Source of the DNA: Nitrospirota bacterium
GTDB lineage: Bacteria; Nitrospirota; Thermodesulfovibrionia; Thermodesulfovibrionales; JdFR-86
Length of the DNA: 64,000 bases
Direction: 5' to 3'
NCBI GenBank assembly: GCA_963721805.1
Contig: CAVRJY010000001.1
Span: 448,001-512,000, forward strand
Shown: in pieces, positions 1-64,000 of the stretch
How positions within the stretch are numbered: the first letter of the stretch is position 1
Layout of the letters: every line of letters begins with the position of its first letter
The notes under the pieces: generated by a model
Seen by the model: the letters and a program-made list of their open reading frames with translations, nothing else
Database searches by the model: none
Told to the model about the DNA's origin: nothing
Made by a program: the position numbers and the translations under genes

Positions 1-56
1 GGGGAAGGGTGCAACTGCCCCTTCCAGATCGCCAACGCGCTATGCTATATTATCGG

Positions 57-848
57 ATGAAATTCCTGAGCATTGTGGTTGCATGTCTGCTCGCAATTTC
101 CTGCGGCGGCGGGGGTGCGGGCTCCGGCGGCGGTGGCGGCAACGGCGGCTCGAGCGACACCGGCACGGTCGTGACCGCGAGCGTGGTGCCCGGCTCCGTC
201 AACGTGGACTACTGCTCTGACGAGGGTGAGACCGCCTCGGCCACGCTTACGGCCGACCTCATCAACTCCTCCCTGCCCTCAAACACGCTCACGACCGAGA
301 GCTACCGCGTCACGTTCACGCCTCTGACGCACGGCGCGCCGGTCATAAACGGCGGCGTATTTTCGGACAGCCGCACGCTGCCCGCAAGCGAATTCCCAGT
401 CTCATTCATCGGTTCGTCCGATAAGCTTGCGCTAAGGGCGGCCCTGGCGAACTCCGGGGCGGCGTATTCGTACACCGCGAGGTACAGGTTTTCGGGCGAG
501 GACCTTTACGGCACCTCATGGAGCGCGGTCGGGAGCTTCGCGTTCAACCTTGGCAAGTTCTCGGCCTGCCCGCTTTCGATATATCCGCCCGCGGCTACGG
601 TCACAGGCATCAACAACCCGGACTCCGACCTGGGTGACGACGTCCTCTTTAGGGTCAGCGGCGGCACGCCGCCCTTTACGGTATTTTCCGACAGCGTGCT
701 TCTAAACTCCCCCGGGACGCTCCCGGACGGGATAACGAGCTTCATCGCGGACCCCAATCAGGCTACCGAGCCCACCATGGTTACGCTCACCGTATCGGAC
801 TCCCTCGGCGCCCTGAGCACGGCAACCCTCACGGTCACATCGCCCTGA
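57..848 (+). CDS. Putative lipoprotein with Gly/Ser-rich linker and beta-rich domain
   Basis: ATG at 57 gives MKFLSIVVACLLAISC (lipobox-like Cys) followed by a poly-Gly linker. Confidence 0.7.
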   Translation: MKFLSIVVACLLAISCGGGGAGSGGGGGNGGSSDTGTVVTASVVPGSVNVDYCSDEGETASATLTADLINSSLPSNTLTTESYRVTFTPLTHGAPVINGGVFSDSRTLPASEFPVSFIGSSDKLALRAALANSGAAYSYTARYRFSGEDLYGTSWSAVGSFAFNLGKFSACPLSIYPPAATVTGINNPDSDLGDDVLFRVSGGTPPFTVFSDSVLLNSPGTLPDGITSFIADPNQATEPTMVTLTVSDSLGALSTATLTVTSP

Positions 849-925
849 GGGGGTGCCACGGGCACCTCTCCCTATTCGCGGGGTCATTGACCCCTCTCAC
901 TATTCGCGCCACTGCGCTCATCTTT
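849..925 (+). repeat. Repeat family B, copy 1
   Basis: CTATTCGCGGGGTCA..GACCCCTCTCACTATTCGCGCCA..GCGCTCATCT is also at 35621-35674, 47083-47136 and partially inverted at 41359-41409. Confidence 0.9.
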
Positions 926-1118
926 TAATCAATGCCGTTGACCGCTCGCACGGTTACGCAGATGAAACTTAAAGCGCGAGAAATCGTCTTCAGACAAGGG
1001 GTGCCACGGGCACCTTTTACTTTAAAGGAGGGGCCCGTGACCCCCGCAGGTGTACTGAGACGTACTCCGAGGGAGATTTTCGGATGACGCAGTATGAAGC
1101 GATTTGGTGCGACTTTCC
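926..1118 (+). repeat. Repeat family A, copy A1 (divergent, with inserted B-type hairpins)
   Basis: TAATCAATGCCGTTGACC...AAAGCGCG..AAATCGTCTTCAGACAAGG...GTGTACTGAGACGTAC...ACGCAGTATGAAGCGATTTGG. Confidence 0.85.
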
Positions 1119-1136
1119 AATGAGCAGCGAATGAGT

Positions 1137-2462
1137 TTACTCTCCTTTAAGGATTTTCCAGAGTGACGTACGGGATATGCCGAGTATTTCCGCCGCTCTC
1201 GTGCGGTTGCCGCCTAACGATTTCACGACCTTCTCGGCATACTCCTTCACTACCGTATCGACCGGCTTGATCTCGTCCGCGCGGAAGGTCTCGACCCGGT
1301 GCATCGTGATGCCCTGCGGCAGGCTCGACGGGGTTATCTGCGGCCCCTGCTCGACGATGATCGCGCGCTCGACGATGTTTTCGAGCTCGCGCACGTTACC
1401 CGGAAACGTATAGCCCATCAGCACGCGCATCGCATCTTCAGAGATGGCCGTGATCTTCTTGCTGTACTTTGGCAGGTGTTTTTTTAGGAAGAACCTGCAC
1501 AGCGGGTCGATGTCCTCGGTGCGCTCCCTTAGCGGCGGGATGAAGATCTCCATCGTGTTGAGGCGGTAGTAGAGGTCCGCGCGGAACCCGCGCTCGGCGA
1601 TGAGCTGCTTGATGTTCTGGTTTGTCGCTGCGATGAACCGCACGTCGGCCCTCATCGCCCTGGTGCCGCCGACGCGCATGAACTCGCAGTCTTCGAGCAC
1701 GCGCAGGAGCTTGGCCTGAAGCGCCGGGGACATCTCGGAGATCTCGTCCAGAAACAGCGTGCCGGTGTCGGCGACCTCGATCAGGCCGGGCTTGGCGTTG
1801 ACCGCCCCGGTAAACGCGCCGCGCTCGTAACCGAAAAGCTCGCTCGCGAGCAGCTCCTCGGTGAACGTGGCGCAGTTGACCGCGAGGAACGGCTTGTCCC
1901 TGCGCGGGCCGGTGAAGTGTATGGTGCGGGCGACGAGCCCCTTGCCCACGCCGGTCTCGCCCGTGAGCAGGACATTGAACTGCGAGTCCCTGATCTGCTC
2001 TATGGTCTTAACGATGTGCTTCATGCCGGGGCTGGCCGCGACCATATTGATGTCGTTTTCGAAATTGAAGTAGGTCTTAAGCGCGATGTTTTCTTTCCTT
2101 AGGGCGTTGCGCTCCTCTATCTTGCGGACGCGCACGGCGAGGTCGTCCAGGTCGAAGGGCTTGGTGATGTAGTCGGCCGCGCCCTTGCGCATGGCCTCCA
2201 CCGCGGAGCTCACGCTGCCGTAGCCGGTGATGACGATGGCGAGCATCTCGGGCCATTTGGCGCGCGCATCCTCAAGCAGCTCCATGCCGCCGAGGCCCGG
2301 CATCTTGAGGTCCGTGATCAGCAGGTCGAACCGCTCGCGCTCGAGCGCCTCTGTGGCCTCGCGGCCGTCGCGCGCGCCCGTGGCCGAGTGGCCCTCCTCG
2401 GCGAGGGACTCGATGATGTTGTCGCGCGTGATGTCCTCGTCTTCGGCTACCAGAATCCTCAT
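1137..2462 (-). CDS. Sigma-54-dependent response regulator (NtrC family)
   Basis: Receiver domain, GETGVGK Walker A, GAFTGA loop, C-terminal Fis-type HTH. Confidence 0.95.
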   Translation of the reverse strand: MRILVAEDEDITRDNIIESLAEEGHSATGARDGREATEALERERFDLLITDLKMPGLGGMELLEDARAKWPEMLAIVITGYGSVSSAVEAMRKGAADYITKPFDLDDLAVRVRKIEERNALRKENIALKTYFNFENDINMVAASPGMKHIVKTIEQIRDSQFNVLLTGETGVGKGLVARTIHFTGPRRDKPFLAVNCATFTEELLASELFGYERGAFTGAVNAKPGLIEVADTGTLFLDEISEMSPALQAKLLRVLEDCEFMRVGGTRAMRADVRFIAATNQNIKQLIAERGFRADLYYRLNTMEIFIPPLRERTEDIDPLCRFFLKKHLPKYSKKITAISEDAMRVLMGYTFPGNVRELENIVERAIIVEQGPQITPSSLPQGITMHRVETFRADEIKPVDTVVKEYAEKVVKSLGGNRTRAAEILGISRTSLWKILKGE

Positions 2463-4024
2463 GCCTTGCGGTCGTCCTCCATCGTGGCACCGGGCAGGGT
2501 GATCGTGAAGATCGTCCCCTCCTCCTCGGCGCTCGCGGCGCGGATCTCGCCGCCGTGCTTGGTTATTATACTGTAAACGACGGCCAGACCGAGCCCGGTG
2601 CCCTTGTCCTTGGTGCTGTAGAACGGCTCGAATATGCGCTCCAGTAGCTTGTCCGGGATGCCGCGGCCGCTGTTGGCCACCTCCACGCTCACGCGGTCCC
2701 CGGCCGGTTCGACCGTCACGGTGATCGAGCCGCGGCCCCCCATGGCCTCGACCGCGTTCGTAAACAGGTTGATGAAGACCTGTTCCATCTGCGTCGGGTC
2801 GGCATGGATGCAGCGGGGCGCCTCAGGGGCGACCATGAGCGCGAACTCCACCTCCCGGACGTCCATGGAGTTTACGATGTAGTTATACGAGGTGCGGATG
2901 AGGGCCTCGAGCTCGATGTCCTCGAGGTGCGGCGCACGGGTGCGTGCGAACTCCAGCAGGTCGCCTACGATCTTCTTGACCCGCAGCGTCTGGCCGAAGA
3001 TGTCCTGCAGGCCCTTTTTCAGGACGGGGTCGCTCTCGAGGTCGATCTTTTTGTTGAGCCGCTGCGCGGTCGTGTAGATGTTGTTCAGAGGGTTGTTGAG
3101 CTCGTGCGCCACCCCGGAGGCAAGCGTGCCGATGGCCGAGAGCTTCTTGCTTTGAAGGAGCGCCTCTTCGTGCTCGGCGAGCTGCGACTCCATCTGGCGG
3201 TACTTGCGGATTATCACGTCGATCTCGTCGCGGTCCCCAGGCGCCTTTGCGGCCTCGTCCGAGCCGGAGGCGATATTAAAGCCCTTGCTGGTCTTCTCAA
3301 TCTGGCGCGCGAGCTCCGCGAGCCTCCGGGCGATGCTGCGGCCCATCAGCAGCGAGGCCCCGATGCCGAGGGCGAGGAAGGTGGGGAGGAAGATGCGCGC
3401 GGCGATCCGCGTGCGGAAGACCGCGCCCTCGGCCTCGGCGCGCGAGGCGCGGTCGAACTCGTTCGTGAGCGACAGGAGCGTCTCGCCTATCTTGCGCAGC
3501 TGCTGGACCTTGCTGCCGAGGGCGTCGCTAAGGCGCACGGCGGGGTCCGCGTCCGAGAGGCCGAGCCGGAGCTGAAGGACGTGCGCGGAGGCCGGCGGGT
3601 CTTCGAGGAACGTGCCCTCGACGTACTCGATCAGCGGGATCTCGCCGGGGCTCTGGCGCTTCAGGCTGTCCAGCGCGACGTGTATCGTCGAGGCCAGGGT
3701 GACGATCTCGCCAAACAGCGTATGGTACTCGGCCGTCTTTAAAGATATCGCGCGGAACCGCTGCTCCTCGCTTTTTGATAGCGCGGCCTCAAGCTCGGCG
3801 AGCGTGGCCTCGACCGCGCTGAGGTCGCTCTGCCTGCGGTAGAGGAAGAAGTTCTTCTCGTGGCGGCGCAGCTCCAGCGCGGTGTTGCGGACGGTGTCGG
3901 AGAGTTCGAGCGTGTATATCTCGCGGTCGATCTTCCCGATCTGCGCGAGGCTGAAAAATACGAGCGCGGTCGCAAGCGCCGCACCGGCGGAAAACGTTAC
4001 GAGCAGTTTCCTTCTCAGCGTCAT
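2459..4024 (-). CDS. Membrane sensor histidine kinase
   Basis: Two TM segments, H-box GVAHELNNPL, FEPFYSTK, GTGLGL; overlaps the regulator start. Confidence 0.95.
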   Translation of the reverse strand: MTLRRKLLVTFSAGAALATALVFFSLAQIGKIDREIYTLELSDTVRNTALELRRHEKNFFLYRRQSDLSAVEATLAELEAALSKSEEQRFRAISLKTAEYHTLFGEIVTLASTIHVALDSLKRQSPGEIPLIEYVEGTFLEDPPASAHVLQLRLGLSDADPAVRLSDALGSKVQQLRKIGETLLSLTNEFDRASRAEAEGAVFRTRIAARIFLPTFLALGIGASLLMGRSIARRLAELARQIEKTSKGFNIASGSDEAAKAPGDRDEIDVIIRKYRQMESQLAEHEEALLQSKKLSAIGTLASGVAHELNNPLNNIYTTAQRLNKKIDLESDPVLKKGLQDIFGQTLRVKKIVGDLLEFARTRAPHLEDIELEALIRTSYNYIVNSMDVREVEFALMVAPEAPRCIHADPTQMEQVFINLFTNAVEAMGGRGSITVTVEPAGDRVSVEVANSGRGIPDKLLERIFEPFYSTKDKGTGLGLAVVYSIITKHGGEIRAASAEEEGTIFTITLPGATMEDDRKA

Positions 4025-4104
4025 GGGTTTATTGTACTAAATCCATCTTGAAATTGATTGGTAAATTAAGGGGGAACTTCCCGGGGCCCTGTTGCAAGGG
4101 GCCC

Positions 4105-4791
4105 CTATGGCCTTGTGACTTTGAGCATCTGAAACGCGCCTTTCTGAAACTCGTAGGGCACTCTCTCGACCGTACAGGAGAGCCCGCCCGCGCCAAGCGC
4201 GGCGATGACCCCGTCGAGGTGCCTCGACCTCTTGCCGCCTAATTCCAGCAGCGGGAATACCCTCGCCTCCGCCGCGACCCTCAAAATCTCGATCAGGGAC
4301 GCGACGTGAAATTCCAGCGAGAGGCGTTCGCTGTACAGAAACAGGAAGTGCGAGCACAGAGCGAGGCCGAACTCCCCGGCCTCAAACGGCAGCGACGGAA
4401 GGGCCGCCGCAACGTACCGGCCACGCGCCCCGCCTTCGTCGTAGTCGGCCAGAAACTCGTCCATAGCATCGGTGCGGAGCCTTATGAGCGCATCGAGCGA
4501 TGGGATGCGTTCGTCCCAGACGTAATCGCGCAGGTTGGCGCGCGTCTGCCCGATGACCTGCACGCGCGCCTCGTCGATCCTGCCGCGGATTTCTTTTGCG
4601 CTGAAGGCGTAGATCGGGTCGGCCGAGGCCGCGCGGCCTCCCGCGCGGCAGAGCGTGGCGGTGAAGCTCGATGGCCCGCCCCCGATATCGAGGATGCGCA
4701 AAGAGAGGTCACGGGCGGAGAGCGCGAACATCGCCGCGTACTCGTCGAAAGACCGGCCCCAGGGCACTACGTCTCGGAGCGTGAATGACAT
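4105..4791 (-). CDS. SAM-dependent methyltransferase-like protein
   Basis: ILDIGGGPSSF motif I; LALCSHFLFLY. Confidence 0.8.
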   Translation of the reverse strand: MSFTLRDVVPWGRSFDEYAAMFALSARDLSLRILDIGGGPSSFTATLCRAGGRAASADPIYAFSAKEIRGRIDEARVQVIGQTRANLRDYVWDERIPSLDALIRLRTDAMDEFLADYDEGGARGRYVAAALPSLPFEAGEFGLALCSHFLFLYSERLSLEFHVASLIEILRVAAEARVFPLLELGGKRSRHLDGVIAALGAGGLSCTVERVPYEFQKGAFQMLKVTRP

Positions 4792-4792
4792 G

Positions 4793-5710
4793 TTACGGCA
4801 GATGCAGGTCCAGCGCGAGCCTGACGGCCTCGTTCATGCTCGCCGGGTCGGCCTTGCCCTGCCATGCGATGTCGTACGCGGTGCCGTGGTCCGGCGAGGT
4901 GCGTATGATCGGCAGGCCGACCGTGACATTGACCCCCTGCTCGAACCCCACGAGCTTAAGCGGGATAAGGCCCTGGTCGTGATACATGCATACGACGAGG
5001 TCGAACTCGCCGCGGTGGGCGCGGAAAAATACCGTATCGGGCGGGTAGGGGCCGGTGCACGGGATGCCCTCGGTGCGCGCAAGCTCTATCGCCGGGGCGA
5101 TCTGCTCGCGCTCCTCCGAGCCGAACATCCCGGCCTCGCCCGCGTGCGGGTTAAGCGCGGCCACCGCGATGCGCGGGGCGTCTATGGACAGCATCCTCGC
5201 GGCGCGGGCCGCGAGCCTGATCGTGCGCAGGACGCTCTCTTTGGTTATGAGCTCCGGGACGTCCCTGAGCGCGCGGTGTATCGTGACGAGCACCACTCTT
5301 AGCCCGCCCCCTATCAGCATCATCCCGAAATCGGTTGCGCGGGTCAGTTCAGCGAGCATCTCGGTATGCCCCGGCCACGGGAGCCCGGCCATCCGGAGGG
5401 CCTCTTTGGATATGGGCGCGGTGACCACTGCCGAGACCTCGCCCGCGAGTGCCATCGAGGCCGCGCGCCTGATGGCCTCGTATGCGGCCGAGCCGCCTCC
5501 GGCCGAGGGTGCGCCCTTAGTAAATTCAGCCATGCCGGTATCGACTATCGGGATCTTCATGGGCTCGCCGAGCATGGAGGCGGCCTCGCGGAAGACCTCT
5601 GCCGAGCCGACGAGCACCGTATCGGCGTCCCGGGCCGTCAGGGCCGCCCTGACCGCTACCTCAGGCCCGATGCCTCCGGGCTCGCCCATGGTTATAGCGA
5701 TGCGCTTCAT
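4793..5710 (-). CDS. pdxA: 4-hydroxythreonine-4-phosphate dehydrogenase
   Basis: IAITMGEPGGIGPE, PGHTE, LNPHAGE, MYHDQG, RTSPDHGTA motifs. Confidence 0.95.
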   Translation of the reverse strand: MKRIAITMGEPGGIGPEVAVRAALTARDADTVLVGSAEVFREAASMLGEPMKIPIVDTGMAEFTKGAPSAGGGSAAYEAIRRAASMALAGEVSAVVTAPISKEALRMAGLPWPGHTEMLAELTRATDFGMMLIGGGLRVVLVTIHRALRDVPELITKESVLRTIRLAARAARMLSIDAPRIAVAALNPHAGEAGMFGSEEREQIAPAIELARTEGIPCTGPYPPDTVFFRAHRGEFDLVVCMYHDQGLIPLKLVGFEQGVNVTVGLPIIRTSPDHGTAYDIAWQGKADPASMNEAVRLALDLHLP

Positions 5711-5817
5711 CCAAAAATTATACACCGGCCGCGGTTAATTTTTTAATTGAAGCAACCCTGTCAATTGGTTATACTACCGCGATGCGTTAAATTGCCGTTA
5801 AGCGGGGGCATTATATT

Positions 5818-7449
5818 ATGAAGAGGATTCACGACTGGAGCATCCGCACAAAGATACTAGCTTTTTCCATATTCATAAGTTTCTTCTGCATCCTGACGAT
5901 CCTGGGCGGCCTGCAGATGTTCCTTTACGGCAACATGATGGAGCAGAAGAAAAACGCCCTCAGAAACCTCGTCCAGACCGCTATCGGCATCATCGCGGAC
6001 TACGACGCGCGCGCCAAGGCCGGGCAGATGAGCCTCGATGACGCCAAGGAACGCGCCAAGCAGGCCATCAAGGGGCTCAGGTATAACAATGACGACTACT
6101 TCTGGATCAACGACCTCGACGCCGTAATCGTGATGCACCCGATCAAGCCCGAGCTCGACGGGAAGTCCGTCTATGACATGAAGGACCCCAACGGGAAGTA
6201 CCTCTTCCGGGAGTTCGTGCGCGTGGCGAAGGAAAAGGGCGAGGGGTTCGTGGACTATGAATGGCCCCGTCCGGGGAGCGCCAGGCCCGTGGCCAAGGCC
6301 TCCTACGTCATCCTCTACCAGCCCTGGGGCTGGGTCGTCGGCTCGGGGGTGTACATAGACGACGTCAAGAGCGCGCTCGTCTCGTTCGTGCTGAAGATCA
6401 TACTGATGTCCTCCGTGCCGCTGGTCATAACCCTGGTGCTCGCGCTCGTCATCTCGCGGCGGATAACGAAGCCGATGCAGGATGCCGTGGCAGTGCTCAA
6501 CGAACTCGCCGGCGGCAACATGGCCGTAGAGATCAGCTCCAACTCGGAGGACGAGACCGGAAAGCTGCTAGAGGCCATGGGCGCGATGGCGGGCCATCTG
6601 CGCGTGCTCGTGACCGAGGTGACGCGCGCGGCAGACAGCGTGGCCTCGGCCAGCAACCAGCTCAGCGCTGGCTCGGAGCAGATGAACCGGGGCCTCGAGC
6701 AGGAGAACTCGAGCGTCACCCAGATCGCGACGGCCGCGGCCCAGATGTCGCAGACCGTAATAGACATAGCCCAGAGCGCCTCGCACATGGCAACCTCGGC
6801 CGAGGAGGCCACCTCCAAGGCCCGCTCGAGCGGCGACGTCGTCGGCAAGTCCATAGGCGAGGTCAAGGCCATAGCCGACACCGTAAACGCCTCGGCCCGG
6901 ATGATAACCAGCCTCGGAGAGCGCTCCAAGCAGATAGGGGATATAGTCCAGGTCATCAAGGACATCGCCGACCAGACGAACCTGCTCGCGCTTAACGCCG
7001 CAATCGAGGCCGCGCGCGCCGGGGAGCAGGGGCGCGGCTTCGCGGTCGTGGCCGACGAGGTCAGGAAGCTCGCCGAGCGCACCGCAAAGGCAACCTCCGA
7101 GATCGGCGGGATGATAGACGCGATACAGCGCGAGGTGGGCGAAGCGGTCCGGGCGATGGATGACGGCACGCGGCGCGTCGAGACCGGCGTGCGGTACTCC
7201 GTCGAGGCCGGGACCGCCATAGACGGGATCGTTGCCACGGTGGACGAACTGCGGGGCGTCGTAGTCTCGGTCGCCACCTCCACGGAGGAGATGTCGAGCG
7301 TATCGGAGCAGATCAGCGGGGACATCGACCACATATCGACGATATCGAACCAGAATTCGGTCACGTCTTCGGAGGTCGCGCAGTCGGCATCGGAGCTCGC
7401 GAGGCTCTCGGCCGAACTGCAGCAGCTGGTCAGGCGGTTCAAGCTCTAG
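5818..7449 (+). CDS. Methyl-accepting chemotaxis protein with Cache sensor domain
   Basis: TM-Cache-TM-HAMP layout and [40 protein letters not shown] signature. Confidence 0.97.
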
Positions 7450-7527
7450 GGGCCGACTGGCCCCTTTCCTTCCGGCAATCGATCGGGCTGGTTGTCAGAA
7501 GCGCGCGAGTTAAGGTATGCTTTTCGC

Positions 7528-8385
7528 ATGACGTCCGAACCACTTGGCCTCGGCCATAAAGAGCTGCTATGGGCGCGCCTCAAGGGCGTGGGCACCCCTT
7601 TGTCTGAGTACTGCTTCTCGAACCTGTACCTGTTCCGGCAGGCGCACGCCTACGAGGTCGTGACCGACCGCGATATCCTGATACGGGGCCGGACGTATGA
7701 CGGCCGCACCCATCTGATGCCCACGGCGGATATCCGCGAGATGGACATCGAGTACCTCGCCGGGATGATGGACTGCTGCGACTTCATATACCCGGTGCCC
7801 GAAGACAGGCTCGGGCTGTTCCCCCCGGAGCGCTTCAACGTGGAGTTCAACGAAGGGGACTCGGACTATATCTACCTGACCGAGAAGATGAGCTCTTACG
7901 CCGGGCGCCGCCTGCACAACAAGCGGAACCTGCTTAAGCAGTTCACGTCCTCATACCGCCACGAGGCCCTCCCGCTTACGAACGACCGCCTCGGCGACGC
8001 GGAGCTCGTCTTGCGCGACTGGCTCGCCAACTCAGGCTTGGGGGACGAGGAGTCGGACTTCGGCGCGTGCCTTGAGGCCATCGGGCTCTACGAGCAGCTA
8101 GTGCTGTGCGGCGGGATATACTACGCCGAGGGCGAGCCGGCCGGCTTCATCATCGGCGAGGAGGTCACGCGCGACACGTTCGTGCTGCACTTCGCCAAGG
8201 CGCGCACGAAGTTCAAGGGGATATACCAGTACATATTCAACAACTTCGCCTCGATACTGCCGGAGTTCTACACCTACATGAACCTCGAACAGGATCTGGA
8301 CAAGGCCACACTGCGAGAAGCGAAATCGTCGTACCTGCCGGAGAGGAAACTCCGAAAGGCGAGAGTGAGTCTGCGGGTGAAATAA
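7528..8385 (+). CDS. DUF2156 / aminoacyl-PG synthase GNAT-like domain protein
   Basis: SEYCFSNLYLFR, DYIY, GRRLHNKRN, HFAKA, NLEQDL..LREAKSSY pattern; start uncertain. Confidence 0.8.
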   Translation: MTSEPLGLGHKELLWARLKGVGTPLSEYCFSNLYLFRQAHAYEVVTDRDILIRGRTYDGRTHLMPTADIREMDIEYLAGMMDCCDFIYPVPEDRLGLFPPERFNVEFNEGDSDYIYLTEKMSSYAGRRLHNKRNLLKQFTSSYRHEALPLTNDRLGDAELVLRDWLANSGLGDEESDFGACLEAIGLYEQLVLCGGIYYAEGEPAGFIIGEEVTRDTFVLHFAKARTKFKGIYQYIFNNFASILPEFYTYMNLEQDLDKATLREAKSSYLPERKLRKARVSLRVK

Positions 8386-8394
8386 GAGCATTTT

Positions 8395-8671
8395 TTCAAA
8401 GCGCTCCAAATCGTTTGATACGTTGTTGGGCATCGAAGACTCGCCCTCGGAGTACGCCCAGATAAGAAGTGACCTTCTTCAAAGCGCGCCAAATCGCTTG
8501 ATACGTCGTTGGGCATCAAAGACTCGCCCTCGGAGTACGCCCAGATAAGAAGTGACCTTCTTCAAAGCGCTCCAAATCGCTTGATACTGCGTTGGGCATC
8601 GAAGACTCGCCCTCTATGTACGTCACAAGACGCCCCCCGCGCCCCACGAGGTCAAAGGCATTGATTAGAGC
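8395..8671 (-). repeat. Family A locus A2: three tandem partial copies, 83-bp period
   Basis: TTCAAAGCGC.CCAAATCG starts at 8395, 8478 and 8561; the third unit ends with GGTCAAAGGCATTGATTAGAG. Confidence 0.95.
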
Positions 8672-8758
8672 TATATAAAAAGGAAAGGGGGCAGGGGCCC
8701 CCTTTCTAGGTGAGCATGGTTTATGCCATGCGAATATGTAGAGGTGCCCGTGGCACCC

Positions 8759-9646
8759 CTACTTGTTGGTGGCTGCCTGTTTGAGGCTGTCTTCTATTGC
8801 GCCGGGCGCGCCGGAGATCTTCATGAACGTGCCCATCGTGAGGTCCGGGAAGTCAAGGGCGATGCGGAACTTGCCGTGAAGCATATAGACTGCGCCGTCT
8901 CTGACGAGCATCTCGTAGGGCAGGTGGGCGGTGTGCTTGAGTTCCGCGGTGTCGATGACCTTCATGATCGCGGCGTCCGCGCCGTCGCCCCTGGTGATCG
9001 AGACGCCGAAGACCGACTCGCTCTTGCCGGGGATGTCGATCCTGTAGACCTTCGAGACGCCTGACGTACCCGAGCTGAGGCCGGCCTCGACGGACTTCAG
9101 CGCGGCGTCCTGAGAGCCGAACGAGGCGAGCCTGACCTGGTCGGTGAAGTACGGCATCATGACCATGTAGTGGTATTTGCGGAGGTCCGAGGCGGGGATG
9201 CCGTCTTCGGAGCCGAACGCGGTCTTTGCGCCGAGGGCCTTCTGCAGCGCCGAGGACACGTCGGTCAGGCTGTCTTGCATGCGGTAGGCCTGCGCGTAGT
9301 AAAGCGGGTTGGTGTATGCGATCTGAAGCCCGGCCGGGGTCTCGGTGAGCGATATGCGCACGACAGCGCCGTAACCGCCGCTCTCGGAGCGGGCCGCGGC
9401 ACGCTTAAGCGCGTCGCTGGTCACCGCGAGCAAGTGCGCGCCCTTGTAAGGCGCGTACTCCCCTGCGACCTGAAACCCCTCGCGTACGAGCGCGGCCTTT
9501 ACCTCGGGCAGCTTTGCTGCTACAGTGCCCGGCCCGCTTGAGGCAAGCACGTATGGGCGCAGCGCGTCGGCCGCGAAGGCCGGGGCCGCGAAGCCCGCGA
9601 GCGATAAGGCGGTGAGAAGCATAAAGACGATCGTTCTGATTTTCAT
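8759..9646 (-). CDS. Secreted/periplasmic hypothetical protein
   Basis: 295-aa ORF, signal peptide ending AFA, GGAGGA RBS. Confidence 0.8.
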   Translation of the reverse strand: MKIRTIVFMLLTALSLAGFAAPAFAADALRPYVLASSGPGTVAAKLPEVKAALVREGFQVAGEYAPYKGAHLLAVTSDALKRAAARSESGGYGAVVRISLTETPAGLQIAYTNPLYYAQAYRMQDSLTDVSSALQKALGAKTAFGSEDGIPASDLRKYHYMVMMPYFTDQVRLASFGSQDAALKSVEAGLSSGTSGVSKVYRIDIPGKSESVFGVSITRGDGADAAIMKVIDTAELKHTAHLPYEMLVRDGAVYMLHGKFRIALDFPDLTMGTFMKISGAPGAIEDSLKQAATNK

Positions 9647-9742
9647 GTGAGTCCTCCTTCGGGGCGGTCGCCCGGTTAAGCAGTATCGAAACTACGATAC
9701 TAGTTTACCAGAAAACTGATCTCCGCGCCCAATGCGGGGCCG

Positions 9743-10819
9743 TTATGGGGAGGGGCCAGCCGGCGTATTTACGAGAGAGGGGCCAGCCGGCGCATTTACA
9801 AGGGAGGGGGCAGCCGGCCCCCCGAGGATGCGCTGGTATTCCTCGAAGGGTATCTGCGACTGCCAGTGGCCGGTCGCGGCCCCTATGGCTATGATGAGGT
9901 AAAACACGAGCACGACGAGCGCCGGAAACGCGAGGCCGAGCCAGCGGCCGCGGCGCCGGAACCTGCCCACCCGCACCGAGAGCTGAAGCGCGCCCTGCTC
10001 GGGGCAGCGGCTCACGCAGGTAAGGCAGCCCGTGCACTCCGGGGAGTTGACCTCTGTCTCGTCGTGGACCTCGATCAGCGAGGGGCACGCGGCGGTGCAT
10101 GAGCGGCAGCCGGTGCATCTCGCGGGGTCGCGGCTGACCTTAAACGGGCTTAGGAGCCCCAGGAGCCCCAGCAGCGCGCCATAGGGGCAGAGATAGCGGC
10201 ACCAGAAGTTTTTGTAAACGACCGAGAGCGCGGCGATCAGGGCTATCACGCCAAGCGCGGTGGCCGATATGCCGGTGAAGAACTCAAGCATCCGCACGTC
10301 GGCGGTCTTGTAGTAATCGCCCATGAAAAAAAGCAGGAGTATGGTCGCGCTCATGACGATCCAGATCAGGAAGATAAACGCGAACATGAGGAAGTATTTT
10401 ATGCTCCTTAGCGCGATGTCCGCGCTCTGCGGGAGCGCCGGGTTGCGGCCGATGAGCTTGCGGCCGAGCTTCCAGCACCACTCCGATACCGTACCCACCG
10501 GGCATATCCAGCCGCAGAACGATTTTCTGAGGATAAGGCTCACCGCTATGGCCGCGACGAACACAATGAGCGCCGCCGGGTGCAGCGGCTCGATCTCCCC
10601 CGAGACGAGCCATACCTTCAGCGACATCAGCCCGCTGATCGGCAGGAAGGCGTCCACACCCGAGGGCCGCTCGAGCACAGGGGAGCCGGGATGGCTGAAC
10701 TGAGCGACGAAGCGGTAGAGCACCCAGCCGATCCAGACAGAGAGCGCGACGAACCACAGCTGCACGATGCGCCTCATCGCGCGCAGGCGGATGCCGGTGT
10801 ATGCGGGGTCGGACTTCAT
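9743..10819 (-). CDS. Membrane 4Fe-4S binding protein (NapH/YccM-like)
   Basis: FCGWICPVG, WCRYLCPYG and two CxxCxxCxxxCP motifs; several TM segments. Confidence 0.9.
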   Translation of the reverse strand: MKSDPAYTGIRLRAMRRIVQLWFVALSVWIGWVLYRFVAQFSHPGSPVLERPSGVDAFLPISGLMSLKVWLVSGEIEPLHPAALIVFVAAIAVSLILRKSFCGWICPVGTVSEWCWKLGRKLIGRNPALPQSADIALRSIKYFLMFAFIFLIWIVMSATILLLFFMGDYYKTADVRMLEFFTGISATALGVIALIAALSVVYKNFWCRYLCPYGALLGLLGLLSPFKVSRDPARCTGCRSCTAACPSLIEVHDETEVNSPECTGCLTCVSRCPEQGALQLSVRVGRFRRRGRWLGLAFPALVVLVFYLIIAIGAATGHWQSQIPFEEYQRILGGPAAPSLVNAPAGPSLVNTPAGPSP

Positions 10820-11006
10820 GGTGATATTATCGCACAGGGGGGGTATCCTCACGCTATGAGCCTTGTCATACAGGGGGCCCGGCAGCTCCCTGTAAAAAAA
10901 ACTATTTCAAATGAGAAACAAACATGATAGAATCTTGCTTAACCTTCAAGATTGCACTTGAAACAATATTGCACCGCCGCGCGTTGCCGCTCTATCGGGA
11001 GACCAA

Positions 11007-13280
11007 ATGGACGATGCCGTGAAGACGCAGGCCGCCTCAAATGGCGGCGGGAGGCCATCGCTGGCCGTCTCGCTGGCAATTTATCTTGCCTCGACCGCGC
11101 TCGTGGCCTATGTGCTGCTGTTTGTGTTCCGCGGGCAGTTTATCCCGCTATCATTCGGCCTTCCGCTGCTATTGTGCCTGTGGCACAAGGACGTGCGGCT
11201 GCTCTGGCTCATGGCCGCGACCTTTATCGGCATGGCCGCGTACAACACTTTTTGGGTCTTGCCAGTGATCTCCCCGAGCGAATATGACAGACCGGTCCGC
11301 TGGCTGATGCACGTAACGAACATCGTCGTGATAGCCTCGGTGGTGCATGCGGTCATCAAGATGACCGGGCGGCTGCGGGCGCAAAACGCGCGGCTCGAAT
11401 TCGCGAACGCGGCTGTTCAGGAGAAAGAGGAGCAGTACCGCGACCTCTTTGACAGCATGAACGAGGGTTTCTGCATCGTCGAGGTAATCTTCGACCAGCG
11501 GGAAAGGCCGGTCGATTACCGATTCCTTAAGGTAAATGCGGCGTTTGAGAGGCAGACCGGGCTGCATGATGCCGAGGGGAGGCTGATGCGCGAGCTTGCC
11601 CCTGCTCACGAGGCCCACTGGTTTGAGATATACGGGAGGATCGCGCTGACGGGCGAGCCGGCACGCTTTACGGACGAGGCCCGGGCGCTTAACCGCTGGT
11701 ACGATGTCTCGGCATACCGGGTCGGCAGGCCCAAGGACAGGCATGTCGCGATCATCTTCAACGATATCAGCGGTCACATGCGGGCGGAGTCGGAGTTAAT
11801 CGAGAGCCGGGAACACTACCGCTCGCTGTTTGAAAACATGCCAAACGGCTACGCATACTGCCAGATGACATATGAAGGCGGCGTCCCGGCCGACTTCATA
11901 TACCTCGAGGTGAACCCGGCCTTCGAGACCCTTACCGGACTGAGAGATGCGGCCGGCAAGCGGGTCAGCGAGGTGATCCCCGGCATACGGCAATCGAGCC
12001 CGGCCCTTATCGAGACGTATGGCAGGGTCGCCGCGACGGGCAAGGCCGAGCGGTTCGAGGTCTATCTGGACGCTCTGGGCATATGGCTCGATATCACTGT
12101 CTACAGCCCGAAGAAGGAGCACTTCGTCGCGATATTCGACAATGTCACCGAGCGCAAGCTGGCCGAGGAGGCCCTGCGCGAGAGCGAGCAGCGGCTGCGG
12201 TATCACGTCGAGAACACGCCGCTTGCGGTCGTCGAGTGGGACGCCGGTTTCATAGTGACGCGCTGGGCGGGCGAGGCCGAAAATATCTTCGGCTGGAGCG
12301 CGGCCGAGACCGTCGGCAGGCCGATAATGGACCTGCATATGATCCTCGAAGACGACCTCCCCATCGTGCGAAATACTATGGAGAAGCTCACGGACGGCGT
12401 ATCGAGGCATGTCGTCTCGACCAACCGCAATTACACGAAGGACCGCAGGGTGATCCACTGCACGTGGTACAACACCGTGATGCCGGACGCCGCCGGGAAG
12501 ATGAAATCGGTCATGTCGCAGGTCCTGGACATCACCGAGCGAAAGAAGACCGAGGAGGCCATGCTGAGGATGAGCGGGGACCTTGCCCTGCGCAACGTGG
12601 AACTCGAGGCGATGAACAGGGAGATGGAATCCTTCATCTACTCGGTCTCGCACGACCTGCGCGCGCCGCTGCGGACGATCTCGGGGTTCATAAAGATCCT
12701 GACCCAGGACTGCGCCGCGCAGCTCGACCCCCAGGCCAGGGGCCATATGGCGCGGATCTACGGCGCCTCGGAAAAGATGAGCAGGCTGATCGAGGGCCTC
12801 CTGTACCTCTCGCACATATCCCGGCAGGAGGTCAGCCGCATCGGGCTTGACATGGGCAAGCGGGCATCGGCGATCATCGAAGGGCTGCGGGCCGCTGAGC
12901 CCGGCAGGCGCGTGGAGGCGAGCATTCAGGATGGCATGCTGGTCTCGGCCGACCCCGGGCTGGCCGATATCCTGCTTGCAAACCTGCTCGGCAATGCCTG
13001 GAAGTTCACCTCGAAGACCGAGGGCGCCACGATTGAGTTCGGCGCTGAAATCAAGGATGGCAAGACCGTGTACTATGTCAGGGACAACGGCGCGGGCTTT
13101 GACCAGGAGTATGCGGGCAAGCTGTTCAGGCCGTTTCAGCGCCTGCATTCCGCCGATGAGTTCGAGGGCACGGGGATAGGCCTCAGCATAGTGGAGCGGA
13201 TCATCCGGAGCCACGGCGGAAAGATCTGGGCCGAGGGCGAGCCCGGCAAGGGAGCCACGTTCTTCTTCACGCTGGATTGA
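11007..13280 (+). CDS. Multi-PAS sensor histidine kinase
   Basis: N-terminal TMs, three PAS-like domains, SVSHDLRAPL, NLLGNAWKF, GTGIGL. Confidence 0.95.
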   Translation: MDDAVKTQAASNGGGRPSLAVSLAIYLASTALVAYVLLFVFRGQFIPLSFGLPLLLCLWHKDVRLLWLMAATFIGMAAYNTFWVLPVISPSEYDRPVRWLMHVTNIVVIASVVHAVIKMTGRLRAQNARLEFANAAVQEKEEQYRDLFDSMNEGFCIVEVIFDQRERPVDYRFLKVNAAFERQTGLHDAEGRLMRELAPAHEAHWFEIYGRIALTGEPARFTDEARALNRWYDVSAYRVGRPKDRHVAIIFNDISGHMRAESELIESREHYRSLFENMPNGYAYCQMTYEGGVPADFIYLEVNPAFETLTGLRDAAGKRVSEVIPGIRQSSPALIETYGRVAATGKAERFEVYLDALGIWLDITVYSPKKEHFVAIFDNVTERKLAEEALRESEQRLRYHVENTPLAVVEWDAGFIVTRWAGEAENIFGWSAAETVGRPIMDLHMILEDDLPIVRNTMEKLTDGVSRHVVSTNRNYTKDRRVIHCTWYNTVMPDAAGKMKSVMSQVLDITERKKTEEAMLRMSGDLALRNVELEAMNREMESFIYSVSHDLRAPLRTISGFIKILTQDCAAQLDPQARGHMARIYGASEKMSRLIEGLLYLSHISRQEVSRIGLDMGKRASAIIEGLRAAEPGRRVEASIQDGMLVSADPGLADILLANLLGNAWKFTSKTEGATIEFGAEIKDGKTVYYVRDNGAGFDQEYAGKLFRPFQRLHSADEFEGTGIGLSIVERIIRSHGGKIWAEGEPGKGATFFFTLD

Positions 13281-13283
13281 GCG

Positions 13284-13685
13284 ATGGGGCCGCTGACAGC
13301 ACATAAGATACTGGTAGCCGACGACGACCCGGCCGACCTGGAGATGACGCGGATCGCGATCTCGAGGGCGGGCCTGGAGCTGAGGGTCGAGACGGTCGAC
13401 TGCGGGGAGGCCGCGCTCGATGCGCTCCGAAGGGGCGGCGAGCCGCCCGCGCTCGTAATGCTCGACCTCAAGATGCTCGGTATGAGCGGCATCGACACCG
13501 TGCTTAGGATGCGCGCCGACGAGCGCCTCAGGGATATCAAGGTGGTCATATTGACGAACTCCGTGCTGGACTCCGACAGGAACGCGGCCTACGCAGCCGG
13601 AGCGGACGGGTATATCCATAAGGCATTCGACATAGACAAGTTCGCGCGGGAGGTCAGGGCCGCCCTGCAGCGCTGGCTGCGGTAG
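13284..13685 (+). CDS. Single-domain response regulator
   Basis: ILVADDD, MLDLKM, GADGYIHK; directly downstream of the kinase. Confidence 0.9.
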   Translation: MGPLTAHKILVADDDPADLEMTRIAISRAGLELRVETVDCGEAALDALRRGGEPPALVMLDLKMLGMSGIDTVLRMRADERLRDIKVVILTNSVLDSDRNAAYAAGADGYIHKAFDIDKFAREVRAALQRWLR

Positions 13686-13710
13686 CAGAGAGAGTCGCCC
13701 GTGGCGCCCC

Positions 13711-14979
13711 CTAGAGCTTCGTCACCTTCAGCTTCAGGATCTTGCGCTCCTCCATCTCCATGACCAGGAACTTCAGGTCATGGAACCGTATCTGCTCCCC
13801 GACCTTCGGCAGCCGGCCGAACATCCCGAAGACGAGCCCGCCGATGGTGTTGAAGTCCTCGCTGCTTATGTCCGCCCCGACGAGGTCGTTGAACTCGTCA
13901 AGCGCGGTCTGCCCGGCGACGATGAACGTGTGCTCGTCGATGATCTCGACGTCCTTCTGGGCCTCGATAGCCTCGAACTCGTCCTGCAGGCCGCCGACGA
14001 TCTCCTCCATGATGTCCTCGAGCGTCACGAGCCCGGCCGTGCCGCCGTACTCGTCCACGACCACCGCGATATGGAACTTGCGCTTCTGCATCTCGTCCAG
14101 CAGCTCGGTGGCCATCTTGCTTTCCGGGATGTAGTAGGCCTCGCGCATGAACTTCGAGACCGTGTGGTCCTCGATGTCCGAGCCGGCCATGATCTTGATG
14201 AGGTCCTTGATATAGAGGATGCCGGTCACGTTGTCGATGGACTCGTGTATCACGGGGTAGCGCGAATACCCGTGCTCGCGCACGAGGGCTATCGCGTCGT
14301 GCACGGTAGCGCTCTCCTCGACGACCTTCATCTCGGTGCGCGGGACCATCATCTCAGAGACCTCCGTGTCGCCGAACTCGAATACGCGGTGCAGGAGCTT
14401 TTTTTCGTCCTCCTCGATGTTGCCCGTCTCCTCGCCGAGGTTGATCATCGTGCGGATCTCCTCCTCGGTGACGTTCGGCGCGCCGTGGCGCACCTTCAGC
14501 CCCACCGCGCGCAGGAAGAGCCCGGCCGTGGCGTCGAATATCCAGACCAGGGGGGTTATGAGCTTTATGTAAAACTGAAAGGCGCGCGCTATCTTCAGCG
14601 CGTAGCGGTCGGCGTGCGTCACGCCGATGGTCTTGGGGATCAGCTCCGCGAAGACGACTGTGATGAACGTCAGGACGGCGGTCGAGGCGAAGATGCCCCA
14701 CTGCTTGCCCACGTACTGGATCGCTATCGCTGCCGCAAGCGAGGAGGCGAGCACCGTAAACAGGCTCTGCGAGAGCGTAACCACGCCGAATATGCGCGTA
14801 AGCTGCTCGAGTATCGCGAGCACCGCCTGCGCGGCGGGGTTGCCCTTGTCCGCGAGCCCGCGGATGCGGATGCGGTTTGCGGCGATAAACGCGCTCTCGA
14901 TGCCGCTAAAGACCGCGACCGCCACAAGGCAGGCGGCGATCGCCAGAAACGAATAAATACCGGGAGGTTCCGTGGTCAC
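13711..14979 (-). CDS. CNNM/CBS/CorC (hemolysin-family) membrane protein
   Basis: [46 protein letters not shown]. Confidence 0.93.
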
Positions 14980-16061
14980 TCCTGTTTCATCTTCCCGATC
15001 ACGGCCTCGGCCACGCGGGTGGTCGATACCGCGGTCGGGTCGTCGGGCATGGGCTTCATGTCGTATGTCACGTCTTTGCCCTCGGCGATGACAGCGGCTA
15101 TCGCGCCTTCCATCCTCGCCGCGGCCTGCATCTCGCCTATGTGGCGCAGCATCATGACGCCGCTGAGCATCATCCCGAAGGGGTTCATCTTGTTGAGGCC
15201 CTTATACTTGGGCGCGCTTCCGTGCGTTGGCTCGAACACAGCCATATTATCCCCTATGTTGGCCCCCGGCGCAAGCCCGAGCCCGCCGATCAGACCGGCC
15301 GCGAGGTCCGAGACGATGTCGCCGTAGAGGTTCGGCAGCACGAGGACGTCGTACAGCTCCGGCTTCTGCACGAGCTGCATGCACATGTTGTCTATGATGC
15401 GGTCCTCAAACTCGATGTCAGGGTAGTTCTTCGCGACCTCGCGCGCGACCTCCAGAAACAGCCCGTCTGAGTGCTTCATGATGTTGGCCTTGTGCACAGC
15501 CGTGACCTTCTTGCGCTTGTTGCGGCGCGCGTACTCAAACGCGAAGCGGACTATGCGCTCGGTGCAATGCACTGAAATGGGTTTGATACTGATGCCGCTG
15601 TCCTCGGAGATGACCTTCCCCGATGCGTTCTTGACGTAATCGATCAGGCCGAGCGCTCCGGGCGTGCCCTTCTGGAATTCGATCCCGGCGTAGAGGTCCT
15701 CGGTGTTCTCGCGCACGATCACGATGTCGATGTCCTCGTACCGCGTGCGCGCGCCCTTGAAGCTCCGGCACGGCCGCAGGCAGCTATACAAATCCAGCGC
15801 CTGGCGCAATGTCACGTTTACGCTCCTGAAGCCGGTGCCGACAGGGGTGGTGACAGGGCCCTTGATAGCGAGCTTGTTGCGCCTGATCGACTCGATCACG
15901 CGGTCCGGCATGGGGTTGCCTTCGGCCTTGAAGACGTCCTCGCCGGCCTCCTGCACTTCCCAGTTGAAAACCACGCCGGTCGCGTCGAGGACCATTCTAG
16001 TAGCTGATGCAATCTCCGGACCTACTCCATCACCCGGTATCAAAGTTACGTTATAAGCCAT
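14976..16061 (-). CDS. icd: Isocitrate/isopropylmalate dehydrogenase family, likely isocitrate dehydrogenase
   Basis: [51 protein letters not shown]. Confidence 0.85.
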
Positions 16062-16146
16062 GGTGAATAACCCTCCATCTTTTGGTTTAAATTGAACTCC
16101 AATTATCGCTTACAACCCCTTGGCATTTCAAGGTCGCGCACAGATG

Positions 16147-16328
16147 AAAGCGCGCCAAATCGCTTGATACTGCGTTGGGCTTCAAAGACTCGCCCTCTAT
16201 GTACGTCACAGTACACCATCGGGCGGTCTTCTCGCCCTGCCTTGTCTGAAGACGATTTGGGCGCGCTTTCGGGGGGCACGGAAGAAGTTCGCCCCCCGCG
16301 CCCCACGAGGTCAACGGCTTTGATTTGA
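16147..16328 (-). repeat. Family A copy A3 (full length)
   Basis: Near-identical to 49127-49298 and 50718-50896; reverse complement of 17990-18170. Confidence 0.95.
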
Positions 16329-16740
16329 GGCACGTTCGGATGCGCGGCTTAGGTATAGTTATGCATTCCGCGCGCGTGCGCGCGCATTTTTTTTAGAGCG
16401 TTCAAATGAACAAACAAAACAAGCTTTAACCCTGCGGAATTTCATTGCTTTTTGGCGACCTCCGTGTTCATGCGTTCAGAAACAGTTTTCACTCTGTCCA
16501 TCGGTCACTGTCGTTACTTTCAGCGCCATCAAAATGAGCATATCAGCCTCATCCCGTATTGAAGCACATCGAAATGAAAAATGCGATAACCTATGGTTTA
16601 TATATAAACCGAAGTTCATAGGAAAAATTGTCCCCCGTGCGTTTTCTATTAACTTTCGATTAACTGTGGTTAATGAGGGCGGAAACCACTGTGATAAATA
16701 TCTGGAATACTCTAGGCGGTTGTGGTATCTTTGAAGCATG
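16329..16740 (-). repeat. Family C arm attached to A3
   Basis: 16331-16390 and 16637-16740 are reverse-complement matches to 32205-32264 and 31857-31960; 16575-16635 matches 39497-39556. Confidence 0.85.
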
Positions 16741-16874
16741 TTATTAATTAGCGCAGCGGAAGAAATTATCCTGCTTCTATGAGAGCCAGTCATCCATAAT
16801 TATGTCGATTGGAACAATCAATCTATCCTCGCTGAAGATATTTTTTAAATCACAGTTATTTGAGGAAATAACTC

Positions 16875-17114
16875 ATGCTTATGGGTTTTGCGACTTTTTT
16901 TGGCTATGGTACATACATGCCAGCAGCGCTTGTTAATCTTCCATATACTTGGCAATACGTGATGTTTTGCTTATCAGGCATGATACCCGGGTTGATTTGC
17001 ATGATTAAACCAAAGACAGTTTGGTTTGTGATAACACTTCCTTTTACAATTTTTATAGTCGCACTCGACATCAGGGTTGGGATTTATGCGATAAGTGAAT
17101 ATTTGCACCGTTGA
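16875..17114 (+). CDS. Small AT-rich membrane protein (cargo)
   Basis: 79-aa hydrophobic ORF, GAGG RBS, composition unlike neighbours. Confidence 0.55.
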   Translation: MLMGFATFFGYGTYMPAALVNLPYTWQYVMFCLSGMIPGLICMIKPKTVWFVITLPFTIFIVALDIRVGIYAISEYLHR

Positions 17115-17173
17115 TTTATCACGTGTAACATTGCCATCAAGTATCAAAAATTAGAAAAAGCGACTGAAGATTA

Positions 17174-17346
17174 TCTAATCATGCCGTTGACCGTTCGCAC
17201 GATTAGACAGAAGTTAAACTAAAGCGCGATAAAGCGCGTCAGACAAGGAAGGGCGAGAAAACCGCCCGACGGTGTACTTGGGCGTACTCCGAGGGCGCGT
17301 CTTTGAAGCCATGACGCAGTATCACGCGACTTTAGCGCGCTTTAAA
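17174..17346 (+). repeat. Family A copy A4 (subtype a)
   Basis: CTAATCATGCCGTTGACCGTTCGCACGATTAG...AAAGCGCGATAAAGCGCGTCAGACAAGG...CACGCGACTTTAGCGCGCTTT. Confidence 0.92.
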
Positions 17347-17351
17347 AAAGC

Positions 17352-17927
17352 CTACGAATTCAGCTTCTTCAAGACCCACGCGAAATTGTCGCCCAGATTG
17401 CGCATCGTTTCGATGCCTTCCGTGTCATTGGAGACCTCGCCGGGATTCCTGCCCACGCCGATGTTCCAGTACGACGAGCCCGGCATCACCATCTGAGCCT
17501 GCAGGAAGAAGAAGTTCATCGAACTAAGCACGGTCGTGGCACCGGCCCTGCGCTCCGCGCATATCGACGCGCCGACCTTGCCCTTGAACATCCAGTCGTT
17601 GGCGCGCGAGACCATCCCGGCCCGTTCGATTAACGCCTTCATACCGGCCGACATGTCCGCGAAGTAAGAGGGCGACCCTAGTATTATGCCGTCCGCGGAG
17701 AGCATCGCCTCTATGCACTCGTTTACGATGTCGCCCTTTACGGCGCAGCGTTTGTCCTTGTGCTCGAAGCACTTAAAACATCCTATGCAGCCGCCCGGAG
17801 CCCGGCCCGCGAGTTCCAGCAGTTCTGTCTCTATGCCATTGACGCTTAACCGCTCGAATACCGTGTTTATCATCGTCGCGGTGTTGCCGCCCTTGCGCGA
17901 GCTTCCGTTGATAGCTATAACCTTCAT
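17352..17927 (-). CDS. Iron-sulfur flavoprotein / NADPH-dependent FMN reductase family, paralog 1
   Basis: INGSSRKGGNT, CxxCxxC...C, DGIILGSPSYF. Confidence 0.92.
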   Translation of the reverse strand: MKVIAINGSSRKGGNTATMINTVFERLSVNGIETELLELAGRAPGGCIGCFKCFEHKDKRCAVKGDIVNECIEAMLSADGIILGSPSYFADMSAGMKALIERAGMVSRANDWMFKGKVGASICAERRAGATTVLSSMNFFFLQAQMVMPGSSYWNIGVGRNPGEVSNDTEGIETMRNLGDNFAWVLKKLNS

Positions 17928-17989
17928 GTATAGTCCTCCTTGGTAGGATTATTCTCGCACATTTTAAGGGATGATGCTACGGGGGCTTC

Positions 17990-18170
17990 AAACTAATGCC
18001 GTTGACCTTGTGGGGCGCGGGGGGCGTCCTTCGGCCGTGCCCCCCGAAAGCGCGCCCAAATCGGCTTCAGACAAGGCAGGGCGAGAAGACCGCCCGATGG
18101 TGTACTGTGACGTACATGGAGGGCGAGTCTTTGAAGCCCAACGCAGTATCAAGCGATTTGGAGCGCTTTC
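17990..18170 (+). repeat. Family A copy A5 (subtype b)
   Basis: AATGCCGTTGACCTTGTGGGGCGCGGGGGG...CCCCGAAAGCGCGCCCAAATCG...CGATTTGGAGCGCTTTC. Confidence 0.95.
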
Positions 18171-18220
18171 AGAGAAGCCAACAAGCAGGTTTAAGTGAAA
18201 CTCGTGGTATACTAGTTGTT

Positions 18221-18472
18221 ATGGATTTCTACGCCCGACTGGCACTGATAGTGGCCCTGTTCTCGTTCGCGTTCATACTGAACGTGCCGATGGGCTATCT
18301 GAGGACGAAGACCCGCAAGCTCTCGCTCAACTGGTTCCTCTGCGTGCACGCCACGATACCGGTGATAATCGTCAGCCGCCTAAGGTCCGAGCTCGACCTG
18401 AGGTACATACCTGTCTTCATCCTAGCCGCCATCGTCGGACAGGTCTTCGGCGGCCGCATCGAGCTGATATAG
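18221..18472 (+). CDS. Small membrane protein
   Basis: ATG 18221; LNVPMGYLR..WFLCVHATIP, about three TM segments; the upstream in-frame extension is repeat A5. Confidence 0.75.
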   Translation: MDFYARLALIVALFSFAFILNVPMGYLRTKTRKLSLNWFLCVHATIPVIIVSRLRSELDLRYIPVFILAAIVGQVFGGRIELI

Positions 18473-18475
18473 CCT

Positions 18476-19492
18476 ATGCGACAGTGCCTGCTGATGAAGC
18501 CCGGAAAGATCGAACTCACCGACATCCCCCTGCCTGCGCCCGCCGACGGAGAGCTTTTAATCAAGGTGCGCGCAGCCCTTACCTGCGGCACCGACCTGAA
18601 GGCATACCAGCGCGGACACCCGATCATCCCGATGCCCGGCCCGTTCGGCCACGAGTTCTCCGGGACGGTCGTGAAGAAGGGCCGCGGCGTGCGGAACTTC
18701 CGCGAGGGCGACGAGATCATGGCCGCGCACAGCGCGCCGTGCCTGAAGTGCCCGTACTGCAAGAAGCGCATCTACAACCTCTGCGAAAACATAATGAAGA
18801 CGAAGGTCATGGGCGCGTTCGCCGAATACGTCCTGCTGCCTGCGGCCATCGTCAAGCAAAACGTATTTCACAAGCCCTCGACGCTCGGGTTCGAGGAGGC
18901 CGCGCTGCTTGAGCCGGTCGCGTGCGTCGTGCACGGTATCTCGCCGCTCGGCATCCGCAAGGGCATGAGCGCGGTGATCGTGGGCGCGGGCCCGATAGGG
19001 CTCATCCACCTGATGCTGCTTAAGGCCGTGGGCGCGAAGGTCATCATCGCAGACCCGCACAAGGAGCGGCTCGCGATGGCCGTGGAGCTCGGCGCGGACG
19101 TCGCGTGCGATTCAAAGGGCATCGCCGAGGCGGTCAAGAAGCTCACCGGCGGCATAGGCGCGGACTACGCCTTTGAGTGCACCGGCAGGCCGGACGTCTG
19201 GCAGTCCGCGGTCGCGCATGTCAGGCGCGGCGGGACGCTAACCCTCTTCGGGGGCTGCCCCACAGGAACCTCCGTCACGTACGACGCGCACCGCCTGCAT
19301 TATGACGAGATCACGCTGCGCGGCGTGTTTCACTTCACCCCGGCCGACGTGCGGCGCGCGTTTAAGCTCCTCGCCAGCGGGCGGATGAAGACTTCCGCGC
19401 TGATCTCGGGCCGCTATCCCCTCAACGAACTCGGCAAGGCCTTTGACAAGCTCGCCAAGGGACAAGGCATCAAGTACGCGATAATTCCGTAA
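18476..19492 (+). CDS. Zinc-dependent (MDR family) alcohol/sugar dehydrogenase
   Basis: CGTD, GHEFSG, CxxCxxC..C, GAGPIG. Confidence 0.93.
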   Translation: MRQCLLMKPGKIELTDIPLPAPADGELLIKVRAALTCGTDLKAYQRGHPIIPMPGPFGHEFSGTVVKKGRGVRNFREGDEIMAAHSAPCLKCPYCKKRIYNLCENIMKTKVMGAFAEYVLLPAAIVKQNVFHKPSTLGFEEAALLEPVACVVHGISPLGIRKGMSAVIVGAGPIGLIHLMLLKAVGAKVIIADPHKERLAMAVELGADVACDSKGIAEAVKKLTGGIGADYAFECTGRPDVWQSAVAHVRRGGTLTLFGGCPTGTSVTYDAHRLHYDEITLRGVFHFTPADVRRAFKLLASGRMKTSALISGRYPLNELGKAFDKLAKGQGIKYAIIP

Positions 19493-20516
19493 ATGAAGGT
19501 CGCCCGCCTCTACTCTTTCACTGACATCCGAATCGAAGAAATGCCGATACCCGTGCCCGGAGAAGGCGAGGCCCTCCTGCGCACGCGCGCCTCGGGGATA
19601 TGCTCGGGCGACGTCATGCCCTGGTACATCGAGCGGAAGGCCCCGCTAGTGCTCGGCCACGAGCCCTCGGGCGAGATCGTGCAAGTCGGCCCCGGAGTGA
19701 GCGCGTTTAAGCCCGGAGACCGAGTCGCGGTGCACCACCACGCCCCGTGCGGCAGCTGCCGCCACTGCCTTCGCGGCGATACCGTGCAGTGCCCCACATG
19801 GCGCGCTACGCGGATCGTCCCCGGCGGTATGGCCGAGTATATCCTTATCCCTGCGATCAACCTCGCTAACGACACCCTGAAGCTCCCCGACGGCGTGAGC
19901 TTCGAGGACGGCACGCTCGTAGAGCCTCTGGGGTGCGTGATGAAGTCCATCGGACGCTCGGGAGCGCACGGCCGGGGACACCGTGCTCGTGATCGGCCTT
20001 GGGGTGATGGGCATGCTGCACCTGCTCGCGTTTAAGGCCCTCGGAGCCGGGCGCATCATAGGTGCCGACATGGTGCCGTACCGGCTTGCCAAGGCGCTGC
20101 AGCTCGGGGCCACGGACGTGATCGACGCCTCGAAGATGCCGACTCCAGAGGCGCTCAGGGAGCTGACCTCGGGCCGGATGGCTGATATCGTGATAGTCGG
20201 GCCGAACAGCGCCGGTGCGCTCGAAGATGGATTGAGTTGCGCCGCGCCGGGCGGGACGGTCGTGATGTTCACCCCTGTCAGGCCGGGCGAGAAGATCACG
20301 CTCGACCCCAACGAGCTTTATTTCAGGGACGTAAGCCTCGTCACGTCATACTCGACCGGGCCGGCCGAGACGCGCGCCGCGCTAGGGCTGATAGAGCGCG
20401 GGGCTGTGCGCGCGGAGATGGTTGTCACGCACCGCTTTGCGCTTGAGCGGACGGCCGAGGCATACCGCATCACGGCCGTGGCCGGAGAATCGCTTAAGTG
20501 CCTCGTAATTTTTTAG
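19493..20516 (+). CDS. Zinc-dependent (MDR family) dehydrogenase, frameshifted near 19965-19980
   Basis: N-half (ICSGD, GHEPSG, Zn Cys motif) and C-half (VIGLGVMG) lie in adjacent frames. Confidence 0.85.
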
Positions 20517-20591
20517 GTGATTTTCCCGCTGCGTTCTGATAGACTTAAATCCATCAGGTCCGTGATCTTCTGTCCTTGGGGGTAGTATATT

Positions 20592-20917
20592 TTGGAGATC
20601 GAGGGGTCGGCTACAGGTCTGCTTGAGATGTCTGCCCAGGCCACGGCTGCGTCCGCGCGCCGAGCCCGGCATCGATCCCCGCCGAGACCGGAGAGTTCCA
20701 GCGCGGCCGCACCACCAAAGACGGCGTAATCGACCTTACCAACCAGGACGGCGTCTGGGTCGAGGACGCGCAGGGACAGCCGGAGGGCACGACGTCGGCG
20801 CAGGGCAGACCCAGCAGCCTCGGGGCTGCGGCCAAGCAGCTGATCTACGACTGGCGCGGCAAGCCGGTCGAGATGAAAAAGACCTTCGCAGGCTCGCTCC
20901 TGAGCGTATACGCCTAG
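20592..20917 (+). CDS. Small hypothetical protein, probable frameshift near 20658
   Basis: TTG-EIEGSATGLLEMSAQATAASA joins an open frame ending ...LIYDWRGKPVEMKKTFAGSLLSVYA-TAG; not in the ORF track. Confidence 0.45.
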
Positions 20918-20950
20918 TCCCCCCTCGTTTGCCAGCCGGCGATAAACGCA

Positions 20951-21830
20951 TCACTTCGCGAGCCGCAGTCCCACCATCCCGGTTCTGTCGTCAGGGCTCA
21001 TCCACAGGCGGCTGGTCGTGCGCGCGTCTTTCGCGGGGCTGGCCCAGGAGCCGCCCCTGTAGAGGCGGTCAGTGCCCGATGAAGCGGGCCTCTGGGGTCA
21101 TACATGGTCGCCTTGGTGTAATAGCCGCGTTCGTACCAGTCCCACACCCATTCCGATACGTTGCCGGTCATGTCATACAGCCCCAGCCCGTTGGGTTTTT
21201 TCTGCCCGACCGGGTGCGTTGCGGACGAGGAGTTCTCCCAGTACCAGGCGAATGAGTCGATGTCCCCGTGTATGCCTGCCCCGGCGAATTTTTCCTTGTT
21301 GCCGCGGCCTCTGGCCGCGTATTCCCACTCCGCCTCGGTCGGGAGCCGATAGGCGTGTTGGGGCCGTTGCCGGTAGTGCGGTTGATCCTCCTGAGGAACT
21401 CCTGGGCGTCGTTGAAGCTTACGTTCTCCACCGGGCAGTCATCGCCGCAGTCGGAGAAGGCCGACGGGTTATCGCCCATCACCTCGCGCCACTGCCTCTG
21501 CGTCACCTCGTAGCGGCCGATCGAAAAATCCGAGACGCAGACCTTGTGGCTGGGCCTTTCGCTCTCGCGGCCTATGCCATAGACGTCGCCCATCTCGAAG
21601 CACCCGCCGCGGACGAACACCATCCCGCTGTAATAGGGGTCCGGCGGCCTGGTCTCGGTCGGGGCGAGGGCCGGGGAGTAGTCCTGGGGCTCGCTCAAGG
21701 GCTGGGGGTTGAGGACGCTCGATGGAGCGGTCTTGTGAGCGCCGCCGGACTCGGACTCGGCAAGAAGCTCAGGGGCGCAGAGGGCGAGGGAGGCCACGAT
21801 ACACAACACGATAAACGACAGCCTCCCCAT
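20951..21830 (-). CDS. Formylglycine-generating-enzyme (SUMF1/FGE-sulfatase) family protein with two frameshifts
   Basis: Signal peptide; GGCFEMG, RYEVTQ, then RLPTEAEWEYAAR, PNGLGLYDMTGNVSEW, then RGGSW..GLRLA in successive frames. Confidence 0.85.
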
Positions 21831-22032
21831 ATGTCTCCCGCATCCCCTCATGACCGGATTAATCATATCCATACGGGCAACCCTAATGCAAGGGGCGGGG
21901 CCCCCTGATGAAGTGCCGCCCGCTGCGCAATTGACGGAGAGCCTGCGCTGGACGTATGATGAGATCACTGTATATAAGCTCCGAGTCGATATCTCACTGG
22001 ACCTAGGCGACGCGCTCACATACCGGCCATAA

Positions 22033-23106
22033 ATGGACAAAGAATACTGGATAAGCCTCGACGGGCTGCGGGCCGTCGCCGTAATGATTGTTTTGGCGGG
22101 ACATGCCGAACTGTCGTTTCCGCGCAGCGGAGGGGTCGGCGTGGACGTCTTCTTCGTCCTGAGCGGATTCCTTATCACTTCGATCCTGAGCGCCGAGGCG
22201 CAACGGTTCGGGCGCATCGGGCTGAGGAACTTTTATATCAGGCGGGCCCTGCGCCTCATGCCGTGCCTGCTGCTGACCTGCGGATTGTTCGCCCTTTGGT
22301 CCGTTATTATCGAGGGGCATTTCCCGGGGCAGGAGCTGGCGTATTCGCTCACGTATACCTCGAATTGGGCCAGGGCGCTTTACGATGCCAAACTCTCGGG
22401 CCTCACGCACACCTGGTCGCTCTCGGCCGAGGAGCAGTATTACCTGCTCTGGCCATGGGTGATCGTCGGCCTGGAGCGGCTCTACAGCAGGCCGCTTGCG
22501 AAGGGGGCGGCTCTTTTGAGCCTGGCCGCCGCGCTTGCATTGTACCGCTACGGCATGGTCGGCACGTACAGCGCTCCGAGGATATATTTCGGCCTCGACA
22601 CGCACATGGACGGGCTCGTGCTGGGCTCCGCGCTCAGCTATGGCGTCAGGGCGCTCGGCGGCGAGGTCTCGGGGTCCGGCAGCAGGCTGTTGGGCCGGGT
22701 CCTCGCACCCGCCTCGGTCGCCACGCTGCTTGCCATCATCTATTCGATCACGTGGAGGAGCCCGTGGATGGGCAGGGTCGGGTATGCCTTGGCCGCGGGC
22801 GCTTCGGCCCTGATCATCCTGGACCTTGTCGCGGGCCGCCACAGCATAATAAAAAAGCCCCTCTCCCTTAAACCCCTGGTGTTCATCGGAAAGATCTCAT
22901 ACGGCATCTATCTGATCCACTTCCCCGTCTATCACGCGATCGAGCATTTAATGCCGGACGCGAGGCCCCTTATCGGCCTTCCGCTGAAGGCCTCGCTCAG
23001 CATCGCCGCGGCCTCGCTGTCATACTTCCTGCTGGAGAGGAGGTTTCTGAGCCTGAAGGGGAGGTTCCGGGCCGGCGGCCCGCAGAGCGTCAGCACCCCG
23101 GATTGA
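22033..23106 (+). CDS. Acyltransferase-3 family (OafA-like) membrane O-acyltransferase
   Basis: LDGLRAVA, GVDVFFVLSGFLI, FYIRRALR, HTWSLSAEEQYY, GKISYGIYLIH. Confidence 0.93.
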   Translation: MDKEYWISLDGLRAVAVMIVLAGHAELSFPRSGGVGVDVFFVLSGFLITSILSAEAQRFGRIGLRNFYIRRALRLMPCLLLTCGLFALWSVIIEGHFPGQELAYSLTYTSNWARALYDAKLSGLTHTWSLSAEEQYYLLWPWVIVGLERLYSRPLAKGAALLSLAAALALYRYGMVGTYSAPRIYFGLDTHMDGLVLGSALSYGVRALGGEVSGSGSRLLGRVLAPASVATLLAIIYSITWRSPWMGRVGYALAAGASALIILDLVAGRHSIIKKPLSLKPLVFIGKISYGIYLIHFPVYHAIEHLMPDARPLIGLPLKASLSIAAASLSYFLLERRFLSLKGRFRAGGPQSVSTPD

Positions 23107-23520
23107 TCACTCCGCCTCGACCCTGGAGCGCATGGTTTTTTTCTCGGCGGTGCGGTGTTTGGCCTCGAGGACCTTCTCCTTGGCGCGCTTCGAGCGCTTG
23201 CGCTTCTGGCGGCGGAGCTTCTCGATCTTCTGCTGCTGCTCGGACGCCGCGCCGCGCAGGAGCGTGTCGAGCTTCTTTATCAGGATCTGGCGGGCGTGGT
23301 AGCGGTTCAGGGCCTGTGTGCGCGTGAGCTGGCACTTGACCTCGAGCCCGGTCGGGATGTGGCGCAACTGCACGCAGGTCGAGACCTTGTTGACGTTCTG
23401 GCCACCGTGGCCGCCGGAGCGTATGAAGGTCTCCTCGATGTCCTCGTCGCGGATGCCGAGTTCGGCCATGCGCGCAAGCAGCGCGGCCTCTTTCTCGGCG
23501 CTTACGGGGAACAGGCCCAT
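23107..23520 (-). CDS. Peptidyl-tRNA hydrolase, RF-1 domain (ArfB-like ribosome rescue factor)
   Basis: [16 protein letters not shown] motif and basic C-terminal tail. Confidence 0.88.
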
Positions 23521-23523
23521 GAC

Positions 23524-24018
23524 CTAGAGCTTGTTTAGGGCGCGCTCGAGCATGCGCTGTTTCTTGGATGCCTTGTGCGGGTTGCCCTTGCGCGGGGAAT
23601 CGTAATCGTCATCGTCGCCGTCCTCCTCCGAGCCGCCCCCCGCCATAGCGGAGTGCATCCTGCGGTCGAACGTCTCGCTGTCTATCGCGACCGCGCCCTG
23701 GCCCCATGCGTGGGCCTGCACCTCGCGGTCCGAGGTGATGACTATCGGGGGCTCTCCGGCACGGGGGGCAGAGACGATGCGCTTGATGACCTCGTCCGCG
23801 CGCTCGCCAAGGGGTGAATAGATGATGACCACACCGCCCTTGACCTCGCGGTGCTCAGGGCCCATGCCTTCGCGCCAGCCGTCGAAGACGACCGTCACGT
23901 CGTGGCCCTTGAGCTTTCGGTACTCGATCAGTTCAGAGATCAGGCGTTCGCGCGCGGCCGCGATGTCGCGGTGCTGGGTGCCGATCAGGTTATAGCCGTC
24001 TATGAGTATAGACGCCAT
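23524..24018 (-). CDS. NYN domain protein (YacP/Rae1-like)
   Basis: ILIDGYNL, VVFDG, ADEVI, VITSDRE. Confidence 0.85.
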   Translation of the reverse strand: MASILIDGYNLIGTQHRDIAAARERLISELIEYRKLKGHDVTVVFDGWREGMGPEHREVKGGVVIIYSPLGERADEVIKRIVSAPRAGEPPIVITSDREVQAHAWGQGAVAIDSETFDRRMHSAMAGGGSEEDGDDDDYDSPRKGNPHKASKKQRMLERALNKL

Positions 24019-24030
24019 AGCTGCTGTGGG

Positions 24031-24642
24031 TTAGTCTTCTTGCGGTTCTGCGTCTTCGGATTCCGGCGGCTCGAAGTCTCCGGACATTTCCATCAGCATC
24101 TCGGCCGTGGTCTTTGAGTACCTGCCGCCACCGGCGCCGATGCGCATGCGGCATTCCATCTCGAGCTTCGCCATCTCGGGGTAGAACAGGCCGCGCTCCA
24201 GCCTGATGTCGGGCTCGGGGTGCAGGGCCGTAAAGCGCGCGCAGCCCTCGCCGAGCTGCTCGCCCTCTCTGGATGGGGCCTGAAACGGCATCCCGTGCAG
24301 GCGGCAGGTCATCGGACGGTGCTCGTAGAGCATGCAATCGCCGCCCTCGTTTACGGGGCACATCAGAGGCAGGAGTTCACCGGCCTCCAGTTCCTTCATG
24401 TACGCGCTGACGACCATGTTTGCGCGGCCGAAGATGCGCTCGCGGAGCTGGGGGTCGGCGTGGGTCATGCCCTCTTTGAGCATCATGTATTCGATGTGCG
24501 TGTAGTGGAAGAACCTCTGCACGCAGCAGTTATCCTTGCAGCCCTCGCAGCTGAAGCCGTAGTGGGCCGCAACCGCGTCGTAGGCCTTCTCCATCGCGTC
24601 GTACAGCCCGTGAGCCTTCTCTATCAGGTCCTCGTCAGCCAT
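24031..24642 (-). CDS. Cys-cluster protein (YkgJ/flagellin N-methylase-like)
   Basis: FSCEGCKDNCC, CPVN..C..YEHRPMTCR. Confidence 0.75.
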   Translation of the reverse strand: MADEDLIEKAHGLYDAMEKAYDAVAAHYGFSCEGCKDNCCVQRFFHYTHIEYMMLKEGMTHADPQLRERIFGRANMVVSAYMKELEAGELLPLMCPVNEGGDCMLYEHRPMTCRLHGMPFQAPSREGEQLGEGCARFTALHPEPDIRLERGLFYPEMAKLEMECRMRIGAGGGRYSKTTAEMLMEMSGDFEPPESEDAEPQED

Positions 24643-24645
24643 GTG

Positions 24646-25038
24646 TTACCTGCACCTTCCTGTGCGCCTGCCCTCGATGCGCTGGTTGATCCTGTCGGGC
24701 CTGGAATTAGCGTCCATCACGCTGAGCGTCATCTCGCCGTTTACGGCCTCGCCATCGTATACGAGCATGCCCTTGCTCTCGACCCCGTCACGGCACCGCT
24801 CGGCCCATCTGACCGTATCGCCCGAGACGACCTTGTACGTCACCGAGCACTTCGCGTCGTCGTCGATGCGGATGACGTCATGGCTGCACAGGCACTTTGA
24901 GACCTTAATCACGTGGCTGCCCGCGCCCTCGCCGGTCATCGTCATCGTAAGATCCCATATGCCGGAGCCTGCCGAGGCGGGGCCCGGGGCGGCCATGGCC
25001 GAAAACGAAAGCGCGGCTGCCAGGGCCAGGGTCTTCAC
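24646..25038 (-). CDS. Secreted hypothetical protein (DUF3617-like)
   Basis: Signal peptide, G.W...M.M pattern, C-terminal GRRTGRC. Confidence 0.55.
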   Translation of the reverse strand: MKTLALAAALSFSAMAAPGPASAGSGIWDLTMTMTGEGAGSHVIKVSKCLCSHDVIRIDDDAKCSVTYKVVSGDTVRWAERCRDGVESKGMLVYDGEAVNGEMTLSVMDANSRPDRINQRIEGRRTGRCR

Positions 25039-25041
25039 GGG

Positions 25042-27347
25042 CTACGTTGCCTGTTCCTTGACGACTTCCTTGTGGCCGCACTCCTTGTCGAGGCATGCCT
25101 TGACGTATCGCCGGCCTTGTTGCGCGTGACGCTCATCAGCGGGGCCTTGCACTTGGGGCAGGGCTCCGCTATGGGGCGGCTCCATGTCGCGAAATCGCAC
25201 TTGGGGTAATTCGAGCAGCTCCAGAAGGGTTTTCCCTTTTTCGTCCGGCGCTCGATCAGGTCCCCGCCGTCTTTAGGGCACTTGACCCCGGTCGGGATCG
25301 GGCGCGTCCCCTTGCAGTCGGGGTATTTCGTGCAGGCCAGAAACCTGCCGAACCTCCCGGTCTTTATCACCATCGGCGCGCCGCACTTGTCGCAGACCTC
25401 GTCCGTGGGGACGTCGGCCTGCTGGGGCTTGTCGCCCTCGAGCGGGCGCGAGTTCTTGCAGTCGGGATAGCCTGAGCAGGCCAGGAAGCGTCCATGACGC
25501 CCCCAGCGGATGACCATCGGCTTTCCGCACTTCTCGCAGACCTCCTCGGTCGCGATGTCCTCGGGCTTGACCTTGCCGGTGGCCTCGGCGGCCTCGGTCA
25601 GGTCCTTCTTAAACGGGGCGTAGAACTCGCCGACGACCCCGACCCACTCGGCCTTCCCCTCCTCGATCCCGTCGAGCTGGTCTTCCATCTTGGCGGTAAA
25701 TCCCATATCGAGGAGCTCGGGGAACTTCTCGACGAGGTAGTCGTTCACGATCATCCCAAGCTCGGTCGGCGAGAACTTTCCTTCCAGCTTCTGGGCGTAT
25801 TTGCGGTCGGCGATGGTTGAAAGTATTGCGGCGTACGTGCTCGGCCGGCCGATGCCCTTGTCCTCGAGCGTCTTTATAAGCGTGGCCTCGGTGTAGCGCG
25901 GCGGGGGCGTGGTAAAGCTCTGCTTCGGATCGATAGACTTCATCGCGAGCGCGTCGCCCTCGTTAAGAGCGGGCAGCACTGCCTCCTCGGGCTCGGCCGG
26001 TTCGTCCTGCGGGGCGGCCTCTTCCTTCGTCTCCATGTAAAGGGCCATGAAGCCCGGAAACTTTACGACCGTGCCCGCGGCGCGCATCACTGACGGCGCT
26101 GCGGTGCCGCAGCCGATCTCAAACGTCGTCTGCTCGAGCTCGGCCGGCTTCATCTGGCTTGCCATAAAACGGTTCCAGATCAGGGTGTAGAGCTTCATCT
26201 GGTCTCTGGAGAGGTATGGCTTTACGGACTTCGGGTCGTATGCCATATCCGTCGGGCGGATGGCCTCGTGGCCCTCCTGAGCGGACGCCTTGCTCTTGTA
26301 TATCGGCGGGGCCTCGGGGACGTAGTCCGGCCCGAAGGTCTTCGCTATGACCTCGCGCGCCCATTCCTGCGCCTCGGTAGATACGCGCACCGAGTCGGTT
26401 CGCATGTAGGTGATGAGGCCGTGCGAGCCCTCCGCGCCTAGCTCGACGCCCTCGTAGAGCTCCTGCGCGAGCGACATGATCCTGCGCGCCGCGAAGCTGA
26501 GCTTTCTGGAGGCCTCCTGCTGGAGCGTGCTGGTTATAAACGGGGGCATCGGCGAGCGGCGGCGCTTCTGGCGCTCGATCTTGCTAAGCGTAAAATTGCC
26601 TGCGGTGATCTCGTCCGTGATGCGGCGCGCGGTGGCCTCGTCGCGGATCAGGAAGGTGCGCGACTCGCCGCCCTCCTCGCGCTTGATTACCGGGACGCCG
26701 CCGTAGCTGTGCAGCTTGGCGCTGAACTCAGGGGCCTTCGGACCGAGCAGCCTCGCGGTGATCGACCAGTACTCTTCGGTATTGAACGCCTGTATCTCAC
26801 GCTCGCGGTCGACCACGAGCCGGACCGCGACCGACTGGACGCGCCCGGCACTCAGGCCGCGGCGCACCTTGCGCCACAGAAGCGGGCTAAGGTTATACCC
26901 CACGAGGCGGTCGAGTATGCGGCGCGCCTGCTGGGCGTTTACGCGGTTTATGTCGACCTCGCGGGGATGCTCCATCGCGGCGCGGACGACCTTCGGCGTG
27001 ATCTCGTTGAAGGTCACGCGGGAGATCTTGCCCTCGATGCCCTTGGTCCCGGATATCTGCGTGGCTATGTGAAACGCTATCGCCTCGCCTTCGCGGTCAG
27101 GGTCGGTTGCGAGGTATACGTGGTCGGCCGACTTCGCGGCGGACTTCAGTTCGCGTATGACCTTGTCCTTGGCCGGGATCACTATGTACTCGGGCTTGAA
27201 GCCGTTTTCCACGTCCACGCCGATGGATTTTTCGGGGAGGTCCATGACATGGCCGACCGAGGCCAGGACCTTGAAGTCCTTGCCCAGGATCTTGTTGATC
27301 GTCTTGGCCTTGGCCGGGGATTCTACGATTACGAGTGAAGAGCCCAT
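25042..27347 (-). CDS. topA: DNA topoisomerase I (type IA); frameshift near 25105 in the last Zn ribbon
   Basis: LVIVESPAKAKTI, ATDPDREGEAI, SAGRVQS, ITYMRTDS, Zn ribbons; the shifted frame gives VKACLDKECGHKE..-TAG. Confidence 0.97.
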
Positions 27348-27382
27348 AAGTGTATTTTTAGAACTCCTTTTTTACTTGATCT

Positions 27383-27556
27383 TCAATGCCAGACTATCCG
27401 GCGGCCCGAGGAAAACACCAGCGAGTAGACGAACTCGGCGTCGAGCTCGGTGGTGTCGATCAGCATCGAGGCCAGGGCCGAACGGAAACCGTCCAGCTCC
27501 TCCGGGTCCATGTAGTCTTCGATGTTATATGAGACCTTGTCAAAGCCGCGGGCCAT
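27383..27556 (-). CDS. 57-aa acidic protein between dprA and topA (smg position)
   Basis: MARGFDKVSYNIEDYMDPEELDGFRSALASMLIDTTELDAEFVYSLVFSSGRRIVWH; AAGGGGGG RBS; below the ORF-track cutoff. Confidence 0.65.
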   Translation of the reverse strand: MARGFDKVSYNIEDYMDPEELDGFRSALASMLIDTTELDAEFVYSLVFSSGRRIVWH

Positions 27557-27568
27557 ACCGAGCCCCCC

Positions 27569-28672
27569 TTATGTCAGGTAAAACATCTTGCCCGGCATCT
27601 GCCGAACCGCGCCCTTAAGCTCCAGAGACAGAAGCAGCCCAAGCGCCCTTGCCGGCTCAAGCCCCGCACCCCGCGATATATCGTCTATGTGCTTGGGCTC
27701 GCGGGACATCGCTTTACAGAGGCCGTCCTCGTCTTCGGAGAGTGATATATTACACGTTCTGTCGGATTTTATAAAACCCCGGAGCACTGGGGCCAGCTCG
27801 AATAGTATGTCCTCGGCCTTCCCGGCCGGGTGCGCCCCGTCCTTTATAAGCAGGTTCGTACCCCCGGATGTGGGTGAAATCACGCTTCCGGGCACCGCGA
27901 ATACCTCCTTGCCCTGCTCTAGCGCGAACCGCGCGGTGATCAGCGCCCCGCTGCGCTCGGCTGCCTCGACAACCAGCACCCCAAGCGAGAGCGCGCTGAT
28001 GATCCGGTTGCGCCGGGGGAAGTTCTCCTTTAAAGGGGGCATCCCCGGCGGGAACTCGCTTACGACCGCGCCGTCGGCCTTGGCCATGCGCTCGATCAGC
28101 CCCCGGTTCTCGGCAGGGTACGCGACGTCTATGCCGCATCCGAGCACGCCGACCGTGCGGCCCCCGACCACTATAGCGGCCTTGTGGGAGACGGTGTCGA
28201 TCCCGCGCGCCAGGCCGCTTATCACGGTTATCCCGGCGCGGCCGAGGTCGCGAGCTATCGAGTCCGCGACCTGCAGCCCGTAATTGGAACAATTGCGCGA
28301 GCCGACGACCGCGATTGAGTACTTGTCTTCGGGGATCAGCGAGCCCTTGATATAGAGCACGAGCGGGGCGTCAGGCCCGAGGGCCAGCCTGAGCGCCTCG
28401 GGGTAGCCCTCATCTTCGTGGCTGATCAGCGCGACGCCGCTTTTAAGCAGCGCGTCTATCTTTCTCTTGAGCTCGTCCGCGCCGTTGAAGGCCGCGATGA
28501 ACTCGGCGCGGCGCTCAGATACGCCTTCGATGCCCGCAAGCTGCCGCGCATCGGCCCGAAGCACGGCCTTTGGATCGCCGCCGAACGCGCTAAGCAGCCT
28601 CCGGATCGTCACCGGCCCCACGGAGGCCACCGCCCCCAGCGCCGCAAGCTCAAACGTGCGCTCGGCGAGCAT
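27569..28672 (-). CDS. dprA: DNA processing protein DprA
   Basis: IAVVGSR, ISGLARGIDT, SEFPPG, FPRRNRIISAL, SGALITA, VFAVPG. Confidence 0.96.
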   Translation of the reverse strand: MLAERTFELAALGAVASVGPVTIRRLLSAFGGDPKAVLRADARQLAGIEGVSERRAEFIAAFNGADELKRKIDALLKSGVALISHEDEGYPEALRLALGPDAPLVLYIKGSLIPEDKYSIAVVGSRNCSNYGLQVADSIARDLGRAGITVISGLARGIDTVSHKAAIVVGGRTVGVLGCGIDVAYPAENRGLIERMAKADGAVVSEFPPGMPPLKENFPRRNRIISALSLGVLVVEAAERSGALITARFALEQGKEVFAVPGSVISPTSGGTNLLIKDGAHPAGKAEDILFELAPVLRGFIKSDRTCNISLSEDEDGLCKAMSREPKHIDDISRGAGLEPARALGLLLSLELKGAVRQMPGKMFYLT

Positions 28673-28680
28673 AACCGGGG

Positions 28681-29886
28681 CTACTTCGCCCCTTTTCCCT
28701 TACCCTTGCTCAGGCTGCGTATGCGAAGCCTGAGCGAGTTTAGGCGTATAAAGCCCTCGGCATCGGCCTGCTTATAGACCGAATCCTTCTCGAAGGTCGC
28801 GAAACCGCTGTGATAGAGCGTGACCGGAGACTTCCTCCCGACCACGCTCAGGCCGCCCTTATATAGCTTGAGCCTGGCGGTTCCGGTGACGCCTTCCTGT
28901 ATCTTGTCCATCATCGTCTGAAGCGCCTCGCGCTCGGGCGCGAACCAGTAGCCGTAGTAGACCATCTCGGCGTAGCGGGGGATCAGGGAGTCGCGCAGGT
29001 GCAGCGTCTCACGGTCCAGCGTGATCGACTCCACCGCGCGGTGCGCCGCGTGCAGCACCGTCCCTCCGGGCGTCTCGTATACCCCGCGCGACTTCATCCC
29101 GACATACCGGTTTTCGACCATGTCGAGCCGCCCGACGCCGTTTCTGCCCGCGATGCCGTTGAGCGCGGCCAATAATTTAGCTGGTGATAGCTTCTTGCCG
29201 TTTACGCTAACGGGATTTCCCTTCTCGTAGCCGATCTCGAGGTACTCGGGCTTGTTGGGGGCCTTCTCGGGCGCGACCATCAGGGTGTACATATCCGCCG
29301 GGGGCTCGGCCCACGGGTCTTCGAGTATGCCGCCCTCGTAGCTTAGGTGAAACAGGTTCATGTCCGTGGAATAAGGCTTTTTCTTCGTGACCGGCACCGC
29401 GATGCCGTGCTTCTTGGCGTAATCTATAAGCGACTCGCGGGAGTTCAGGTCCCATTCGCGCCACGGCGCGATCACCTTAATGCCCGGCTCTAGCGCGTAA
29501 TATGTGAGCTCAAACCGCACCTGATCGTTGCCCTTGCCGGTCGCGCCGTGCGAGACAGCGTCCGCGCCGACGGCGCGCGCGATCTCGATCTGGCGCTTCG
29601 CGATCAGGGGGCGGGCTATAGAGGTGCCCATCAGGTATCCGCCCTCGTATACCGCGTTGGCGCGGAGCATCGGGAATACGTACTCCGAGACGAACTCCTC
29701 TGTTATGTCCTCGACGACCGCCTTTGTGCAGCCCATCCTGAGGGCCTTGGCCTTGATCGCGGCGAGGTTTTCCTTCTGGCCCAGGTCGGCGCAGAACGCG
29801 ACGATCTCGGCGTTGTAGACTTCCTGGAGCCACCTTAATATCACGGACGTATCCAAGCCACCTGAATAGGCAAGCACTACCTTCAT
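28681..29886 (-). CDS. argG: Argininosuccinate synthase
   Basis: [41 protein letters not shown]. Confidence 0.98.
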
Positions 29887-29972
29887 ATGAATATTCTCCT
29901 TACAGTTTAGGCTGTGCGCATAAACTGAAACATATCACGCGCACCGCCCAACAATCAAGGGGTGGCCGCTTT

Positions 29973-30040
29973 TTCAAAGCGAGCCAAATCGCTTGATACG
30001 TCGTTGGGCTTCAATTTTACCAAGCGGGACTCGCCCTCTA
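29973..30040 (-). repeat. Family A copy A6 (truncated)
   Basis: TTCAAAGCGAGCCAAATCGCTTGATACGTCGTTGGGCTTCAA...GACTCGCCCTCTA. Confidence 0.85.
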
Positions 30041-30080
30041 ATCACGTCTCGTTTGCGTGAGGGTTTGCCCCTTCATTGGC

Positions 30081-30114
30081 CATAGTTAATCCAAAGTTAG
30101 TAGAAAACGCACGC
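30081..30114 (+). repeat. Family C core motif fragment
   Basis: ATAGTTAATCCAAAGTTAGTAGAAAACGCACGC matches 31928-31960. Confidence 0.8.
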
Positions 30115-30222
30115 CCCTTAACTTGCAATAGCGGTCAGCATATTACTATGATGGTAAATTAAAACGCTCTGTGCTTCAATGCAAAAGATTATCAGGTCTC
30201 GGAAGGCGCGGTGAAGTTAATC

Positions 30223-31083
30223 ATGAAAAAAATCTTCATACTCGGAGTCGGCTGCCAAAAAGGCGGCACAACATGGTTGCATAATTATCTTTCAAAGCAC
30301 CCGAGCTCCAATATGGGGTTCACAAAAGAGTACCATATATTCGACGCCCTCTACCTGCCTGAGTATGAGCGTTACCGTCACAGGACAACCGAGTATGCCA
30401 GCGCACTCATAAGAAAGTCAGAAAAATCCCTGCGCAGGCGCTTGCTGGAAATCAGGCTCCGTAAATTATTCCAGAGCGATATCAACAGATATTTCGACTA
30501 TTTCGCTAAAAAAGTCAACTCGTCGGATGAATTTACTTTTACAGGGGATATCACGCCGGAATATGCCGGTCTGTCGTCGGAAGTTTATGGGATCATTAAA
30601 AACGGGGCCGAATCAAGAGGGTTTGACGTGAAGGCCGTATTTATAATGAGGGACCCGGTCGAGCGCTGCATATCAGCCATGAAAATGCGGAGAAAACAGA
30701 TGAGATTGGACCTGACGGATGATGAAAACGCCTCGCTTATCAAGGTGTATTCCACGAGAGATTTTCAGTATCTTACGCGGTACGAAAGGACAATGAATAA
30801 CTTGGAGAGCGTATTTCCCGCCAAAGACATTTACTATAATTTTTATGAGAATCTTTTTAACCCGTCAACCATGGAAGAGATTACGGATTTATTGTCAGTG
30901 CCTTTCGTGCAACCGAATTTCAATAAGCGCAAAAATGCGTCGAAAACCAGCTTTCAGATCGATGAAAGCATTCGAAAAAGAGTTTTTGACTTTTACGGCG
31001 ATACGTATGATTTCATGGCCGGCCGCTACGGGAAAGATTACATTTCAAGCATATGGCCAAACTACCGGAACCTCTCAACCTGA
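30223..31083 (+). CDS. Sulfotransferase family protein (AT-rich cargo)
   Basis: GVGCQKGGTTWL PAPS-binding loop, KEYHIFD, GDITPEY, MRDPVER. Confidence 0.85.
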   Translation: MKKIFILGVGCQKGGTTWLHNYLSKHPSSNMGFTKEYHIFDALYLPEYERYRHRTTEYASALIRKSEKSLRRRLLEIRLRKLFQSDINRYFDYFAKKVNSSDEFTFTGDITPEYAGLSSEVYGIIKNGAESRGFDVKAVFIMRDPVERCISAMKMRRKQMRLDLTDDENASLIKVYSTRDFQYLTRYERTMNNLESVFPAKDIYYNFYENLFNPSTMEEITDLLSVPFVQPNFNKRKNASKTSFQIDESIRKRVFDFYGDTYDFMAGRYGKDYISSIWPNYRNLST

Positions 31084-31122
31084 TTCTCATTCCCCGTCTG
31101 CTGCGCCGCGCCTAACCCCCGC

Positions 31123-31303
31123 AAAGCGTGCGAAATCGCTTGATGCTGCGTTTGGGCTTCAAAGACTCGCCCTCGAAGTACGTATCAGTACGTCGTCGGG
31201 CGTTCTTCTCGCCCTGCCTTGTCTGAAGACGATTTGGGCGCGCTTTCGGGGGGAGAGGATAACGGAAGCCCCCCGCGCCCCACAAGGTCAACGGCTTGAT
31301 TAG
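31123..31303 (-). repeat. Family A copy A7
   Basis: Full-length match to the A consensus ending GGTCAACGGCTTGATTAG. Confidence 0.93.
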
Positions 31304-31348
31304 AAAGGGCTACGCCGAATTAAATAGAACAGCCCCCCATTATTTAAG

Positions 31349-31783
31349 TTAGTAGCTTGGAGGCTTATCTGTACAAAAAACGGAAGGCGTTGCTTTAAAT
31401 ATATCTTTGACATCAATAGGCAGCGCAAGTGTAAAGGGCTGATGACTAAGATCCTTTGCGTAATTCTCAAGAACAGTATATGTATATACGCCGCCTTGCG
31501 TGTTCGCGATATCTAATATGACGCTTGAATTTACTATATCAACTTTAGCAGCATTTACGGCTCTTCCCCGACGAAAATCAAAAATCATGCTCTTTCTTCC
31601 GTTAAGGCTGAAAATTAATACCGCTTTGCCCGAAGCTGTTGCACATGCTGTATAAAAAACAGGCGTCTTGGTTTGTTGTAGCTCAGCAAGGTAATTATCA
31701 GCAACAATATTAAACACTTCATCCTGTCCAAGTGACACACCTGTTGCAAGAAACATGAACACCAAAGCTATGAGAGATTTCAT
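31349..31783 (-). CDS. Secreted hypothetical protein (AT-rich cargo)
   Basis: MKSLIALVFMFLATGVSLG signal peptide; low-GC codon usage. Confidence 0.65.
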   Translation of the reverse strand: MKSLIALVFMFLATGVSLGQDEVFNIVADNYLAELQQTKTPVFYTACATASGKAVLIFSLNGRKSMIFDFRRGRAVNAAKVDIVNSSVILDIANTQGGVYTYTVLENYAKDLSHQPFTLALPIDVKDIFKATPSVFCTDKPPSY

Positions 31784-31856
31784 AACAAAAGGTGACGGGT
31801 CTATTTTTCTATTGCCCTTTAAATGGCGCAAGCCAGTCATCATCCCATTGCGCATC

Positions 31857-32264
31857 ATGCTCCAAAGATACCACAACCGCATTGAGTATGCCAGAGAATT
31901 TAAAGCGAATGCCCCTATTTATTAACTATAGTTAGTCGAAAGTTAGTAGAAAACGCACGCCTACAAAATAATTTGCCAGATATAAACCAAAGTTTGGTGG
32001 TTCTTGGTGTATATTGATTTCATGAGCATTATATGCACATATTTTATAAGCGGGACGGCGAAGCGATCTGGTCTCGCCGCCTGTTCGGATAATGGGCCAA
32101 AAACCGCGCTTTTTATCCGAACATCCGAACATGAGACTCGCAAACAATTTAACGATTCCAATATGTTAGCCTCGTTTTTACGCCCGACATCCGAACAGAA
32201 TCGGCAAAAACGCGCGCGCATGCGCGCGGAATGCGTAACTATACCTAAGCGCGGACATCCGAAC
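31857..32264 (+). repeat. Family C arm attached to A8
   Basis: Reverse-complement similarity to 50897-51230 over most of its length and to both ends of 16329-16740. Confidence 0.88.
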
Positions 32265-32440
32265 ATGCCGTTGACCACGTGGGGCGCGGGGGGCCTCCTT
32301 CGTCCGTGCCCCCCGAAAGCGCGCCCAAATCGGCTTCAGACAAGGCAGGGCGAGAAGACCGCCCGATGGTGTACTGTGACGTACATAGAGGGCGAGTCTT
32401 CGCAGCCCAACGACGTATCAAGCGATTTGGAGCGCTTTCA
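32265..32440 (+). repeat. Family A copy A8
   Basis: ATGCCGTTGACC...CGATTTGGAGCGCTTTCA. Confidence 0.95.
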
Positions 32441-32636
32441 AATCCGTATGACTATGTCATTGAAGGAGGCTTGCGGTAATTATTATACTATTGACTATAT
32501 GAACGAACCCTGATCCATCTGCTAATTATAGCCGTGTGCTGTTCTGCAGCCTCCCCGTACTTGGGCGGCTGATTGCCGTTCAGAGATTTCCGACGCCACA
32601 GGTACCTACTCCCTCTGCGGTGACAGTAAAGCTACC

Positions 32637-33281
32637 GTGGTGCTCGTCGGAGATAAGCGCATCCCTATCGCCGTTCCCGCGACCGGTATCATGACATCTA
32701 TGAGGCCCGGCCTCCTGTTGGTCTATTGGCAGTCCTTCACCCCCGAGCGGATCGGCATGGACGTGGACTACGCGCTCTATACGCTTGACGTCGCCTCGGG
32801 CGAGCTTAAGAAGGTCTACTCCGAAAGCCGCATAGGTTACGGCCGCAGGTTCAAGCCCTCGGCATACAGGGGCTGGGCCGGCGCATCGCCGACCGCTACC
32901 GATGCCCTGCTCGTGGACTTTGTCGTCCCGCCGAACATTCCGCCCCACATGAGCTTCATCGCGGTCGATTACCTTACGGGCAAATTTCGCGAACTCGGCC
33001 GCTCTGACGAGCTCGGCATATCGCCAGAGGCCACATGGAGCCCCGACGGCAGCGCCGTCGCGTTTCAGATCGGGGCCGTGGCCGGGCGGTATCTAAGCCT
33101 CAATACGGATACCGGCGAGATCACGCAGCTGGACGCGAAGCCTCCTATTGGCCCTGCCGTAGGCCCCGAGGCGAAGGCTAAGATCCTGAAGCTCAAGGGC
33201 CTGCTGATGGACGGACTGATAGGTGCGGACGAGTACCGCGCGAGGCGGCTAAAGCTGATAGAAGCGGGCGGGGCGCGATGA
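32637..33281 (+). CDS. Hypothetical protein with propeller-like segment and C-terminal SHOCT-like helix; true start probably near 32499 with frameshifts
   Basis: TWSPDGSAVAF; tail LKLKGLLMDGLIGADEYRARRLKLI; signal-like LIHLLIIAVCC upstream in another frame. Confidence 0.6.
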   Translation: MVLVGDKRIPIAVPATGIMTSMRPGLLLVYWQSFTPERIGMDVDYALYTLDVASGELKKVYSESRIGYGRRFKPSAYRGWAGASPTATDALLVDFVVPPNIPPHMSFIAVDYLTGKFRELGRSDELGISPEATWSPDGSAVAFQIGAVAGRYLSLNTDTGEITQLDAKPPIGPAVGPEAKAKILKLKGLLMDGLIGADEYRARRLKLIEAGGAR

Positions 33282-34561
33282 GGCTGCTGGCCCTCGCTCT
33301 GATACTCGCCTTCTCGGCGACCGCATACGCGGCCGATCCGTGCCTGAAGTGCCATGAAGAGAAGACCCCGGCGGTCGTCGCCATCTGGCGGGCGAGCGCG
33401 CACTTTGGGGCCTCCGTCGGCTGCGCGGACTGCCACGGCACCGACAGGGAAGCAGCTCACGCGGGCCGCGCGAAGGTCGATAGCGCGAAGTGCGGGGCGT
33501 GCCACGAAAAACAGCTCGCATCGCAGGGGCTCGGCAAGCACGCGATGGGGCTCAGATCCGGCCGGGGCTGCACGCGCCGAAGCCCGGAGACGCCAGCCCA
33601 GAAGCGAAGCTGCGCGCTCTGCCACAAGGCCGGTACTGACGTGCCCTATGTCGAGACCTCGTGCGCGATGTTTCTGGCCCAGAGCCCCGAGATGCAGCGG
33701 CAGGGCTGCGGCGCATGCCACCGCGTAGAGACCGGCTGTGACGCCTGCCACACCAAGCACTCGACCGACTTGCGGACCGCGAGCGATCCCCGCACCTGCG
33801 GCATCTGCCATATGGGCCCGGATCACCCGCAGTACGAGGCGTGGTCCGCCTCGGTGCACGGCGTGCTCTACGCAGCCAAAACGCCCGGGGCCGAGGCCCC
33901 GACCTGTGTGACCTGCCATATGGCCGGCGGGAGCCATAACGTCAGCGAGGGCATCGCGACCGGCCGCGAGACCTGCGCCGCCGAGCGCGAGACGATGCTC
34001 AAGAGGTGCGAGACCTGCCATGCCGGATCGTTCGCGAGGCGGAGCCTCGAGGACGCGGACAAGATAGCCCTGCAAGGGCAGGGACTCGTCAACGAGGCCC
34101 ACGACATAGTGGCCGCGCTTGCCGCGGAGGGCCTGCTCGTGCCGAGCCCGGCTGACCGCCCGCCGCACCCGCTCGAGGGCAAGTCCCTCGTCCTCGGGCC
34201 CCAGATGATCTATGAGAACCTCTCGGGGGCCGAGGCCCTGTACTTCAGGCTCGCGAGGTTCTATTACCCCACGATGTTCAAGTCCGCCTTCCACCAAAGC
34301 CCGGACTACGCCCACTGGTACGGAAACGCGATGCTAAAGCTCACGCTCTCGGAGCTTAAGAGCGAGGCCGCATCGCTTAGGGAGACCGCGAAGCTCGCCC
34401 GCCGCATCGACAACCTCTCGGGGCCGCTCGGGACCGCGCCTTCCGCAGACGGGCTCAGGGCCGAACTGCGCGCCCTCAAAGACCGCTTTCTGCGCGGCGA
34501 TATCACGGAGCGGGACTACAAGCGGCGCGTATCTGAGCTGCTTGACAGGCATGGGTACTGA
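33278..34561 (+). CDS. HAO-family multiheme cytochrome c (nine CxxCH)
   Basis: Signal peptide; nine CxxCH; CGICHMGPDHPQYEAW..S.HG, APTCVTCHM, FHQSPDYAHWYG. Confidence 0.88.
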   Translation: MRLLALALILAFSATAYAADPCLKCHEEKTPAVVAIWRASAHFGASVGCADCHGTDREAAHAGRAKVDSAKCGACHEKQLASQGLGKHAMGLRSGRGCTRRSPETPAQKRSCALCHKAGTDVPYVETSCAMFLAQSPEMQRQGCGACHRVETGCDACHTKHSTDLRTASDPRTCGICHMGPDHPQYEAWSASVHGVLYAAKTPGAEAPTCVTCHMAGGSHNVSEGIATGRETCAAERETMLKRCETCHAGSFARRSLEDADKIALQGQGLVNEAHDIVAALAAEGLLVPSPADRPPHPLEGKSLVLGPQMIYENLSGAEALYFRLARFYYPTMFKSAFHQSPDYAHWYGNAMLKLTLSELKSEAASLRETAKLARRIDNLSGPLGTAPSADGLRAELRALKDRFLRGDITERDYKRRVSELLDRHGY

Positions 34562-34739
34562 GGGGCCGTGAGGGCTCCGGAGGCATATCCCTTGACACGG
34601 AGAGCTTAATATGATTAGATGGATACTGTCGCCCCCCTTGACAGGGGGATTTTCTTTATGATTAGATTGTTGTGCTGAGTTTGAGGCATAATAGATCATC
34701 AAAGGCAAAATCCGTTAACGAAAGGGGGTGAATACAACA

Positions 34740-35045
34740 ATGAAGAAGGCAACCATTCTCCTTACGCTCATCATCGCCCTTGCGTTCGTGGCGACCGCTT
34801 TTGCCGTCCCGCCCGGGAAGACCGTAGAGTTCGAGTCCCCGATGGGAAAAGTAATATTCGACGGCACGGTTCACGCTAACGCTGGCAAGAAGTGCGCCGA
34901 CTGCCATCCCGGAATCTTCCAGATGAAGAAGGGTCCGCTTGGCATGAAGGCCCCGCACCAGCCGGGCAAGTACTGCGGTACCTGCCACGACGGCAAGACC
35001 GCGTTCGAGCAGAAGACCAACTGCGCGAAGTGCCACAAGAAGTAA
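34740..35045 (+). CDS. Triheme cytochrome c (c7-type)
   Basis: Signal peptide; VIFDGTVH, CADCH, CGTCHDGKTAF, CAKCH. Confidence 0.92.
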   Translation: MKKATILLTLIIALAFVATAFAVPPGKTVEFESPMGKVIFDGTVHANAGKKCADCHPGIFQMKKGPLGMKAPHQPGKYCGTCHDGKTAFEQKTNCAKCHKK

Positions 35046-35053
35046 TTTACCGG

Positions 35054-35107
35054 ATAAAAAGATAAAAGGCGGGCCGCCCGTAAAAAGGCGGTTCGCCTTT
35101 TCTTTAT
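35054..35107. terminator. Probable bidirectional intrinsic terminator
   Basis: AAAAGGCGGGCCGCC-loop-GGCGGTTCGCCTTTT between convergent genes. Confidence 0.75.
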
Positions 35108-35122
35108 CAGCGCGGGCGCGTT

Positions 35123-35296
35123 TTATGCCCGGTTGCAGGAGCGCATGGATATCTTCGCCCAGGTCTCCTCGTCGATCTCATCCAGGTAATCCGATAGGGG
35201 GTATGATCTGCCGCATCCCGTGCAGCGGAAGTACGTCGAGCTTCAGCCGAACCGGAGCGAGACCTCGGCCTCGCAATGTTTGCATTTCAGGTTCAT
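35123..35296 (-). CDS. Dual-CxxC small selenoprotein (in-frame UGA at 35243-35245)
   Basis: MNLKCKHCEAEVSLRFG-U-SSTYFRCTGCGRSYPLSDYLDEIDEETWAKISMRSCNRA; hairpin GCTGCA-CGGGA-TGCGGC downstream of the UGA. Confidence 0.8.
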
Positions 35297-35327
35297 GTCA
35301 GAGGGGAAGCCACCGAAGGAGCAGCCA

Positions 35328-35528
35328 CTAGGAGGGTTTGACCTCTTTGCTGTCGGTCTCTATGCGCTTGGCGTCGGCCTCTGGGTCGTCCTTGATCGCC
35401 TTCTTGAACTCCCTGATGCTCTTACCCAGGCCGGAGCCCAGTTCCGGGAGTTTTCCGGGGCCGAAAATCAACAGCACTATGGCGAGTATCACGAGCAGGT
35501 GCATCGGCTGCAGCAATCCTTCGAACAT
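35328..35528 (-). CDS. tatA: Twin-arginine translocase TatA/E
   Basis: [36 protein letters not shown]. Confidence 0.93.
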
Positions 35529-35570
35529 AAGCGTGGCCTCCTTTCGACCTAATTTAACTCTACCGGAAAC

Positions 35571-35674
35571 CGGGGGTCCTTTGCAAGGGGGCGCCACGGG
35601 GGGCCGACTGGCCCCCTTCCCTATTCGCGGGGTCACGGACCCCTCTCACTATTCGCGCCATAGCGCTCATCTCT
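35571..35674 (+). repeat. Repeat family B, copy 2 (longest)
   Basis: Contains GGGGCGCCACGGG, GGGGCCGACTGGCCCC and the CTATTCGCG..CTATTCGCG core. Confidence 0.9.
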
Positions 35675-35699
35675 ATAATAATATCGTTGATCTCTCCTG

Positions 35700-36578
35700 C
35701 TAGGGTGCCATAACTATGAGCACGAACCCCGCGAACATCATCAGCGCCCCGAGGATGCGTTCCCTGAACTCCCCCTCGTGGAAGACCAGCCTGCCGAGCA
35801 CCACGCTCATAAGCAGGCTCGTGCGCTTGACCGATACGACGTACGCGACCTTGGCCATCTCAAACGCGATCATGTTGGTCACGCACATCACGGCCATCAA
35901 CACGCCGGAGATCACGAGCAGCCAGACGTACCGCCCATGCACCTGTGGGGCTGGGATGCCGCGCCTCCTCATGCCCGCGACGCCCAGCGGCGCGTATATC
36001 GCAGCCAGCACGATGTAGTAGGCCGAGCCGAAGAAGACCCCGCTCGAATGCAGGATCGCGACCTTGCACAGCGAGGCGGTCACGCTGTATAGCGCGGCCA
36101 CGCCGATCATCATCCAGATGCCGCGCTCGCGCCCTATCGCCCTAAACGGGCCCAGGAGCCCCCCGGCCCTGCCGATGTTCAGCACGTAGCCCCCGGCCGC
36201 GATCAGCCCGATCCCCCCAAGCCCCATCGCGGAGCTTATGGTCTCGCCGGTGATGACGTAGCCGACCCCTATCAGGAATACCGGGGTGAGGGCCTGAAAC
36301 GGCGTCGTGATCCCGATGGGCGAGATCTGCAGCGCCTTGTTGTACAGGTAGTAGGCCGCGAACTCAAACGGCAGCGCTGCGGCCACCGCGAGGTAGAACG
36401 TCCTGTCAACCTGCGGCCATTTGATCACTACTAGCAACACCGCGAGCACCGGGGCCGAAAACAGCAGCCTGAGCCAGCCAGCCGCGAGGTCGTCCGCCCC
36501 GCGGCGCATCGCCTCCTTTGCCGCGGCGTCCGAGAGCGCGAGCGTCAGGGCGCATATGAGCGATACCAGTACCCACAT
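35700..36578 (-). CDS. EamA/DMT family transporter
   Basis: About ten TM segments; ALQISPI..TP, VAYVVSVKRTS. Confidence 0.88.
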   Translation of the reverse strand: MWVLVSLICALTLALSDAAAKEAMRRGADDLAAGWLRLLFSAPVLAVLLVVIKWPQVDRTFYLAVAAALPFEFAAYYLYNKALQISPIGITTPFQALTPVFLIGVGYVITGETISSAMGLGGIGLIAAGGYVLNIGRAGGLLGPFRAIGRERGIWMMIGVAALYSVTASLCKVAILHSSGVFFGSAYYIVLAAIYAPLGVAGMRRRGIPAPQVHGRYVWLLVISGVLMAVMCVTNMIAFEMAKVAYVVSVKRTSLLMSVVLGRLVFHEGEFRERILGALMMFAGFVLIVMAP

Positions 36579-36647
36579 GGGACATATTACATGATGACGG
36601 AAAGGGAAGGGGGCCAATCGGGCTCCCACTTATGTTATTTTATTGCT

Positions 36648-38063
36648 ATGAGCGAGACTGATTTTAAGGCCGCATCGGTGATCGTCGTTGGCGACGCGAT
36701 GGTCGACAAGTACCTGATCGGACGCGTCAGAAGGCTCTCGCCCGAGGCCCCGGTGCCTATAGTCGAGGTAGGCCGCACCGTGCTCGCCCCTGGGGGCTGC
36801 GCCAACGTCGCCAACAATGTAGTGCACCTGAGGGCCCGCGCCCACCTCGTCTGTGCGGCAGGCCGGGACGCCGGGCGCGCTGACCTGGAGCGCATGCTCG
36901 GCGAGCGCAAGATCGACCACACGCTCATCGACGCCGGGCTCCCGACGACCACCAAGGTCCGCGTCATAGGCGACCGCCAGCAGATGATCCGCCTCGACTT
37001 CGAGGAGGTCGCCCCGATAGACGACGCCTCTACCGAGGGCATCGCGGCCGCGGCCGAGGCGCTCATGGCCGGCGCTGGCGTGCTCGTGATCTCCGACTAC
37101 GGCAAGGGCGTATGCACCCCCGAACTCACCGCCCGGCTCATAGCAGCGGCTAACAGACGGGCCATACCCTCTATCGTCGACCCCAAGGGCACGGACTGGA
37201 TGAAGTACGCCGGGGCGACCATAGTGACCCCGAACCTCAAGGAGCTCGGGCGCGTCATGGGCGTGGAACTCAAGAACGAGGACGCGACGGTCGATGCCGC
37301 CGGGCGCGACGCCATAACTCGCTTCGGGCTTAAGACCCTGCTGGTCACGAGATCCGAGCGCGGGATGACGCTCCTGAGCCCGGACGGCGGCTGCCTGCAC
37401 GTCCCGGTCGAGGCGCGCGAGGTCTTCGACGTCTCCGGCGCGGGGGATACCGTGGTCGCAACGCTCGCCGTAGCTCTGGCATCCGGCATCGACATGCCCC
37501 ACGCGGTGAAGCTATCGAACAAGGCCGCCGCTATAGTGGTCGGGAAGTCCGGCACCGCGCCTATCGAGTACGAAGAACTCATGGACTCGGCGCGCGGCGC
37601 GAGCAGAAAGCGCATGACGCTCGAGCGTCTGATCTCGCGCGCCGCGGAGCACCGGCGCGGCGGGGACAAGATCGTATTCACGAACGGCTGCTTCGATATA
37701 CTGCACAGGGGGCATGTCTCGCTCCTGAGGGAGGCCAAGAAGCTCGGCGACGTGCTCGTGGTGGGGATCAACTCCGACCGCTCGGTGCGCTCATTGAAGG
37801 GCGAGGGCCGCCCTGTCAATACCGAGGAGGACCGCGTGGAGCTATTGGCGGGACTGGAGTTCGTGGACTACGTCGTGGTCTTCGACGAGGAGACGCCGGA
37901 GAATATACTGCGGGCGCTCAGGCCGGAGGTGCTCGTCAAGGGCGGCAATTACGCGGTCGAGCAGGTAGTGGGCAGGGAATTCGCAGGCCGCACCGTAATC
38001 GTCCCAATGCTCGAAGGTTACTCGACTACCCGCATCATAAGTGCCATCCGAGAAGATACGTAA
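36648..38063 (+). CDS. hldE: Bifunctional heptose-7-P kinase / heptose-1-P adenylyltransferase
   Basis: RLSPEAPVP, SDYGKG, DVSGAGDT, FTNGCFDILHRGH. Confidence 0.96.
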   Translation: MSETDFKAASVIVVGDAMVDKYLIGRVRRLSPEAPVPIVEVGRTVLAPGGCANVANNVVHLRARAHLVCAAGRDAGRADLERMLGERKIDHTLIDAGLPTTTKVRVIGDRQQMIRLDFEEVAPIDDASTEGIAAAAEALMAGAGVLVISDYGKGVCTPELTARLIAAANRRAIPSIVDPKGTDWMKYAGATIVTPNLKELGRVMGVELKNEDATVDAAGRDAITRFGLKTLLVTRSERGMTLLSPDGGCLHVPVEAREVFDVSGAGDTVVATLAVALASGIDMPHAVKLSNKAAAIVVGKSGTAPIEYEELMDSARGASRKRMTLERLISRAAEHRRGGDKIVFTNGCFDILHRGHVSLLREAKKLGDVLVVGINSDRSVRSLKGEGRPVNTEEDRVELLAGLEFVDYVVVFDEETPENILRALRPEVLVKGGNYAVEQVVGREFAGRTVIVPMLEGYSTTRIISAIREDT

Positions 38064-38080
38064 TCGATAATCGCCCCCTC

Positions 38081-38250
38081 TTTCAAAGCGCGCTAAACTC
38101 GCGTGATACTGCGTCAGGGCTTCAAAGACGCGCCCTCGGAGTACGTCTCAGTACACCGTCGGGCGGTCTCCTCGCCCTTCCTTGTCTGACGCGCTTTATC
38201 GCGCTTTAAATTTCAACTGCCTAATCGTGCGAGCGGTCAACGGCATTGAC
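38081..38250 (-). repeat. Family A copy A9 (subtype a)
   Basis: Reverse complement closely matches A4. Confidence 0.93.
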
Positions 38251-38300
38251 TTTATCCAGCGTTGGTGCGAAAATCGGACATATTCCAAGGAGGAATTAAT

Positions 38301-38876
38301 ATGAAGGTTATAGCGATCAACGGAAGCAGCCGCAAGGGCGGCAACACCGCAACGATGATAAATACCGTATTCGAGCGGCTAAACGCCGAGGGCATCGAGA
38401 CCCGGATGATCGAGCTTGCGGGCAGGGCGCCGCAGGGCTGCATAGGGTGCTTTAAGTGCTTCGAGAGCAAGGACAGGCGCTGCGCGGTGAAGGGCGATAT
38501 CGTTAACGACTGCATCGAGGCGATGCTCGCCTCAGACGGCATACTGCTGGGCTCGCCCACGTACTTCGCGGACATGTCGGCCGGGATGAAGGCGTTAATC
38601 GAGCGGGCCGGGATGGTCTCGCGCGCAAACGGCTGGATGTTCAAGGGCAAGGTAGGCGCTTCTATCGCGGTCGAGCGCAGGGCCGGGGCGACCTCCGTGC
38701 TCAGCTCTATGAACTTCTTCTTCCTGCAGGCCCAGATGGTCATGCCGGGCTCGTCGTACTGGAACCTCGGCGAAGGGAGGAACCCCGGAGAGTTCAGCGC
38801 GGACCAGGAAGGCATCGAAACCATGCGCAACTTAGGCGACAATTTCGCCTGGGTTCTTAAAAAGCTCAACTCTTAA
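38301..38876 (+). CDS. Iron-sulfur flavoprotein / FMN reductase family, paralog 2
   Basis: 191 aa, colinear with and highly similar to 17352-17927. Confidence 0.92.
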   Translation: MKVIAINGSSRKGGNTATMINTVFERLNAEGIETRMIELAGRAPQGCIGCFKCFESKDRRCAVKGDIVNDCIEAMLASDGILLGSPTYFADMSAGMKALIERAGMVSRANGWMFKGKVGASIAVERRAGATSVLSSMNFFFLQAQMVMPGSSYWNLGEGRNPGEFSADQEGIETMRNLGDNFAWVLKKLNS

Positions 38877-38886
38877 GGGGGCGGTT

Positions 38887-39062
38887 CTAAAGCCGAGCTA
38901 AATCGCTTGATGCGTTGTCGCGGCGTCGGAAATCCGTCCTCGATGTACGCCTAAGTACACCGTCGGACGTTTTCCTCGCCGATTCTAGCCTCAAGACGAT
39001 TTATCGCGCTTTAGTGTGGCCCCTGCCTGATCGCGCGAGTGGTCAACGGCATTGATTAGAGC
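38887..39062 (-). repeat. Family A copy A10 (divergent subtype a)
   Basis: AAAGCCGAGCTAAATCGCTTGAT...GTACGCCTAAGTAC...GATTTATCGCGCTTT...GGTCAACGGCATTGATTAGAG. Confidence 0.85.
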
Positions 39063-39178
39063 GGCCTAATTGCTGCCGCCCCGTGGAAGTGTGTCAATAG
39101 GAGTTCATCATTTCAAATAAATAGGCTGTACTGTTATTCCCTATATAATTTCAGAGAACGGGGGTGAGGTAAACGCTA

Positions 39179-39415
39179 TTATCCGGAAGAGTTAATTTTC
39201 CTTCTTGCCATGTCCACTACACGGTGGACGTCTCCAAGACATCACTTTCCGAGAGGATTAGTAAGGTGACAGTGACAGGCACCTTTCTGTTTCTCGGCTT
39301 TTATTCTGTTTAGGATAGAAGATTCGCCATTATTGGCAATAACATCGGCCTCGATATCGGATTCCGTATATCCGAAGCAGTAGCAAATTTGCTTATTTTC
39401 CTTGAGCAGCTTCAT
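39179..39415 (-). CDS. BFD-like/CopZ-type [2Fe-2S] small selenoprotein (in-frame UGA at 39242-39244)
   Basis: MKLLKENKQICYCFGYTESDI...GACHCHLTNPLGK-U-CLGDVHRVVDMARRKINSSG; the UGA sits at the first Cys of the NPxGxCC motif. Confidence 0.82.
39203..39239 (-). promoter_or_regulatory. Putative bacterial SECIS element
   Basis: TCTTG..GTCCAC-CGTGTA-GTGGAC..CAAGA stem-loop; loop starts 18 nt after the UGA and has G at position 2. Confidence 0.75.
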
Positions 39416-39465
39416 GCATGATTATAACATGGCCCAATCATACCAACAAAATTTGGCCTCTTTTC

Positions 39466-39556
39466 ACTAACTATAGTTAACCAAAAAATTCACGCGCATC
39501 AATTTTTCCTATGAACCTCGGTTTATATATAAACCGTAGGTTATCACTTTTTTCAT
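39466..39556 (+). repeat. Short family C arm attached to A11
   Basis: TAACTATAGTTA palindrome and CGGTTTATATATAAACCG palindrome; reverse-complement match to 16575-16673. Confidence 0.85.
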
Positions 39557-39750
39557 TGGGGGCGCGGGGGGTCGGCGGCGGAGCCGCGTTAACCCCCGAA
39601 AGCGAGCCGCAATCGGCTTCAGACAAGGGGGACGGTTGGCCCCAGTCTTTTAGGCGAGGTGCCCGTGGCACCCCGATGGTGTACAGTGACGCACATGGAG
39701 GGCGAGGCTTCGAAGTCAACGAAGTATCAAGCGATTTGGTGCGCTTTGAA
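39557..39750 (+). repeat. Family A copy A11 (with B-type hairpins inserted)
   Basis: GGGGGCGCGGGGGG...GAAAGCG..AATCGGCTTCAGACAAGG...GTATCAAGCGATTTGGTGCGCTTTG. Confidence 0.9.
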
Positions 39751-39824
39751 AGAGGAAGCGTTGACATTACCAGAGAAGCTTGCTTTAATTAACGGTACAT
39801 TCCAGTTCACAGGAGGCTATTAAC

Positions 39825-40595
39825 TTGGCGATAAAGGTGGGCATTATTGGCGGTTCCGGCATGGACGATCCGAAACTGCTAAAAGACAAGAAGGATAAGG
39901 CCGTCAAGACCCCCTGGGGCGCGCCCTCGTCGAACCTCTCCATAGGGACGATTGGCGGCGTGGCGGTCGTAATACTGGCGCGCCACGGCAAGGACCACTC
40001 GATCTACCCGACCGGCGTGAACTTCCGCGCCAACATCAGCGCGCTTCAGGCCGAGGGGGTCACGCACATACTCGCGACCACTGCCGTCGGCTCGCTACGG
40101 GAGAAGATCAAACCCGGAGACCTCGTCTTCCCGGACCAGTTCATCGACCACACGAAGCTCCGGGCGCTTACGTTCTTCGACAAAAACAAGGTCGTGCACA
40201 CCCCGATGGCGGACCCGTTCTGCGCCGCGCTCAGGAAGATCCTCATCGACTGCGCAAAGTTGCTGAAGCTCCGCCATCACAGGCAGGGCACCGTGATCAC
40301 GATTGAGGGCCCGAGGTTCTCGACGCGCGCAGAGTCGCACATGTTCCGGCAGTGGGGCGCGGACGTGATCAACATGTCCACGGTGCCCGAGGTCTCTCTG
40401 GCGCGTGAGGCCGGGATATGCTACCAGTCCATCGCGATGTCCACGGACTACGACTGCTGGAAGGAAAACGAGGAGCCCGTGACCTGGGAGATGGTGCTGG
40501 GCACGATGAACCGCAACGCGGAAAACGTGCGCAAACTGTTAGTGAAGGCCCTGCCGCACATAACCGATACCCGCTGCTGCTCCGGCGGCCACTGA
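39825..40595 (+). CDS. mtnP: S-methyl-5'-thioadenosine phosphorylase
   Basis: GIIGGSG, LARHG, TTAVGSL, IEGPRFSTRAES, STDYDCW. Confidence 0.93.
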   Translation: MAIKVGIIGGSGMDDPKLLKDKKDKAVKTPWGAPSSNLSIGTIGGVAVVILARHGKDHSIYPTGVNFRANISALQAEGVTHILATTAVGSLREKIKPGDLVFPDQFIDHTKLRALTFFDKNKVVHTPMADPFCAALRKILIDCAKLLKLRHHRQGTVITIEGPRFSTRAESHMFRQWGADVINMSTVPEVSLAREAGICYQSIAMSTDYDCWKENEEPVTWEMVLGTMNRNAENVRKLLVKALPHITDTRCCSGGH

Positions 40596-40608
40596 GAAAG
40601 AGGATGCA

Positions 40609-41142
40609 ATGCCGATAAAATCGAAGATTCGCACCGTGCCGCACTACCCCAAGAAGGGGATCATGTTTAGGGATATCACGACGCTCATTAAGGACCCTGT
40701 CGGGTTCCGCCTGATGATCGACACCATCACGCAGCACGTGATCGAGGCCAGGCTACAGTTCGACGTGATCGTCGGGATCGAGAGCCGCGGGTTCATCATG
40801 GGCGGCGCGTTGGCATATACCTTGGGCAAGGGGTTTGTTCCCATAAGGAAAAAGGGGAAGCTCCCGGCCAAGACCGTGCAGCAGGAGTACCAGCTTGAGT
40901 ATGGCACCGACACTATTGAGATCCATAAGGACGCGATCAAGAAGGGCCAGCGGGTCCTGCTCGTAGACGACCTGCTCGCCACCGGCGGGACCGCGCTGGC
41001 CTCGGCCGCGCTGATCGAGAAGCTCGGCGGCAGGATCGTCGAGATGCTCTTCATCGTCGACCTGCCGGACGTGGGCGGCGCCAAGAGGATCAAGGCCAAG
41101 AAGTACAAGATGTTCGCGCTGACGGAGTTTGAGGGCGACTGA
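40609..41142 (+). CDS. apt: Adenine phosphoribosyltransferase
   Basis: FRDIT, ESRGF, RKKGKLP, LEYG, VDDLLATGGT. Confidence 0.97.
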   Translation: MPIKSKIRTVPHYPKKGIMFRDITTLIKDPVGFRLMIDTITQHVIEARLQFDVIVGIESRGFIMGGALAYTLGKGFVPIRKKGKLPAKTVQQEYQLEYGTDTIEIHKDAIKKGQRVLLVDDLLATGGTALASAALIEKLGGRIVEMLFIVDLPDVGGAKRIKAKKYKMFALTEFEGD

Positions 41143-41149
41143 GGGGTGC

Positions 41150-41352
41150 GAAAGCGCACCAAATCGCTTGATACTGCGTTGGGCATCGAAGACTCGCCCT
41201 CTATGTACGCCCAAGTACACCATCGGGGTTCCTCGGGCACCTCTCCTGAAGAAAGGGCCAGTCGGCCCCTTGTCTGAAGCCGATTTGGGCGCGCTTTGCG
41301 GGGAGTAGCGAAGCCCCCGCGCCCCCAAGCCCCCAAGGTCAGTGGCATTGAT
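41150..41352 (-). repeat. Family A copy A12 (with B-type hairpins inserted)
   Basis: GAAAGCGCACCAAATCGCTTGATACTGCGTTGGG...AAGGTCAGTGGCATTGAT. Confidence 0.92.
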
Positions 41353-41358
41353 ATGAAA

Positions 41359-41409
41359 AGTGAGAGGGGCTTTTGCCCCGCGAATAGGAGCGAGGGGGCG
41401 CTGCCCCCT
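41359..41409 (-). repeat. Repeat family B, partial inverted copy
   Basis: Reverse complement reads CCTATTCGCGGGGCAAAAGCCCCTCTCAC. Confidence 0.75.
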
Positions 41410-41848
41410 AAAACGTATCCGGGTTCTCGGGCGGGAGTGCGGCCTCGTCAAATGGCATGATACCGAGCTCGGTCATAAGCGCATCTAGCGCGGCGATGCG
41501 GGCAGGGAGGGCGCTGGCGTCCACGCTCCCCGCGAGCGCGTCCTCGACAAGGCACTGAAACGCGTCATAGTCGAATCTCCCGCTGAGTATCCCGGTGCTG
41601 ACGAGGACATCGTATGCGGCCTGCTCGTAGTCGAACGGCTGGTTGGGGATCTCATTTGAGTGCAGGTCGAGCGCGTACTCTATCGCGGCCGAGAGCGCGT
41701 CGCCGAGCGTCACTATCCCGGCCTCGTGCTTGCCCTGCCGTAGGCGCCTCTTGCCGCCCCGGATATGGAGCCGCGCGCGCAGGAGCGGCCCTTCCACTGG
41801 GCCCATATCGCGTTCCTTCATCAGCCCGGCATGCGGCATCTCTCGCAC
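41408..41848 (-). CDS. Conserved-looking hypothetical protein
   Basis: LLRARLHIRGGKRRLRQGK...LGIMPFDEAALPPENPDTF; co-oriented with the upstream operon. Confidence 0.7.
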   Translation of the reverse strand: MREMPHAGLMKERDMGPVEGPLLRARLHIRGGKRRLRQGKHEAGIVTLGDALSAAIEYALDLHSNEIPNQPFDYEQAAYDVLVSTGILSGRFDYDAFQCLVEDALAGSVDASALPARIAALDALMTELGIMPFDEAALPPENPDTF

Positions 41849-41859
41849 CTCATGCCCAA

Positions 41860-42981
41860 TTATATCGCAATGAGCGCCGAGGCGTTAGCCCCCCCGAACC
41901 CGAACGAGCAACAAAGTGCGATGCGGCCATCGACCGCTTGCGCAGCCGCGGAGCACGGTATCGAGGGGAACTCGCTATCCGCGAGCGTGGGGGTCGGCGG
42001 GAGCATTCCCGCGCGAAGCGCCATCACGGCCATCACGGCCTCGAACGCGCCGGACGCGCCGAGCATGTGGCCTGTCATCGACTTAAGCGCGCAGACCGGC
42101 GGGACGCGGCCCTTGAAGACCCCGGCGAGCGCGCTGGCCTCGGAGAGGTCGCCCAGGCGAGTCGCGGCCGCATGAGCGAATACCGCCGAGACATCCCCTG
42201 GAGCGATGCCTGCATCGCGCAGCGCGCGGCCCATCGCGAGGGCCTGGCCCGCGGCGCTCGGGGCGGTTTCGTGCGAGGCGTCCGAGGATGCGCCGAAGCC
42301 GATGACCTCCGCGCATATTTGCGCGCCGCGCCCGCGCGCTTTATCGTAGTCCTCCAGCACCATGACCGCCGCGCCGTCAGCGAGCGTAAACCCGTCGCGT
42401 CCCTTATCGAACGGCCTGACGATGCCGATTTTCGAGAGCACACCGGCCCGGCCATATCCCGCTATGGCGAGCCCGCATACCGGGGCCTCGGCCCCTCCGG
42501 CTATCGCGATCTCGCACCTGCCGCGCCGGATCGCCTCGTACGCCTCGCCTATGGCGTAGAGCCCCGAGGAGCATGCGTTGGAGACGCCGAGCGTCCGGCC
42601 GGTTATGCCGAACCTTATCGCGATGTACGATGCCGCCATCCCGACGGCCGATGCGGACATCGTGTACGCGCCTGGCCTTGTGGCGCATGCGGCCTCGAGC
42701 GTTGCGATGCCACCGCGCGCCGAGCCCACGATCACGTCCGCCTCACGCAGGGCATCGGAGGGGAGCCCGGAGCCGCCGATAGCCTGCGACGCGGCAGCGA
42801 GCGCATACTGCACGAACCTGTCGAGCCGCAGGGCTTCTTTGGGAGTGAGGCAACCGGATGCGTCGATTGAGAGCGCCTCGCGCCCGCCGCGTCCGCCGAT
42901 CATGGCGGCCTCCCACGAGGCGGCCGCTGTGGAACCCAGCGGGCTTACCGCGCCCATACCTGTGATCGCCACCCTGCGCAT
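41860..42981 (-). CDS. Beta-ketoacyl-ACP synthase (FabF-like)
   Basis: RVAITGMGAVSPLG, NACSSG, RPFD..RDGF, KSMTGHMLGA, SFGFGG. Confidence 0.88.
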   Translation of the reverse strand: MRRVAITGMGAVSPLGSTAAASWEAAMIGGRGGREALSIDASGCLTPKEALRLDRFVQYALAAASQAIGGSGLPSDALREADVIVGSARGGIATLEAACATRPGAYTMSASAVGMAASYIAIRFGITGRTLGVSNACSSGLYAIGEAYEAIRRGRCEIAIAGGAEAPVCGLAIAGYGRAGVLSKIGIVRPFDKGRDGFTLADGAAVMVLEDYDKARGRGAQICAEVIGFGASSDASHETAPSAAGQALAMGRALRDAGIAPGDVSAVFAHAAATRLGDLSEASALAGVFKGRVPPVCALKSMTGHMLGASGAFEAVMAVMALRAGMLPPTPTLADSEFPSIPCSAAAQAVDGRIALCCSFGFGGANASALIAI

Positions 42982-43027
42982 TGTAAACTATTTTAGCACA
43001 GAGGGTTTACTGGATAAGAGGGGCACG

Positions 43028-43834
43028 TCAGCCCCTTAGCCTGCCGATGACGAGCGAGACCGCGAAGATCCCGAACGCGGTGCCTATGACCGCCGGGCCC
43101 GAGGGGATGTTGAGGTAGTATGAGGAGAGGATGCCCGCGCCGAACGAGGTTATGCCCACTACCGGCGCGATCACCGTAAACTGCCTGAAACTGCGGCTCA
43201 GGAGCTTGGCCGACGCGGCAGGTATCACGACCATCGCGTTTGCGAGTATCACGCCGATGAGCTTGATGCTCAGCGCGATGGCAAGCGCGATGAACCCGAT
43301 CAGGACGTAGTCGTATGCGCGCACCGGGACGCCCTCGGCCTGCGCGATCTCCGGCAGGAACGAGGCCTTCAAGAGCCGCCGCATGTTCATGGCGAGGAAT
43401 ACCGCGAACGCCGCAAGCAGCCCGGCCGAAAGCAGGATGTCGCGCGTGCCGATCAGGAGTATGTCGCCGAAGAGAAACTGCATGAGCGTGGCCTGCCCGA
43501 TCCCCTTGACCGAGATGATGATGATGCCGGCGGCCACCGCCCCGCCGTAAAATACCCCGAGCACGGTGTCTCGCGAGAGGCTGAAGGAGTTCCATACGGC
43601 CGCCACGGTGAAGGCCATCACGAGGCTGTAGGGGATCAGAAATAAAGCGGGGTCGGCGTTCAGCATCAGCGCGAGCGCCGCGCCCAGGATCGCGGAGTGG
43701 GCGATGAAGTCCGAAAAAAACGACATCCCGCGCGTGACCACGAATATGCCCATGAGCGAAAACAACGCCCCGAGGATGACGCCAGCAAGGAGCGCCGAGC
43801 GCATGAAGCCGTAGTCCAGCGCCTCAATGCCCAC
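43028..43834 (-). CDS. znuB: Zn/Mn ABC transporter permease
   Basis: GIFVVTRGMSFFSDFIAHSA, FLFGDIL, PSGPAVI. Confidence 0.88.
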   Translation of the reverse strand: MGIEALDYGFMRSALLAGVILGALFSLMGIFVVTRGMSFFSDFIAHSAILGAALALMLNADPALFLIPYSLVMAFTVAAVWNSFSLSRDTVLGVFYGGAVAAGIIIISVKGIGQATLMQFLFGDILLIGTRDILLSAGLLAAFAVFLAMNMRRLLKASFLPEIAQAEGVPVRAYDYVLIGFIALAIALSIKLIGVILANAMVVIPAASAKLLSRSFRQFTVIAPVVGITSFGAGILSSYYLNIPSGPAVIGTAFGIFAVSLVIGRLRG

Positions 43835-44585
43835 AGTTGCAGCCCCCATCCGTCTGCGAGCAGCCTGCGACATGCAGGATGCACTTGCCGCCTACGTGGT
43901 GCGTGCTCCCGGAGAGCCCGGCCACGCTTGCGTCGAGCTCCGGCGCACCGGCAGGCATGAAGAACCAGTGGCCCTCGCCCCCGAGCCCGAGCACGTGGGT
44001 CGAGACCGGCCGCAGGGAGTGGAAGTCGTGCGATACGACAACGATGGCGATGCCTTTCTTGCGGAACTCCTCGATGATGCAGATGATGCAGTCCGCGCCG
44101 CGCGTGTCGACCCAGCTCGTCGGCTCGTCCATCACGAGCAGGCCGGGCTCCTTCGTGACCGCGTACGCGAGCAGCGCGCGCTGCATCTGCCCGCCCGAGA
44201 GCTCTCCCACGCGGCGGCCAAGCAGCGGGCGCAGCTCCAGCAGGTCGAGGTATTTCCCCATGTCAGCGTCCGGCGCGCTCAGGGCGAGCATCTCCCTGAG
44301 CGTGATCGGGAAGCTGCGGTCGAACTCAAGGCGCTGCGGGATGTATGCGACCCTGCGCTCGGCCTCGCTGGGCGCGAGCCTTTTGTGGCCGAAGTACTCG
44401 AAGCTCCCTGCCTTGAGCGGCAGCATCCGGAGCATGGCCTTAAGCAGCGTGGTCTTGCCCGAGCCGTTGGGGCCGATCACGGCCATGACCTCGCCCGGGC
44501 CGAGCGCGAACGTGACGCCGTTTAGCACCGCGCGCTCGCCATATCCGGCGGTGACCCCGTCAGCCCTTAGGACGTCCGGGCTCAT
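43824..44585 (-). CDS. znuC: Zn/Mn ABC transporter ATPase
   Basis: GPNGSGKTT, YIPQR, LSGGQMQR, MDEP, VSHD. Confidence 0.88.
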   Translation of the reverse strand: MSPDVLRADGVTAGYGERAVLNGVTFALGPGEVMAVIGPNGSGKTTLLKAMLRMLPLKAGSFEYFGHKRLAPSEAERRVAYIPQRLEFDRSFPITLREMLALSAPDADMGKYLDLLELRPLLGRRVGELSGGQMQRALLAYAVTKEPGLLVMDEPTSWVDTRGADCIICIIEEFRKKGIAIVVVSHDFHSLRPVSTHVLGLGGEGHWFFMPAGAPELDASVAGLSGSTHHVGGKCILHVAGCSQTDGGCNCGH

Positions 44586-45424
44586 CTGGCGCACTCAAGG
44601 ATGGTCTTCAGGTTTCTGTGCATGGCCTCCTCATAATAACCGGGTTCATCCCTGCCCAGCTCAAGCGACGAGATGCCGCACATGCGCACCCCGACGTCGC
44701 GGCTGAGCTTCTCCATCTCGGCCGGAGGGAACCCCTCTTCCATGAAAACCGCGGCTACGGCCTTCCTCCTCGCCATGTCATGGAGCCTGGCCATGCTGGC
44801 CGGCAGCGGCGCATCGCCGGTCGGGCCGCTCAGGGAGAATGCATCGAGCCCGTAGCGCTCGGCGAAATATGCCATAAATGCATGGTACGTCACTATGTTG
44901 CGGTTGGCAAGGGGCCGGAGGCCCTTTTCTATCTCGGCATCGAGCGCGGTGAGGCTTCTGATATAACCCTCGGCGTTGCGCCTGTATGCGTCCGCGTTTA
45001 CCGGGTCGGCCTTCGCCATCGCGGCCTCTATGTTGCGCACCTGCTGCATCGCACGGCGGGGGTCCATCCAGACGTGAGGGTTCGTGGCGCTGCCCGTGCC
45101 GATGAGCCTGACCCCGGCCGAGGTGTCCACGATGCGCTCCCTGCGGCCGAAGGGCCTCATCATCACGTCCTCGAGCCCGGCGCCGTTTAGGAGTATGAGC
45201 CCGGCCTGATCGAGCCGCTTGATGTCCTGCGGCCTGAGGCTGAACTCATGGACGTCCTCGCCGGGCGGCACGAGCAGGCTGACCTTCATCAGCCCGCCCG
45301 AGACGTTCTCGGCGAATATCGCTATCGGCAGGAACGAGGCCACCGCGGAGAGCTGCCCGGCCATCGCGTTTCCGGCCGTCATGAACGCCATAAGCGCGGT
45401 CAGCGCAAGTATCTTCGCCTTCAT
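44582..45424 (-). CDS. znuA: Zn/Mn ABC transporter substrate-binding protein
   Basis: DVHEF, NGAGLE, NPHVWMDP, YHAFMAYFAERYG. Confidence 0.88.
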   Translation of the reverse strand: MKAKILALTALMAFMTAGNAMAGQLSAVASFLPIAIFAENVSGGLMKVSLLVPPGEDVHEFSLRPQDIKRLDQAGLILLNGAGLEDVMMRPFGRRERIVDTSAGVRLIGTGSATNPHVWMDPRRAMQQVRNIEAAMAKADPVNADAYRRNAEGYIRSLTALDAEIEKGLRPLANRNIVTYHAFMAYFAERYGLDAFSLSGPTGDAPLPASMARLHDMARRKAVAAVFMEEGFPPAEMEKLSRDVGVRMCGISSLELGRDEPGYYEEAMHRNLKTILECAR

Positions 45425-45430
45425 CTCCGG

Positions 45431-46258
45431 TCAGAACCCGACCGAAACGGTCACGCCGCCCCAGAGCACGTGGCTGTCGCCGCCGTCGCCCACTGCCATG
45501 CGCGCGTCGCTGATCGCGTAACTCGCGTCCTTGCTCAGCGGGAAGTCGTACATTATCGAGGGCACTATCGTTATGGCCTTCGTCGCCGGTATGCTCACGT
45601 TGGCGCCGAGCTCGCCGTAGTACGGCCCGTTAAACCGCTTGCCGTCCTGGTTGACCCCCATGGTCGCGTTTTTGAAGTTAAACCCGGCCGAGGCGCAGCC
45701 GCCCACGGTAATGCCGCGCCAGAGCTCAGGGCTCTGCTGGCTCAAGCCGAGTATCATAAACCCGCCGCCCTTGCCGAGCCTGAGGTCCTGATAGTACGTG
45801 AGCGTCGGGGTGAGTATCGTGTCGTATGAGGCCGAGACGAAGGCCTCCTCGGTGTTGGCGTCCTTGAATCCCAGGTAGCTGTAGCCCGCGCTCATCGTGA
45901 GGGCCTTGAGCGTATAGGTGTATTTAAGCGTCAGGTCGGTCTCGGTGACCTCGCTCAGATGGCGGCCGGTGTCGTAATTCGCCCAGACGTTCATGTTAAA
46001 ACCATGGTAGTCGAAGTCTATCGAGGGCTGGACCACGCCACTGCGGCTTAAGACCTCTCCGCGCGAGACGTACCGGCTCATGTAGCTTACGGACGCGTCA
46101 GCCGAGGTGGTCGTCTCCTCCGGCGCGGCGACCGCCTCCTTGCCGCCCTCGCCCGGGTCTGCCGGCGCTTTGCTGCTTACATCGTCCGCCATCGCGGCCC
46201 CGGCAGCCATAAGCAGCATGACCGCCGCGAGCAACATGCTTAACGCCTTCCTTGTCAA
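45431..46258 (-). CDS. Putative outer-membrane beta-barrel protein
   Basis: Signal peptide; SRYVSRG..VVQP, ETDLTL.Y, alternating strands, terminal Phe (VSVGF). Confidence 0.7.
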   Translation of the reverse strand: MTRKALSMLLAAVMLLMAAGAAMADDVSSKAPADPGEGGKEAVAAPEETTTSADASVSYMSRYVSRGEVLSRSGVVQPSIDFDYHGFNMNVWANYDTGRHLSEVTETDLTLKYTYTLKALTMSAGYSYLGFKDANTEEAFVSASYDTILTPTLTYYQDLRLGKGGGFMILGLSQQSPELWRGITVGGCASAGFNFKNATMGVNQDGKRFNGPYYGELGANVSIPATKAITIVPSIMYDFPLSKDASYAISDARMAVGDGGDSHVLWGGVTVSVGF

Positions 46259-46277
46259 TTCATTCCCCTCCCGATCC

Positions 46278-46715
46278 CTATCGCCTGCATTGCGAGCAGA
46301 GCCCCTCTATGTGCAGGGAGTGGCTCTTGACCTCGCCCTTCAGGTGCTTCTCGATGAACCTCTCGACCTCCGCGAAGTTGCAGTACTCGACCTCCTCGAC
46401 CTTCCGGCAGCGCTGGCAGACGAAGTGGTGATGGTGGTGCTCCTCAGGCATGCGGCAGAGCATGTAGGTGAGTTCGCGCGAGGGCACCGGCATCAGCGCG
46501 CCTAGCTCCTTAAGCTCTTCAAGTATGCGGTATACCGTAGGCAGCCCGAGCGTGGGGATCTCCTTGATCAGGCCCTCGCGCACCTCGTGCGGCCCCATGC
46601 ACCGGTTCTCCCTGAGGAAGAGCCCGAGCACGGCCTTGCGCTTCGGCGTGACCTTGAGCCCGCCCTGCCTGAGCATCGCCTCATACCGTTCGGTGCAAAT
46701 AGAATTCATTTCCAT
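46278..46715 (-). CDS. zur: Fur-family regulator, probably Zur
   Basis: TPKRKAVL, LPTVYRIL, HHHHHFVCQRC, GLCSQC; heads a znuABC-like operon. Confidence 0.85.
   Translation of the reverse strand: MEMNSICTERYEAMLRQGGLKVTPKRKAVLGLFLRENRCMGPHEVREGLIKEIPTLGLPTVYRILEELKELGALMPVPSRELTYMLCRMPEEHHHHHFVCQRCRKVEEVEYCNFAEVERFIEKHLKGEVKSHSLHIEGLCSQCRR
46694..46714. promoter_or_regulatory. Candidate Fur/Zur operator overlapping the regulator start
   Basis: TGCAAAT-N7-ATTTCCA AT-rich inverted repeat. Confidence 0.45.
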
Positions 46716-46793
46716 CTAAATTATCACGCATCATGTGCTAAGTCAAGCTTTATATGACCGGGATCAGGGAATTTCTCTAAAGGAGGCGCTACA

Positions 46794-47044
46794 ATTAATC
46801 CAGGAGGACGGCCTTCATAGCGCTCATAGTATGCATAGCTCTCTGCGGCGGCGTTGCATCGGCCGGGGGGTTCGTCTGCACCGAGTGCCACAGCAAGGAC
46901 CCGAAGATGAGGGCCATGCACGAGGCGCTTGGGTTCAAGGGCTGCGAGGCGTGCCACGCCTCGCGCACGGACGTTAAGTTCACGGACGAGGCCAAGCGCA
47001 ACCGCTCAAAGGACCCCCGCTGTGTGCGCTGCCACCAGAAATAA
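46794..47044 (+). CDS. Small triheme cytochrome c; start codon disrupted in this sequence
   Basis: AAGGAGG RBS, then SRRTAFIALIVCIALCGGVASA signal, CTECH, CEACH, CVRCH, TAA. Confidence 0.75.
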
Positions 47045-47136
47045 AGCCGTTGACCTTGCGGGGGGCCGACTGGCCCATCTCACTATTCGCGGGGTCATGG
47101 ACCCCTCTCACTATTCGCGCCATAGCGCTCATCTCT
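47045..47136 (+). repeat. Family A 5' stub followed by repeat family B copy
   Basis: GCCGTTGACCTTGCGGGGGG then GGGGCCGACTGGCCC..CTATTCGCGGGGTCATGGACCCC.. Confidence 0.85.
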
Positions 47137-47140
47137 TATT

Positions 47141-47316
47141 AAAGCCTTTGACCTTGTGGGGTGCGGGGGGCTTTTTTATTCTCTCCCCCCGAAAGCGCGC
47201 CCAAATCGTCTTCAGACAAGGAACAACGAGCGGACCGCCCGGAGGCGTATATAGACATACGTCGAGGACGAGGCCGCGAGTTGTGACGCAGTATCAAGCG
47301 ATTTGGGGCGCTTTCA
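47141..47316 (+). repeat. Family A copy A13
   Basis: GCCTTTGACCTTGTGGGG...GAAAGCGCGCCCAAATCGTCTTCAGACAAGG...CGATTTGGGGCGCTTTC. Confidence 0.9.
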
Positions 47317-47325
47317 AAAAACCAT

Positions 47326-49119
47326 CTACCCCTCACCCAGTGCCTCTTTAACCGCGCGCGCGGCGGCGAGGTTCATCCCCGGCGTGGCCGCGATCTCCTC
47401 CTCGGTGGCCTCGCGCATCTCGTCATAGCTCGCGAAGCGTTTTAAGAGTTCGACCCTCCGCTTTGAGCCTATGCCCTTGATGCCCTCAAGCGGAGAGCGC
47501 ACCTGCCGCTTGGCGCGCAGGCTCCGGTGAAACGTGATCGCGGAGCGGTGGACCTCGTCGCGGATGCGGCGCAGGAGCAGCGACGAAGGGCTCGGGTCCG
47601 TGATCCCGACCTGCTCTCCGCCGCAGGGCAGGTATATGCGGTCCGGGTCCTTGGCGAGCGAGACGACGTGCGGCGGATGCTCCAGCTTGAGTCCCTCGAC
47701 CGCCTCTAAGGCGGCCATCAGGTGGCCGGCCCCGCCGTCGATCACGACTACCTCTGGGAGTTCGATGTCCTTAAGCACGCGGCGGATCGCCTCCTGCATC
47801 ATCGCGTAGTCGTCGACGCCCTCGACCTCCCTGATCTTGACGAGCCGGTAGCCGTCCTTTTTAAACCGCCCGTCCTCCCAGAGTATGAACGCCCCGACCG
47901 GCTCCGAGCCCGAGAGGTTCGAGATGTCAAACGCGCCGATGCTGCGCGGCGCGTGGTCAAGGCCGAGCTTCCGTCCGACCTCATTAAGCATCTCGTCCGA
48001 GCACTCCATCCGGCGGCGCGAGAGCTCGACCCGCGCGTTTTCCTCGGCCATGTGCAGCAGGTCGTGCTTCTTGCCGCGCTTGGGTGTCATGAGGTGGACG
48101 CGGCCTCCACGAAGCCCTCCGAGCCATTGCTCGAGCTCTTCGGCGGCCTCCGGCTCCGCGGTAGCGTACACGGCGGGCGGCGGGACTAAAACACCGGAAT
48201 ACAGCGATTCTAGCACCCCGTGCATCAGCTCGGCCTCATCGACCCCGCCCATGCCCTTAAGATAGAAGTTCTTGGCCCCGATCATTATGCCCTCGCGGAT
48301 GAAGAAGACCGAGCAGGCCGCGTCGCCGCCATCGCGGGTTAACCCTAAAACGTCCGCGTCGCCTAGCTCCGGGGCCACGACCTTCTGGGACTCGAACGCC
48401 GCGCGCAGCGCGCGGATGCTGTCTCTGACCTCGGCCGCGTCCTCGTACCGCTGTTCCTCCGAGAGCGCGAGCATCCGCGCCTCGAGCTCGTCCATGAGCT
48501 CGGTCTTCTTGCCGCGCAGGAACAGGATCGTGTCCTCTACCGAGCGCATGTAAATGTCGCGGTCGATCAGTCCGGCGCAGGGCGCGGGGCAGCGGCCCAT
48601 CTGGTGCTGGATGCAGGGGCGCATCGGTCTCTCCAGCCTGTAACGGCATGGCCGGATGCCGAACGTCCGGCGGATGAACCGCAGGGCCTCGTACATCGCC
48701 GAGGCCGGGACGTAAGGGCCGAAGTATACAGCGCCGTCGCGCTTTATGCGGCGGACGACGTCGAGCTTGGGCCAGGCCTCCTTTGGATCGATCCGCAGGT
48801 ACGGGTAGTTCTTGTCGTCACGGAGTATGACGTTATATTTCGGGCGGTACTGCTTGATGAGGTTGGCCTCGAGCGCCAGGGCTTCAAGCTCGTTGTCAGT
48901 GACGATGAAGCTCATGTCGCGTATGGTGCGCACCATCGTTTGCTTGCGCGCGTCGAGACCGGACGATGCGCGGAAGTATGAGCCCACTCTGGCGCGGAGG
49001 TCCTTGGCCTTGCCGACGTAGATCACGTGCTCGCCGGAGGCTTTGAAGAGATACACGCCCGGCCTGTGCGGGAGCTCGGCCAGGGGGCGGGGAGGGGTTA
49101 TCTCGGTTATCTCATCCAT
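47326..49119 (-). CDS. uvrC: Excinuclease ABC subunit C
   Basis: PGVYLFK..IYVGKAKDLR, FGPY, FDISN, IDGG, IRDEVHR, HhH; ATG 49119 (upstream extension is repeat A14). Confidence 0.97.
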   Translation of the reverse strand: MDEITEITPPRPLAELPHRPGVYLFKASGEHVIYVGKAKDLRARVGSYFRASSGLDARKQTMVRTIRDMSFIVTDNELEALALEANLIKQYRPKYNVILRDDKNYPYLRIDPKEAWPKLDVVRRIKRDGAVYFGPYVPASAMYEALRFIRRTFGIRPCRYRLERPMRPCIQHQMGRCPAPCAGLIDRDIYMRSVEDTILFLRGKKTELMDELEARMLALSEEQRYEDAAEVRDSIRALRAAFESQKVVAPELGDADVLGLTRDGGDAACSVFFIREGIMIGAKNFYLKGMGGVDEAELMHGVLESLYSGVLVPPPAVYATAEPEAAEELEQWLGGLRGGRVHLMTPKRGKKHDLLHMAEENARVELSRRRMECSDEMLNEVGRKLGLDHAPRSIGAFDISNLSGSEPVGAFILWEDGRFKKDGYRLVKIREVEGVDDYAMMQEAIRRVLKDIELPEVVVIDGGAGHLMAALEAVEGLKLEHPPHVVSLAKDPDRIYLPCGGEQVGITDPSPSSLLLRRIRDEVHRSAITFHRSLRAKRQVRSPLEGIKGIGSKRRVELLKRFASYDEMREATEEEIAATPGMNLAAARAVKEALGEG

Positions 49120-49126
49120 GGCTTTT

Positions 49127-49298
49127 AGAAAGCGCTCCAAATCGCTTGATACTGCGTTGGGCATCAAAGACTCGCCCTCTATGTACGTCACAGTACACCA
49201 TCGGGCGGTCTTCTCGCCCTGCCTTGTCTGAAGACGATTTGGGCGCGCTTTCGGGGGGCACTGCAAAGAACGCCCCCCGCACCCCGAAGGTCAACTGC
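49127..49298 (-). repeat. Family A copy A14
   Basis: Near-identical core to A3 and A15. Confidence 0.95.
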
Positions 49299-49407
49299 TC
49301 AGTTGGATGAATTATTGAGCGTGTTAGCCTCATTCCGTATTGAATCATATGGCGGGGCCGAAAGTCGATAAAGCGGAGCTGATGATCTGACAATAAATTA
49401 CGGGTGC

Positions 49408-50667
49408 TTACGCGGATTCCTTTTCTCTGGAAACCACAGCCCCTAGGGCTTGAAGTTTAAGTTCCATGGATTCGTATCCCCGGTCGAGGTGGTATATGCG
49501 GTGGACATTGCTGCGCCCCTTGGCCGCGAGGGCTGCGACTACTAATGATGCGCTTGCGCGGAGGTCCGTGGCCATAACGTCCGCGCCGGTGAGTTCGGCC
49601 ACGCCGCGCACGGTCGCGATATGCCCGTTGAGGCTGATGTCCGCGCCCATGCGCTGAAGCTCTGCCACGTGCATAAAACGGTTCTCGAATATGTTTTCGC
49701 TTATCACGCTCGTGCCGTCCGCGATGCACATGAGCGCCATGAACTGGGCCTGCATGTCGGTCGGGAACCCGGGGTAGGGCCGGGTCGAGATGTCGCACGC
49801 GGTCAGGCAATCCGGCCCCTTCACGCGGAGTCCGGTGGCCGTGGGCTTGAGCTTCACCCCGGCCTCCATGAACTTCAGCATCACCGCGTCATCGGGCGCG
49901 TCCTCGATCCCACGGAGCGTTACCTCGCCGCCGGTTATCGCGGCCGCTGCCATGAACGTGCCCGCCTCGATGCGGTCCGGGATCACGGTGTGGTCAAAGG
50001 GCTTAAGCTCATCGACGCCGCTGATCTCTATGACGCTCGTGCCCGCGCCGGTGATCTTCGCGCCCATCGAGCGAAGCAGCGCGGCTGTGTATATGACCTC
50101 CGGCTCCATGGCCGAGTTCTCCAGCACGGTGGTGCCTTTGGCGAGCGCTGCGGCCATCATCAGATTCTCGGTGCCGGTGACGGTCGGTACGTCGAAGTAT
50201 ATCCTTGCCCCGTGGAGGCGCTTGGCCTTTGCAGAGACATACCCGCCCTCGAGCGTGATCTTCGCGCCCATCTTTTCCAGTCCCATCAGGTGCAGGTTAA
50301 TCGGCCTCGCGCCTATCGCGCAGCCGCCGGGTAGCGATACCCGTGCTCGTCCGTATCTCGCGACCAGCGGGCCCAATACGAGCACGGACGCGCGCATCGT
50401 CTTTACGAGTTCATACGGGGCCTCGAAGTTGCCGACCGCGCCGGTATCTATCTCTGCCACGCCGTCTTCGTGCGTAAACCCGCAGCCCATGTTGCCCAGA
50501 AGCCTGCCCATAGTGCTAATATCCATCAGCCGCGGGACGCGCTTAAGGCGGCTTTTGCCGCGGGCGAGCAGGGCGGCCGTAAGCGCCGGGAGCGCGGCGT
50601 TCTTCGAGCCGCCGATCTCGACCGAGCCCTTTAATTTAACCCCGCCCTCGATAACAAACTTATCCAT
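49408..50667 (-). CDS. murA: UDP-N-acetylglucosamine 1-carboxyvinyltransferase
   Basis: [37 protein letters not shown]. Confidence 0.98.
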
Positions 50668-50717
50668 CGTCAGAAATCATATCATTTGCGCATAAACGCG
50701 GGCAAACGGTGAGTGTT

Positions 50718-50896
50718 AAAGCGCTCCAAATCGCTTGATACTTCGTTGGGCATCGAAGACTCGCCCTCTATGTACGTCACAGTACACCATCGGGCGGTCT
50801 TCTTGCCCTGCCTTGTCTGAAGACGATCTGGGCGCGCTTTCGGGGGGCGAGGATGACGGACGCCCCCCGCGCCTCGTGGTCAACGGCATGATTTGA
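50718..50896 (-). repeat. Family A copy A15
   Basis: Full-length match to the A consensus. Confidence 0.95.
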
Positions 50897-51230
50897 GGGC
50901 CGGTCATACGCATATATACGCATACCGCGCGCGCGTTTTATTTTATGTGTTCGGATGTTTGAGGCAAATAAGCGGATAATCCTATGGAAAACATCGTTTT
51001 TCTGAGTCCGGCGCTGTTCGGATGTTCGGATAAAAAGCGTGAGATTTGCCGATCTATCCGAACACCCGGCGCAACCTCTTGCTTCCCCCGCCCCGCCCAT
51101 CAAAAATGCTCTTATCTTACTCATGCCACCACTATACACCAAAGACCACCAAACTTTGGTTTATATCCACCGAAAAAAATAAGGTCCGTGCGTTTTCTAT
51201 TAACTTTCGACTAACTACTGTTAATTAAGG
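50897..51230 (-). repeat. Family C arm attached to A15
   Basis: TGTTCGGATGTTCGGATAAAAAGCG, ACCACCAAACTTTGGTTTATAT, CGTGCGTTTTCTATTAACTTTCGACTAACTACTGTTAAT; inverted match to 31915-32230. Confidence 0.88.
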
Positions 51231-51402
51231 GCTCTTTGCAACGGAAAAGATTGGCTTAAATGCGATAGCTGCTTATGCTAATGGCAGGGTGGACAAAGGC
51301 ATAACCCATACCGCAAGCTCAGAGCTCTCCCACATCAGAAATCGGGCTCCGCCCTATTTTCCCACAGAACCTTTCTTTTGTGGAATTATTTATAATTTGT
51401 GC

Positions 51403-51648
51403 ATGCCCAATGTGCTCAGAGTCGGGAAGTACAGGTTTTTCTTTTTCAGCAAGGAGGGCGGTGAACCGCCGCACATACATGTCGAATCAGGCGATGATTA
51501 CGCCAAGTTCTGGCTATCGCAACTTTCTCTTGCAAAATCCATAGGGTATAATAGTAAAGAACTCGGGGAAATACGGATTATCGTCGCGGACAACGTCGAG
51601 ATGATGAAGGAGAAATGGAATGAGCACCTCAACCGCAAAATCGGCTGA
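51403..51648 (+). CDS. DUF4160 protein (putative toxin of a TA-like pair)
   Basis: MPNVLRVGKYRFFFFSKEGGEPPHIHV..AKFWL..WNEH. Confidence 0.88.
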   Translation: MPNVLRVGKYRFFFFSKEGGEPPHIHVESGDDYAKFWLSQLSLAKSIGYNSKELGEIRIIVADNVEMMKEKWNEHLNRKIG

Positions 51649-51859
51649 ACCCATGGCCAGCGCGGTCTGGTTCGACGCGGACAAGCTCCATGTGCGCCTG
51701 CTCGACGGCAGGGAGATAGGCGTCCCGCTTGAGTGGTTCCCAAGGCTCCGCGACGCGTCCGAGGCCCAGCGCGCCAATTGGAGGCTAATCGGCAGGGGCA
51801 TCGGCATACATTGGGACGAGATCGACGAGGACGTTTCGGTGGAGAGCATCCTGTCCTGA
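51620..51859 (+). CDS. DUF2442 protein (putative antitoxin)
   Basis: V.LLDGREIGVPLEWFPRL..A...R.NW..GIHWDEIDEDVSV. Confidence 0.9.
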   Translation: MSTSTAKSAEPMASAVWFDADKLHVRLLDGREIGVPLEWFPRLRDASEAQRANWRLIGRGIGIHWDEIDEDVSVESILS

Positions 51860-51950
51860 GTTGACCGCCCTCGGCGTGGGCATAATGCGGAGAACAAGGC
51901 GGCCCTATTTCCTGTATTAAATGTGGTTGGTGAGAGGTAAAATCGGAAAG

Positions 51951-52616
51951 ATGGTCACTGACGAATTTCACTTCGATTTGAACGCAAAGCGCACTCGCCT
52001 TAGCGACGACGATCTTATGATCGCATTGCAGTCTGCTGCTGAGACGCTTGGTGAGGGTTACTTTACGTCCATACAATACAATGCACTCCCCGGAAAACGG
52101 CCTCATTCTGACACAATAAGCGATCGCTTCGGTTCATGGAAAAAGGCACTGACACTCATTGGAATCGCTGGAGGTCGAGAAAGAAAGTATTCGCCCGAAA
52201 CGCTCATTGACAATATAGAAAACATTTGGAGGAAGTTGGGTTATCCGCCTGGCAAGAGGCAACTCTCAACCTGTGGGGAGAGAATTTCCGAGTCTCCATA
52301 CAAGAATCACTGGGGTAGCGTGCGTGCCGCATGCGAAGCACTTGAAGAGTTTCACTCTGGAAGAATCTCAAGAGAGCAACTGCTCAAAGGTAAGCCTAAT
52401 GAACCAACCCGTACAACAATCCCGTTGAAAGATAGATGGGCTGTATTGAAGCGCGACAACTATAGTTGTGCAAAGTGCGGTGCAAGCCCATCCAATGATC
52501 ACAACGTTGAACTAGAGGTTGACCACAAATTCCCCGTCGCAAGAGGTGGAGAAAATAGCCTTACTAATCTTCAAACACTCTGTCGAAAATGTAACCAAGG
52601 GAAGAAAGACAGATAA
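51951..52616 (+). CDS. HNH endonuclease with N-terminal homing-endonuclease-associated repeats
   Basis: Repeats ending RFGSWKKAL and HWGSVRAA; VLKRDNYSCAKCG, LEVDH..P..GG, NLQTLCRKCN..K. Confidence 0.88.
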   Translation: MVTDEFHFDLNAKRTRLSDDDLMIALQSAAETLGEGYFTSIQYNALPGKRPHSDTISDRFGSWKKALTLIGIAGGRERKYSPETLIDNIENIWRKLGYPPGKRQLSTCGERISESPYKNHWGSVRAACEALEEFHSGRISREQLLKGKPNEPTRTTIPLKDRWAVLKRDNYSCAKCGASPSNDHNVELEVDHKFPVARGGENSLTNLQTLCRKCNQGKKDR

Positions 52617-52689
52617 TTCCGGCCAACAAAAGACTGTTCAGCAGTCCACTCGAGTAGAAAATAGGAACGGCTCTATCCAATCAAACCCC

Positions 52690-52855
52690 TTCAACGGGGG
52701 CGCGGGGGGCTCCGTTATCCTCTCCCCCCGAAAGCGCGCCCAAATCGTCTTCAGACAAGGCAGGGCGAGAAGACCGCCCGATGGTGTACTGAGACGTACA
52801 TAGAGGGCGCGTCTTCGCAGCCCAACGCAGTATCAAGCGATTTGGAGCGCTTTGA
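52690..52855 (+). repeat. Family A copy A16
   Basis: GGGGGCGCGGGGGG...CGATTTGGAGCGCTTTG. Confidence 0.93.
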
Positions 52856-52865
52856 AGAAGGCAAC

Positions 52866-52898
52866 AAAAAAAGGGCCGGGAGAAAATCCCGGCCCTTT
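52866..52898 (-). terminator. Intrinsic terminator of trpB2
   Basis: AAAGGGCCGGGA-loop-TCCCGGCCCTTT with a 7-T run on the minus strand. Confidence 0.85.
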
Positions 52899-52914
52899 GT
52901 AGGCTGAGCTATAT

Positions 52915-54268
52915 CTATATCTTGGGCAGCTTGGCCAGCGACTCCTTGATCTTCTCTTCCGGATACTCATAGTCCACCAGCTTCCCCGCCATATAATCGG
53001 CATAGGCCATGAGGTCGAGATACCCATGTCCGCTCAGGTTGAACAGTATCGTCTTTTGCTTGCCCTCTTCCTTGGCAGCCAAGGCCTCGTCTATCGCGGC
53101 GCGGATCGCGTGCGAGCTCTCCGGGGCGGGTATGATCCCCTCGGTGTTCGCGAACTGAAGCGCGGCCTCGAAGACCGCGTTCTGGCCGTACGCCCTCGCC
53201 TCGATCAGGCCGTCTTTGTGGAGCTGGCAGACGAGCGGCGAGTCCGCGTGGTATCTGAGCCCTCCGGCGTGGATGCCGGGGGGCATGAAGTCGTGGCCCA
53301 GCGTGTACATCATCATCAGCGGCGTCATGCCGATCGAGTCGCCGAAGTCATACCGGAACTCGCCCTTGGTGAGCGTGGGGCAGCTTACGGGCTCGACCGC
53401 GATCACGCGCAGCTTCTTGCCGTTGATCTTGTCTTGCAGAAACGGGAAGCCGATGCCGCCGAGGTTGCTCCCGCCGCCGCAGCAGCCGATCACGATGTCC
53501 GGGTAGTCGCCCACGAGCGCGAGCTGCTTCTTCGCCTCCTGCCCGATAATGGTCTGGTGCAGCACCACGTGGTTGAGCACCGAGCCGAGGGCATAGTTCG
53601 TATCCGGCCTGCTCGCGGCGTCCTCGACGGCCTCCGAGATCGCGATGCCCAGGCTGCCCTGGCTGTTTGGGTCCTCGGCCAGTATCTTGCGCCCTGCGTT
53701 CGTGGTGTCCGACGGGCTCGGGATGACCTTCGCGCCCCAGGTCTCCATCGCTATGCGGCGGTAAGGCTTCTGGTTATAGCTGACCTTGACCATATAGACC
53801 ATGATCTCGATGCCGAACATCTTGCCCGGCCAGCGCGAGCGCCGAGCCCCACTGCCCCGCGCCGGTCTCGGTCGCGATGCGCTTGATCCCGGCCTGCTTG
53901 TTGTAGTAGGCCTGCGGGACCGAGGTGTTGGGCTTGTGGCTCCCGGCCGGGCTCACGCCCTCGTATTTGTAGTAAATCTTGGCCGGGGTGCCGAGCGCGG
54001 CCTCGAGCCTGTGCGCGCGGTACATCGGCGAGGGCCGCCAGAGGGTGTAGATGTCGAGGACCTCCTCGGGGATGTCGATCCAGCGCTGCGTGCTGACCTC
54101 CTGCTCGATCAGGGACATCGGGAAGATCGCGCTTAAGTCCTCCGGGCCTATCGGCTTGTGAGTGCCGGGGTGCAGCGGCGGCTGGACCGGGTTTGGCATG
54201 TCGGCCGCGATGTTATACCACTGGCGCGGCATCTCGGACTGCGGAAGGTTGATGATCGTCTGTCTCAT
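52915..54268 (-). CDS. trpB2: TrpB-like PLP enzyme (TrpB2), frameshift near 53825
   Basis: [22 protein letters not shown], then [35 protein letters not shown]. Confidence 0.92.
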
Positions 54269-54373
54269 CGAGCTGCGTCCCCCTTGAGGTTTGGATGTTT
54301 CGATTATATCACGGCATATGCGAGGGGGCCCCCTGTTAAATCCCGTGCCTGTTTTCCCTTATAATAAGACCCG

Positions 54374-56764
<2,391 letters not shown>

Positions 56765-56766
56765 CG

Positions 56767-57599
56767 ATGACGCGCAAGGTGAGCATAGGCGGTGTCGAAA
56801 TCGGGGCCCGTGGCCCCTTGCTGGTCATCGCCGGGCCCTGCGTGATCGAAGACAAAGAGACGATGATGCAGACCGCAGCCGAGATGCGCGACATTTGCGC
56901 CTCACTTGGACTGCCGTTCGTGTTTAAGAGTTCATACGACAAGGCCAACCGAAGCTCGGTCATCGTCCCCCCGCGGCCCCGGCATCGAGGCCGGGCTCGC
57001 GATGCTCAAAGAGATAAAAGACGCGCTCGGCGTGCCGGTCTTAAGCGACGTGCACACCCCCGAGGAGGCCACTGCGCGCGGCCAAGGTGCTCGACGCGCT
57101 GCAGATCCCGGCGTTCCTGTGCCGCCAGACTGACCTGATAGTCGCGGCCGCAAAGACAGGCAAGCCGGTCAATATCAAGAAGGGCCAGTTCCTTGCGCCC
57201 TGGGACGTCCAGAACATCATCGAGAAGGCCCGCTCTACCGGCAACGAAAATATCATGCTCACCGAGCGCGGGACTACGTTTGGGTACGGGAACCTCGTCG
57301 TGGACTTCAAGGGCGTGGCCCTGATGCGCACGTACGGGTATCCGGTGATATTCGACCTCACGCACAGCTTGCAGCTTCCGGGTGCTCAGGGCACGTTTAC
57401 CGGAGGCGAGCGGCAGTACGCCGCGCCGCTGATGCGCGCGGCATGCGGCGCGGGGATAGACGGGCTGTTTATAGAGGTCCACCCGGAGCCCGAGCGCGCG
57501 CTGTCGGACAAGACGACGGTGCTCCCGCTCTCTGACGTGCGCGCGATGCTCGAGGTCGCGCGCGACATACACGCGATAGTGAGGCGGGGCGGATTATGA
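56767..57599 (+). CDS. kdsA: KDO 8-phosphate synthase with frameshifts near 56960 and 57080
   Basis: [56 protein letters not shown]. Confidence 0.93.
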
Positions 57600-57623
57600 A
57601 AAGAAAAGAGCGATGAGCGGATC

Positions 57624-58604
57624 ATGAAGAAAAAAGAGATCGACGCGGCCGCCGAGGCCCGAAACGTGATACTGACCGAGGCCGACGCGCTGCGCGATAT
57701 GGCCGGGAGGATTACCCAGGACTTCTCACGCGCGGTCGATATGATCGCGGCCTCAAAGGGGCGCCTGATCGTGACCGGCATGGGCAAGTCCGGGCTGGTC
57801 GGGCAGAAGGTCGCGGCCACGCTGGCCTCGACCGGCACGCCCTCGTTCTTCCTGCACCCGGCCGAGGCCTCGCACGGGGACCTCGGGATGGTCACGCGCG
57901 AGGACATCGTGCTCGCGATATCCAACAGCGGCTCGACCGAGGAGATCGTAAACATCCTGCCCACGCTCAAACGCTTCGGCGTCGGGCTGATCTCGATGAC
58001 CGGAAACGCGGAGAGCGTGCTCGGGCGCGCGTCGGACGTGCACCTCGACGTCGCGGTCTCTAAGGAGGCCTGCCCGCTCGGGATCGTGCCTACGGCATCG
58101 ACTACCGCAGCGCTCGCGATGGGCGACGCGCTGGCCGTGGCGCTGCTTTTAAAGAGCGGGTTTAGCGAGGAGGACTTCGCGGCGTTTCACCCTAGAGGCG
58201 CGCTCGGCAAGAAACTGCTCATCCGGGTCTCTGACCTGATGCACGCCAAGGACGCGATGCCGCGCGTCTCGCCCACGATGCCGATGCGCCACGCCCTGAT
58301 CGAGATATCGACGAAGCGGCTCGGCCTGACGACCGTGGTCGACCAAAGCGGCGCGCTGCTTGGCGTCATCACGGACGGCGACCTCCGCCGCGCGATAGAG
58401 ACCCACGGGGGCAAGCTGTTTGACCTCACGGCGCAGGACATCATGGGCAAAAGCCCGAGGACGATCAGCGAGGACGAACTCGCCGCGGCCGCGCTTGCGC
58501 GCATGGAGGCCCACGCCATCACCGCGCTCGTAGCGCTTAACGAAAGCGGCTACCCCGTAGGCGTCATCCACATCCACGACATCCTCAAGGAGGGCATCGC
58601 GTGA
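57624..58604 (+). CDS. kdsD: Arabinose-5-phosphate isomerase (KpsF/GutQ)
   Basis: TGMGKSG, HPAEASHGDLG, EACP..PTASTT, FHP, CBS pair. Confidence 0.95.
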   Translation: MKKKEIDAAAEARNVILTEADALRDMAGRITQDFSRAVDMIAASKGRLIVTGMGKSGLVGQKVAATLASTGTPSFFLHPAEASHGDLGMVTREDIVLAISNSGSTEEIVNILPTLKRFGVGLISMTGNAESVLGRASDVHLDVAVSKEACPLGIVPTASTTAALAMGDALAVALLLKSGFSEEDFAAFHPRGALGKKLLIRVSDLMHAKDAMPRVSPTMPMRHALIEISTKRLGLTTVVDQSGALLGVITDGDLRRAIETHGGKLFDLTAQDIMGKSPRTISEDELAAAALARMEAHAITALVALNESGYPVGVIHIHDILKEGIA

Positions 58605-59137
58605 GCCATACCGCGGCCGTGCTCGAGGCCGCCGCGAAGGTGCGCATGCTCATCCTCGACGTCGACGGCGTGCTCACGGACGGCGGGATCATACTCGACG
58701 ACTTCGGCAACGAGATAAAGAAATTCCATGTCCGCGACGGCCACGGCATAAAGCTCGTCCAGCGCGCCGGCATCACCGTGGCGCTCATCACCGGGCGCAA
58801 CTCGCGCGTCGTCGCGCACCGCGCGCGCGAGCTCGGCATTAAAGAGGTCCACCAGCGCGTGTTTAAGAAGGCCGAGGTCTACGAGGCGATGCGCGACCGC
58901 TACTCGCTTAGCGACGAGGAGGTCGCGTTCATAGGCGACGACGTCGTGGACATACCGATACTCGTGCGCGTGGGGCTGCCGGTCTGCGTGGCCGACGCGG
59001 TCGTCGAGGCCAAGGAGCACGCGATGTTCGTCACCGATGCGCCCGGCGGCGGAGGGGCGGTGCGCGAGGTCACGGACCTGATCCTCAAGGCCAGGGGGCT
59101 CTGGCAGGGCATCATCGATGGCTATAGCAAGGCTTAA
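58601..59137 (+). CDS. kdsC: KDO 8-phosphate phosphatase
   Basis: LDVDGVLTDG, FHVRDGHG, FIGDDVVD, GGGGAVRE. Confidence 0.94.
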   Translation: MSHTAAVLEAAAKVRMLILDVDGVLTDGGIILDDFGNEIKKFHVRDGHGIKLVQRAGITVALITGRNSRVVAHRARELGIKEVHQRVFKKAEVYEAMRDRYSLSDEEVAFIGDDVVDIPILVRVGLPVCVADAVVEAKEHAMFVTDAPGGGGAVREVTDLILKARGLWQGIIDGYSKA

Positions 59138-59682
59138 CCTCCCGACCGTCCTGAGCCTCAGCCGCATCGTCATCATACCGCTTTTCATCTACGTCACGCC
59201 CGACTATAACGTGCTCGGCGCGGCGATATTCGCCCTGGCCTCGGTCACGGACTTCCTCGACGGATACCTCGCGCGCAGAAAGGGGCAGATCACGACCTTC
59301 GGGATCATCATCGACCCTATCGCGGACAAGTTCCTGGTGATCTCGGCCCTGTTCCTGCTCGTGGACATGGGGAGGCTCTCGGTGCTCCCGGCGGTCATCA
59401 TAACCGTCAGGGAGTTTCTGATCACCGCGCTTCGGGGCGTGGCGCTCGCGAAGGACATAGTGATAAAGGCCGAGATGGGCGGCAAGCTCAAGGTCGGCGC
59501 GCAGATCACGGCCGTGATATGCCTGATACTCGGCTGGGACGTTATCGGGATCGATTTCTTCGACCTCGGCATAGCCGCGATATGGGTATCGGTCGTGCTC
59601 GGGGTCATCTCCGGGGTGCAGTATATCGTCGCGTTCTGGCGCAGGCTCGCCGCAGAGAACAGGGCAGGGCGACGTTCGGTGA
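59118..59682 (+). CDS. pgsA: CDP-diacylglycerol--glycerol-3-phosphate phosphatidyltransferase (3' end affected by an indel)
   Basis: LSRI, TDFLDGYLAR, DPIADK, REFLIT.LR, GKLK. Confidence 0.9.
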
Positions 59683-60276
59683 TCGGCGTCAAGGAGGCGT
59701 TGCTGTGCCGTGATGGCCTATCTGGTCGGGGGGATCCCGTTCGGCCTGATATTTTCGCGCATGAAGGGCGTGGACCTGCGTGCGGTCGGCAGCGGCAACA
59801 TCGGCGCGACCAACGCGCTTCGCGGCGCCGGAAAGACGGTGGCCGCCCTGACGCTGCTGGGCGATATCGCAAAGGGCACGGCGGCGGTGGCCTTAGGCCG
59901 CGCGTTTGGAGCGAGCGAGGCGCTTCAGGGAGCTCTCGGGGTGCTCGCGGTGCTCGGCCACGACTTCCCGGCGTTTTTGGGCTTCCGGGGGGGCAAGGGC
60001 GTTGCGACCAGCCTCGGGGTCATATTGATTTACTTACCGGGGGCTGGTATCCTTACTATAGTTATCTGGCTTATTGTGGCATTGGTATTCAGGTATTCGT
60101 CACTCGGGGCGCTGGTCTCGTTCGCCGCCCTGCCGTTGGTCGCGTGGGGTCTTGGGTATGGGGGCATCAAGATCGCTGTGGCGTGCGTCCTGACCGCACT
60201 GCTTGTGGCGAGACACCATGAAAACATTCGGAGGCTTCTTGCCGGGACCGAAAGCAGGATCGGCAGCAAAGTCTAG
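59679..60276 (+). CDS. plsY: Glycerol-3-phosphate acyltransferase (indel near 59705)
   Basis: YLVGGIPFG, DLR..GSGNIGATNA.R, FRGGKGVAT, RHHENIRRL..GTE. Confidence 0.93.
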
Positions 60277-61944
60277 CCTCATCCTTCTGGCCGGTGCGCT
60301 ATGCGCCGCGCTGATACTTGCCGTCTCATTCTCCTGGGCGCAGCCGGCCCCGGGCTACCTCGACAAGCTCCTGGACCGCGGCCTCTCGACGGACAGCTAC
60401 GAAAGCCGCGTGCTGATGCAGCAGGCCTCCGAGGCCCACGGCGGGGACGCGGCGCGGCTGCTCGCCGATGCGGCAGCGATAAGCCCGGACCTCCCGGCCG
60501 TGCATTTGCGGCTCGCGCTGGCGGCCCTGCCTGACGCGTTTGAGTCGCTAAGCGAGCTGATCGCGGCCGGCGAGGCCTACAAGCACAGCTTCTGGTGGTC
60601 GATGAGCCTGCGCGCAAGCGCGCTGCAAGCCCTCGTGGCCGCCGTCATGCTCGGCCTCGCGGGGCTGATCGCGATCAGGCTTACGGTCGACCTGCCGCTT
60701 TTGATGCACGATATCAACGAAAAACGCGTGCGCCTCATCCTGCCTGCCCTGATGCTCCCGTTTTCGCCCCTGGGGCCGGCCCTCGTGCTGCTCGCTGCGC
60801 TTATGACCGTCTGCCTGTATGCGCGCAAGGGCGTGGCGGTGTTCTATCTGGCGGCGGTCTTCGCGGTAGCGCTGCCCGCGCTCCAGGGCCCGCTCGATGA
60901 CGCGTACACCGCCAGCATGCCCCGGATGGCCGCGATAGTCGGCGTCAACGAGGGCTCGACCAACCGCTACGCCATAGGCGTGCTTGCGGGGCACGACGAC
61001 TACATGTCGAGGTTCGCTTACGGCCTGGCGCTCAGGCGCGACGGCCGCATAGAGGACTCGGTCGCGGTATTCCGCAAGCTGCTTGCCGAGACGCCCGATG
61101 ACGGCCGGGCGCTGATAAACCTCGGCAACGCGCAATTCGCCGCCGGCCGCTTCGCCGAGGCGCGCGACTCATACCAGAAGGCGTACGATAGCTCAAAGAC
61201 CGTCGTCTCGGCCTATAACCTGGCCATGGCCTCGCGCGCGCTTTTCGATTACGCCTCGGGCGACAAGTTCTACGCCGAGGCCGCGGCGCTTGACGCCCAG
61301 GTGGTGTCGGCCTTCAACTCCATCGCATCCAAAAACCCGAACCGGACCGTCATGGACTCGGTCTTCACCCACGCCGAACTCGAGGACTACATCGCGCATA
61401 ACGCCACTAATGCGGCCTCGCTCTACCCGCTGGGCGGCAAGGCCGCGATGGCCGGGGCCGGGGTGCTGGCCGTGATATTCACGGTGCTCCTGTTTTCGGG
61501 CATCGGGCTTGCGGGCCGCTGCACGAACTGCGGCAAGGTGCTCTGCGAGCGCTGCGCGCCGACGAGGAACTATGCCGGCAAGTGCGCCTCGTGCCACAGG
61601 CTGCTTGCGGAGTTCGACGACACCAGCCCGAGGGCCAAGGTGGCGCGCATGCTCTCGTCCATGCGCATCAAGGACAAGATGCGCGACCGCCTGAAGGCGC
61701 TCTCGTTCGCCCCGCCGGGCATCGCCCAGATATTCGCCGGGAAGCTCTTGGAGGGTTTCCTCTACCTCACCGGGTTCCTGTTTCTGGTATTCGCGGCCAT
61801 ACTCGCGGCCGACCCCATCTTCACGGTCGGCCTCGCGGGGCTGACCCACCTCTGGCTCACGCCGCCCCTGGCGGCCGCGGCGGCCTGCTGTATCTGTTGT
61901 CATTCATGTCCGTAAACCGGAGGCTCGAAATCGGATGGCTCTAG
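60218..61944 (+). CDS. TPR-containing membrane protein (frameshift near 61885)
   Basis: TM segments, ALINLGNA TPR, CxxC..CxxC..CxxC; the shifted frame ends LLYLLSFMSVNRRLEIGWL. Confidence 0.75.
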
Positions 61945-62972
61945 AGGGATCGCTCAGGGAGTTCAGCCTCGCCGACATATTGCAGCTCCTGCACTTCCAG
62001 CGGAAGACCGGGGTGCTCACGATCGCGGGCAAGTCCGACAAGATCCGGCTGATGTTCAACGAGGGCCAGATAGTCGCGGCCGAGAGCCAGAAGCGCGACG
62101 TCGCGGGGCGCCTGGGCCGGGTGCTGGTATCGCGCGGGATCATAACCGAGGACTCGCTCGAGCAGGCCATCGAACGGCAGAAGGACTCGGGCATGCGCCT
62201 CGGAGAGATACTCATCGCCGACGGCCGCGCCACGCCCGAGGACATCAAGGGCGTGCTCTCGTTTCAGATCACCGAGGCAGTAAACCAGCTCTTCACCTGG
62301 AAGGAGGGCCGGTACGACTTCACCGCGCAGGCCGTGCCCGTGGACCAGGAGCTCTCGGTGAGCCTCGATACGCAGCACGTCCTGATGGAGGGCCTGCGCC
62401 TCCTTGACGAATGGACCCAGCTCGGGGACATGATAAACGTCGATACCGTATTCGTCCAGAGGGAGAACCCCGATGCCGAGGTCACGGACGAGGAGCAGCG
62501 CATACTCGCGTTCGTCGACGGCGCAAACGACGTCGGCACTATCGCGGACCTCACAGGCATAGACAGCTTCAACGTCTCGATGCTGCTGCTGGGGCTCATA
62601 CAGAAGGGCAGGGCCGCCAAGAAAGAGGCGATTACCGCGCAGTCGGTCGCGGCGGTGCGCATCTACATCCCGCCGCCCCCGGTGCCGCAGCTCACGCTCA
62701 TCCTCGCCCTGATGCTGGCGGTATCGCTGGCCATAAGCGTGGCGCTCGTCTGGGCCACCGGTGACGTGCGGGCGTTTAAGGCCGCAACGCAGATAGACCG
62801 CATTCGCACCTCTGTCGAAATGCAGCAGCGCATGAGCGGCTCGTACCCGGCGGCGATAGAAGGCACTGACCCGTGGGGGACGCCGTATGTATATCAAGCG
62901 ACCGCGCAGGGATTCACCATCTTCTCCGCAGGGCCGGATCGCACGCCCAACACGCCGGACGACATCCACTAA
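61935..62972 (+). CDS. DUF4388 domain protein with GspG-like C-terminus
   Basis: MALEGSLREFSLADILQLL..KTGVL, RLGEIL, W.EG.Y.F; DPWGTPY..IFSAGPD..DDI. Confidence 0.85.
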   Translation: MALEGSLREFSLADILQLLHFQRKTGVLTIAGKSDKIRLMFNEGQIVAAESQKRDVAGRLGRVLVSRGIITEDSLEQAIERQKDSGMRLGEILIADGRATPEDIKGVLSFQITEAVNQLFTWKEGRYDFTAQAVPVDQELSVSLDTQHVLMEGLRLLDEWTQLGDMINVDTVFVQRENPDAEVTDEEQRILAFVDGANDVGTIADLTGIDSFNVSMLLLGLIQKGRAAKKEAITAQSVAAVRIYIPPPPVPQLTLILALMLAVSLAISVALVWATGDVRAFKAATQIDRIRTSVEMQQRMSGSYPAAIEGTDPWGTPYVYQATAQGFTIFSAGPDRTPNTPDDIH

Positions 62973-62986
62973 ATCGTTTTCAATCC

Positions 62987-63159
62987 AAAGTCGCGTTAAA
63001 TACGCGTGATACGTTGTCAGGCCTTCAAAGACGCGCCCTCGGAGTACGTCTCAGTACACCGTCGGGCGGTCTTCTCGCCCTTCCTAGTCTGACGCGATTT
63101 ATCGCGCTTTAAGTGGCTGATGCGGGATCGTGCGAGCGGTCAACGGCATTGATTAGAGC
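62987..63159 (-). repeat. Family A copy A17 (subtype a)
   Basis: Close to A9; ends GCGAGCGGTCAACGGCATTGATTAGAGC. Confidence 0.92.
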
Positions 63160-63246
63160 GCCCCAGCATATTATTATTTGATGCCACGCAAAGCAACTAA
63201 GGTTTATTTTGACATCATAGGCCATTCAAGAGTATTATAAGAATCT

Positions 63247-63831
63247 ATGGAAACTGAGATAAAATTAAATCAAATAAATATTAAGGTTCCTGGCAACTGG
63301 AACAGAAGAATTTTTTCACCAGCTTGGATTAGCAAGAATTTTACTGTGCCCGAAGGTATTCGTGAGATAAATTTACTTTTTAATCCAGACGATATAGAGA
63401 TCGGCTATAAAATAATGGGAGTGCAAATTTTTCCTAAAGAAAACGAATTGGCCTTAGTTATTGGAAATTCAGACGAAATTAACAATGACAACATACTTTT
63501 ATGTTTTAAGCTTTTCATAAAGATTTTAGACATTCTTCCTCAAACCCCGATAAAAGCAATTGGATTCAATGTGGACTATTTGTTACCTGTTAATGCAAAG
63601 TCTAATTTAGGTGATTGGATAAAAAAGCAAAAACAAGATTATGAAAAGCTCGCAATGAATGGCTTGACATTAAAACAAGACACCGAGAAATATACATTAA
63701 ATTTAAAAATCGAAATCATCGCAGATACCTTTAAGGTAGATTTTAATTACCATTTCAAAAATTACGTTGACATTGATCAATCTCCAGATTTTTTCATAAA
63801 GCTTATCGAAGACACAAAGAGGTACTTATAA
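63247..63831 (+). CDS. AT-rich hypothetical protein (cargo)
   Basis: 194-aa ORF; GNWNRRIFSPAWI, LPQTPIKAIGFN, DFNYH. Confidence 0.7.
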   Translation: METEIKLNQINIKVPGNWNRRIFSPAWISKNFTVPEGIREINLLFNPDDIEIGYKIMGVQIFPKENELALVIGNSDEINNDNILLCFKLFIKILDILPQTPIKAIGFNVDYLLPVNAKSNLGDWIKKQKQDYEKLAMNGLTLKQDTEKYTLNLKIEIIADTFKVDFNYHFKNYVDIDQSPDFFIKLIEDTKRYL

Positions 63832-64000
63832 TGTCTGACTCTCCTAATATGGCGCTCTCAAACACTGAAAACAATGAGCATGAAAATATCTGGACATTTT
63901 CTATAGAGAATCCACATAACCAATTTAGCTTTAAATTTCCAGAGCGAACTTTTAGGACAAAGTATTTCACTGTCTTAAGCAACTTGACGCGCACAGAAGA
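63831..64000 (+). CDS. AT-rich hypothetical protein, truncated by the window end
   Basis: TAATG stop-start coupling; frame open to the edge. Confidence 0.5.
   Translation, partial: MSDSPNMALSNTENNEHENIWTFSIENPHNQFSFKFPERTFRTKYFTVLSNLTRTE

Follow-up and report, generated by a model that had tools for sequence, protein, structure and literature searches.

A 64,000-nucleotide stretch of chromosome, referred to here as the window, is punctuated by a dispersed repeat of about 190 bases built on one long DNA hairpin, which we call family A. A search of this 64-kb window with a single-copy query (nhmmer) returned 20 matches that resolved into 17 loci on both strands, in agreement with the 17 intergenic loci counted in an earlier note that was made from the letters alone. 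The copies, the islets beside them and the genes that they adjoin are listed in Table 1. The 2.78-Mb genome contains 239 family A matches spread over six contigs, 172 of them full length; its numerous copies lie between genes and intermingle with other motifs in a mosaic. The two 5′ subtypes described earlier were also recovered: among 184 copies, 121 belonged to subtype b, which carries a G-run hairpin, and 54 to subtype a, with 3 of another type and 6 in which the motif was absent.

Table 1. Family A copies and associated islets in the window (positions are those of the window; a dot marks features without a strand)
Position	Strand	Feature	Context
922..1126	-	Copy, subtype a, variant apical insert	Head leftward, to small hairpin units 849-947; tail 11 nt from stop of co-oriented sigma-54 regulator gene (1137-2462)
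8390..8672	+	Three tandem 83-nt partial units (core left arm), then b-type tail and head	Begins 5 nt past stop of gene 7492-8385
16125..16331	+	Full copy, subtype b, core hairpin 16147-16269	Head joins module X directly
16332..17171	.	AT-rich islet, GC 0.398, between head-to-head copies	Module X makes up the first ~370 nt and has GTTCGGATG-type repeats; terminator-like hairpin 16369-16385; TTAAC-rich distal motif 16635-16679
17172..17352	-	Copy, subtype a	Tail touches stop of FMN reductase gene (17352-17927)
17986..18179	-	Copy, subtype b	With 17172-17352 flanks FMN reductase gene in direct orientation; A-gene-A unit (copies 17172-18179) duplicated at 38079-39062
29963..30050	+	Partial copy, left arm only	
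31122..31306	+	Copy, subtype b	Downstream of co-oriented sulfotransferase-like gene
31307..32256	.	AT-rich islet, GC 0.422	One 177-aa ORF without family match; module X at right side, minus-strand reading
32257..32455	-	Copy, subtype b	Head joined to module X
38079..38254	+	Copy, subtype a	16 nt past stop of gene 36591-38063
38880..39062	+	Copy, subtype a	4 nt past stop of second FMN reductase gene (38262-38876)
39063..39553	.	AT-rich islet, GC 0.405, head-to-head copies	Cargo unlike that of paralogous slot 16332-17171
39554..39755	-	Copy with apical insert	No canonical head motif
41148..41358	+	Copy, subtype b	6 nt past stop of gene 40609-41142; small hairpin units after head; no AT-rich cargo
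47131..47325	-	Copy, subtype b, many compensated stem changes	Tail touches uvrC stop (47326)
49122..49307	+	Copy, subtype b	Adjoins uvrC start
50711..50898	+	Copy, subtype b	Head joined to module X
50899..52673	.	Islet, GC 0.49	Module X and HNH endonuclease gene (51921-52616)
52674..52863	-	Copy with degenerate head motif	
62978..63159	+	Copy, subtype a	6 nt past stop of gene 61935-62972; head opens GC 0.36 islet that extends past the window to an inverted copy

The core of family A is a single imperfect hairpin of about 123 nt, with fold z-scores of -4.9 and -6.6. Its long closing stem and GTAC-N6-GTAC apex are as first proposed, but the local hairpin GGGCG-N7-CGCCC showed no compensation in its local pairing, with 31 A-C breaks. 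GGGCG pairs instead across the apex with CGCCC of the opposite arm, where pair 46/76 is C-G 114 times and T-A 29 times. This makes the core one long hairpin rather than a stem enclosing three hairpins. Each of the double changes first noticed in the window was recovered: the AAAT/ATTT stem carries C-G in 95 copies and T-A in 39, CTT/AAG carries T-A in 114 copies and G-C in 51, and the apical change (TGTAC/GTACA versus CGTAT/ATACG) is present in the copy at 47131. Among 15 window copies, double changes occurred at 14 pairs, a count reached in 0 of 500 shuffles (mean 4.0), and controls with slid partners gave 3-9 pairs. A tree-aware count over 176 copies yielded 55 same-branch compensatory doubles, whereas slid partners gave 6-18 and 1000 partner shuffles averaged 4.0, with a maximum of 21.

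Compensatory changes thus exceed both kinds of control within the genome, and across genomes the excess was overwhelming. When 150 other genomes of the phylum were searched with a covariance model, 29 yielded full-length relatives of the hairpin. In an alignment of 56 full-length matches, which was fitted to the structure of the covariance model and so favours pairing, 41 of 43 pairs covaried, double-change cells numbered 605 compared with 185 after shuffling, and 87.8% of cells were paired, compared with 32-47% for slid partners. The covariation score across genomes (0.603, compared with 0.163 when shuffled) indicates that base pairing as such is under maintenance. Conserved unpaired bases accompany this strong covariation. 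The relatives occur without the head and without cargo, and nested and tandem copies exist. In one genome of the same family (G003), the core sits in a unit of about 180 bp with 16-bp terminal inverted repeats, and this larger unit has 4-bp direct repeats at 3 of 4 copies. A match to a catalogued RNA family, which the earlier note had named as evidence against novelty, did not emerge: at gathering scores Rfam matched nothing in the window, and a permissive scan of 16050-16750 gave nothing better than an E value of at least 6. No plasmid or phage match to family A was found either.

In the related genus g45, we examined two elements, the first in G064 and the second in G047; 2 and 3 congeners, respectively, have an empty orthologous site. 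The insert at these sites consists of the hairpin plus 35-50 nt, lies directly 3′ of a TGA stop codon in the first case, and has no clear target duplication at either site. Presence and absence at orthologous sites show that the element is mobile, a conclusion drawn from two loci of one genus, where precise deletion could look alike. Its hairpin places family A in a previously undescribed, phylum-wide mobile family. In our genome, the mean longest word shared around 48 pairs was 5.08, equal to the null of 5.08, and a shared word of at least 10 nt surrounded 2 of 169 single copies, compared with 7 of 400 in the null. Long duplications around copies or pairs are thus not habitual here.

The placement of copies relative to genes was biased. 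Of 55 copies in the relatives, 20 have a co-oriented stop codon 0-9 nt from their 5′ end, and in all 12 copies situated between two gene ends the 5′ end is the one nearer to the co-oriented stop. In this genome, a co-oriented gene end precedes 92 of 174 copies, within 12 nt for 43 of them. One possible explanation is that the hairpin is transcribed at mRNA 3′ ends and selected as RNA, whether it protects the message from exonucleases, signals processing or termination, or insulates core genes from foreign genes nearby, with the high copy number a by-product. The strong covariation and the conserved unpaired bases would fit such a role, as would module X beside the head, which opens with a terminator-like hairpin and a T run. 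However, the hairpin itself lacks a T run, and 57 of 174 copies adjoin a divergent gene start, from which read-through is not expected. Nor do the mismatches favour RNA, be it in such a role or as the multicopy ncRNA suggested in the earlier note: G-T and A-C are about equally frequent across genomes (71 and 60), and on the sense strand of this genome A-C outnumbers G-T by 197 to 86. Together with the lack of an Rfam match and the presence/absence pattern, which shows spread as DNA, these observations make selection as RNA an unlikely main account, and we infer that the selected form is DNA. RNA-level selection may nevertheless contribute, because the orientation is biased towards the transcript and a pure DNA element would not require this.

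Beyond the hairpin, copies are strictly polarised towards AT-rich cargo, a feature that the earlier note overlooked along with the head-to-head slots and the phylum-wide mobile family. The GC content is 0.513 on the head side and 0.616 on the tail side, and it is lower on the head side in 154 of 172 copies (p = 2e-26). In this genome, the lineage-specific 3′ extension of the core terminates in GGTCAACGGCAT, after which conserved sequence switches sharply to unique sequence. A 12-mer head motif has 202 occurrences at up to one mismatch, of which 152 fall inside copies. Neighbouring copies genome-wide are oriented +- in 60 cases, -+ in 58, ++ in 34 and -- in 26. There are 52 head-to-head gaps of 0.3-6.1 kb, 48 of which have a GC content of at most 0.56; two head-to-head dimers are nearly empty, and about 80 copies are single. 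The ends of the slots (24 ab, 19 bb and 6 aa) correspond to random pairing of the two subtypes, so they do not travel as a matched pair.

The slots carry toxin-antitoxin, restriction-modification, Abi, HEPN, KAP and GNAT genes, and 71 of 122 cargo ORFs belong to no family. The only recombinases found in the cargo were IS transposases, and apart from ISs no cargo was repeated between slots of this genome, so that cargo is not seen to move within it. Some islets contain iteron modules, and in one islet toxin-antitoxin pairs are parted by units with a mini-hairpin and the head motif. A unit consisting of an FMN reductase gene between two family A copies has been duplicated, with its borders at the ends of family A, and the slots adjoining its two versions hold unrelated cargo.

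This arrangement could reflect site-specific recombination, with the head motif and adjoining hairpin serving a tyrosine recombinase as an attC- or dif-like site for the insertion and excision of circular cassettes at about a hundred scattered chromosomal places, in the manner of an integron or of Xer-dependent modules. The sharp boundary after GGTCAACGGCAT, the concentration of the 12-mer in copies, the nearly empty dimers and the internal array of toxin-antitoxin pairs would all fit such a site. Like integron attC sites, family A copies are structured, imperfect palindromes lying immediately after a gene, with structure more conserved than sequence, and the cargo (toxin-antitoxin, acetyltransferase and small genes of no family, in an array in one islet) matches that of chromosomal integrons. 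The genome has no integron integrase, however (best score 126.5 bits against a cutoff of 265); its two best tyrosine recombinases are XerD and a near-cutoff, XerC-like protein, which leaves host XerC/XerD as the only obvious candidate enzyme, and no recombinase lies near any array. Excised or empty forms were not seen. In contrast to the single one-direction array of an integron, the sites are dispersed and face each other, and by eye we saw no R-box motifs. The pdif modules of Acinetobacter plasmids are Xer-dependent and bounded by inverted sites. The slots resemble them in holding accessory modules between inversely oriented sites with no enzyme inside and XerC/XerD in the host, but they number about 50, are chromosomal and are bracketed by a structured repeat of about 190 bp rather than a 28-bp site; inspection of the head region, by eye only, gave no convincing dif-like two-arm 28-bp site. 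Relatives of the hairpin elsewhere lack both head and cargo, and we consider a recombination site a doubtful explanation for the family.

Alternatively, each inverted pair could form the long terminal inverted repeats of a composite, non-autonomous transposon of the mobile insertion cassette type, moved whole by a transposase in trans. Cargo lies between inverted copies at 52 places, three IS families are active in the genome, and the G003 unit has terminal inverted repeats and, in 3 of 4 copies, direct repeats. Mobile insertion cassettes such as those of qnrD (PMC3913671) likewise hold transposase-free cargo between inverted repeats. But the slots differ from them in lacking duplications outside the 48 pairs, in having ends drawn randomly from subtypes a and b, and in matching no IS: the ends of the IS200-type, IS481-type and IS30-type elements all differ from the repeat. 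With no cargo present twice, ISs excepted, and about 80 copies standing alone, this already weak reading is very improbable.

Bacterial MITEs with a full-length foldback include Correia/NEMIS, RUP and ERIC. Family A shares with MITEs a length of 100-200 bp, the absence of coding sequence and long inverted arms, as well as presence/absence polymorphism between g45 congeners, nested and tandem copies and, in G003, terminal inverted repeats with 4-bp repeats. It differs in having no parent IS, no duplication in this genome and none that is clear at the two empty g45 sites. Moreover, its structure is kept across families of the phylum while the stem sequence is replaced, a pattern for which MITE families are not known. 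Bacterial MITEs have been reviewed (PMC3184786).

We also considered enzymes that act on single-stranded hairpins, because the earlier note had suggested an HUH-transposase substrate. The only Y1 family of the genome comprises six identical IS200-type copies whose end hairpins are unrelated to family A, and no Y1 match was found in four hairpin-positive genomes (G003, G047, G052 and G035), which speaks against that suggestion. A non-autonomous element derived from IS200/IS605 was likewise rejected, as the end hairpins of the resident IS200-type elements are not part of family A.

We favour, at a probability of about 50%, the view that family A is a foldback DNA element resembling REP/BIMEs or MITEs, which in this genome additionally provides slots for accessory cassettes. 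It would be the locally amplified version of a non-autonomous element, present across the phylum, that consists of a hairpin of about 120 nt and a lineage-specific 3′ tail, and that would move as DNA, mobilised in trans by a putative enzyme. The hairpin, extruded from single-stranded or supercoiled DNA, is probably what this enzyme recognises, along with a small number of conserved bases in the loops and apex; pairing would then be kept while the stem letters drift because the hairpin itself is recognised. Insertion occurs without clear duplication, often just past the stop codon of a gene in the same orientation. In this genome, the tail end GGTCAACGGCAT may have become a joint for attaching foreign AT-rich cassettes, with two inverted copies making up a slot. 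The slot contents are probably swapped by recombination in or at the repeats, which could proceed by homologous recombination between copies of about 190 bp after DNA uptake or by a cut at the head motif.

The REP/BIME-like behaviour proposed at the outset was borne out. Similar to REP/BIME elements and the REPINs of Proteobacteria, family A is intergenic, high-copy and often located at gene ends, with a compensated hairpin, a mosaic of short motifs and no target duplication. REPs are 20-40 nt long, and the hairpin of about 123 nt is, as had been remarked, much larger. REP/REPIN systems include a single-copy Y1 (RAYT) gene that is flanked by, and co-occurs with, the repeats, whereas no linked RAYT was found for family A; a further difference from REPs is that one end is strictly polarised towards foreign DNA. 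REPs are also hot spots for the site-specific insertion of particular ISs, reportedly including IS1397 and IS621. Family A shares this property, a hint at the DNA level: of the 7 copies of a 1096-bp IS of the IS30 family, 5 are inserted at one identical position within the hairpin arm.

A repeat scan of the window recovered repeat families of 109–176 nt at 60–100% identity, and an nhmmer search with one family A copy as the query returned 20 matches, which correspond to the 17 loci on both strands counted in the earlier note. The copies are intergenic, and the genes of the window are those of an ordinary chromosome (topA, dprA, argG, uvrC, pdxA, two-component systems and cytochromes). The window spans positions 448001–512000 of contig C1. 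In the whole assembly (2.78 Mb, nine contigs, GC about 60%), nhmmer run in two rounds gave 239 matches (C1, 136; C2, 37; C4, 32; C5, 28; C6, 3; and C9, 3), 129 on the plus strand and 110 on the minus strand, at a density of one copy per approximately 12 kb; 172 of them span almost the entire nhmmer model. On contig C5 (97 kb), matches occur once per 3.5 kb, approximately three times the density of C1, which raises the possibility that this contig is an accessory replicon or region. Part of the core alone is also found in tandem in the window (see the table for coordinates).

We found that the core of family A is one long imperfect hairpin of approximately 123 nt that runs from AAAGCGC to GCGCTTT. 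A single copy folds at −89.2 and −96.2 kcal/mol on its two strands, with z scores of −4.9 and −6.6 against shuffles. The GTAC-N6-GTAC element proposed in the earlier note forms the apex of this hairpin. By contrast, among 176 distinct full copies, the inner hairpin GGGCG-N7-CGCCC proposed with it is outcompeted by long-range pairing between the two arms, and we rejected it as a local structure: it shows 0 compensated changes and 31 A-C breaks, and one pair that joins the arms is C-G in 114 copies and T-A in 29. RNAalifold, the covariation check suggested for these copies, recovered the long hairpin independently from 15 window cores, with 26 pairs, 10 of which have compensated changes; applied to all 176 copies together it returned nearly no structure, owing to alignment noise.

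The double changes described from the window are present throughout the genome (C-G in 95 copies versus T-A in 39, T-A in 114 versus G-C in 51, G-C in 108 versus A-T in 41, and C-G in 159 versus T-A in 15), with few intermediates between the paired states. Because repeat copies share descent, we counted these events on a tree (FastTree, Fitch parsimony). Both partners change with pairing kept on 55 branches in the tree of 176 copies, compared with 6–18 when partners were slid by 1–3 columns and a mean of 4.0 (maximum 21) over 1,000 partner shuffles; because the tested columns also served to build the tree, which has poor resolution, the absolute event count is uncertain, but the contrast with the controls stands. 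In the 15 window copies, 14 pairs have double changes, versus a shuffle mean of 4.0 (reached in 0 of 500 shuffles) and 3–9 for slid partners. Certain stem positions also carry mismatches that are uncompensated within subfamilies, such as T-C in 64 copies.

Plain DNA searches for family A found no match in any of 40 relatives, and an exact-pattern scan of 185,579 species genomes gave one match, in a Vibrio, which we judged to be due to chance. We therefore needed a covariance model, R1, which represents the core by 123 positions and 43 pairs, to see the relatives that DNA search had missed. At E ≤ 0.001, R1 found full-length matches in 29 of the 150 other genomes that we sampled from the phylum; scoring was limited to 23 candidates in each genome, which makes the copy numbers lower bounds. 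By family, positive genomes were 10 of 11 in f22, 6 of 18 in f23, 3 of 3 in f3, 3 of 6 in f16, 2 of 7 in f18, 1 of 1 in f27 (at least 17 matches) and 1 of 3 in the family of the genome under study. We aligned 56 matches from 51 loci (11 returned loci and 40 further examples) by R1. In this alignment, which is fitted to the structure of R1, double changes occur in 41 of 43 core pairs and in 605 cells versus 185 when shuffled, 87.8% of cells pair versus 32–47% for slid partners, and the covariation score is 0.603 versus 0.163 (shuffled) and at most 0.139 (slid). All four Watson–Crick types occur at many core pairs, and several unpaired or apical positions are conserved in sequence across families: the GTAC apex stem, a CCTC bulge and a CCTTG stretch. 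Judged from these sequences, the hairpin family is old and widespread in the phylum. No Rfam family matched family A, blastn of plasmids and phages gave 0 matches, and a metagenome scan with a 22-nt pattern of the head (the 3′ end of the repeat) gave two matches, neither with the hairpin, which we took as chance. Our literature search found no description of the element; among the sources, PMC12306157 contains a table that lists Nitrospirota genomes.

To compare occupied and empty sites, we took two element-bearing loci of genus g45 and searched each in three congeners. The element of genome G064 is absent from G047 and G086, where its flanks abut, and that of G047 is absent from the corresponding position in G086, G102 and G064. 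The insert consists of the hairpin and a 35–50-nt 3′ tail conserved in that lineage; at the G064 locus it starts immediately 3′ of the stop codon TGA, and no clear duplication is visible at either locus. The hairpin element is thus mobile on the evidence of these two loci in one genus, a small sample for which precise deletion is an alternative. There are further signs of mobility. Hairpin copies also occur in tandem, and one is nested inside the apex of another. In G003, a genome of the same family as the genome under study, the core lies within a unit of approximately 180 bp that has 16-bp terminal inverted repeats and, in three of four copies, 4-bp direct repeats. The flank check for target-site duplications that the earlier note had proposed gave nothing beyond the null in the genome under study: the outer flanks of 48 head-to-head pairs had a longest common word of 5.08 on average, equal to the null, and among single copies a shared word of at least 10 nt (one of 16 nt) occurred in 2 of 169, versus 7 of 400 in the null.

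The fold could be selected as RNA or as DNA. An RNA fold should tolerate G-U far better than A-C, but across genomes the two stem mismatches are equally common (G-T 71, A-C 60), and on the sense strand of the genome under study A-C exceeds G-T (197 versus 86), with a few subfamily columns responsible. A second DNA-level clue comes from a 1,096-bp IS30-family element present in seven copies (six transposases identical, one 99.7%), five of which sit at the identical position in a family A hairpin arm, so at least one transposase targets the hairpin specifically as DNA; the IS appears to be repeat-specific. REPs are targets of some ISs, and the family A hairpin resembles them in this respect. The mismatch balance thus leans to DNA. 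Selection on the hairpin at the RNA level nevertheless keeps weight because of its orientation bias relative to gene ends. In the relatives, a long co-oriented open reading frame (ORF) ends within 40 nt of the 5′ end in 24 of 55 copies (20 within 9 nt), the ends of convergent genes 3′ of the element are scattered over 3–36 nt, and where there is a gene end to either side, the one at the 5′ side is always nearer (12 of 12). In the genome under study, a co-oriented ORF with high GC3 ends within 60 nt before 92 of 174 copies (43 within 12 nt), 57 copies adjoin a divergent gene start and 25 fit neither description. Of the 92 ORFs, 50 end in TAG, suggesting that the T-rich leader of the element often supplies or selects the stop codon. 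Our interpretation is that family A belongs to an old, uncatalogued family of foldback DNA elements and is non-autonomous. It behaves as REP/BIME elements and foldback MITEs do, but does not pass the tests that define either class.

In the genome under study, the core is followed by a 3′ extension, which is one of two modules, described earlier as 5′ subtypes. Of 184 copies with that end, 121 carry module b (a G-run hairpin), 54 carry module a, 3 belong to a different type and in 6 the motif is missing. Each module terminates in the 12-mer GGTCAACGGCAT, and similarity between copies ends immediately after it. A genome search that tolerated one mismatch found 202 occurrences of this 12-mer, 152 of which lie within copies, where chance would give about 12; a scan with a 10-mer of the head was too noisy. 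The repeat is polar with respect to base composition: mean GC is 0.513 in the kilobase past the head versus 0.616 in the kilobase before the opposite end, the tail, with the head side below the tail side in 154 of the 172 copies tested (p = 2e-26). There are 60 head-to-head neighbours, with 52 gaps of 0.3–6.1 kb, 48 of which have a GC of at most 0.56; tail-to-tail gaps have a median of 10.3 kb and a GC of 0.625. Two head-to-head dimers are almost empty, with the heads overlapping in one and 53 nt apart in the other. The idea that the two ends of a slot, as we call such a gap, form a matched pair was rejected, as subtypes combine in the proportions that chance pairing would give (ab 24, bb 19, aa 6). 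Two FMN reductase genes in the window, 88% identical, lie in approximately 1 kb of homology (77.5%) that runs from the tail of the upstream copy to the head of the downstream copy and ends there. Past the head, each locus continues into an AT-rich gap that ends at an inverted copy, and the two gaps are unrelated to each other. Repeat borders are therefore borders of the duplicated unit, and slot contents differ. In our reading, family A gained its head in this lineage, and the head marks where the core genome meets AT-rich cassettes. Cargo may enter by homologous exchange between the copies of approximately 190 bp or, alternatively, through a cut at the head by a further enzyme or XerC/XerD. 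In a DNA metagenome run, a fraction of 0.18 of the sampled words was present; contig cover was thin and broken, and the four joints all involved repeats or short sides.

Our cargo scan covered 122 of 136 ORFs of at least 70 amino acids from the 52 gaps, the others being seven ORFs of one GC-rich gap, which the survey of window genes covers, and seven repeated IS copies. No Pfam family was assigned to 71 of the 122. Most of those with a family belong to toxin–antitoxin pairs (ParE/Phd, MazEF-type, HepT/MNT, Gp49/HTH and DUF2442/DUF4160), restriction–modification systems (an MmeI-type enzyme and a methylase–Mrr fusion) or Abi_C, HEPN, KAP NTPase, HNH, PLD and GNAT proteins. IS transposases are the sole recombinases in the scanned cargo, and apart from ISs no cargo in the 52 gaps is duplicated at high identity. 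One 4-kb islet is a short cassette array, in which three toxin–antitoxin pairs are separated by spacers made of a small AT-rich hairpin, an a-type module and the head motif. Units of this kind (see the table) lack the 123-nt core, so the head module can pair with different hairpins.

A module of approximately 370 nt lies directly at the head in 26 of 54 head-to-head pairs, on one side and never on both. It is of type X in 15 pairs and X′ in 11. The two have a common layout with different repeats: a terminator-like hairpin is combined with four or five short direct repeats and, distally, with a block of repeats. The first cargo gene begins past the module in the same direction. At its cargo-side end, just upstream of the first cargo gene, module X has a TTAAC-rich motif of approximately 45 nt, in place of which X′ has three GGAAC-N2-GTTCC palindromes; both look like operator sites.

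A link to Y1/HUH transposases was rejected, as the Y1 transposase (144 amino acids) is a passenger on an IS200-type element with its own hairpins: matching GC-rich ones at both ends, inserted directly 3′ of TTAAC or CTAAC. Its copies lie mostly in AT-rich islets, four of six inside head-to-head islets. Y1 genes are present in 104 of 150 other phylum genomes and absent from hairpin-positive G003, G047, G052 and G035, and so do not track the hairpin. The genome contains no TnpB-type domain or zinc ribbon, and none of the seven tyrosine recombinases checked is an integron integrase. Its XerD scores 335 bits (cutoff 329.6) and an XerC-like gene 332.6 bits (cutoff 335.15); the other tyrosine recombinases and the sole serine recombinase lie at least 13 kb from any family A copy. 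Small GC-rich hairpins of a second family, each with a conserved GCGAATAG-type linker after it, form arrays of two or three that adjoin heads without cargo. In their stems they are similar to the hairpins at the ends of the IS200-type element.

Coordinates of individual features (positions without a contig or locus are those of the window)
Feature	Position	Remark
Family A copy used as nhmmer query	16121-16335	
Tandem unit, core left arm only	8381-8629	83 nt, three times, 78-100% identity
Nested hairpin element, G086	L076:234-356	inside apex of copy at about L076:180-420
IS30-family element, example	L040:47-1142 (C2:367110-368205)	
IS200-type element	L002-L005 (C1:42301, 366622, 1252034, 1452182); C4:138543, 146508	six identical copies
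Small hairpin, a-type module and head motif, no core	L029:836-960, 1605-1750, 2210-2350; L068 (C1:39630-39720)	
TTAAC-rich motif of module X	16635-16679; 51186-51230; 30072-30115; 31918-31961	
Small GC-rich hairpin units	849-947; 8673-8760; 35598-35696; 47060-47158	
GC-rich gap outside the cargo scan	41359-47130	
PALP-domain gene, apparently in two overlapping ORFs	52915-54268	profile positions 4-75 and 78-295
DAHP-synthase domain over two overlapping ORFs	56029-57599	one ORF also with GATase domain

It is possible, although we put the probability at only about one in four, that family A serves an undescribed cassette-capture system as its docking site. Hairpin and head motif would together create about fifty dispersed two-sided slots, into which toxin–antitoxin and defence cassettes would be inserted and swapped without an integron integrase, by a new enzyme or recombination route, and the hairpin family would be a new phylum-wide class of mobile DNA, moved by a transposase. 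If docking does occur in this way, an uncatalogued mobile hairpin family exists throughout a phylum, with a fold conserved far past its sequence, which would point to a structure-reading enzyme. In this lineage the element would also be a scaffold for accessory genes, with about fifty small slots in the core genome that each have the same repeat end, an organisation additional to integrons, genomic islands and Xer modules, and that end would be an accessory-genome marker in metagenome-assembled genomes of this group. Family A is also a test case for whether covariation in palindromic repeats comes from DNA selection, RNA selection or mutational bias.

Two genes of the window, with PALP and DAHP-synthase domains, each appear to be split over overlapping ORFs, which could reflect frameshifts, assembly errors or ORF-calling artefacts.

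Follow-up and report, generated by a model that had tools for sequence, protein, structure and literature searches.

The 64,000-nucleotide window analysed here, from the genome of a Nitrospirota bacterium (GCA_963721805.1; window positions are contig C1 coordinates minus 448000), contains low-GC cargo genes set between GC-rich core genes and bordered by inverted copies of a repeat, A (Table 1). At four loci, an A copy fused to a non-coding C arm is followed by cargo and then by a second, inverted A copy. The initial annotation had described this layout, and when A copies were placed by covariance model (CM), C arms by nhmmer and ORF families by Pfam, all of its parts were recovered at, or a few bases from, their first coordinates, the C arm of locus 3 being represented by its distal third. 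The GGTCAACGGCAT ends of A face inward at all four loci, and the four cargoes are as they had been described. Among the 68 ORFs of the window there is no integrase or transposase family, again as claimed. A fifth cassette continues beyond the window as far as a composite of A and C at 512684-513289 of contig C1. No Rfam family matched at its gathering score in the whole window, nor at E values up to 10 in 16000-18300.

Table 1. A repeats, associated B and C modules and cargo in the window (CM, covariance model score)
Feature	Positions	Strand	Remarks
Solo A copy	921..1121	-	CM 125.8 bits; repeat family D9; tail at stop of sigma-54 activator gene 1137-2462(-)
B module after head of the 921..1121 A copy	849-947		Repeat family D9
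A tail half (83 nt) in three tandem copies, 8381-8629, and an A head remnant	8381..8740	+	Families D4/D5/D11
A3	16141..16331	+	CM 211.7 bits; tail 81-86 nt from icd start (14976-16061, -); head fused to C arm
C arm, full, locus 1	16300..16743	+	nhmmer; TTAAC-N4-GTTAA at distal end; terminator-like site 16369-16385 (GC hairpin and T8; terminator scan); GTTCA-type repeats and GGTTTATATATAAACC palindrome
Cargo 1, 79-aa hydrophobic ORF	16875..17114	+	GC 0.39; no Pfam family
A4, divergent subtype without GC hairpin	17170..17349	-	CM 167 bits; tail 1-2 nt from FMN reductase stop (17352-17927, -)
A5	17985..18175	-	CM 212.8 bits; inverted pair I2, 94% complementary to A3; head toward FMN reductase start, tail toward ADH operon
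Decayed A tail fragment	29969-30014	.	Repeat family D5
Distal C arm fragment	30055-30123	.	Adjoins low-GC sulfotransferase-like gene 30211-31083 (Pfam)
A7, left border of cassette 2	31117..31308	+	CM 185.8 bits
Cargo 2, 177-aa ORF	31349..31882	-	GC 0.41; no family
C arm, full, fused to A8 head	31852..32285	-	nhmmer
A8	32254..32444	-	CM 203.7 bits; tail toward 5' side of gene 32637-33281(+)
A9	38079..38257	+	CM 167.3 bits; tail after stop of PfkB/cytidylyltransferase gene at 38063; head toward second FMN reductase copy, 38262-38876
A10, left border of cassette 3	38884..39063	+	CM 155.5 bits; tail after FMN reductase stop
Cargo 3, 78-aa ORF with one in-frame TGA	39179..39415	-	Translation; below cut-off against 2Fe-2S-binding (seleno)protein models (NCBIfam NF047645, 56.7 bits; NF045877, 32 bits)
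C arm, truncated, locus 3	39452..39557	-	Distal third alone, model positions 264-380
A11, with apical insertion	39532..39753	-	CM 128.2 bits; tail 72 nt from phosphorylase gene start (39825-40595, +)
A12, solo	41145..41359	+	CM 155.3 bits; tail directly 3' of stop of gene 40609-41142
A13 (47131-47320) and B module at its head (47060-47158)	47060..47320	-	CM 191.9 bits; family D9; tail 6 nt from uvrC stop
A14, solo	49123..49311	+	CM 201 bits
A15	50712..50900	+	CM 197.9 bits; tail 47 nt from murA start (49408-50667, -)
C arm, second subtype with GTTCGGAT repeats, fused to A15 head	50871..51242	+	nhmmer, alignment
Cargo 4, DUF4160 and DUF2442 genes and HNH endonuclease gene with HNH_repeat	51289..52616	+	Pfam
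A16	52673..52859	-	CM 196.5 bits; tail 54 nt from PALP gene stop (52915-53820, -)
A17 (62982-63160), opening the fifth cassette	62982..64000	+	CM 157.7 bits; GC 0.36

The A repeat is about 190 nt long, with a folded region of about 165 nt, and occurs in about 200 copies in the 2.8-Mb genome (227 nhmmer matches, 198 of them near-full). It is a long hairpin backed by compensatory changes: in the alignment 94.1% of cells are paired, both sides have changed in 21 of 31 pairs, and none of 500 shuffles matched the observed fold values. A basal stem, AAAGCGC...GCGCTTT, joins both ends of the core and gives A the terminal inverted repeats expected of a MITE. As a high-copy extragenic palindrome A also resembles a REP, though it is far longer. 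Its head, which faces the islet, carries the motif GGTCAACGGCAT and, read from the sequence, a TCAA-N5-TTGA palindrome; its tail adjoins a core gene. Of the 198 copies, 136 have a GC-rich core ORF no more than 60 nt from the tail; in 118, the head is at least 500 nt from any such ORF. Where A is adjacent to a gene 3' end (102 cases), the stop codon mostly (86) falls somewhere from 5 nt inside the AAAGCGC tail motif to 29 nt ahead of it. Among copies near a gene end, 41 of the 49 solo copies without an islet are near 3' ends; the tail is turned toward a 5' end in the other 8, compared with 36 of 96 islet-associated copies (Fisher P=0.012).

Neighbouring copies in the order + then - lie within 3 kb of each other in 46 of 64 cases, against 5 of 61 in the order - then + (binomial test of 46 against 5, P=2e-9), so the polar arrangement first noticed in the window recurs far beyond chance genome-wide. 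The contrast between low-GC cargo and GC-rich surroundings also holds: interior GC is below that of the flanks in 47 of 48 filled pairs. Mean GC is 0.45-0.49 across the first 600 nt past the heads of pairs; past the tails, from 100 nt onward, it is 0.61-0.62. Six head-to-head doublets are empty, with spacings of 0-43 nt, and five of them lie between tandem genes, each including an A copy whose tail faces a gene start. At least one tail faces a gene start in 29 of the 48 filled pairs as well, and the pairs are therefore not merely two 3'-end elements meeting. Partners are about as similar as random copies (identity 0.745 vs 0.735; P=0.28), and head types combine without preference.

The C arm, about 350 nt long and non-coding, is fused to an A head; a 14-copy alignment shows short repeats, a hairpin resembling a terminator and, at the distal end, a TTAAC-N4-GTTAA palindrome. 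An A head is adjoined in the same orientation by 48 of 55 C arms. Filled islets have no C arm in 19 cases, one in 29 and two in none (n=48; P=0.002). In the islets with one C arm, cargo reads mostly away from it in 20 of 29, mostly toward it in 7 and without a majority in 2, and the A copy on the C side faces the start of a core gene in 19 of the 29. The initial annotation had cargo reading away from the arm, which is true of all four loci in the window and becomes a bias genome-wide, where cargo points away from 20 of 27 C-bearing heads and from 28 of 61 C-less heads (Fisher P=0.02). Of the 34 full C arms, 21 are followed by a first ORF that reads away and 11 by one that reads toward them (P=0.11, 21 vs 11); the other 2 have no ORF within 500 nt. 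The C arm of locus 1 yielded no sigma-70-like promoter.

Islet cargo across the genome comprises toxin-antitoxin genes, defence genes, IS elements and genes without known function. In 40 islets no transposases were seen besides those of the IS30, IS481 and IS200 families. Islets have no cargo in common other than IS elements and C arms, and no cassette was found at several sites, as one moving as a unit would be. A recombinase, RAYT or transposase gene flanked by A, for which the initial annotation had proposed a search, was not found in the genome (94% complete assembly); the RAYT model NF047646 gave no match over its cut-off, and PF01797 matched only six identical IS200 copies. Of the seven matches to tyrosine recombinases (PF00589), none was seen at an islet or beside an A-plus-C composite. 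By eye, the ends of the genome's IS30-, IS481- and IS200-family elements did not seem to resemble those of A, and no recombinase with ends matching A was found. Target duplications of 8 nt or more at A flanks are not in excess over control (at 10 nt or more, 4 of 198 vs 6 of 590), those of 2-5 nt being beyond resolution with the exact A termini uncertain. The gene-capture platform first proposed is upheld in part, by its polar non-coding layout, the lack of a local enzyme, a C arm that never occurs twice in an islet, the bias of cargo away from that arm and cassette-like cargo; target duplications, partner likeness, common cargo, a matching recombinase and a C-arm promoter did not bear it out.

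Hairpins related to A are present in other genera, mostly solo. The fold and the loop nucleotides are kept across families of the phylum, and the elements of other genera show no conservation of the head motif GGTCAACGGCAT. In 8 loci of relatives, 13 such elements are mostly solo and without a low-GC islet, and at least 6 of the 13 come after a co-oriented stop codon. Gain or loss of a related hairpin at one locus is observed in another genus. Two hairpins flank an arginine decarboxylase gene in genome G037 and are missing there both in three congeners and in two other genera, and one G037 element is flanked by a possible TTAAT repeat. The hairpins of family f22 have terminal inverted repeats of about 17 nt and are present or absent among congeners at one compared locus. 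Among family relatives of the host synteny is not kept, and the host genus consists of one genome. Since the relatives' elements are mostly solo and without islets, the islet association may be peculiar to this genome or may follow passively from geometry.

We tentatively suspect, with a probability of about 0.4, that A is a REPIN- or MITE-like mobile hairpin and that head-to-head doublets are slots entered by modules of C arm plus cargo through recombination. Alone, A behaves as an independent REPIN/MITE-like element. In this scenario A would propagate itself, settling tail-first against gene ends, and two copies meeting head-to-head would form a slot between core genes. Such slots would in this genome have come to hold low-GC accessory DNA, most of the filled ones with one C arm on one A head. 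We infer that cargo enters at the A heads, where modules of C arm and cargo would be inserted or exchanged by recombination that uses the repeats. The reaction could be that of a site-specific enzyme acting in trans on the palindromic motifs of the head and the C end, or a homology-driven exchange between A-flanked segments. If so, polar A repeats around islands of foreign genes may mark an undescribed route by which accessory genes are slotted into the chromosome.

It is also conceivable, though rather unlikely in our judgement, that the islets are a passive by-product of A settling tail-first behind stop codons, with no dedicated cassette mechanism. Where A sits behind a stop codon, foreign DNA arriving later in the spacer must lie past its head, and inverted pairs would survive because islets flanked by direct repeats would be lost by homologous deletion. 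The stop codons beside the tail motif, the 3' placement of most islet-less solo copies and the relatives, with their elements behind co-oriented stops and no islets seen, all fit this explanation, as does the dissimilarity of pair partners. Filled pairs are moreover enriched at convergent junctions (19 of 48, compared with 164 of 862 intergenic spacers; P=0.001), a setting in which two 3'-end elements that arrived independently would end up head-to-head in any case. However, a passive origin does not predict the tails that face gene starts in filled pairs and in five of the six empty doublets. Survivorship also leaves unexplained the 46 heads-in against 5 tails-in pairs, the one but never two C arms of an islet and the cargo bias away from the arm.

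Inverted A copies could instead be the long terminal repeats of a non-autonomous composite transposon or mobile insertion cassette, the A-cargo-A unit being moved by cut and paste through a transposase whose gene lies elsewhere. We do not think that the whole unit transposes, and consider this improbable: target duplications of at least 8 nt are not above control, partners are no closer than random copies and head types pair randomly, no cargo is found at two loci, the IS ends of the genome did not seem, by eye, to resemble those of A, and many copies are solo (90 of 198 lie outside close pairs). In its favour are the inverted terminal copies around transposase-less cargo at 48 loci, the doublets, which resemble a cargo-less MITE form, and the terminal inverted repeats and patchy occurrence of the f22 hairpins. 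Also improbable, to our mind, is a boundary element, in which selection would keep A at islet borders because its hairpin, as RNA or DNA, either shields core genes from transcription or silencing encroaching from foreign AT-rich sequence or keeps the 3' ends of core mRNAs stable. The orientation of A is fixed relative to core genes, the fold and loops are kept across families, and 56 of 175 A copies have, reading from tail to head, a terminator-like hairpin with a T run no more than 130 nt past the head, compared with 15 on the opposite strand; yet A's own hairpins are followed by no U tract. On the tail-to-head strand G-U pairs are modestly more numerous than A-C pairs (90 vs 59), but the excess comes largely from one pair and is 12 vs 9 by position. 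Close congeners also lack the elements at the corresponding locus, where they are thus not required.

In content, islet cargo resembles the cassettes of integrons or dif modules, with toxin-antitoxin pairs, defence genes and unknowns. Integrons likewise have small, mostly promoter-less toxin-antitoxin or unknown cargo and structured palindromic attC borders, and their attI/Pc platform lies upstream of the cargo much as the C arm does. However, no IntI was seen beside the C-arm platform, with the seven PF00589 matches elsewhere in the genome, and A borders are inverted and not direct as in attC, around islets that are single and dispersed over the chromosome rather than in tandem arrays. The pdif sites are XerC/D sites of 28 bp, and dif modules carry comparable classes of cargo; A borders, in contrast, are chromosomal and consist of structured repeats of 190 nt, and inspection of the A head by eye, where the palindrome is a different one (TCAA-N5-TTGA), revealed nothing dif-like. 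In the passages cited on Acinetobacter plasmids (PMC6449649, PMC13141974, PMC10132070), pdif modules, like A islets, have inversely oriented border sites of recombination type, which are IS-targeted, and no enzyme gene of their own. Mobile insertion cassettes and MITE-bounded composites, in the excerpts cited (PMC6199540, PMC5444012), resemble A islets in having passenger genes without a transposase between inverted terminal repeats. The islets differ in having no excess of target duplications of 8 nt or more, no repeated cassettes and no related partners, and no parent IS with the same ends was seen.

To our knowledge, neither a strict head/tail polarity toward accessory islets nor a C arm has been reported for REPs. 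In the cited portions of work on the REP/BIME and REPIN-RAYT systems of Proteobacteria (PMC3116915, PMC3337134), these are, like A, high-copy extragenic palindromes with long hairpins, mainly at gene 3' ends, and form mosaics with other short motifs, as A does with B and C modules. Unlike REPs, A has its greater length (about 190 nt, about 165 nt of it folded) and loops kept across families of a phylum, and the single-copy, repeat-flanked RAYT of the REPIN-RAYT system was not found in the 94% complete assembly. REPs are also targets of IS elements, as part of one report describes (PMC1525189), and A is similarly targeted, an IS30-family element being inserted at one fixed position. Within the window, the tandem array of A tail halves begins at the stop of gene 7492-8385, and the CM match at 8558-8740 scores 43.2 bits. 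The solo copy A14 breaks the polarity rule, with its head toward the murA stop and its tail toward the 5' end of uvrC.

A repeat search of the window returns a sequence of about 180 nt in many direct and inverted copies throughout, and GC dips lie at 16-18, 30-32, 39, 51-53 and 63-64 kb. With a profile of this A repeat made from 59 full copies, a search of the whole Nitrospirota genome (2.78 Mb in 9 contigs), in which the window occupies C1:448001-512000, gave 227 matches, 198 of which span at least 100 model positions (103 on the plus strand and 95 on the minus strand); A makes up about 1.4% of the genome. Below, the tail of A is its AAAGCGC end and the head its GGTCAACGGCAT end, and '+' denotes the tail-to-head direction. 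Among the 198 copies, neighbours on the same contig whose heads face each other ('+-') lie closer than 3 kb in 46 of 64 cases, compared with 5/61 for '-+' (46 vs 5 close pairs, P=2e-9), 10/37 for '++' and 11/30 for '--'. When the limit is set at 5 kb, 54 '+-' pairs are counted, of which six stand back-to-back (0-43 nt apart; empty doublets) and 48 are filled by islets of 477-4170 nt. Interior GC is lower than flank GC in 47 of the 48 filled pairs (0.34-0.59 vs 0.57-0.66), and the other three kinds of close pair enclose DNA of mostly normal GC (0.53-0.65 save two) with long core-like ORFs. Because these pairing and GC statistics hold across the genome, the layout of repeat, C arm, cargo and inverted repeat that the initial annotation described at four loci of the window is borne out as four examples of a rule followed genome-wide. 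One more cassette, the fifth, begins near the window end (table).

Islets are asymmetric units, much as first drawn from the window, given that each has at most one C arm, that cargo tends to be directed away from it, and that the A copy on the C side tends to face the start of a core gene. One C arm is present in 29 of the 48 islets, none in 19 and two in 0 (P=0.002 by permutation). The adjacent cargo gene is directed away from the head in 20/27 cases where the head bears a C arm vs 28/61 where it does not (P=0.02), and of the 29 one-C islets, 20 have most of their cargo pointing away from C, 7 have most of it pointing toward C and 2 have no majority. In 19 of these 29 the A on the C side is turned toward the start of a core gene, as it is at all four window loci. 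The C arm itself is non-coding and about 350-440 nt long, and of the 55 copies that span 100 model positions or more, 48 adjoin an A head in the same orientation. It has a GC hairpin with T8 (terminator-like when read from A), short repeats of two subtypes (GTTCA or GTTCGGAT) and a GGTTTATATATAAACC palindrome, and it stops abruptly at TTAAC-N4-GTTAAT, beyond which copies are unrelated. A promoter scan of locus 1 (A3, its C arm, one cargo gene and A4) found no sigma-70 consensus in the C arm, and three in the locus as a whole vs 2.3 expected.

With GC3-rich ORFs as a proxy for core genes, 136 of the 198 A copies have such an ORF no more than 60 nt from the tail (with its 3' end there in 100 copies and its 5' end in 36), and in 118 copies the head is at least 500 nt from any. 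GC averages 0.45-0.49 over the 600 nt past paired heads and 0.61-0.62 from 100 nt past tails. In 86 of 102 3'-adjacent copies the stop codon falls between 5 nt inside and 29 nt before the tail motif, and it is sometimes part of that motif (TGAAAGCGC, TAAAGCGC). The excess of TAG among genes directly abutting a tail (49/93 vs 33% of all core ORFs; chi-square P=3e-5) suggests that A often supplies the stop codon of the neighbouring gene. TGA stops are depleted among genes directly followed by a tail (examples at window positions 17352 and 47326). Two FMN reductase genes of the window, 83% identical over 591 nt, are each bordered by an A tail at the stop codon and, about 5-60 nt ahead of the start, by an A head; the copies beside them, A4 and A9, are 93% alike, exceeding the likeness of the genes themselves.

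The fold of A was assessed on 101 copies aligned by the covariance model R1. Paired cells reach 94.1%, both sides have changed in 21 of 31 pairs, and 246 cells are compensated vs 68.8 in shuffles (0/500 shuffles as high), figures that are somewhat favoured by the alignment having been fitted to its own model; slid controls gave 28-53% paired. On the tail-to-head strand G-U pairs number 90 vs 59 for A-C, a single pair contributing 33, and by position the comparison is 12 vs 9. RNAalifold missed the stem on an HMM alignment of 172 copies, in which divergent copies were probably misaligned, and two clearly distinct stem versions occur among 15 aligned window copies. There was no match to A in Rfam, even at E values up to 10. 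Copies are unevenly distributed, being dense in the first 513 kb of contig C1 and at 641-765 kb, few past 860 kb, and represented by 24 BLAST matches in the 97-kb contig C5. A tandem array of A tails in the window (table) seems to derive from A by slippage or deletion.

A Pfam scan of 105 ORFs from 40 islets left 62 without a family. Toxin-antitoxin cargo includes DUF4160/DUF2442, three HepT (two with an MNT-type partner), MazE, PemK/MazF, ParE and Phd, and two Gp49 (one adjoining an HTH), and defence-type cargo includes a methylase-Mrr fusion, a KAP NTPase, PLD, HEPN and a protein kinase. Also present are SRAP, GNAT, ankyrin, phage tail collar and insertion sequences, namely an IS481-family element (four identical copies), an IS200 (six identical copies) and an IS30-family element. 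Insertion sequences and C arms are the only DNA common to islets. One cargo ORF of the window with an in-frame TGA has sub-threshold matches to models of CopZ-N-terminal-like 2Fe-2S-binding proteins, and the description of one of these models names a (seleno)protein family.

We suspect, with a probability of about 40%, that A slots are entry points: head-to-head copies would form the slots, and C-plus-cargo modules would have recombined into them. A passive origin, in which the bracketing of islets follows from geometry and survivorship, must be weighed against this. Convergent junctions are enriched among filled pairs (19/48 vs 164/862; P=0.001), and a passive contribution is therefore real. 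Nevertheless, of the copies situated near a gene end, 36 of 96 that are islet-associated have the tail toward a 5' end, vs 8 of 49 islet-less solo copies (P=0.012), and filled pairs, with junctions of type (3',3') in 19 cases, (3',5') in 22 and (5',5') in 7, are more than two 3'-end elements meeting; we consider a passive origin of the bracketing somewhat unlikely. Five of the six empty doublets lie at (3',5') junctions, and all six combine unlike head subtypes, which is what intolerance of near-perfect long palindromes would lead one to expect.

Tests for movement of the whole A-cargo-A unit speak against a composite transposon. Direct repeats of at least 8 nt flanking A are not in excess over shuffled flank pairs (a single 16-nt repeat occurs at C5:73518), paired copies are no closer to each other than random copies (0.745 vs 0.735, P=0.28), and head subtypes combine at random in filled pairs, so that left/right end specialisation of A is rejected. 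A recombinase or RAYT (REP-associated Y1 HUH transposase) tied to the repeat, which the initial annotation had proposed to look for, did not appear, with no RAYT found in the genome and no recombinase seen at the islets. Partner likeness no greater than chance, the lack of excess flanking repeats and the random head subtypes also make a transposon resembling a mobile insertion cassette very unlikely. These mobility tests favour neither recombination at the heads nor a passive origin over the other. It is doubtful that A and the C arm are the cis-acting components of a cassette system dispersed over the whole chromosome, a 'scattered integron' in which a putative trans-acting recombinase would insert or swap C arm and cargo between paired heads and the repeats would also insulate flanking core genes. 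That A was selected as a boundary or insulator seems the least probable of these explanations. A literature search found analogues and no description of the A element: REP/BIME/REPIN sequences are nearest to A itself and dif modules to the alternating-orientation layout, but each fails in at least one defining feature.

Should the slots prove to be true recombination sites, they would give a small genome a new route to file and exchange toxin-antitoxin and defence genes, one that needs no integrase at a tRNA gene and no classical integron, and the 48 islets found here would offer a test set within a single genome. If the bracketing is passive, A is still an uncatalogued structured repeat family with a covariation-backed fold that repeat and RNA annotation pipelines currently overlook.

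By plain DNA search A goes undetected in 30 relatives (its genus has one genome only), in which the sole match to the C arm is a 35-nt hairpin with a T-run in G013. When 150 further genomes of the phylum were searched with the R1 model, 20 had related hairpins, among them 9/11 of one family, with 6-16 matches per genome in five genomes examined. Their stems covary and their loops are conserved (ATAC..CGT, CCTC, GTAC, CCTTGTCT), and they differ from A in tails and heads. A strict core pattern found three model-supported loci in two MAGs labelled Deltaproteobacteria and Desulfobacteraceae. At eight loci of relatives, 13 related elements lie among housekeeping genes, at least six directly after a co-oriented stop codon, and neither low-GC islets nor any islet bracketing was seen there. 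From these comparisons, islet bracketing and the C arm so far appear specific to the genome studied. An exact 24-mer of the A tail had 0 matches in JGI metagenome contigs, and thus no close relatives there; the C-arm pattern had 0 in viral contigs, where the sole core-pattern match (L066) was unsupported by the covariance model and treated as chance. Two freshwater-sediment runs hold small shares, in contigs of 150-430 nt with none bridging a junction, and their reads leave the cargo at 16808-17075 uncovered, as they do parts of core genes. The murA and PALP genes are on separate contigs in the three family relatives with both, and the PALP query had no match in G001 and G003.

At one locus, gain or loss of the core hairpin separates close species. 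In the relative G037 two related elements flank an arginine decarboxylase gene, and none occurs at the orthologous loci of three congeners (93-95% protein identity) or of two other genera, with filters off too. In the alignment one element is inserted in the overlap of two convergent stop codons, with both frames preserved, one new stop being a TAG from the insert, and no clear duplication. At the G037 locus L060 (C4:324500-331000) the elements of family f22 comprise little beyond the hairpin itself and end in inverted repeats of about 17 nt (TACGAACGTAAGAAATG), and one copy is perhaps flanked by a TTAAT repeat.

Two of the six IS200 copies sit inside C arms, at the first TTAAC of the distal motif. 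Three identical copies of the IS30-family element (transposase of 326 aa; NF033563, 279 bits) have inserted at one and the same position in the hairpin of A, on its descending arm, which indicates that this element targets A site-specifically. The B module, tandem GCGAATAGTGAGAGG units with a GC hairpin after each, follows 16 of 198 A heads in a single orientation throughout. By eye, the units of two B modules of the window, read on the opposite strand, resemble the IS200 right end (hairpin then TTCACTATTG at loci L047 and L048), and from this likeness B may be a REP-like derivative of the genome's IS200.

Coordinates of individual features (window positions unless a contig is named)
Feature	Coordinates	Strand	Remarks
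B modules	849-947, 47060-47158		on the opposite strand, GC hairpin then TCTCACTATTCG
A-tail tandem array	8381-8740		three 83-nt copies of the A tail half, then a head remnant; starts at the stop of an LPG_synthase_C gene
FMN reductase gene	17352-17927	-	
Zinc ADH	19493-20513		in two ORFs
FMN reductase gene	38262-38876	+	
Cargo ORF	39179-39415	-	78 aa; one in-frame TGA, G-K-U-C context
PALP enzyme	52915-54268		in two ORFs
CTP synthase/KDO8P synthase domains	55106-57599		across three overlapping ORFs
Fifth cassette	begins 62982		continues beyond window end
IS200, six identical copies	C1:42301, C1:366622, C1:1252034, C1:1452182, C4:138543, C4:146508		each after TTAAC or CTAAC
IS30-family element, three identical 1.08-kb copies	C1:387254-388340, C1:649325-650408, C1:759638-760721		outside the window

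Several core genes of the window, those for the zinc ADH, the PALP enzyme and the CTP synthase/KDO8P synthase domains, are split or fused by apparent frameshifts, which are either assembly indel errors or a sign of pseudogenes.
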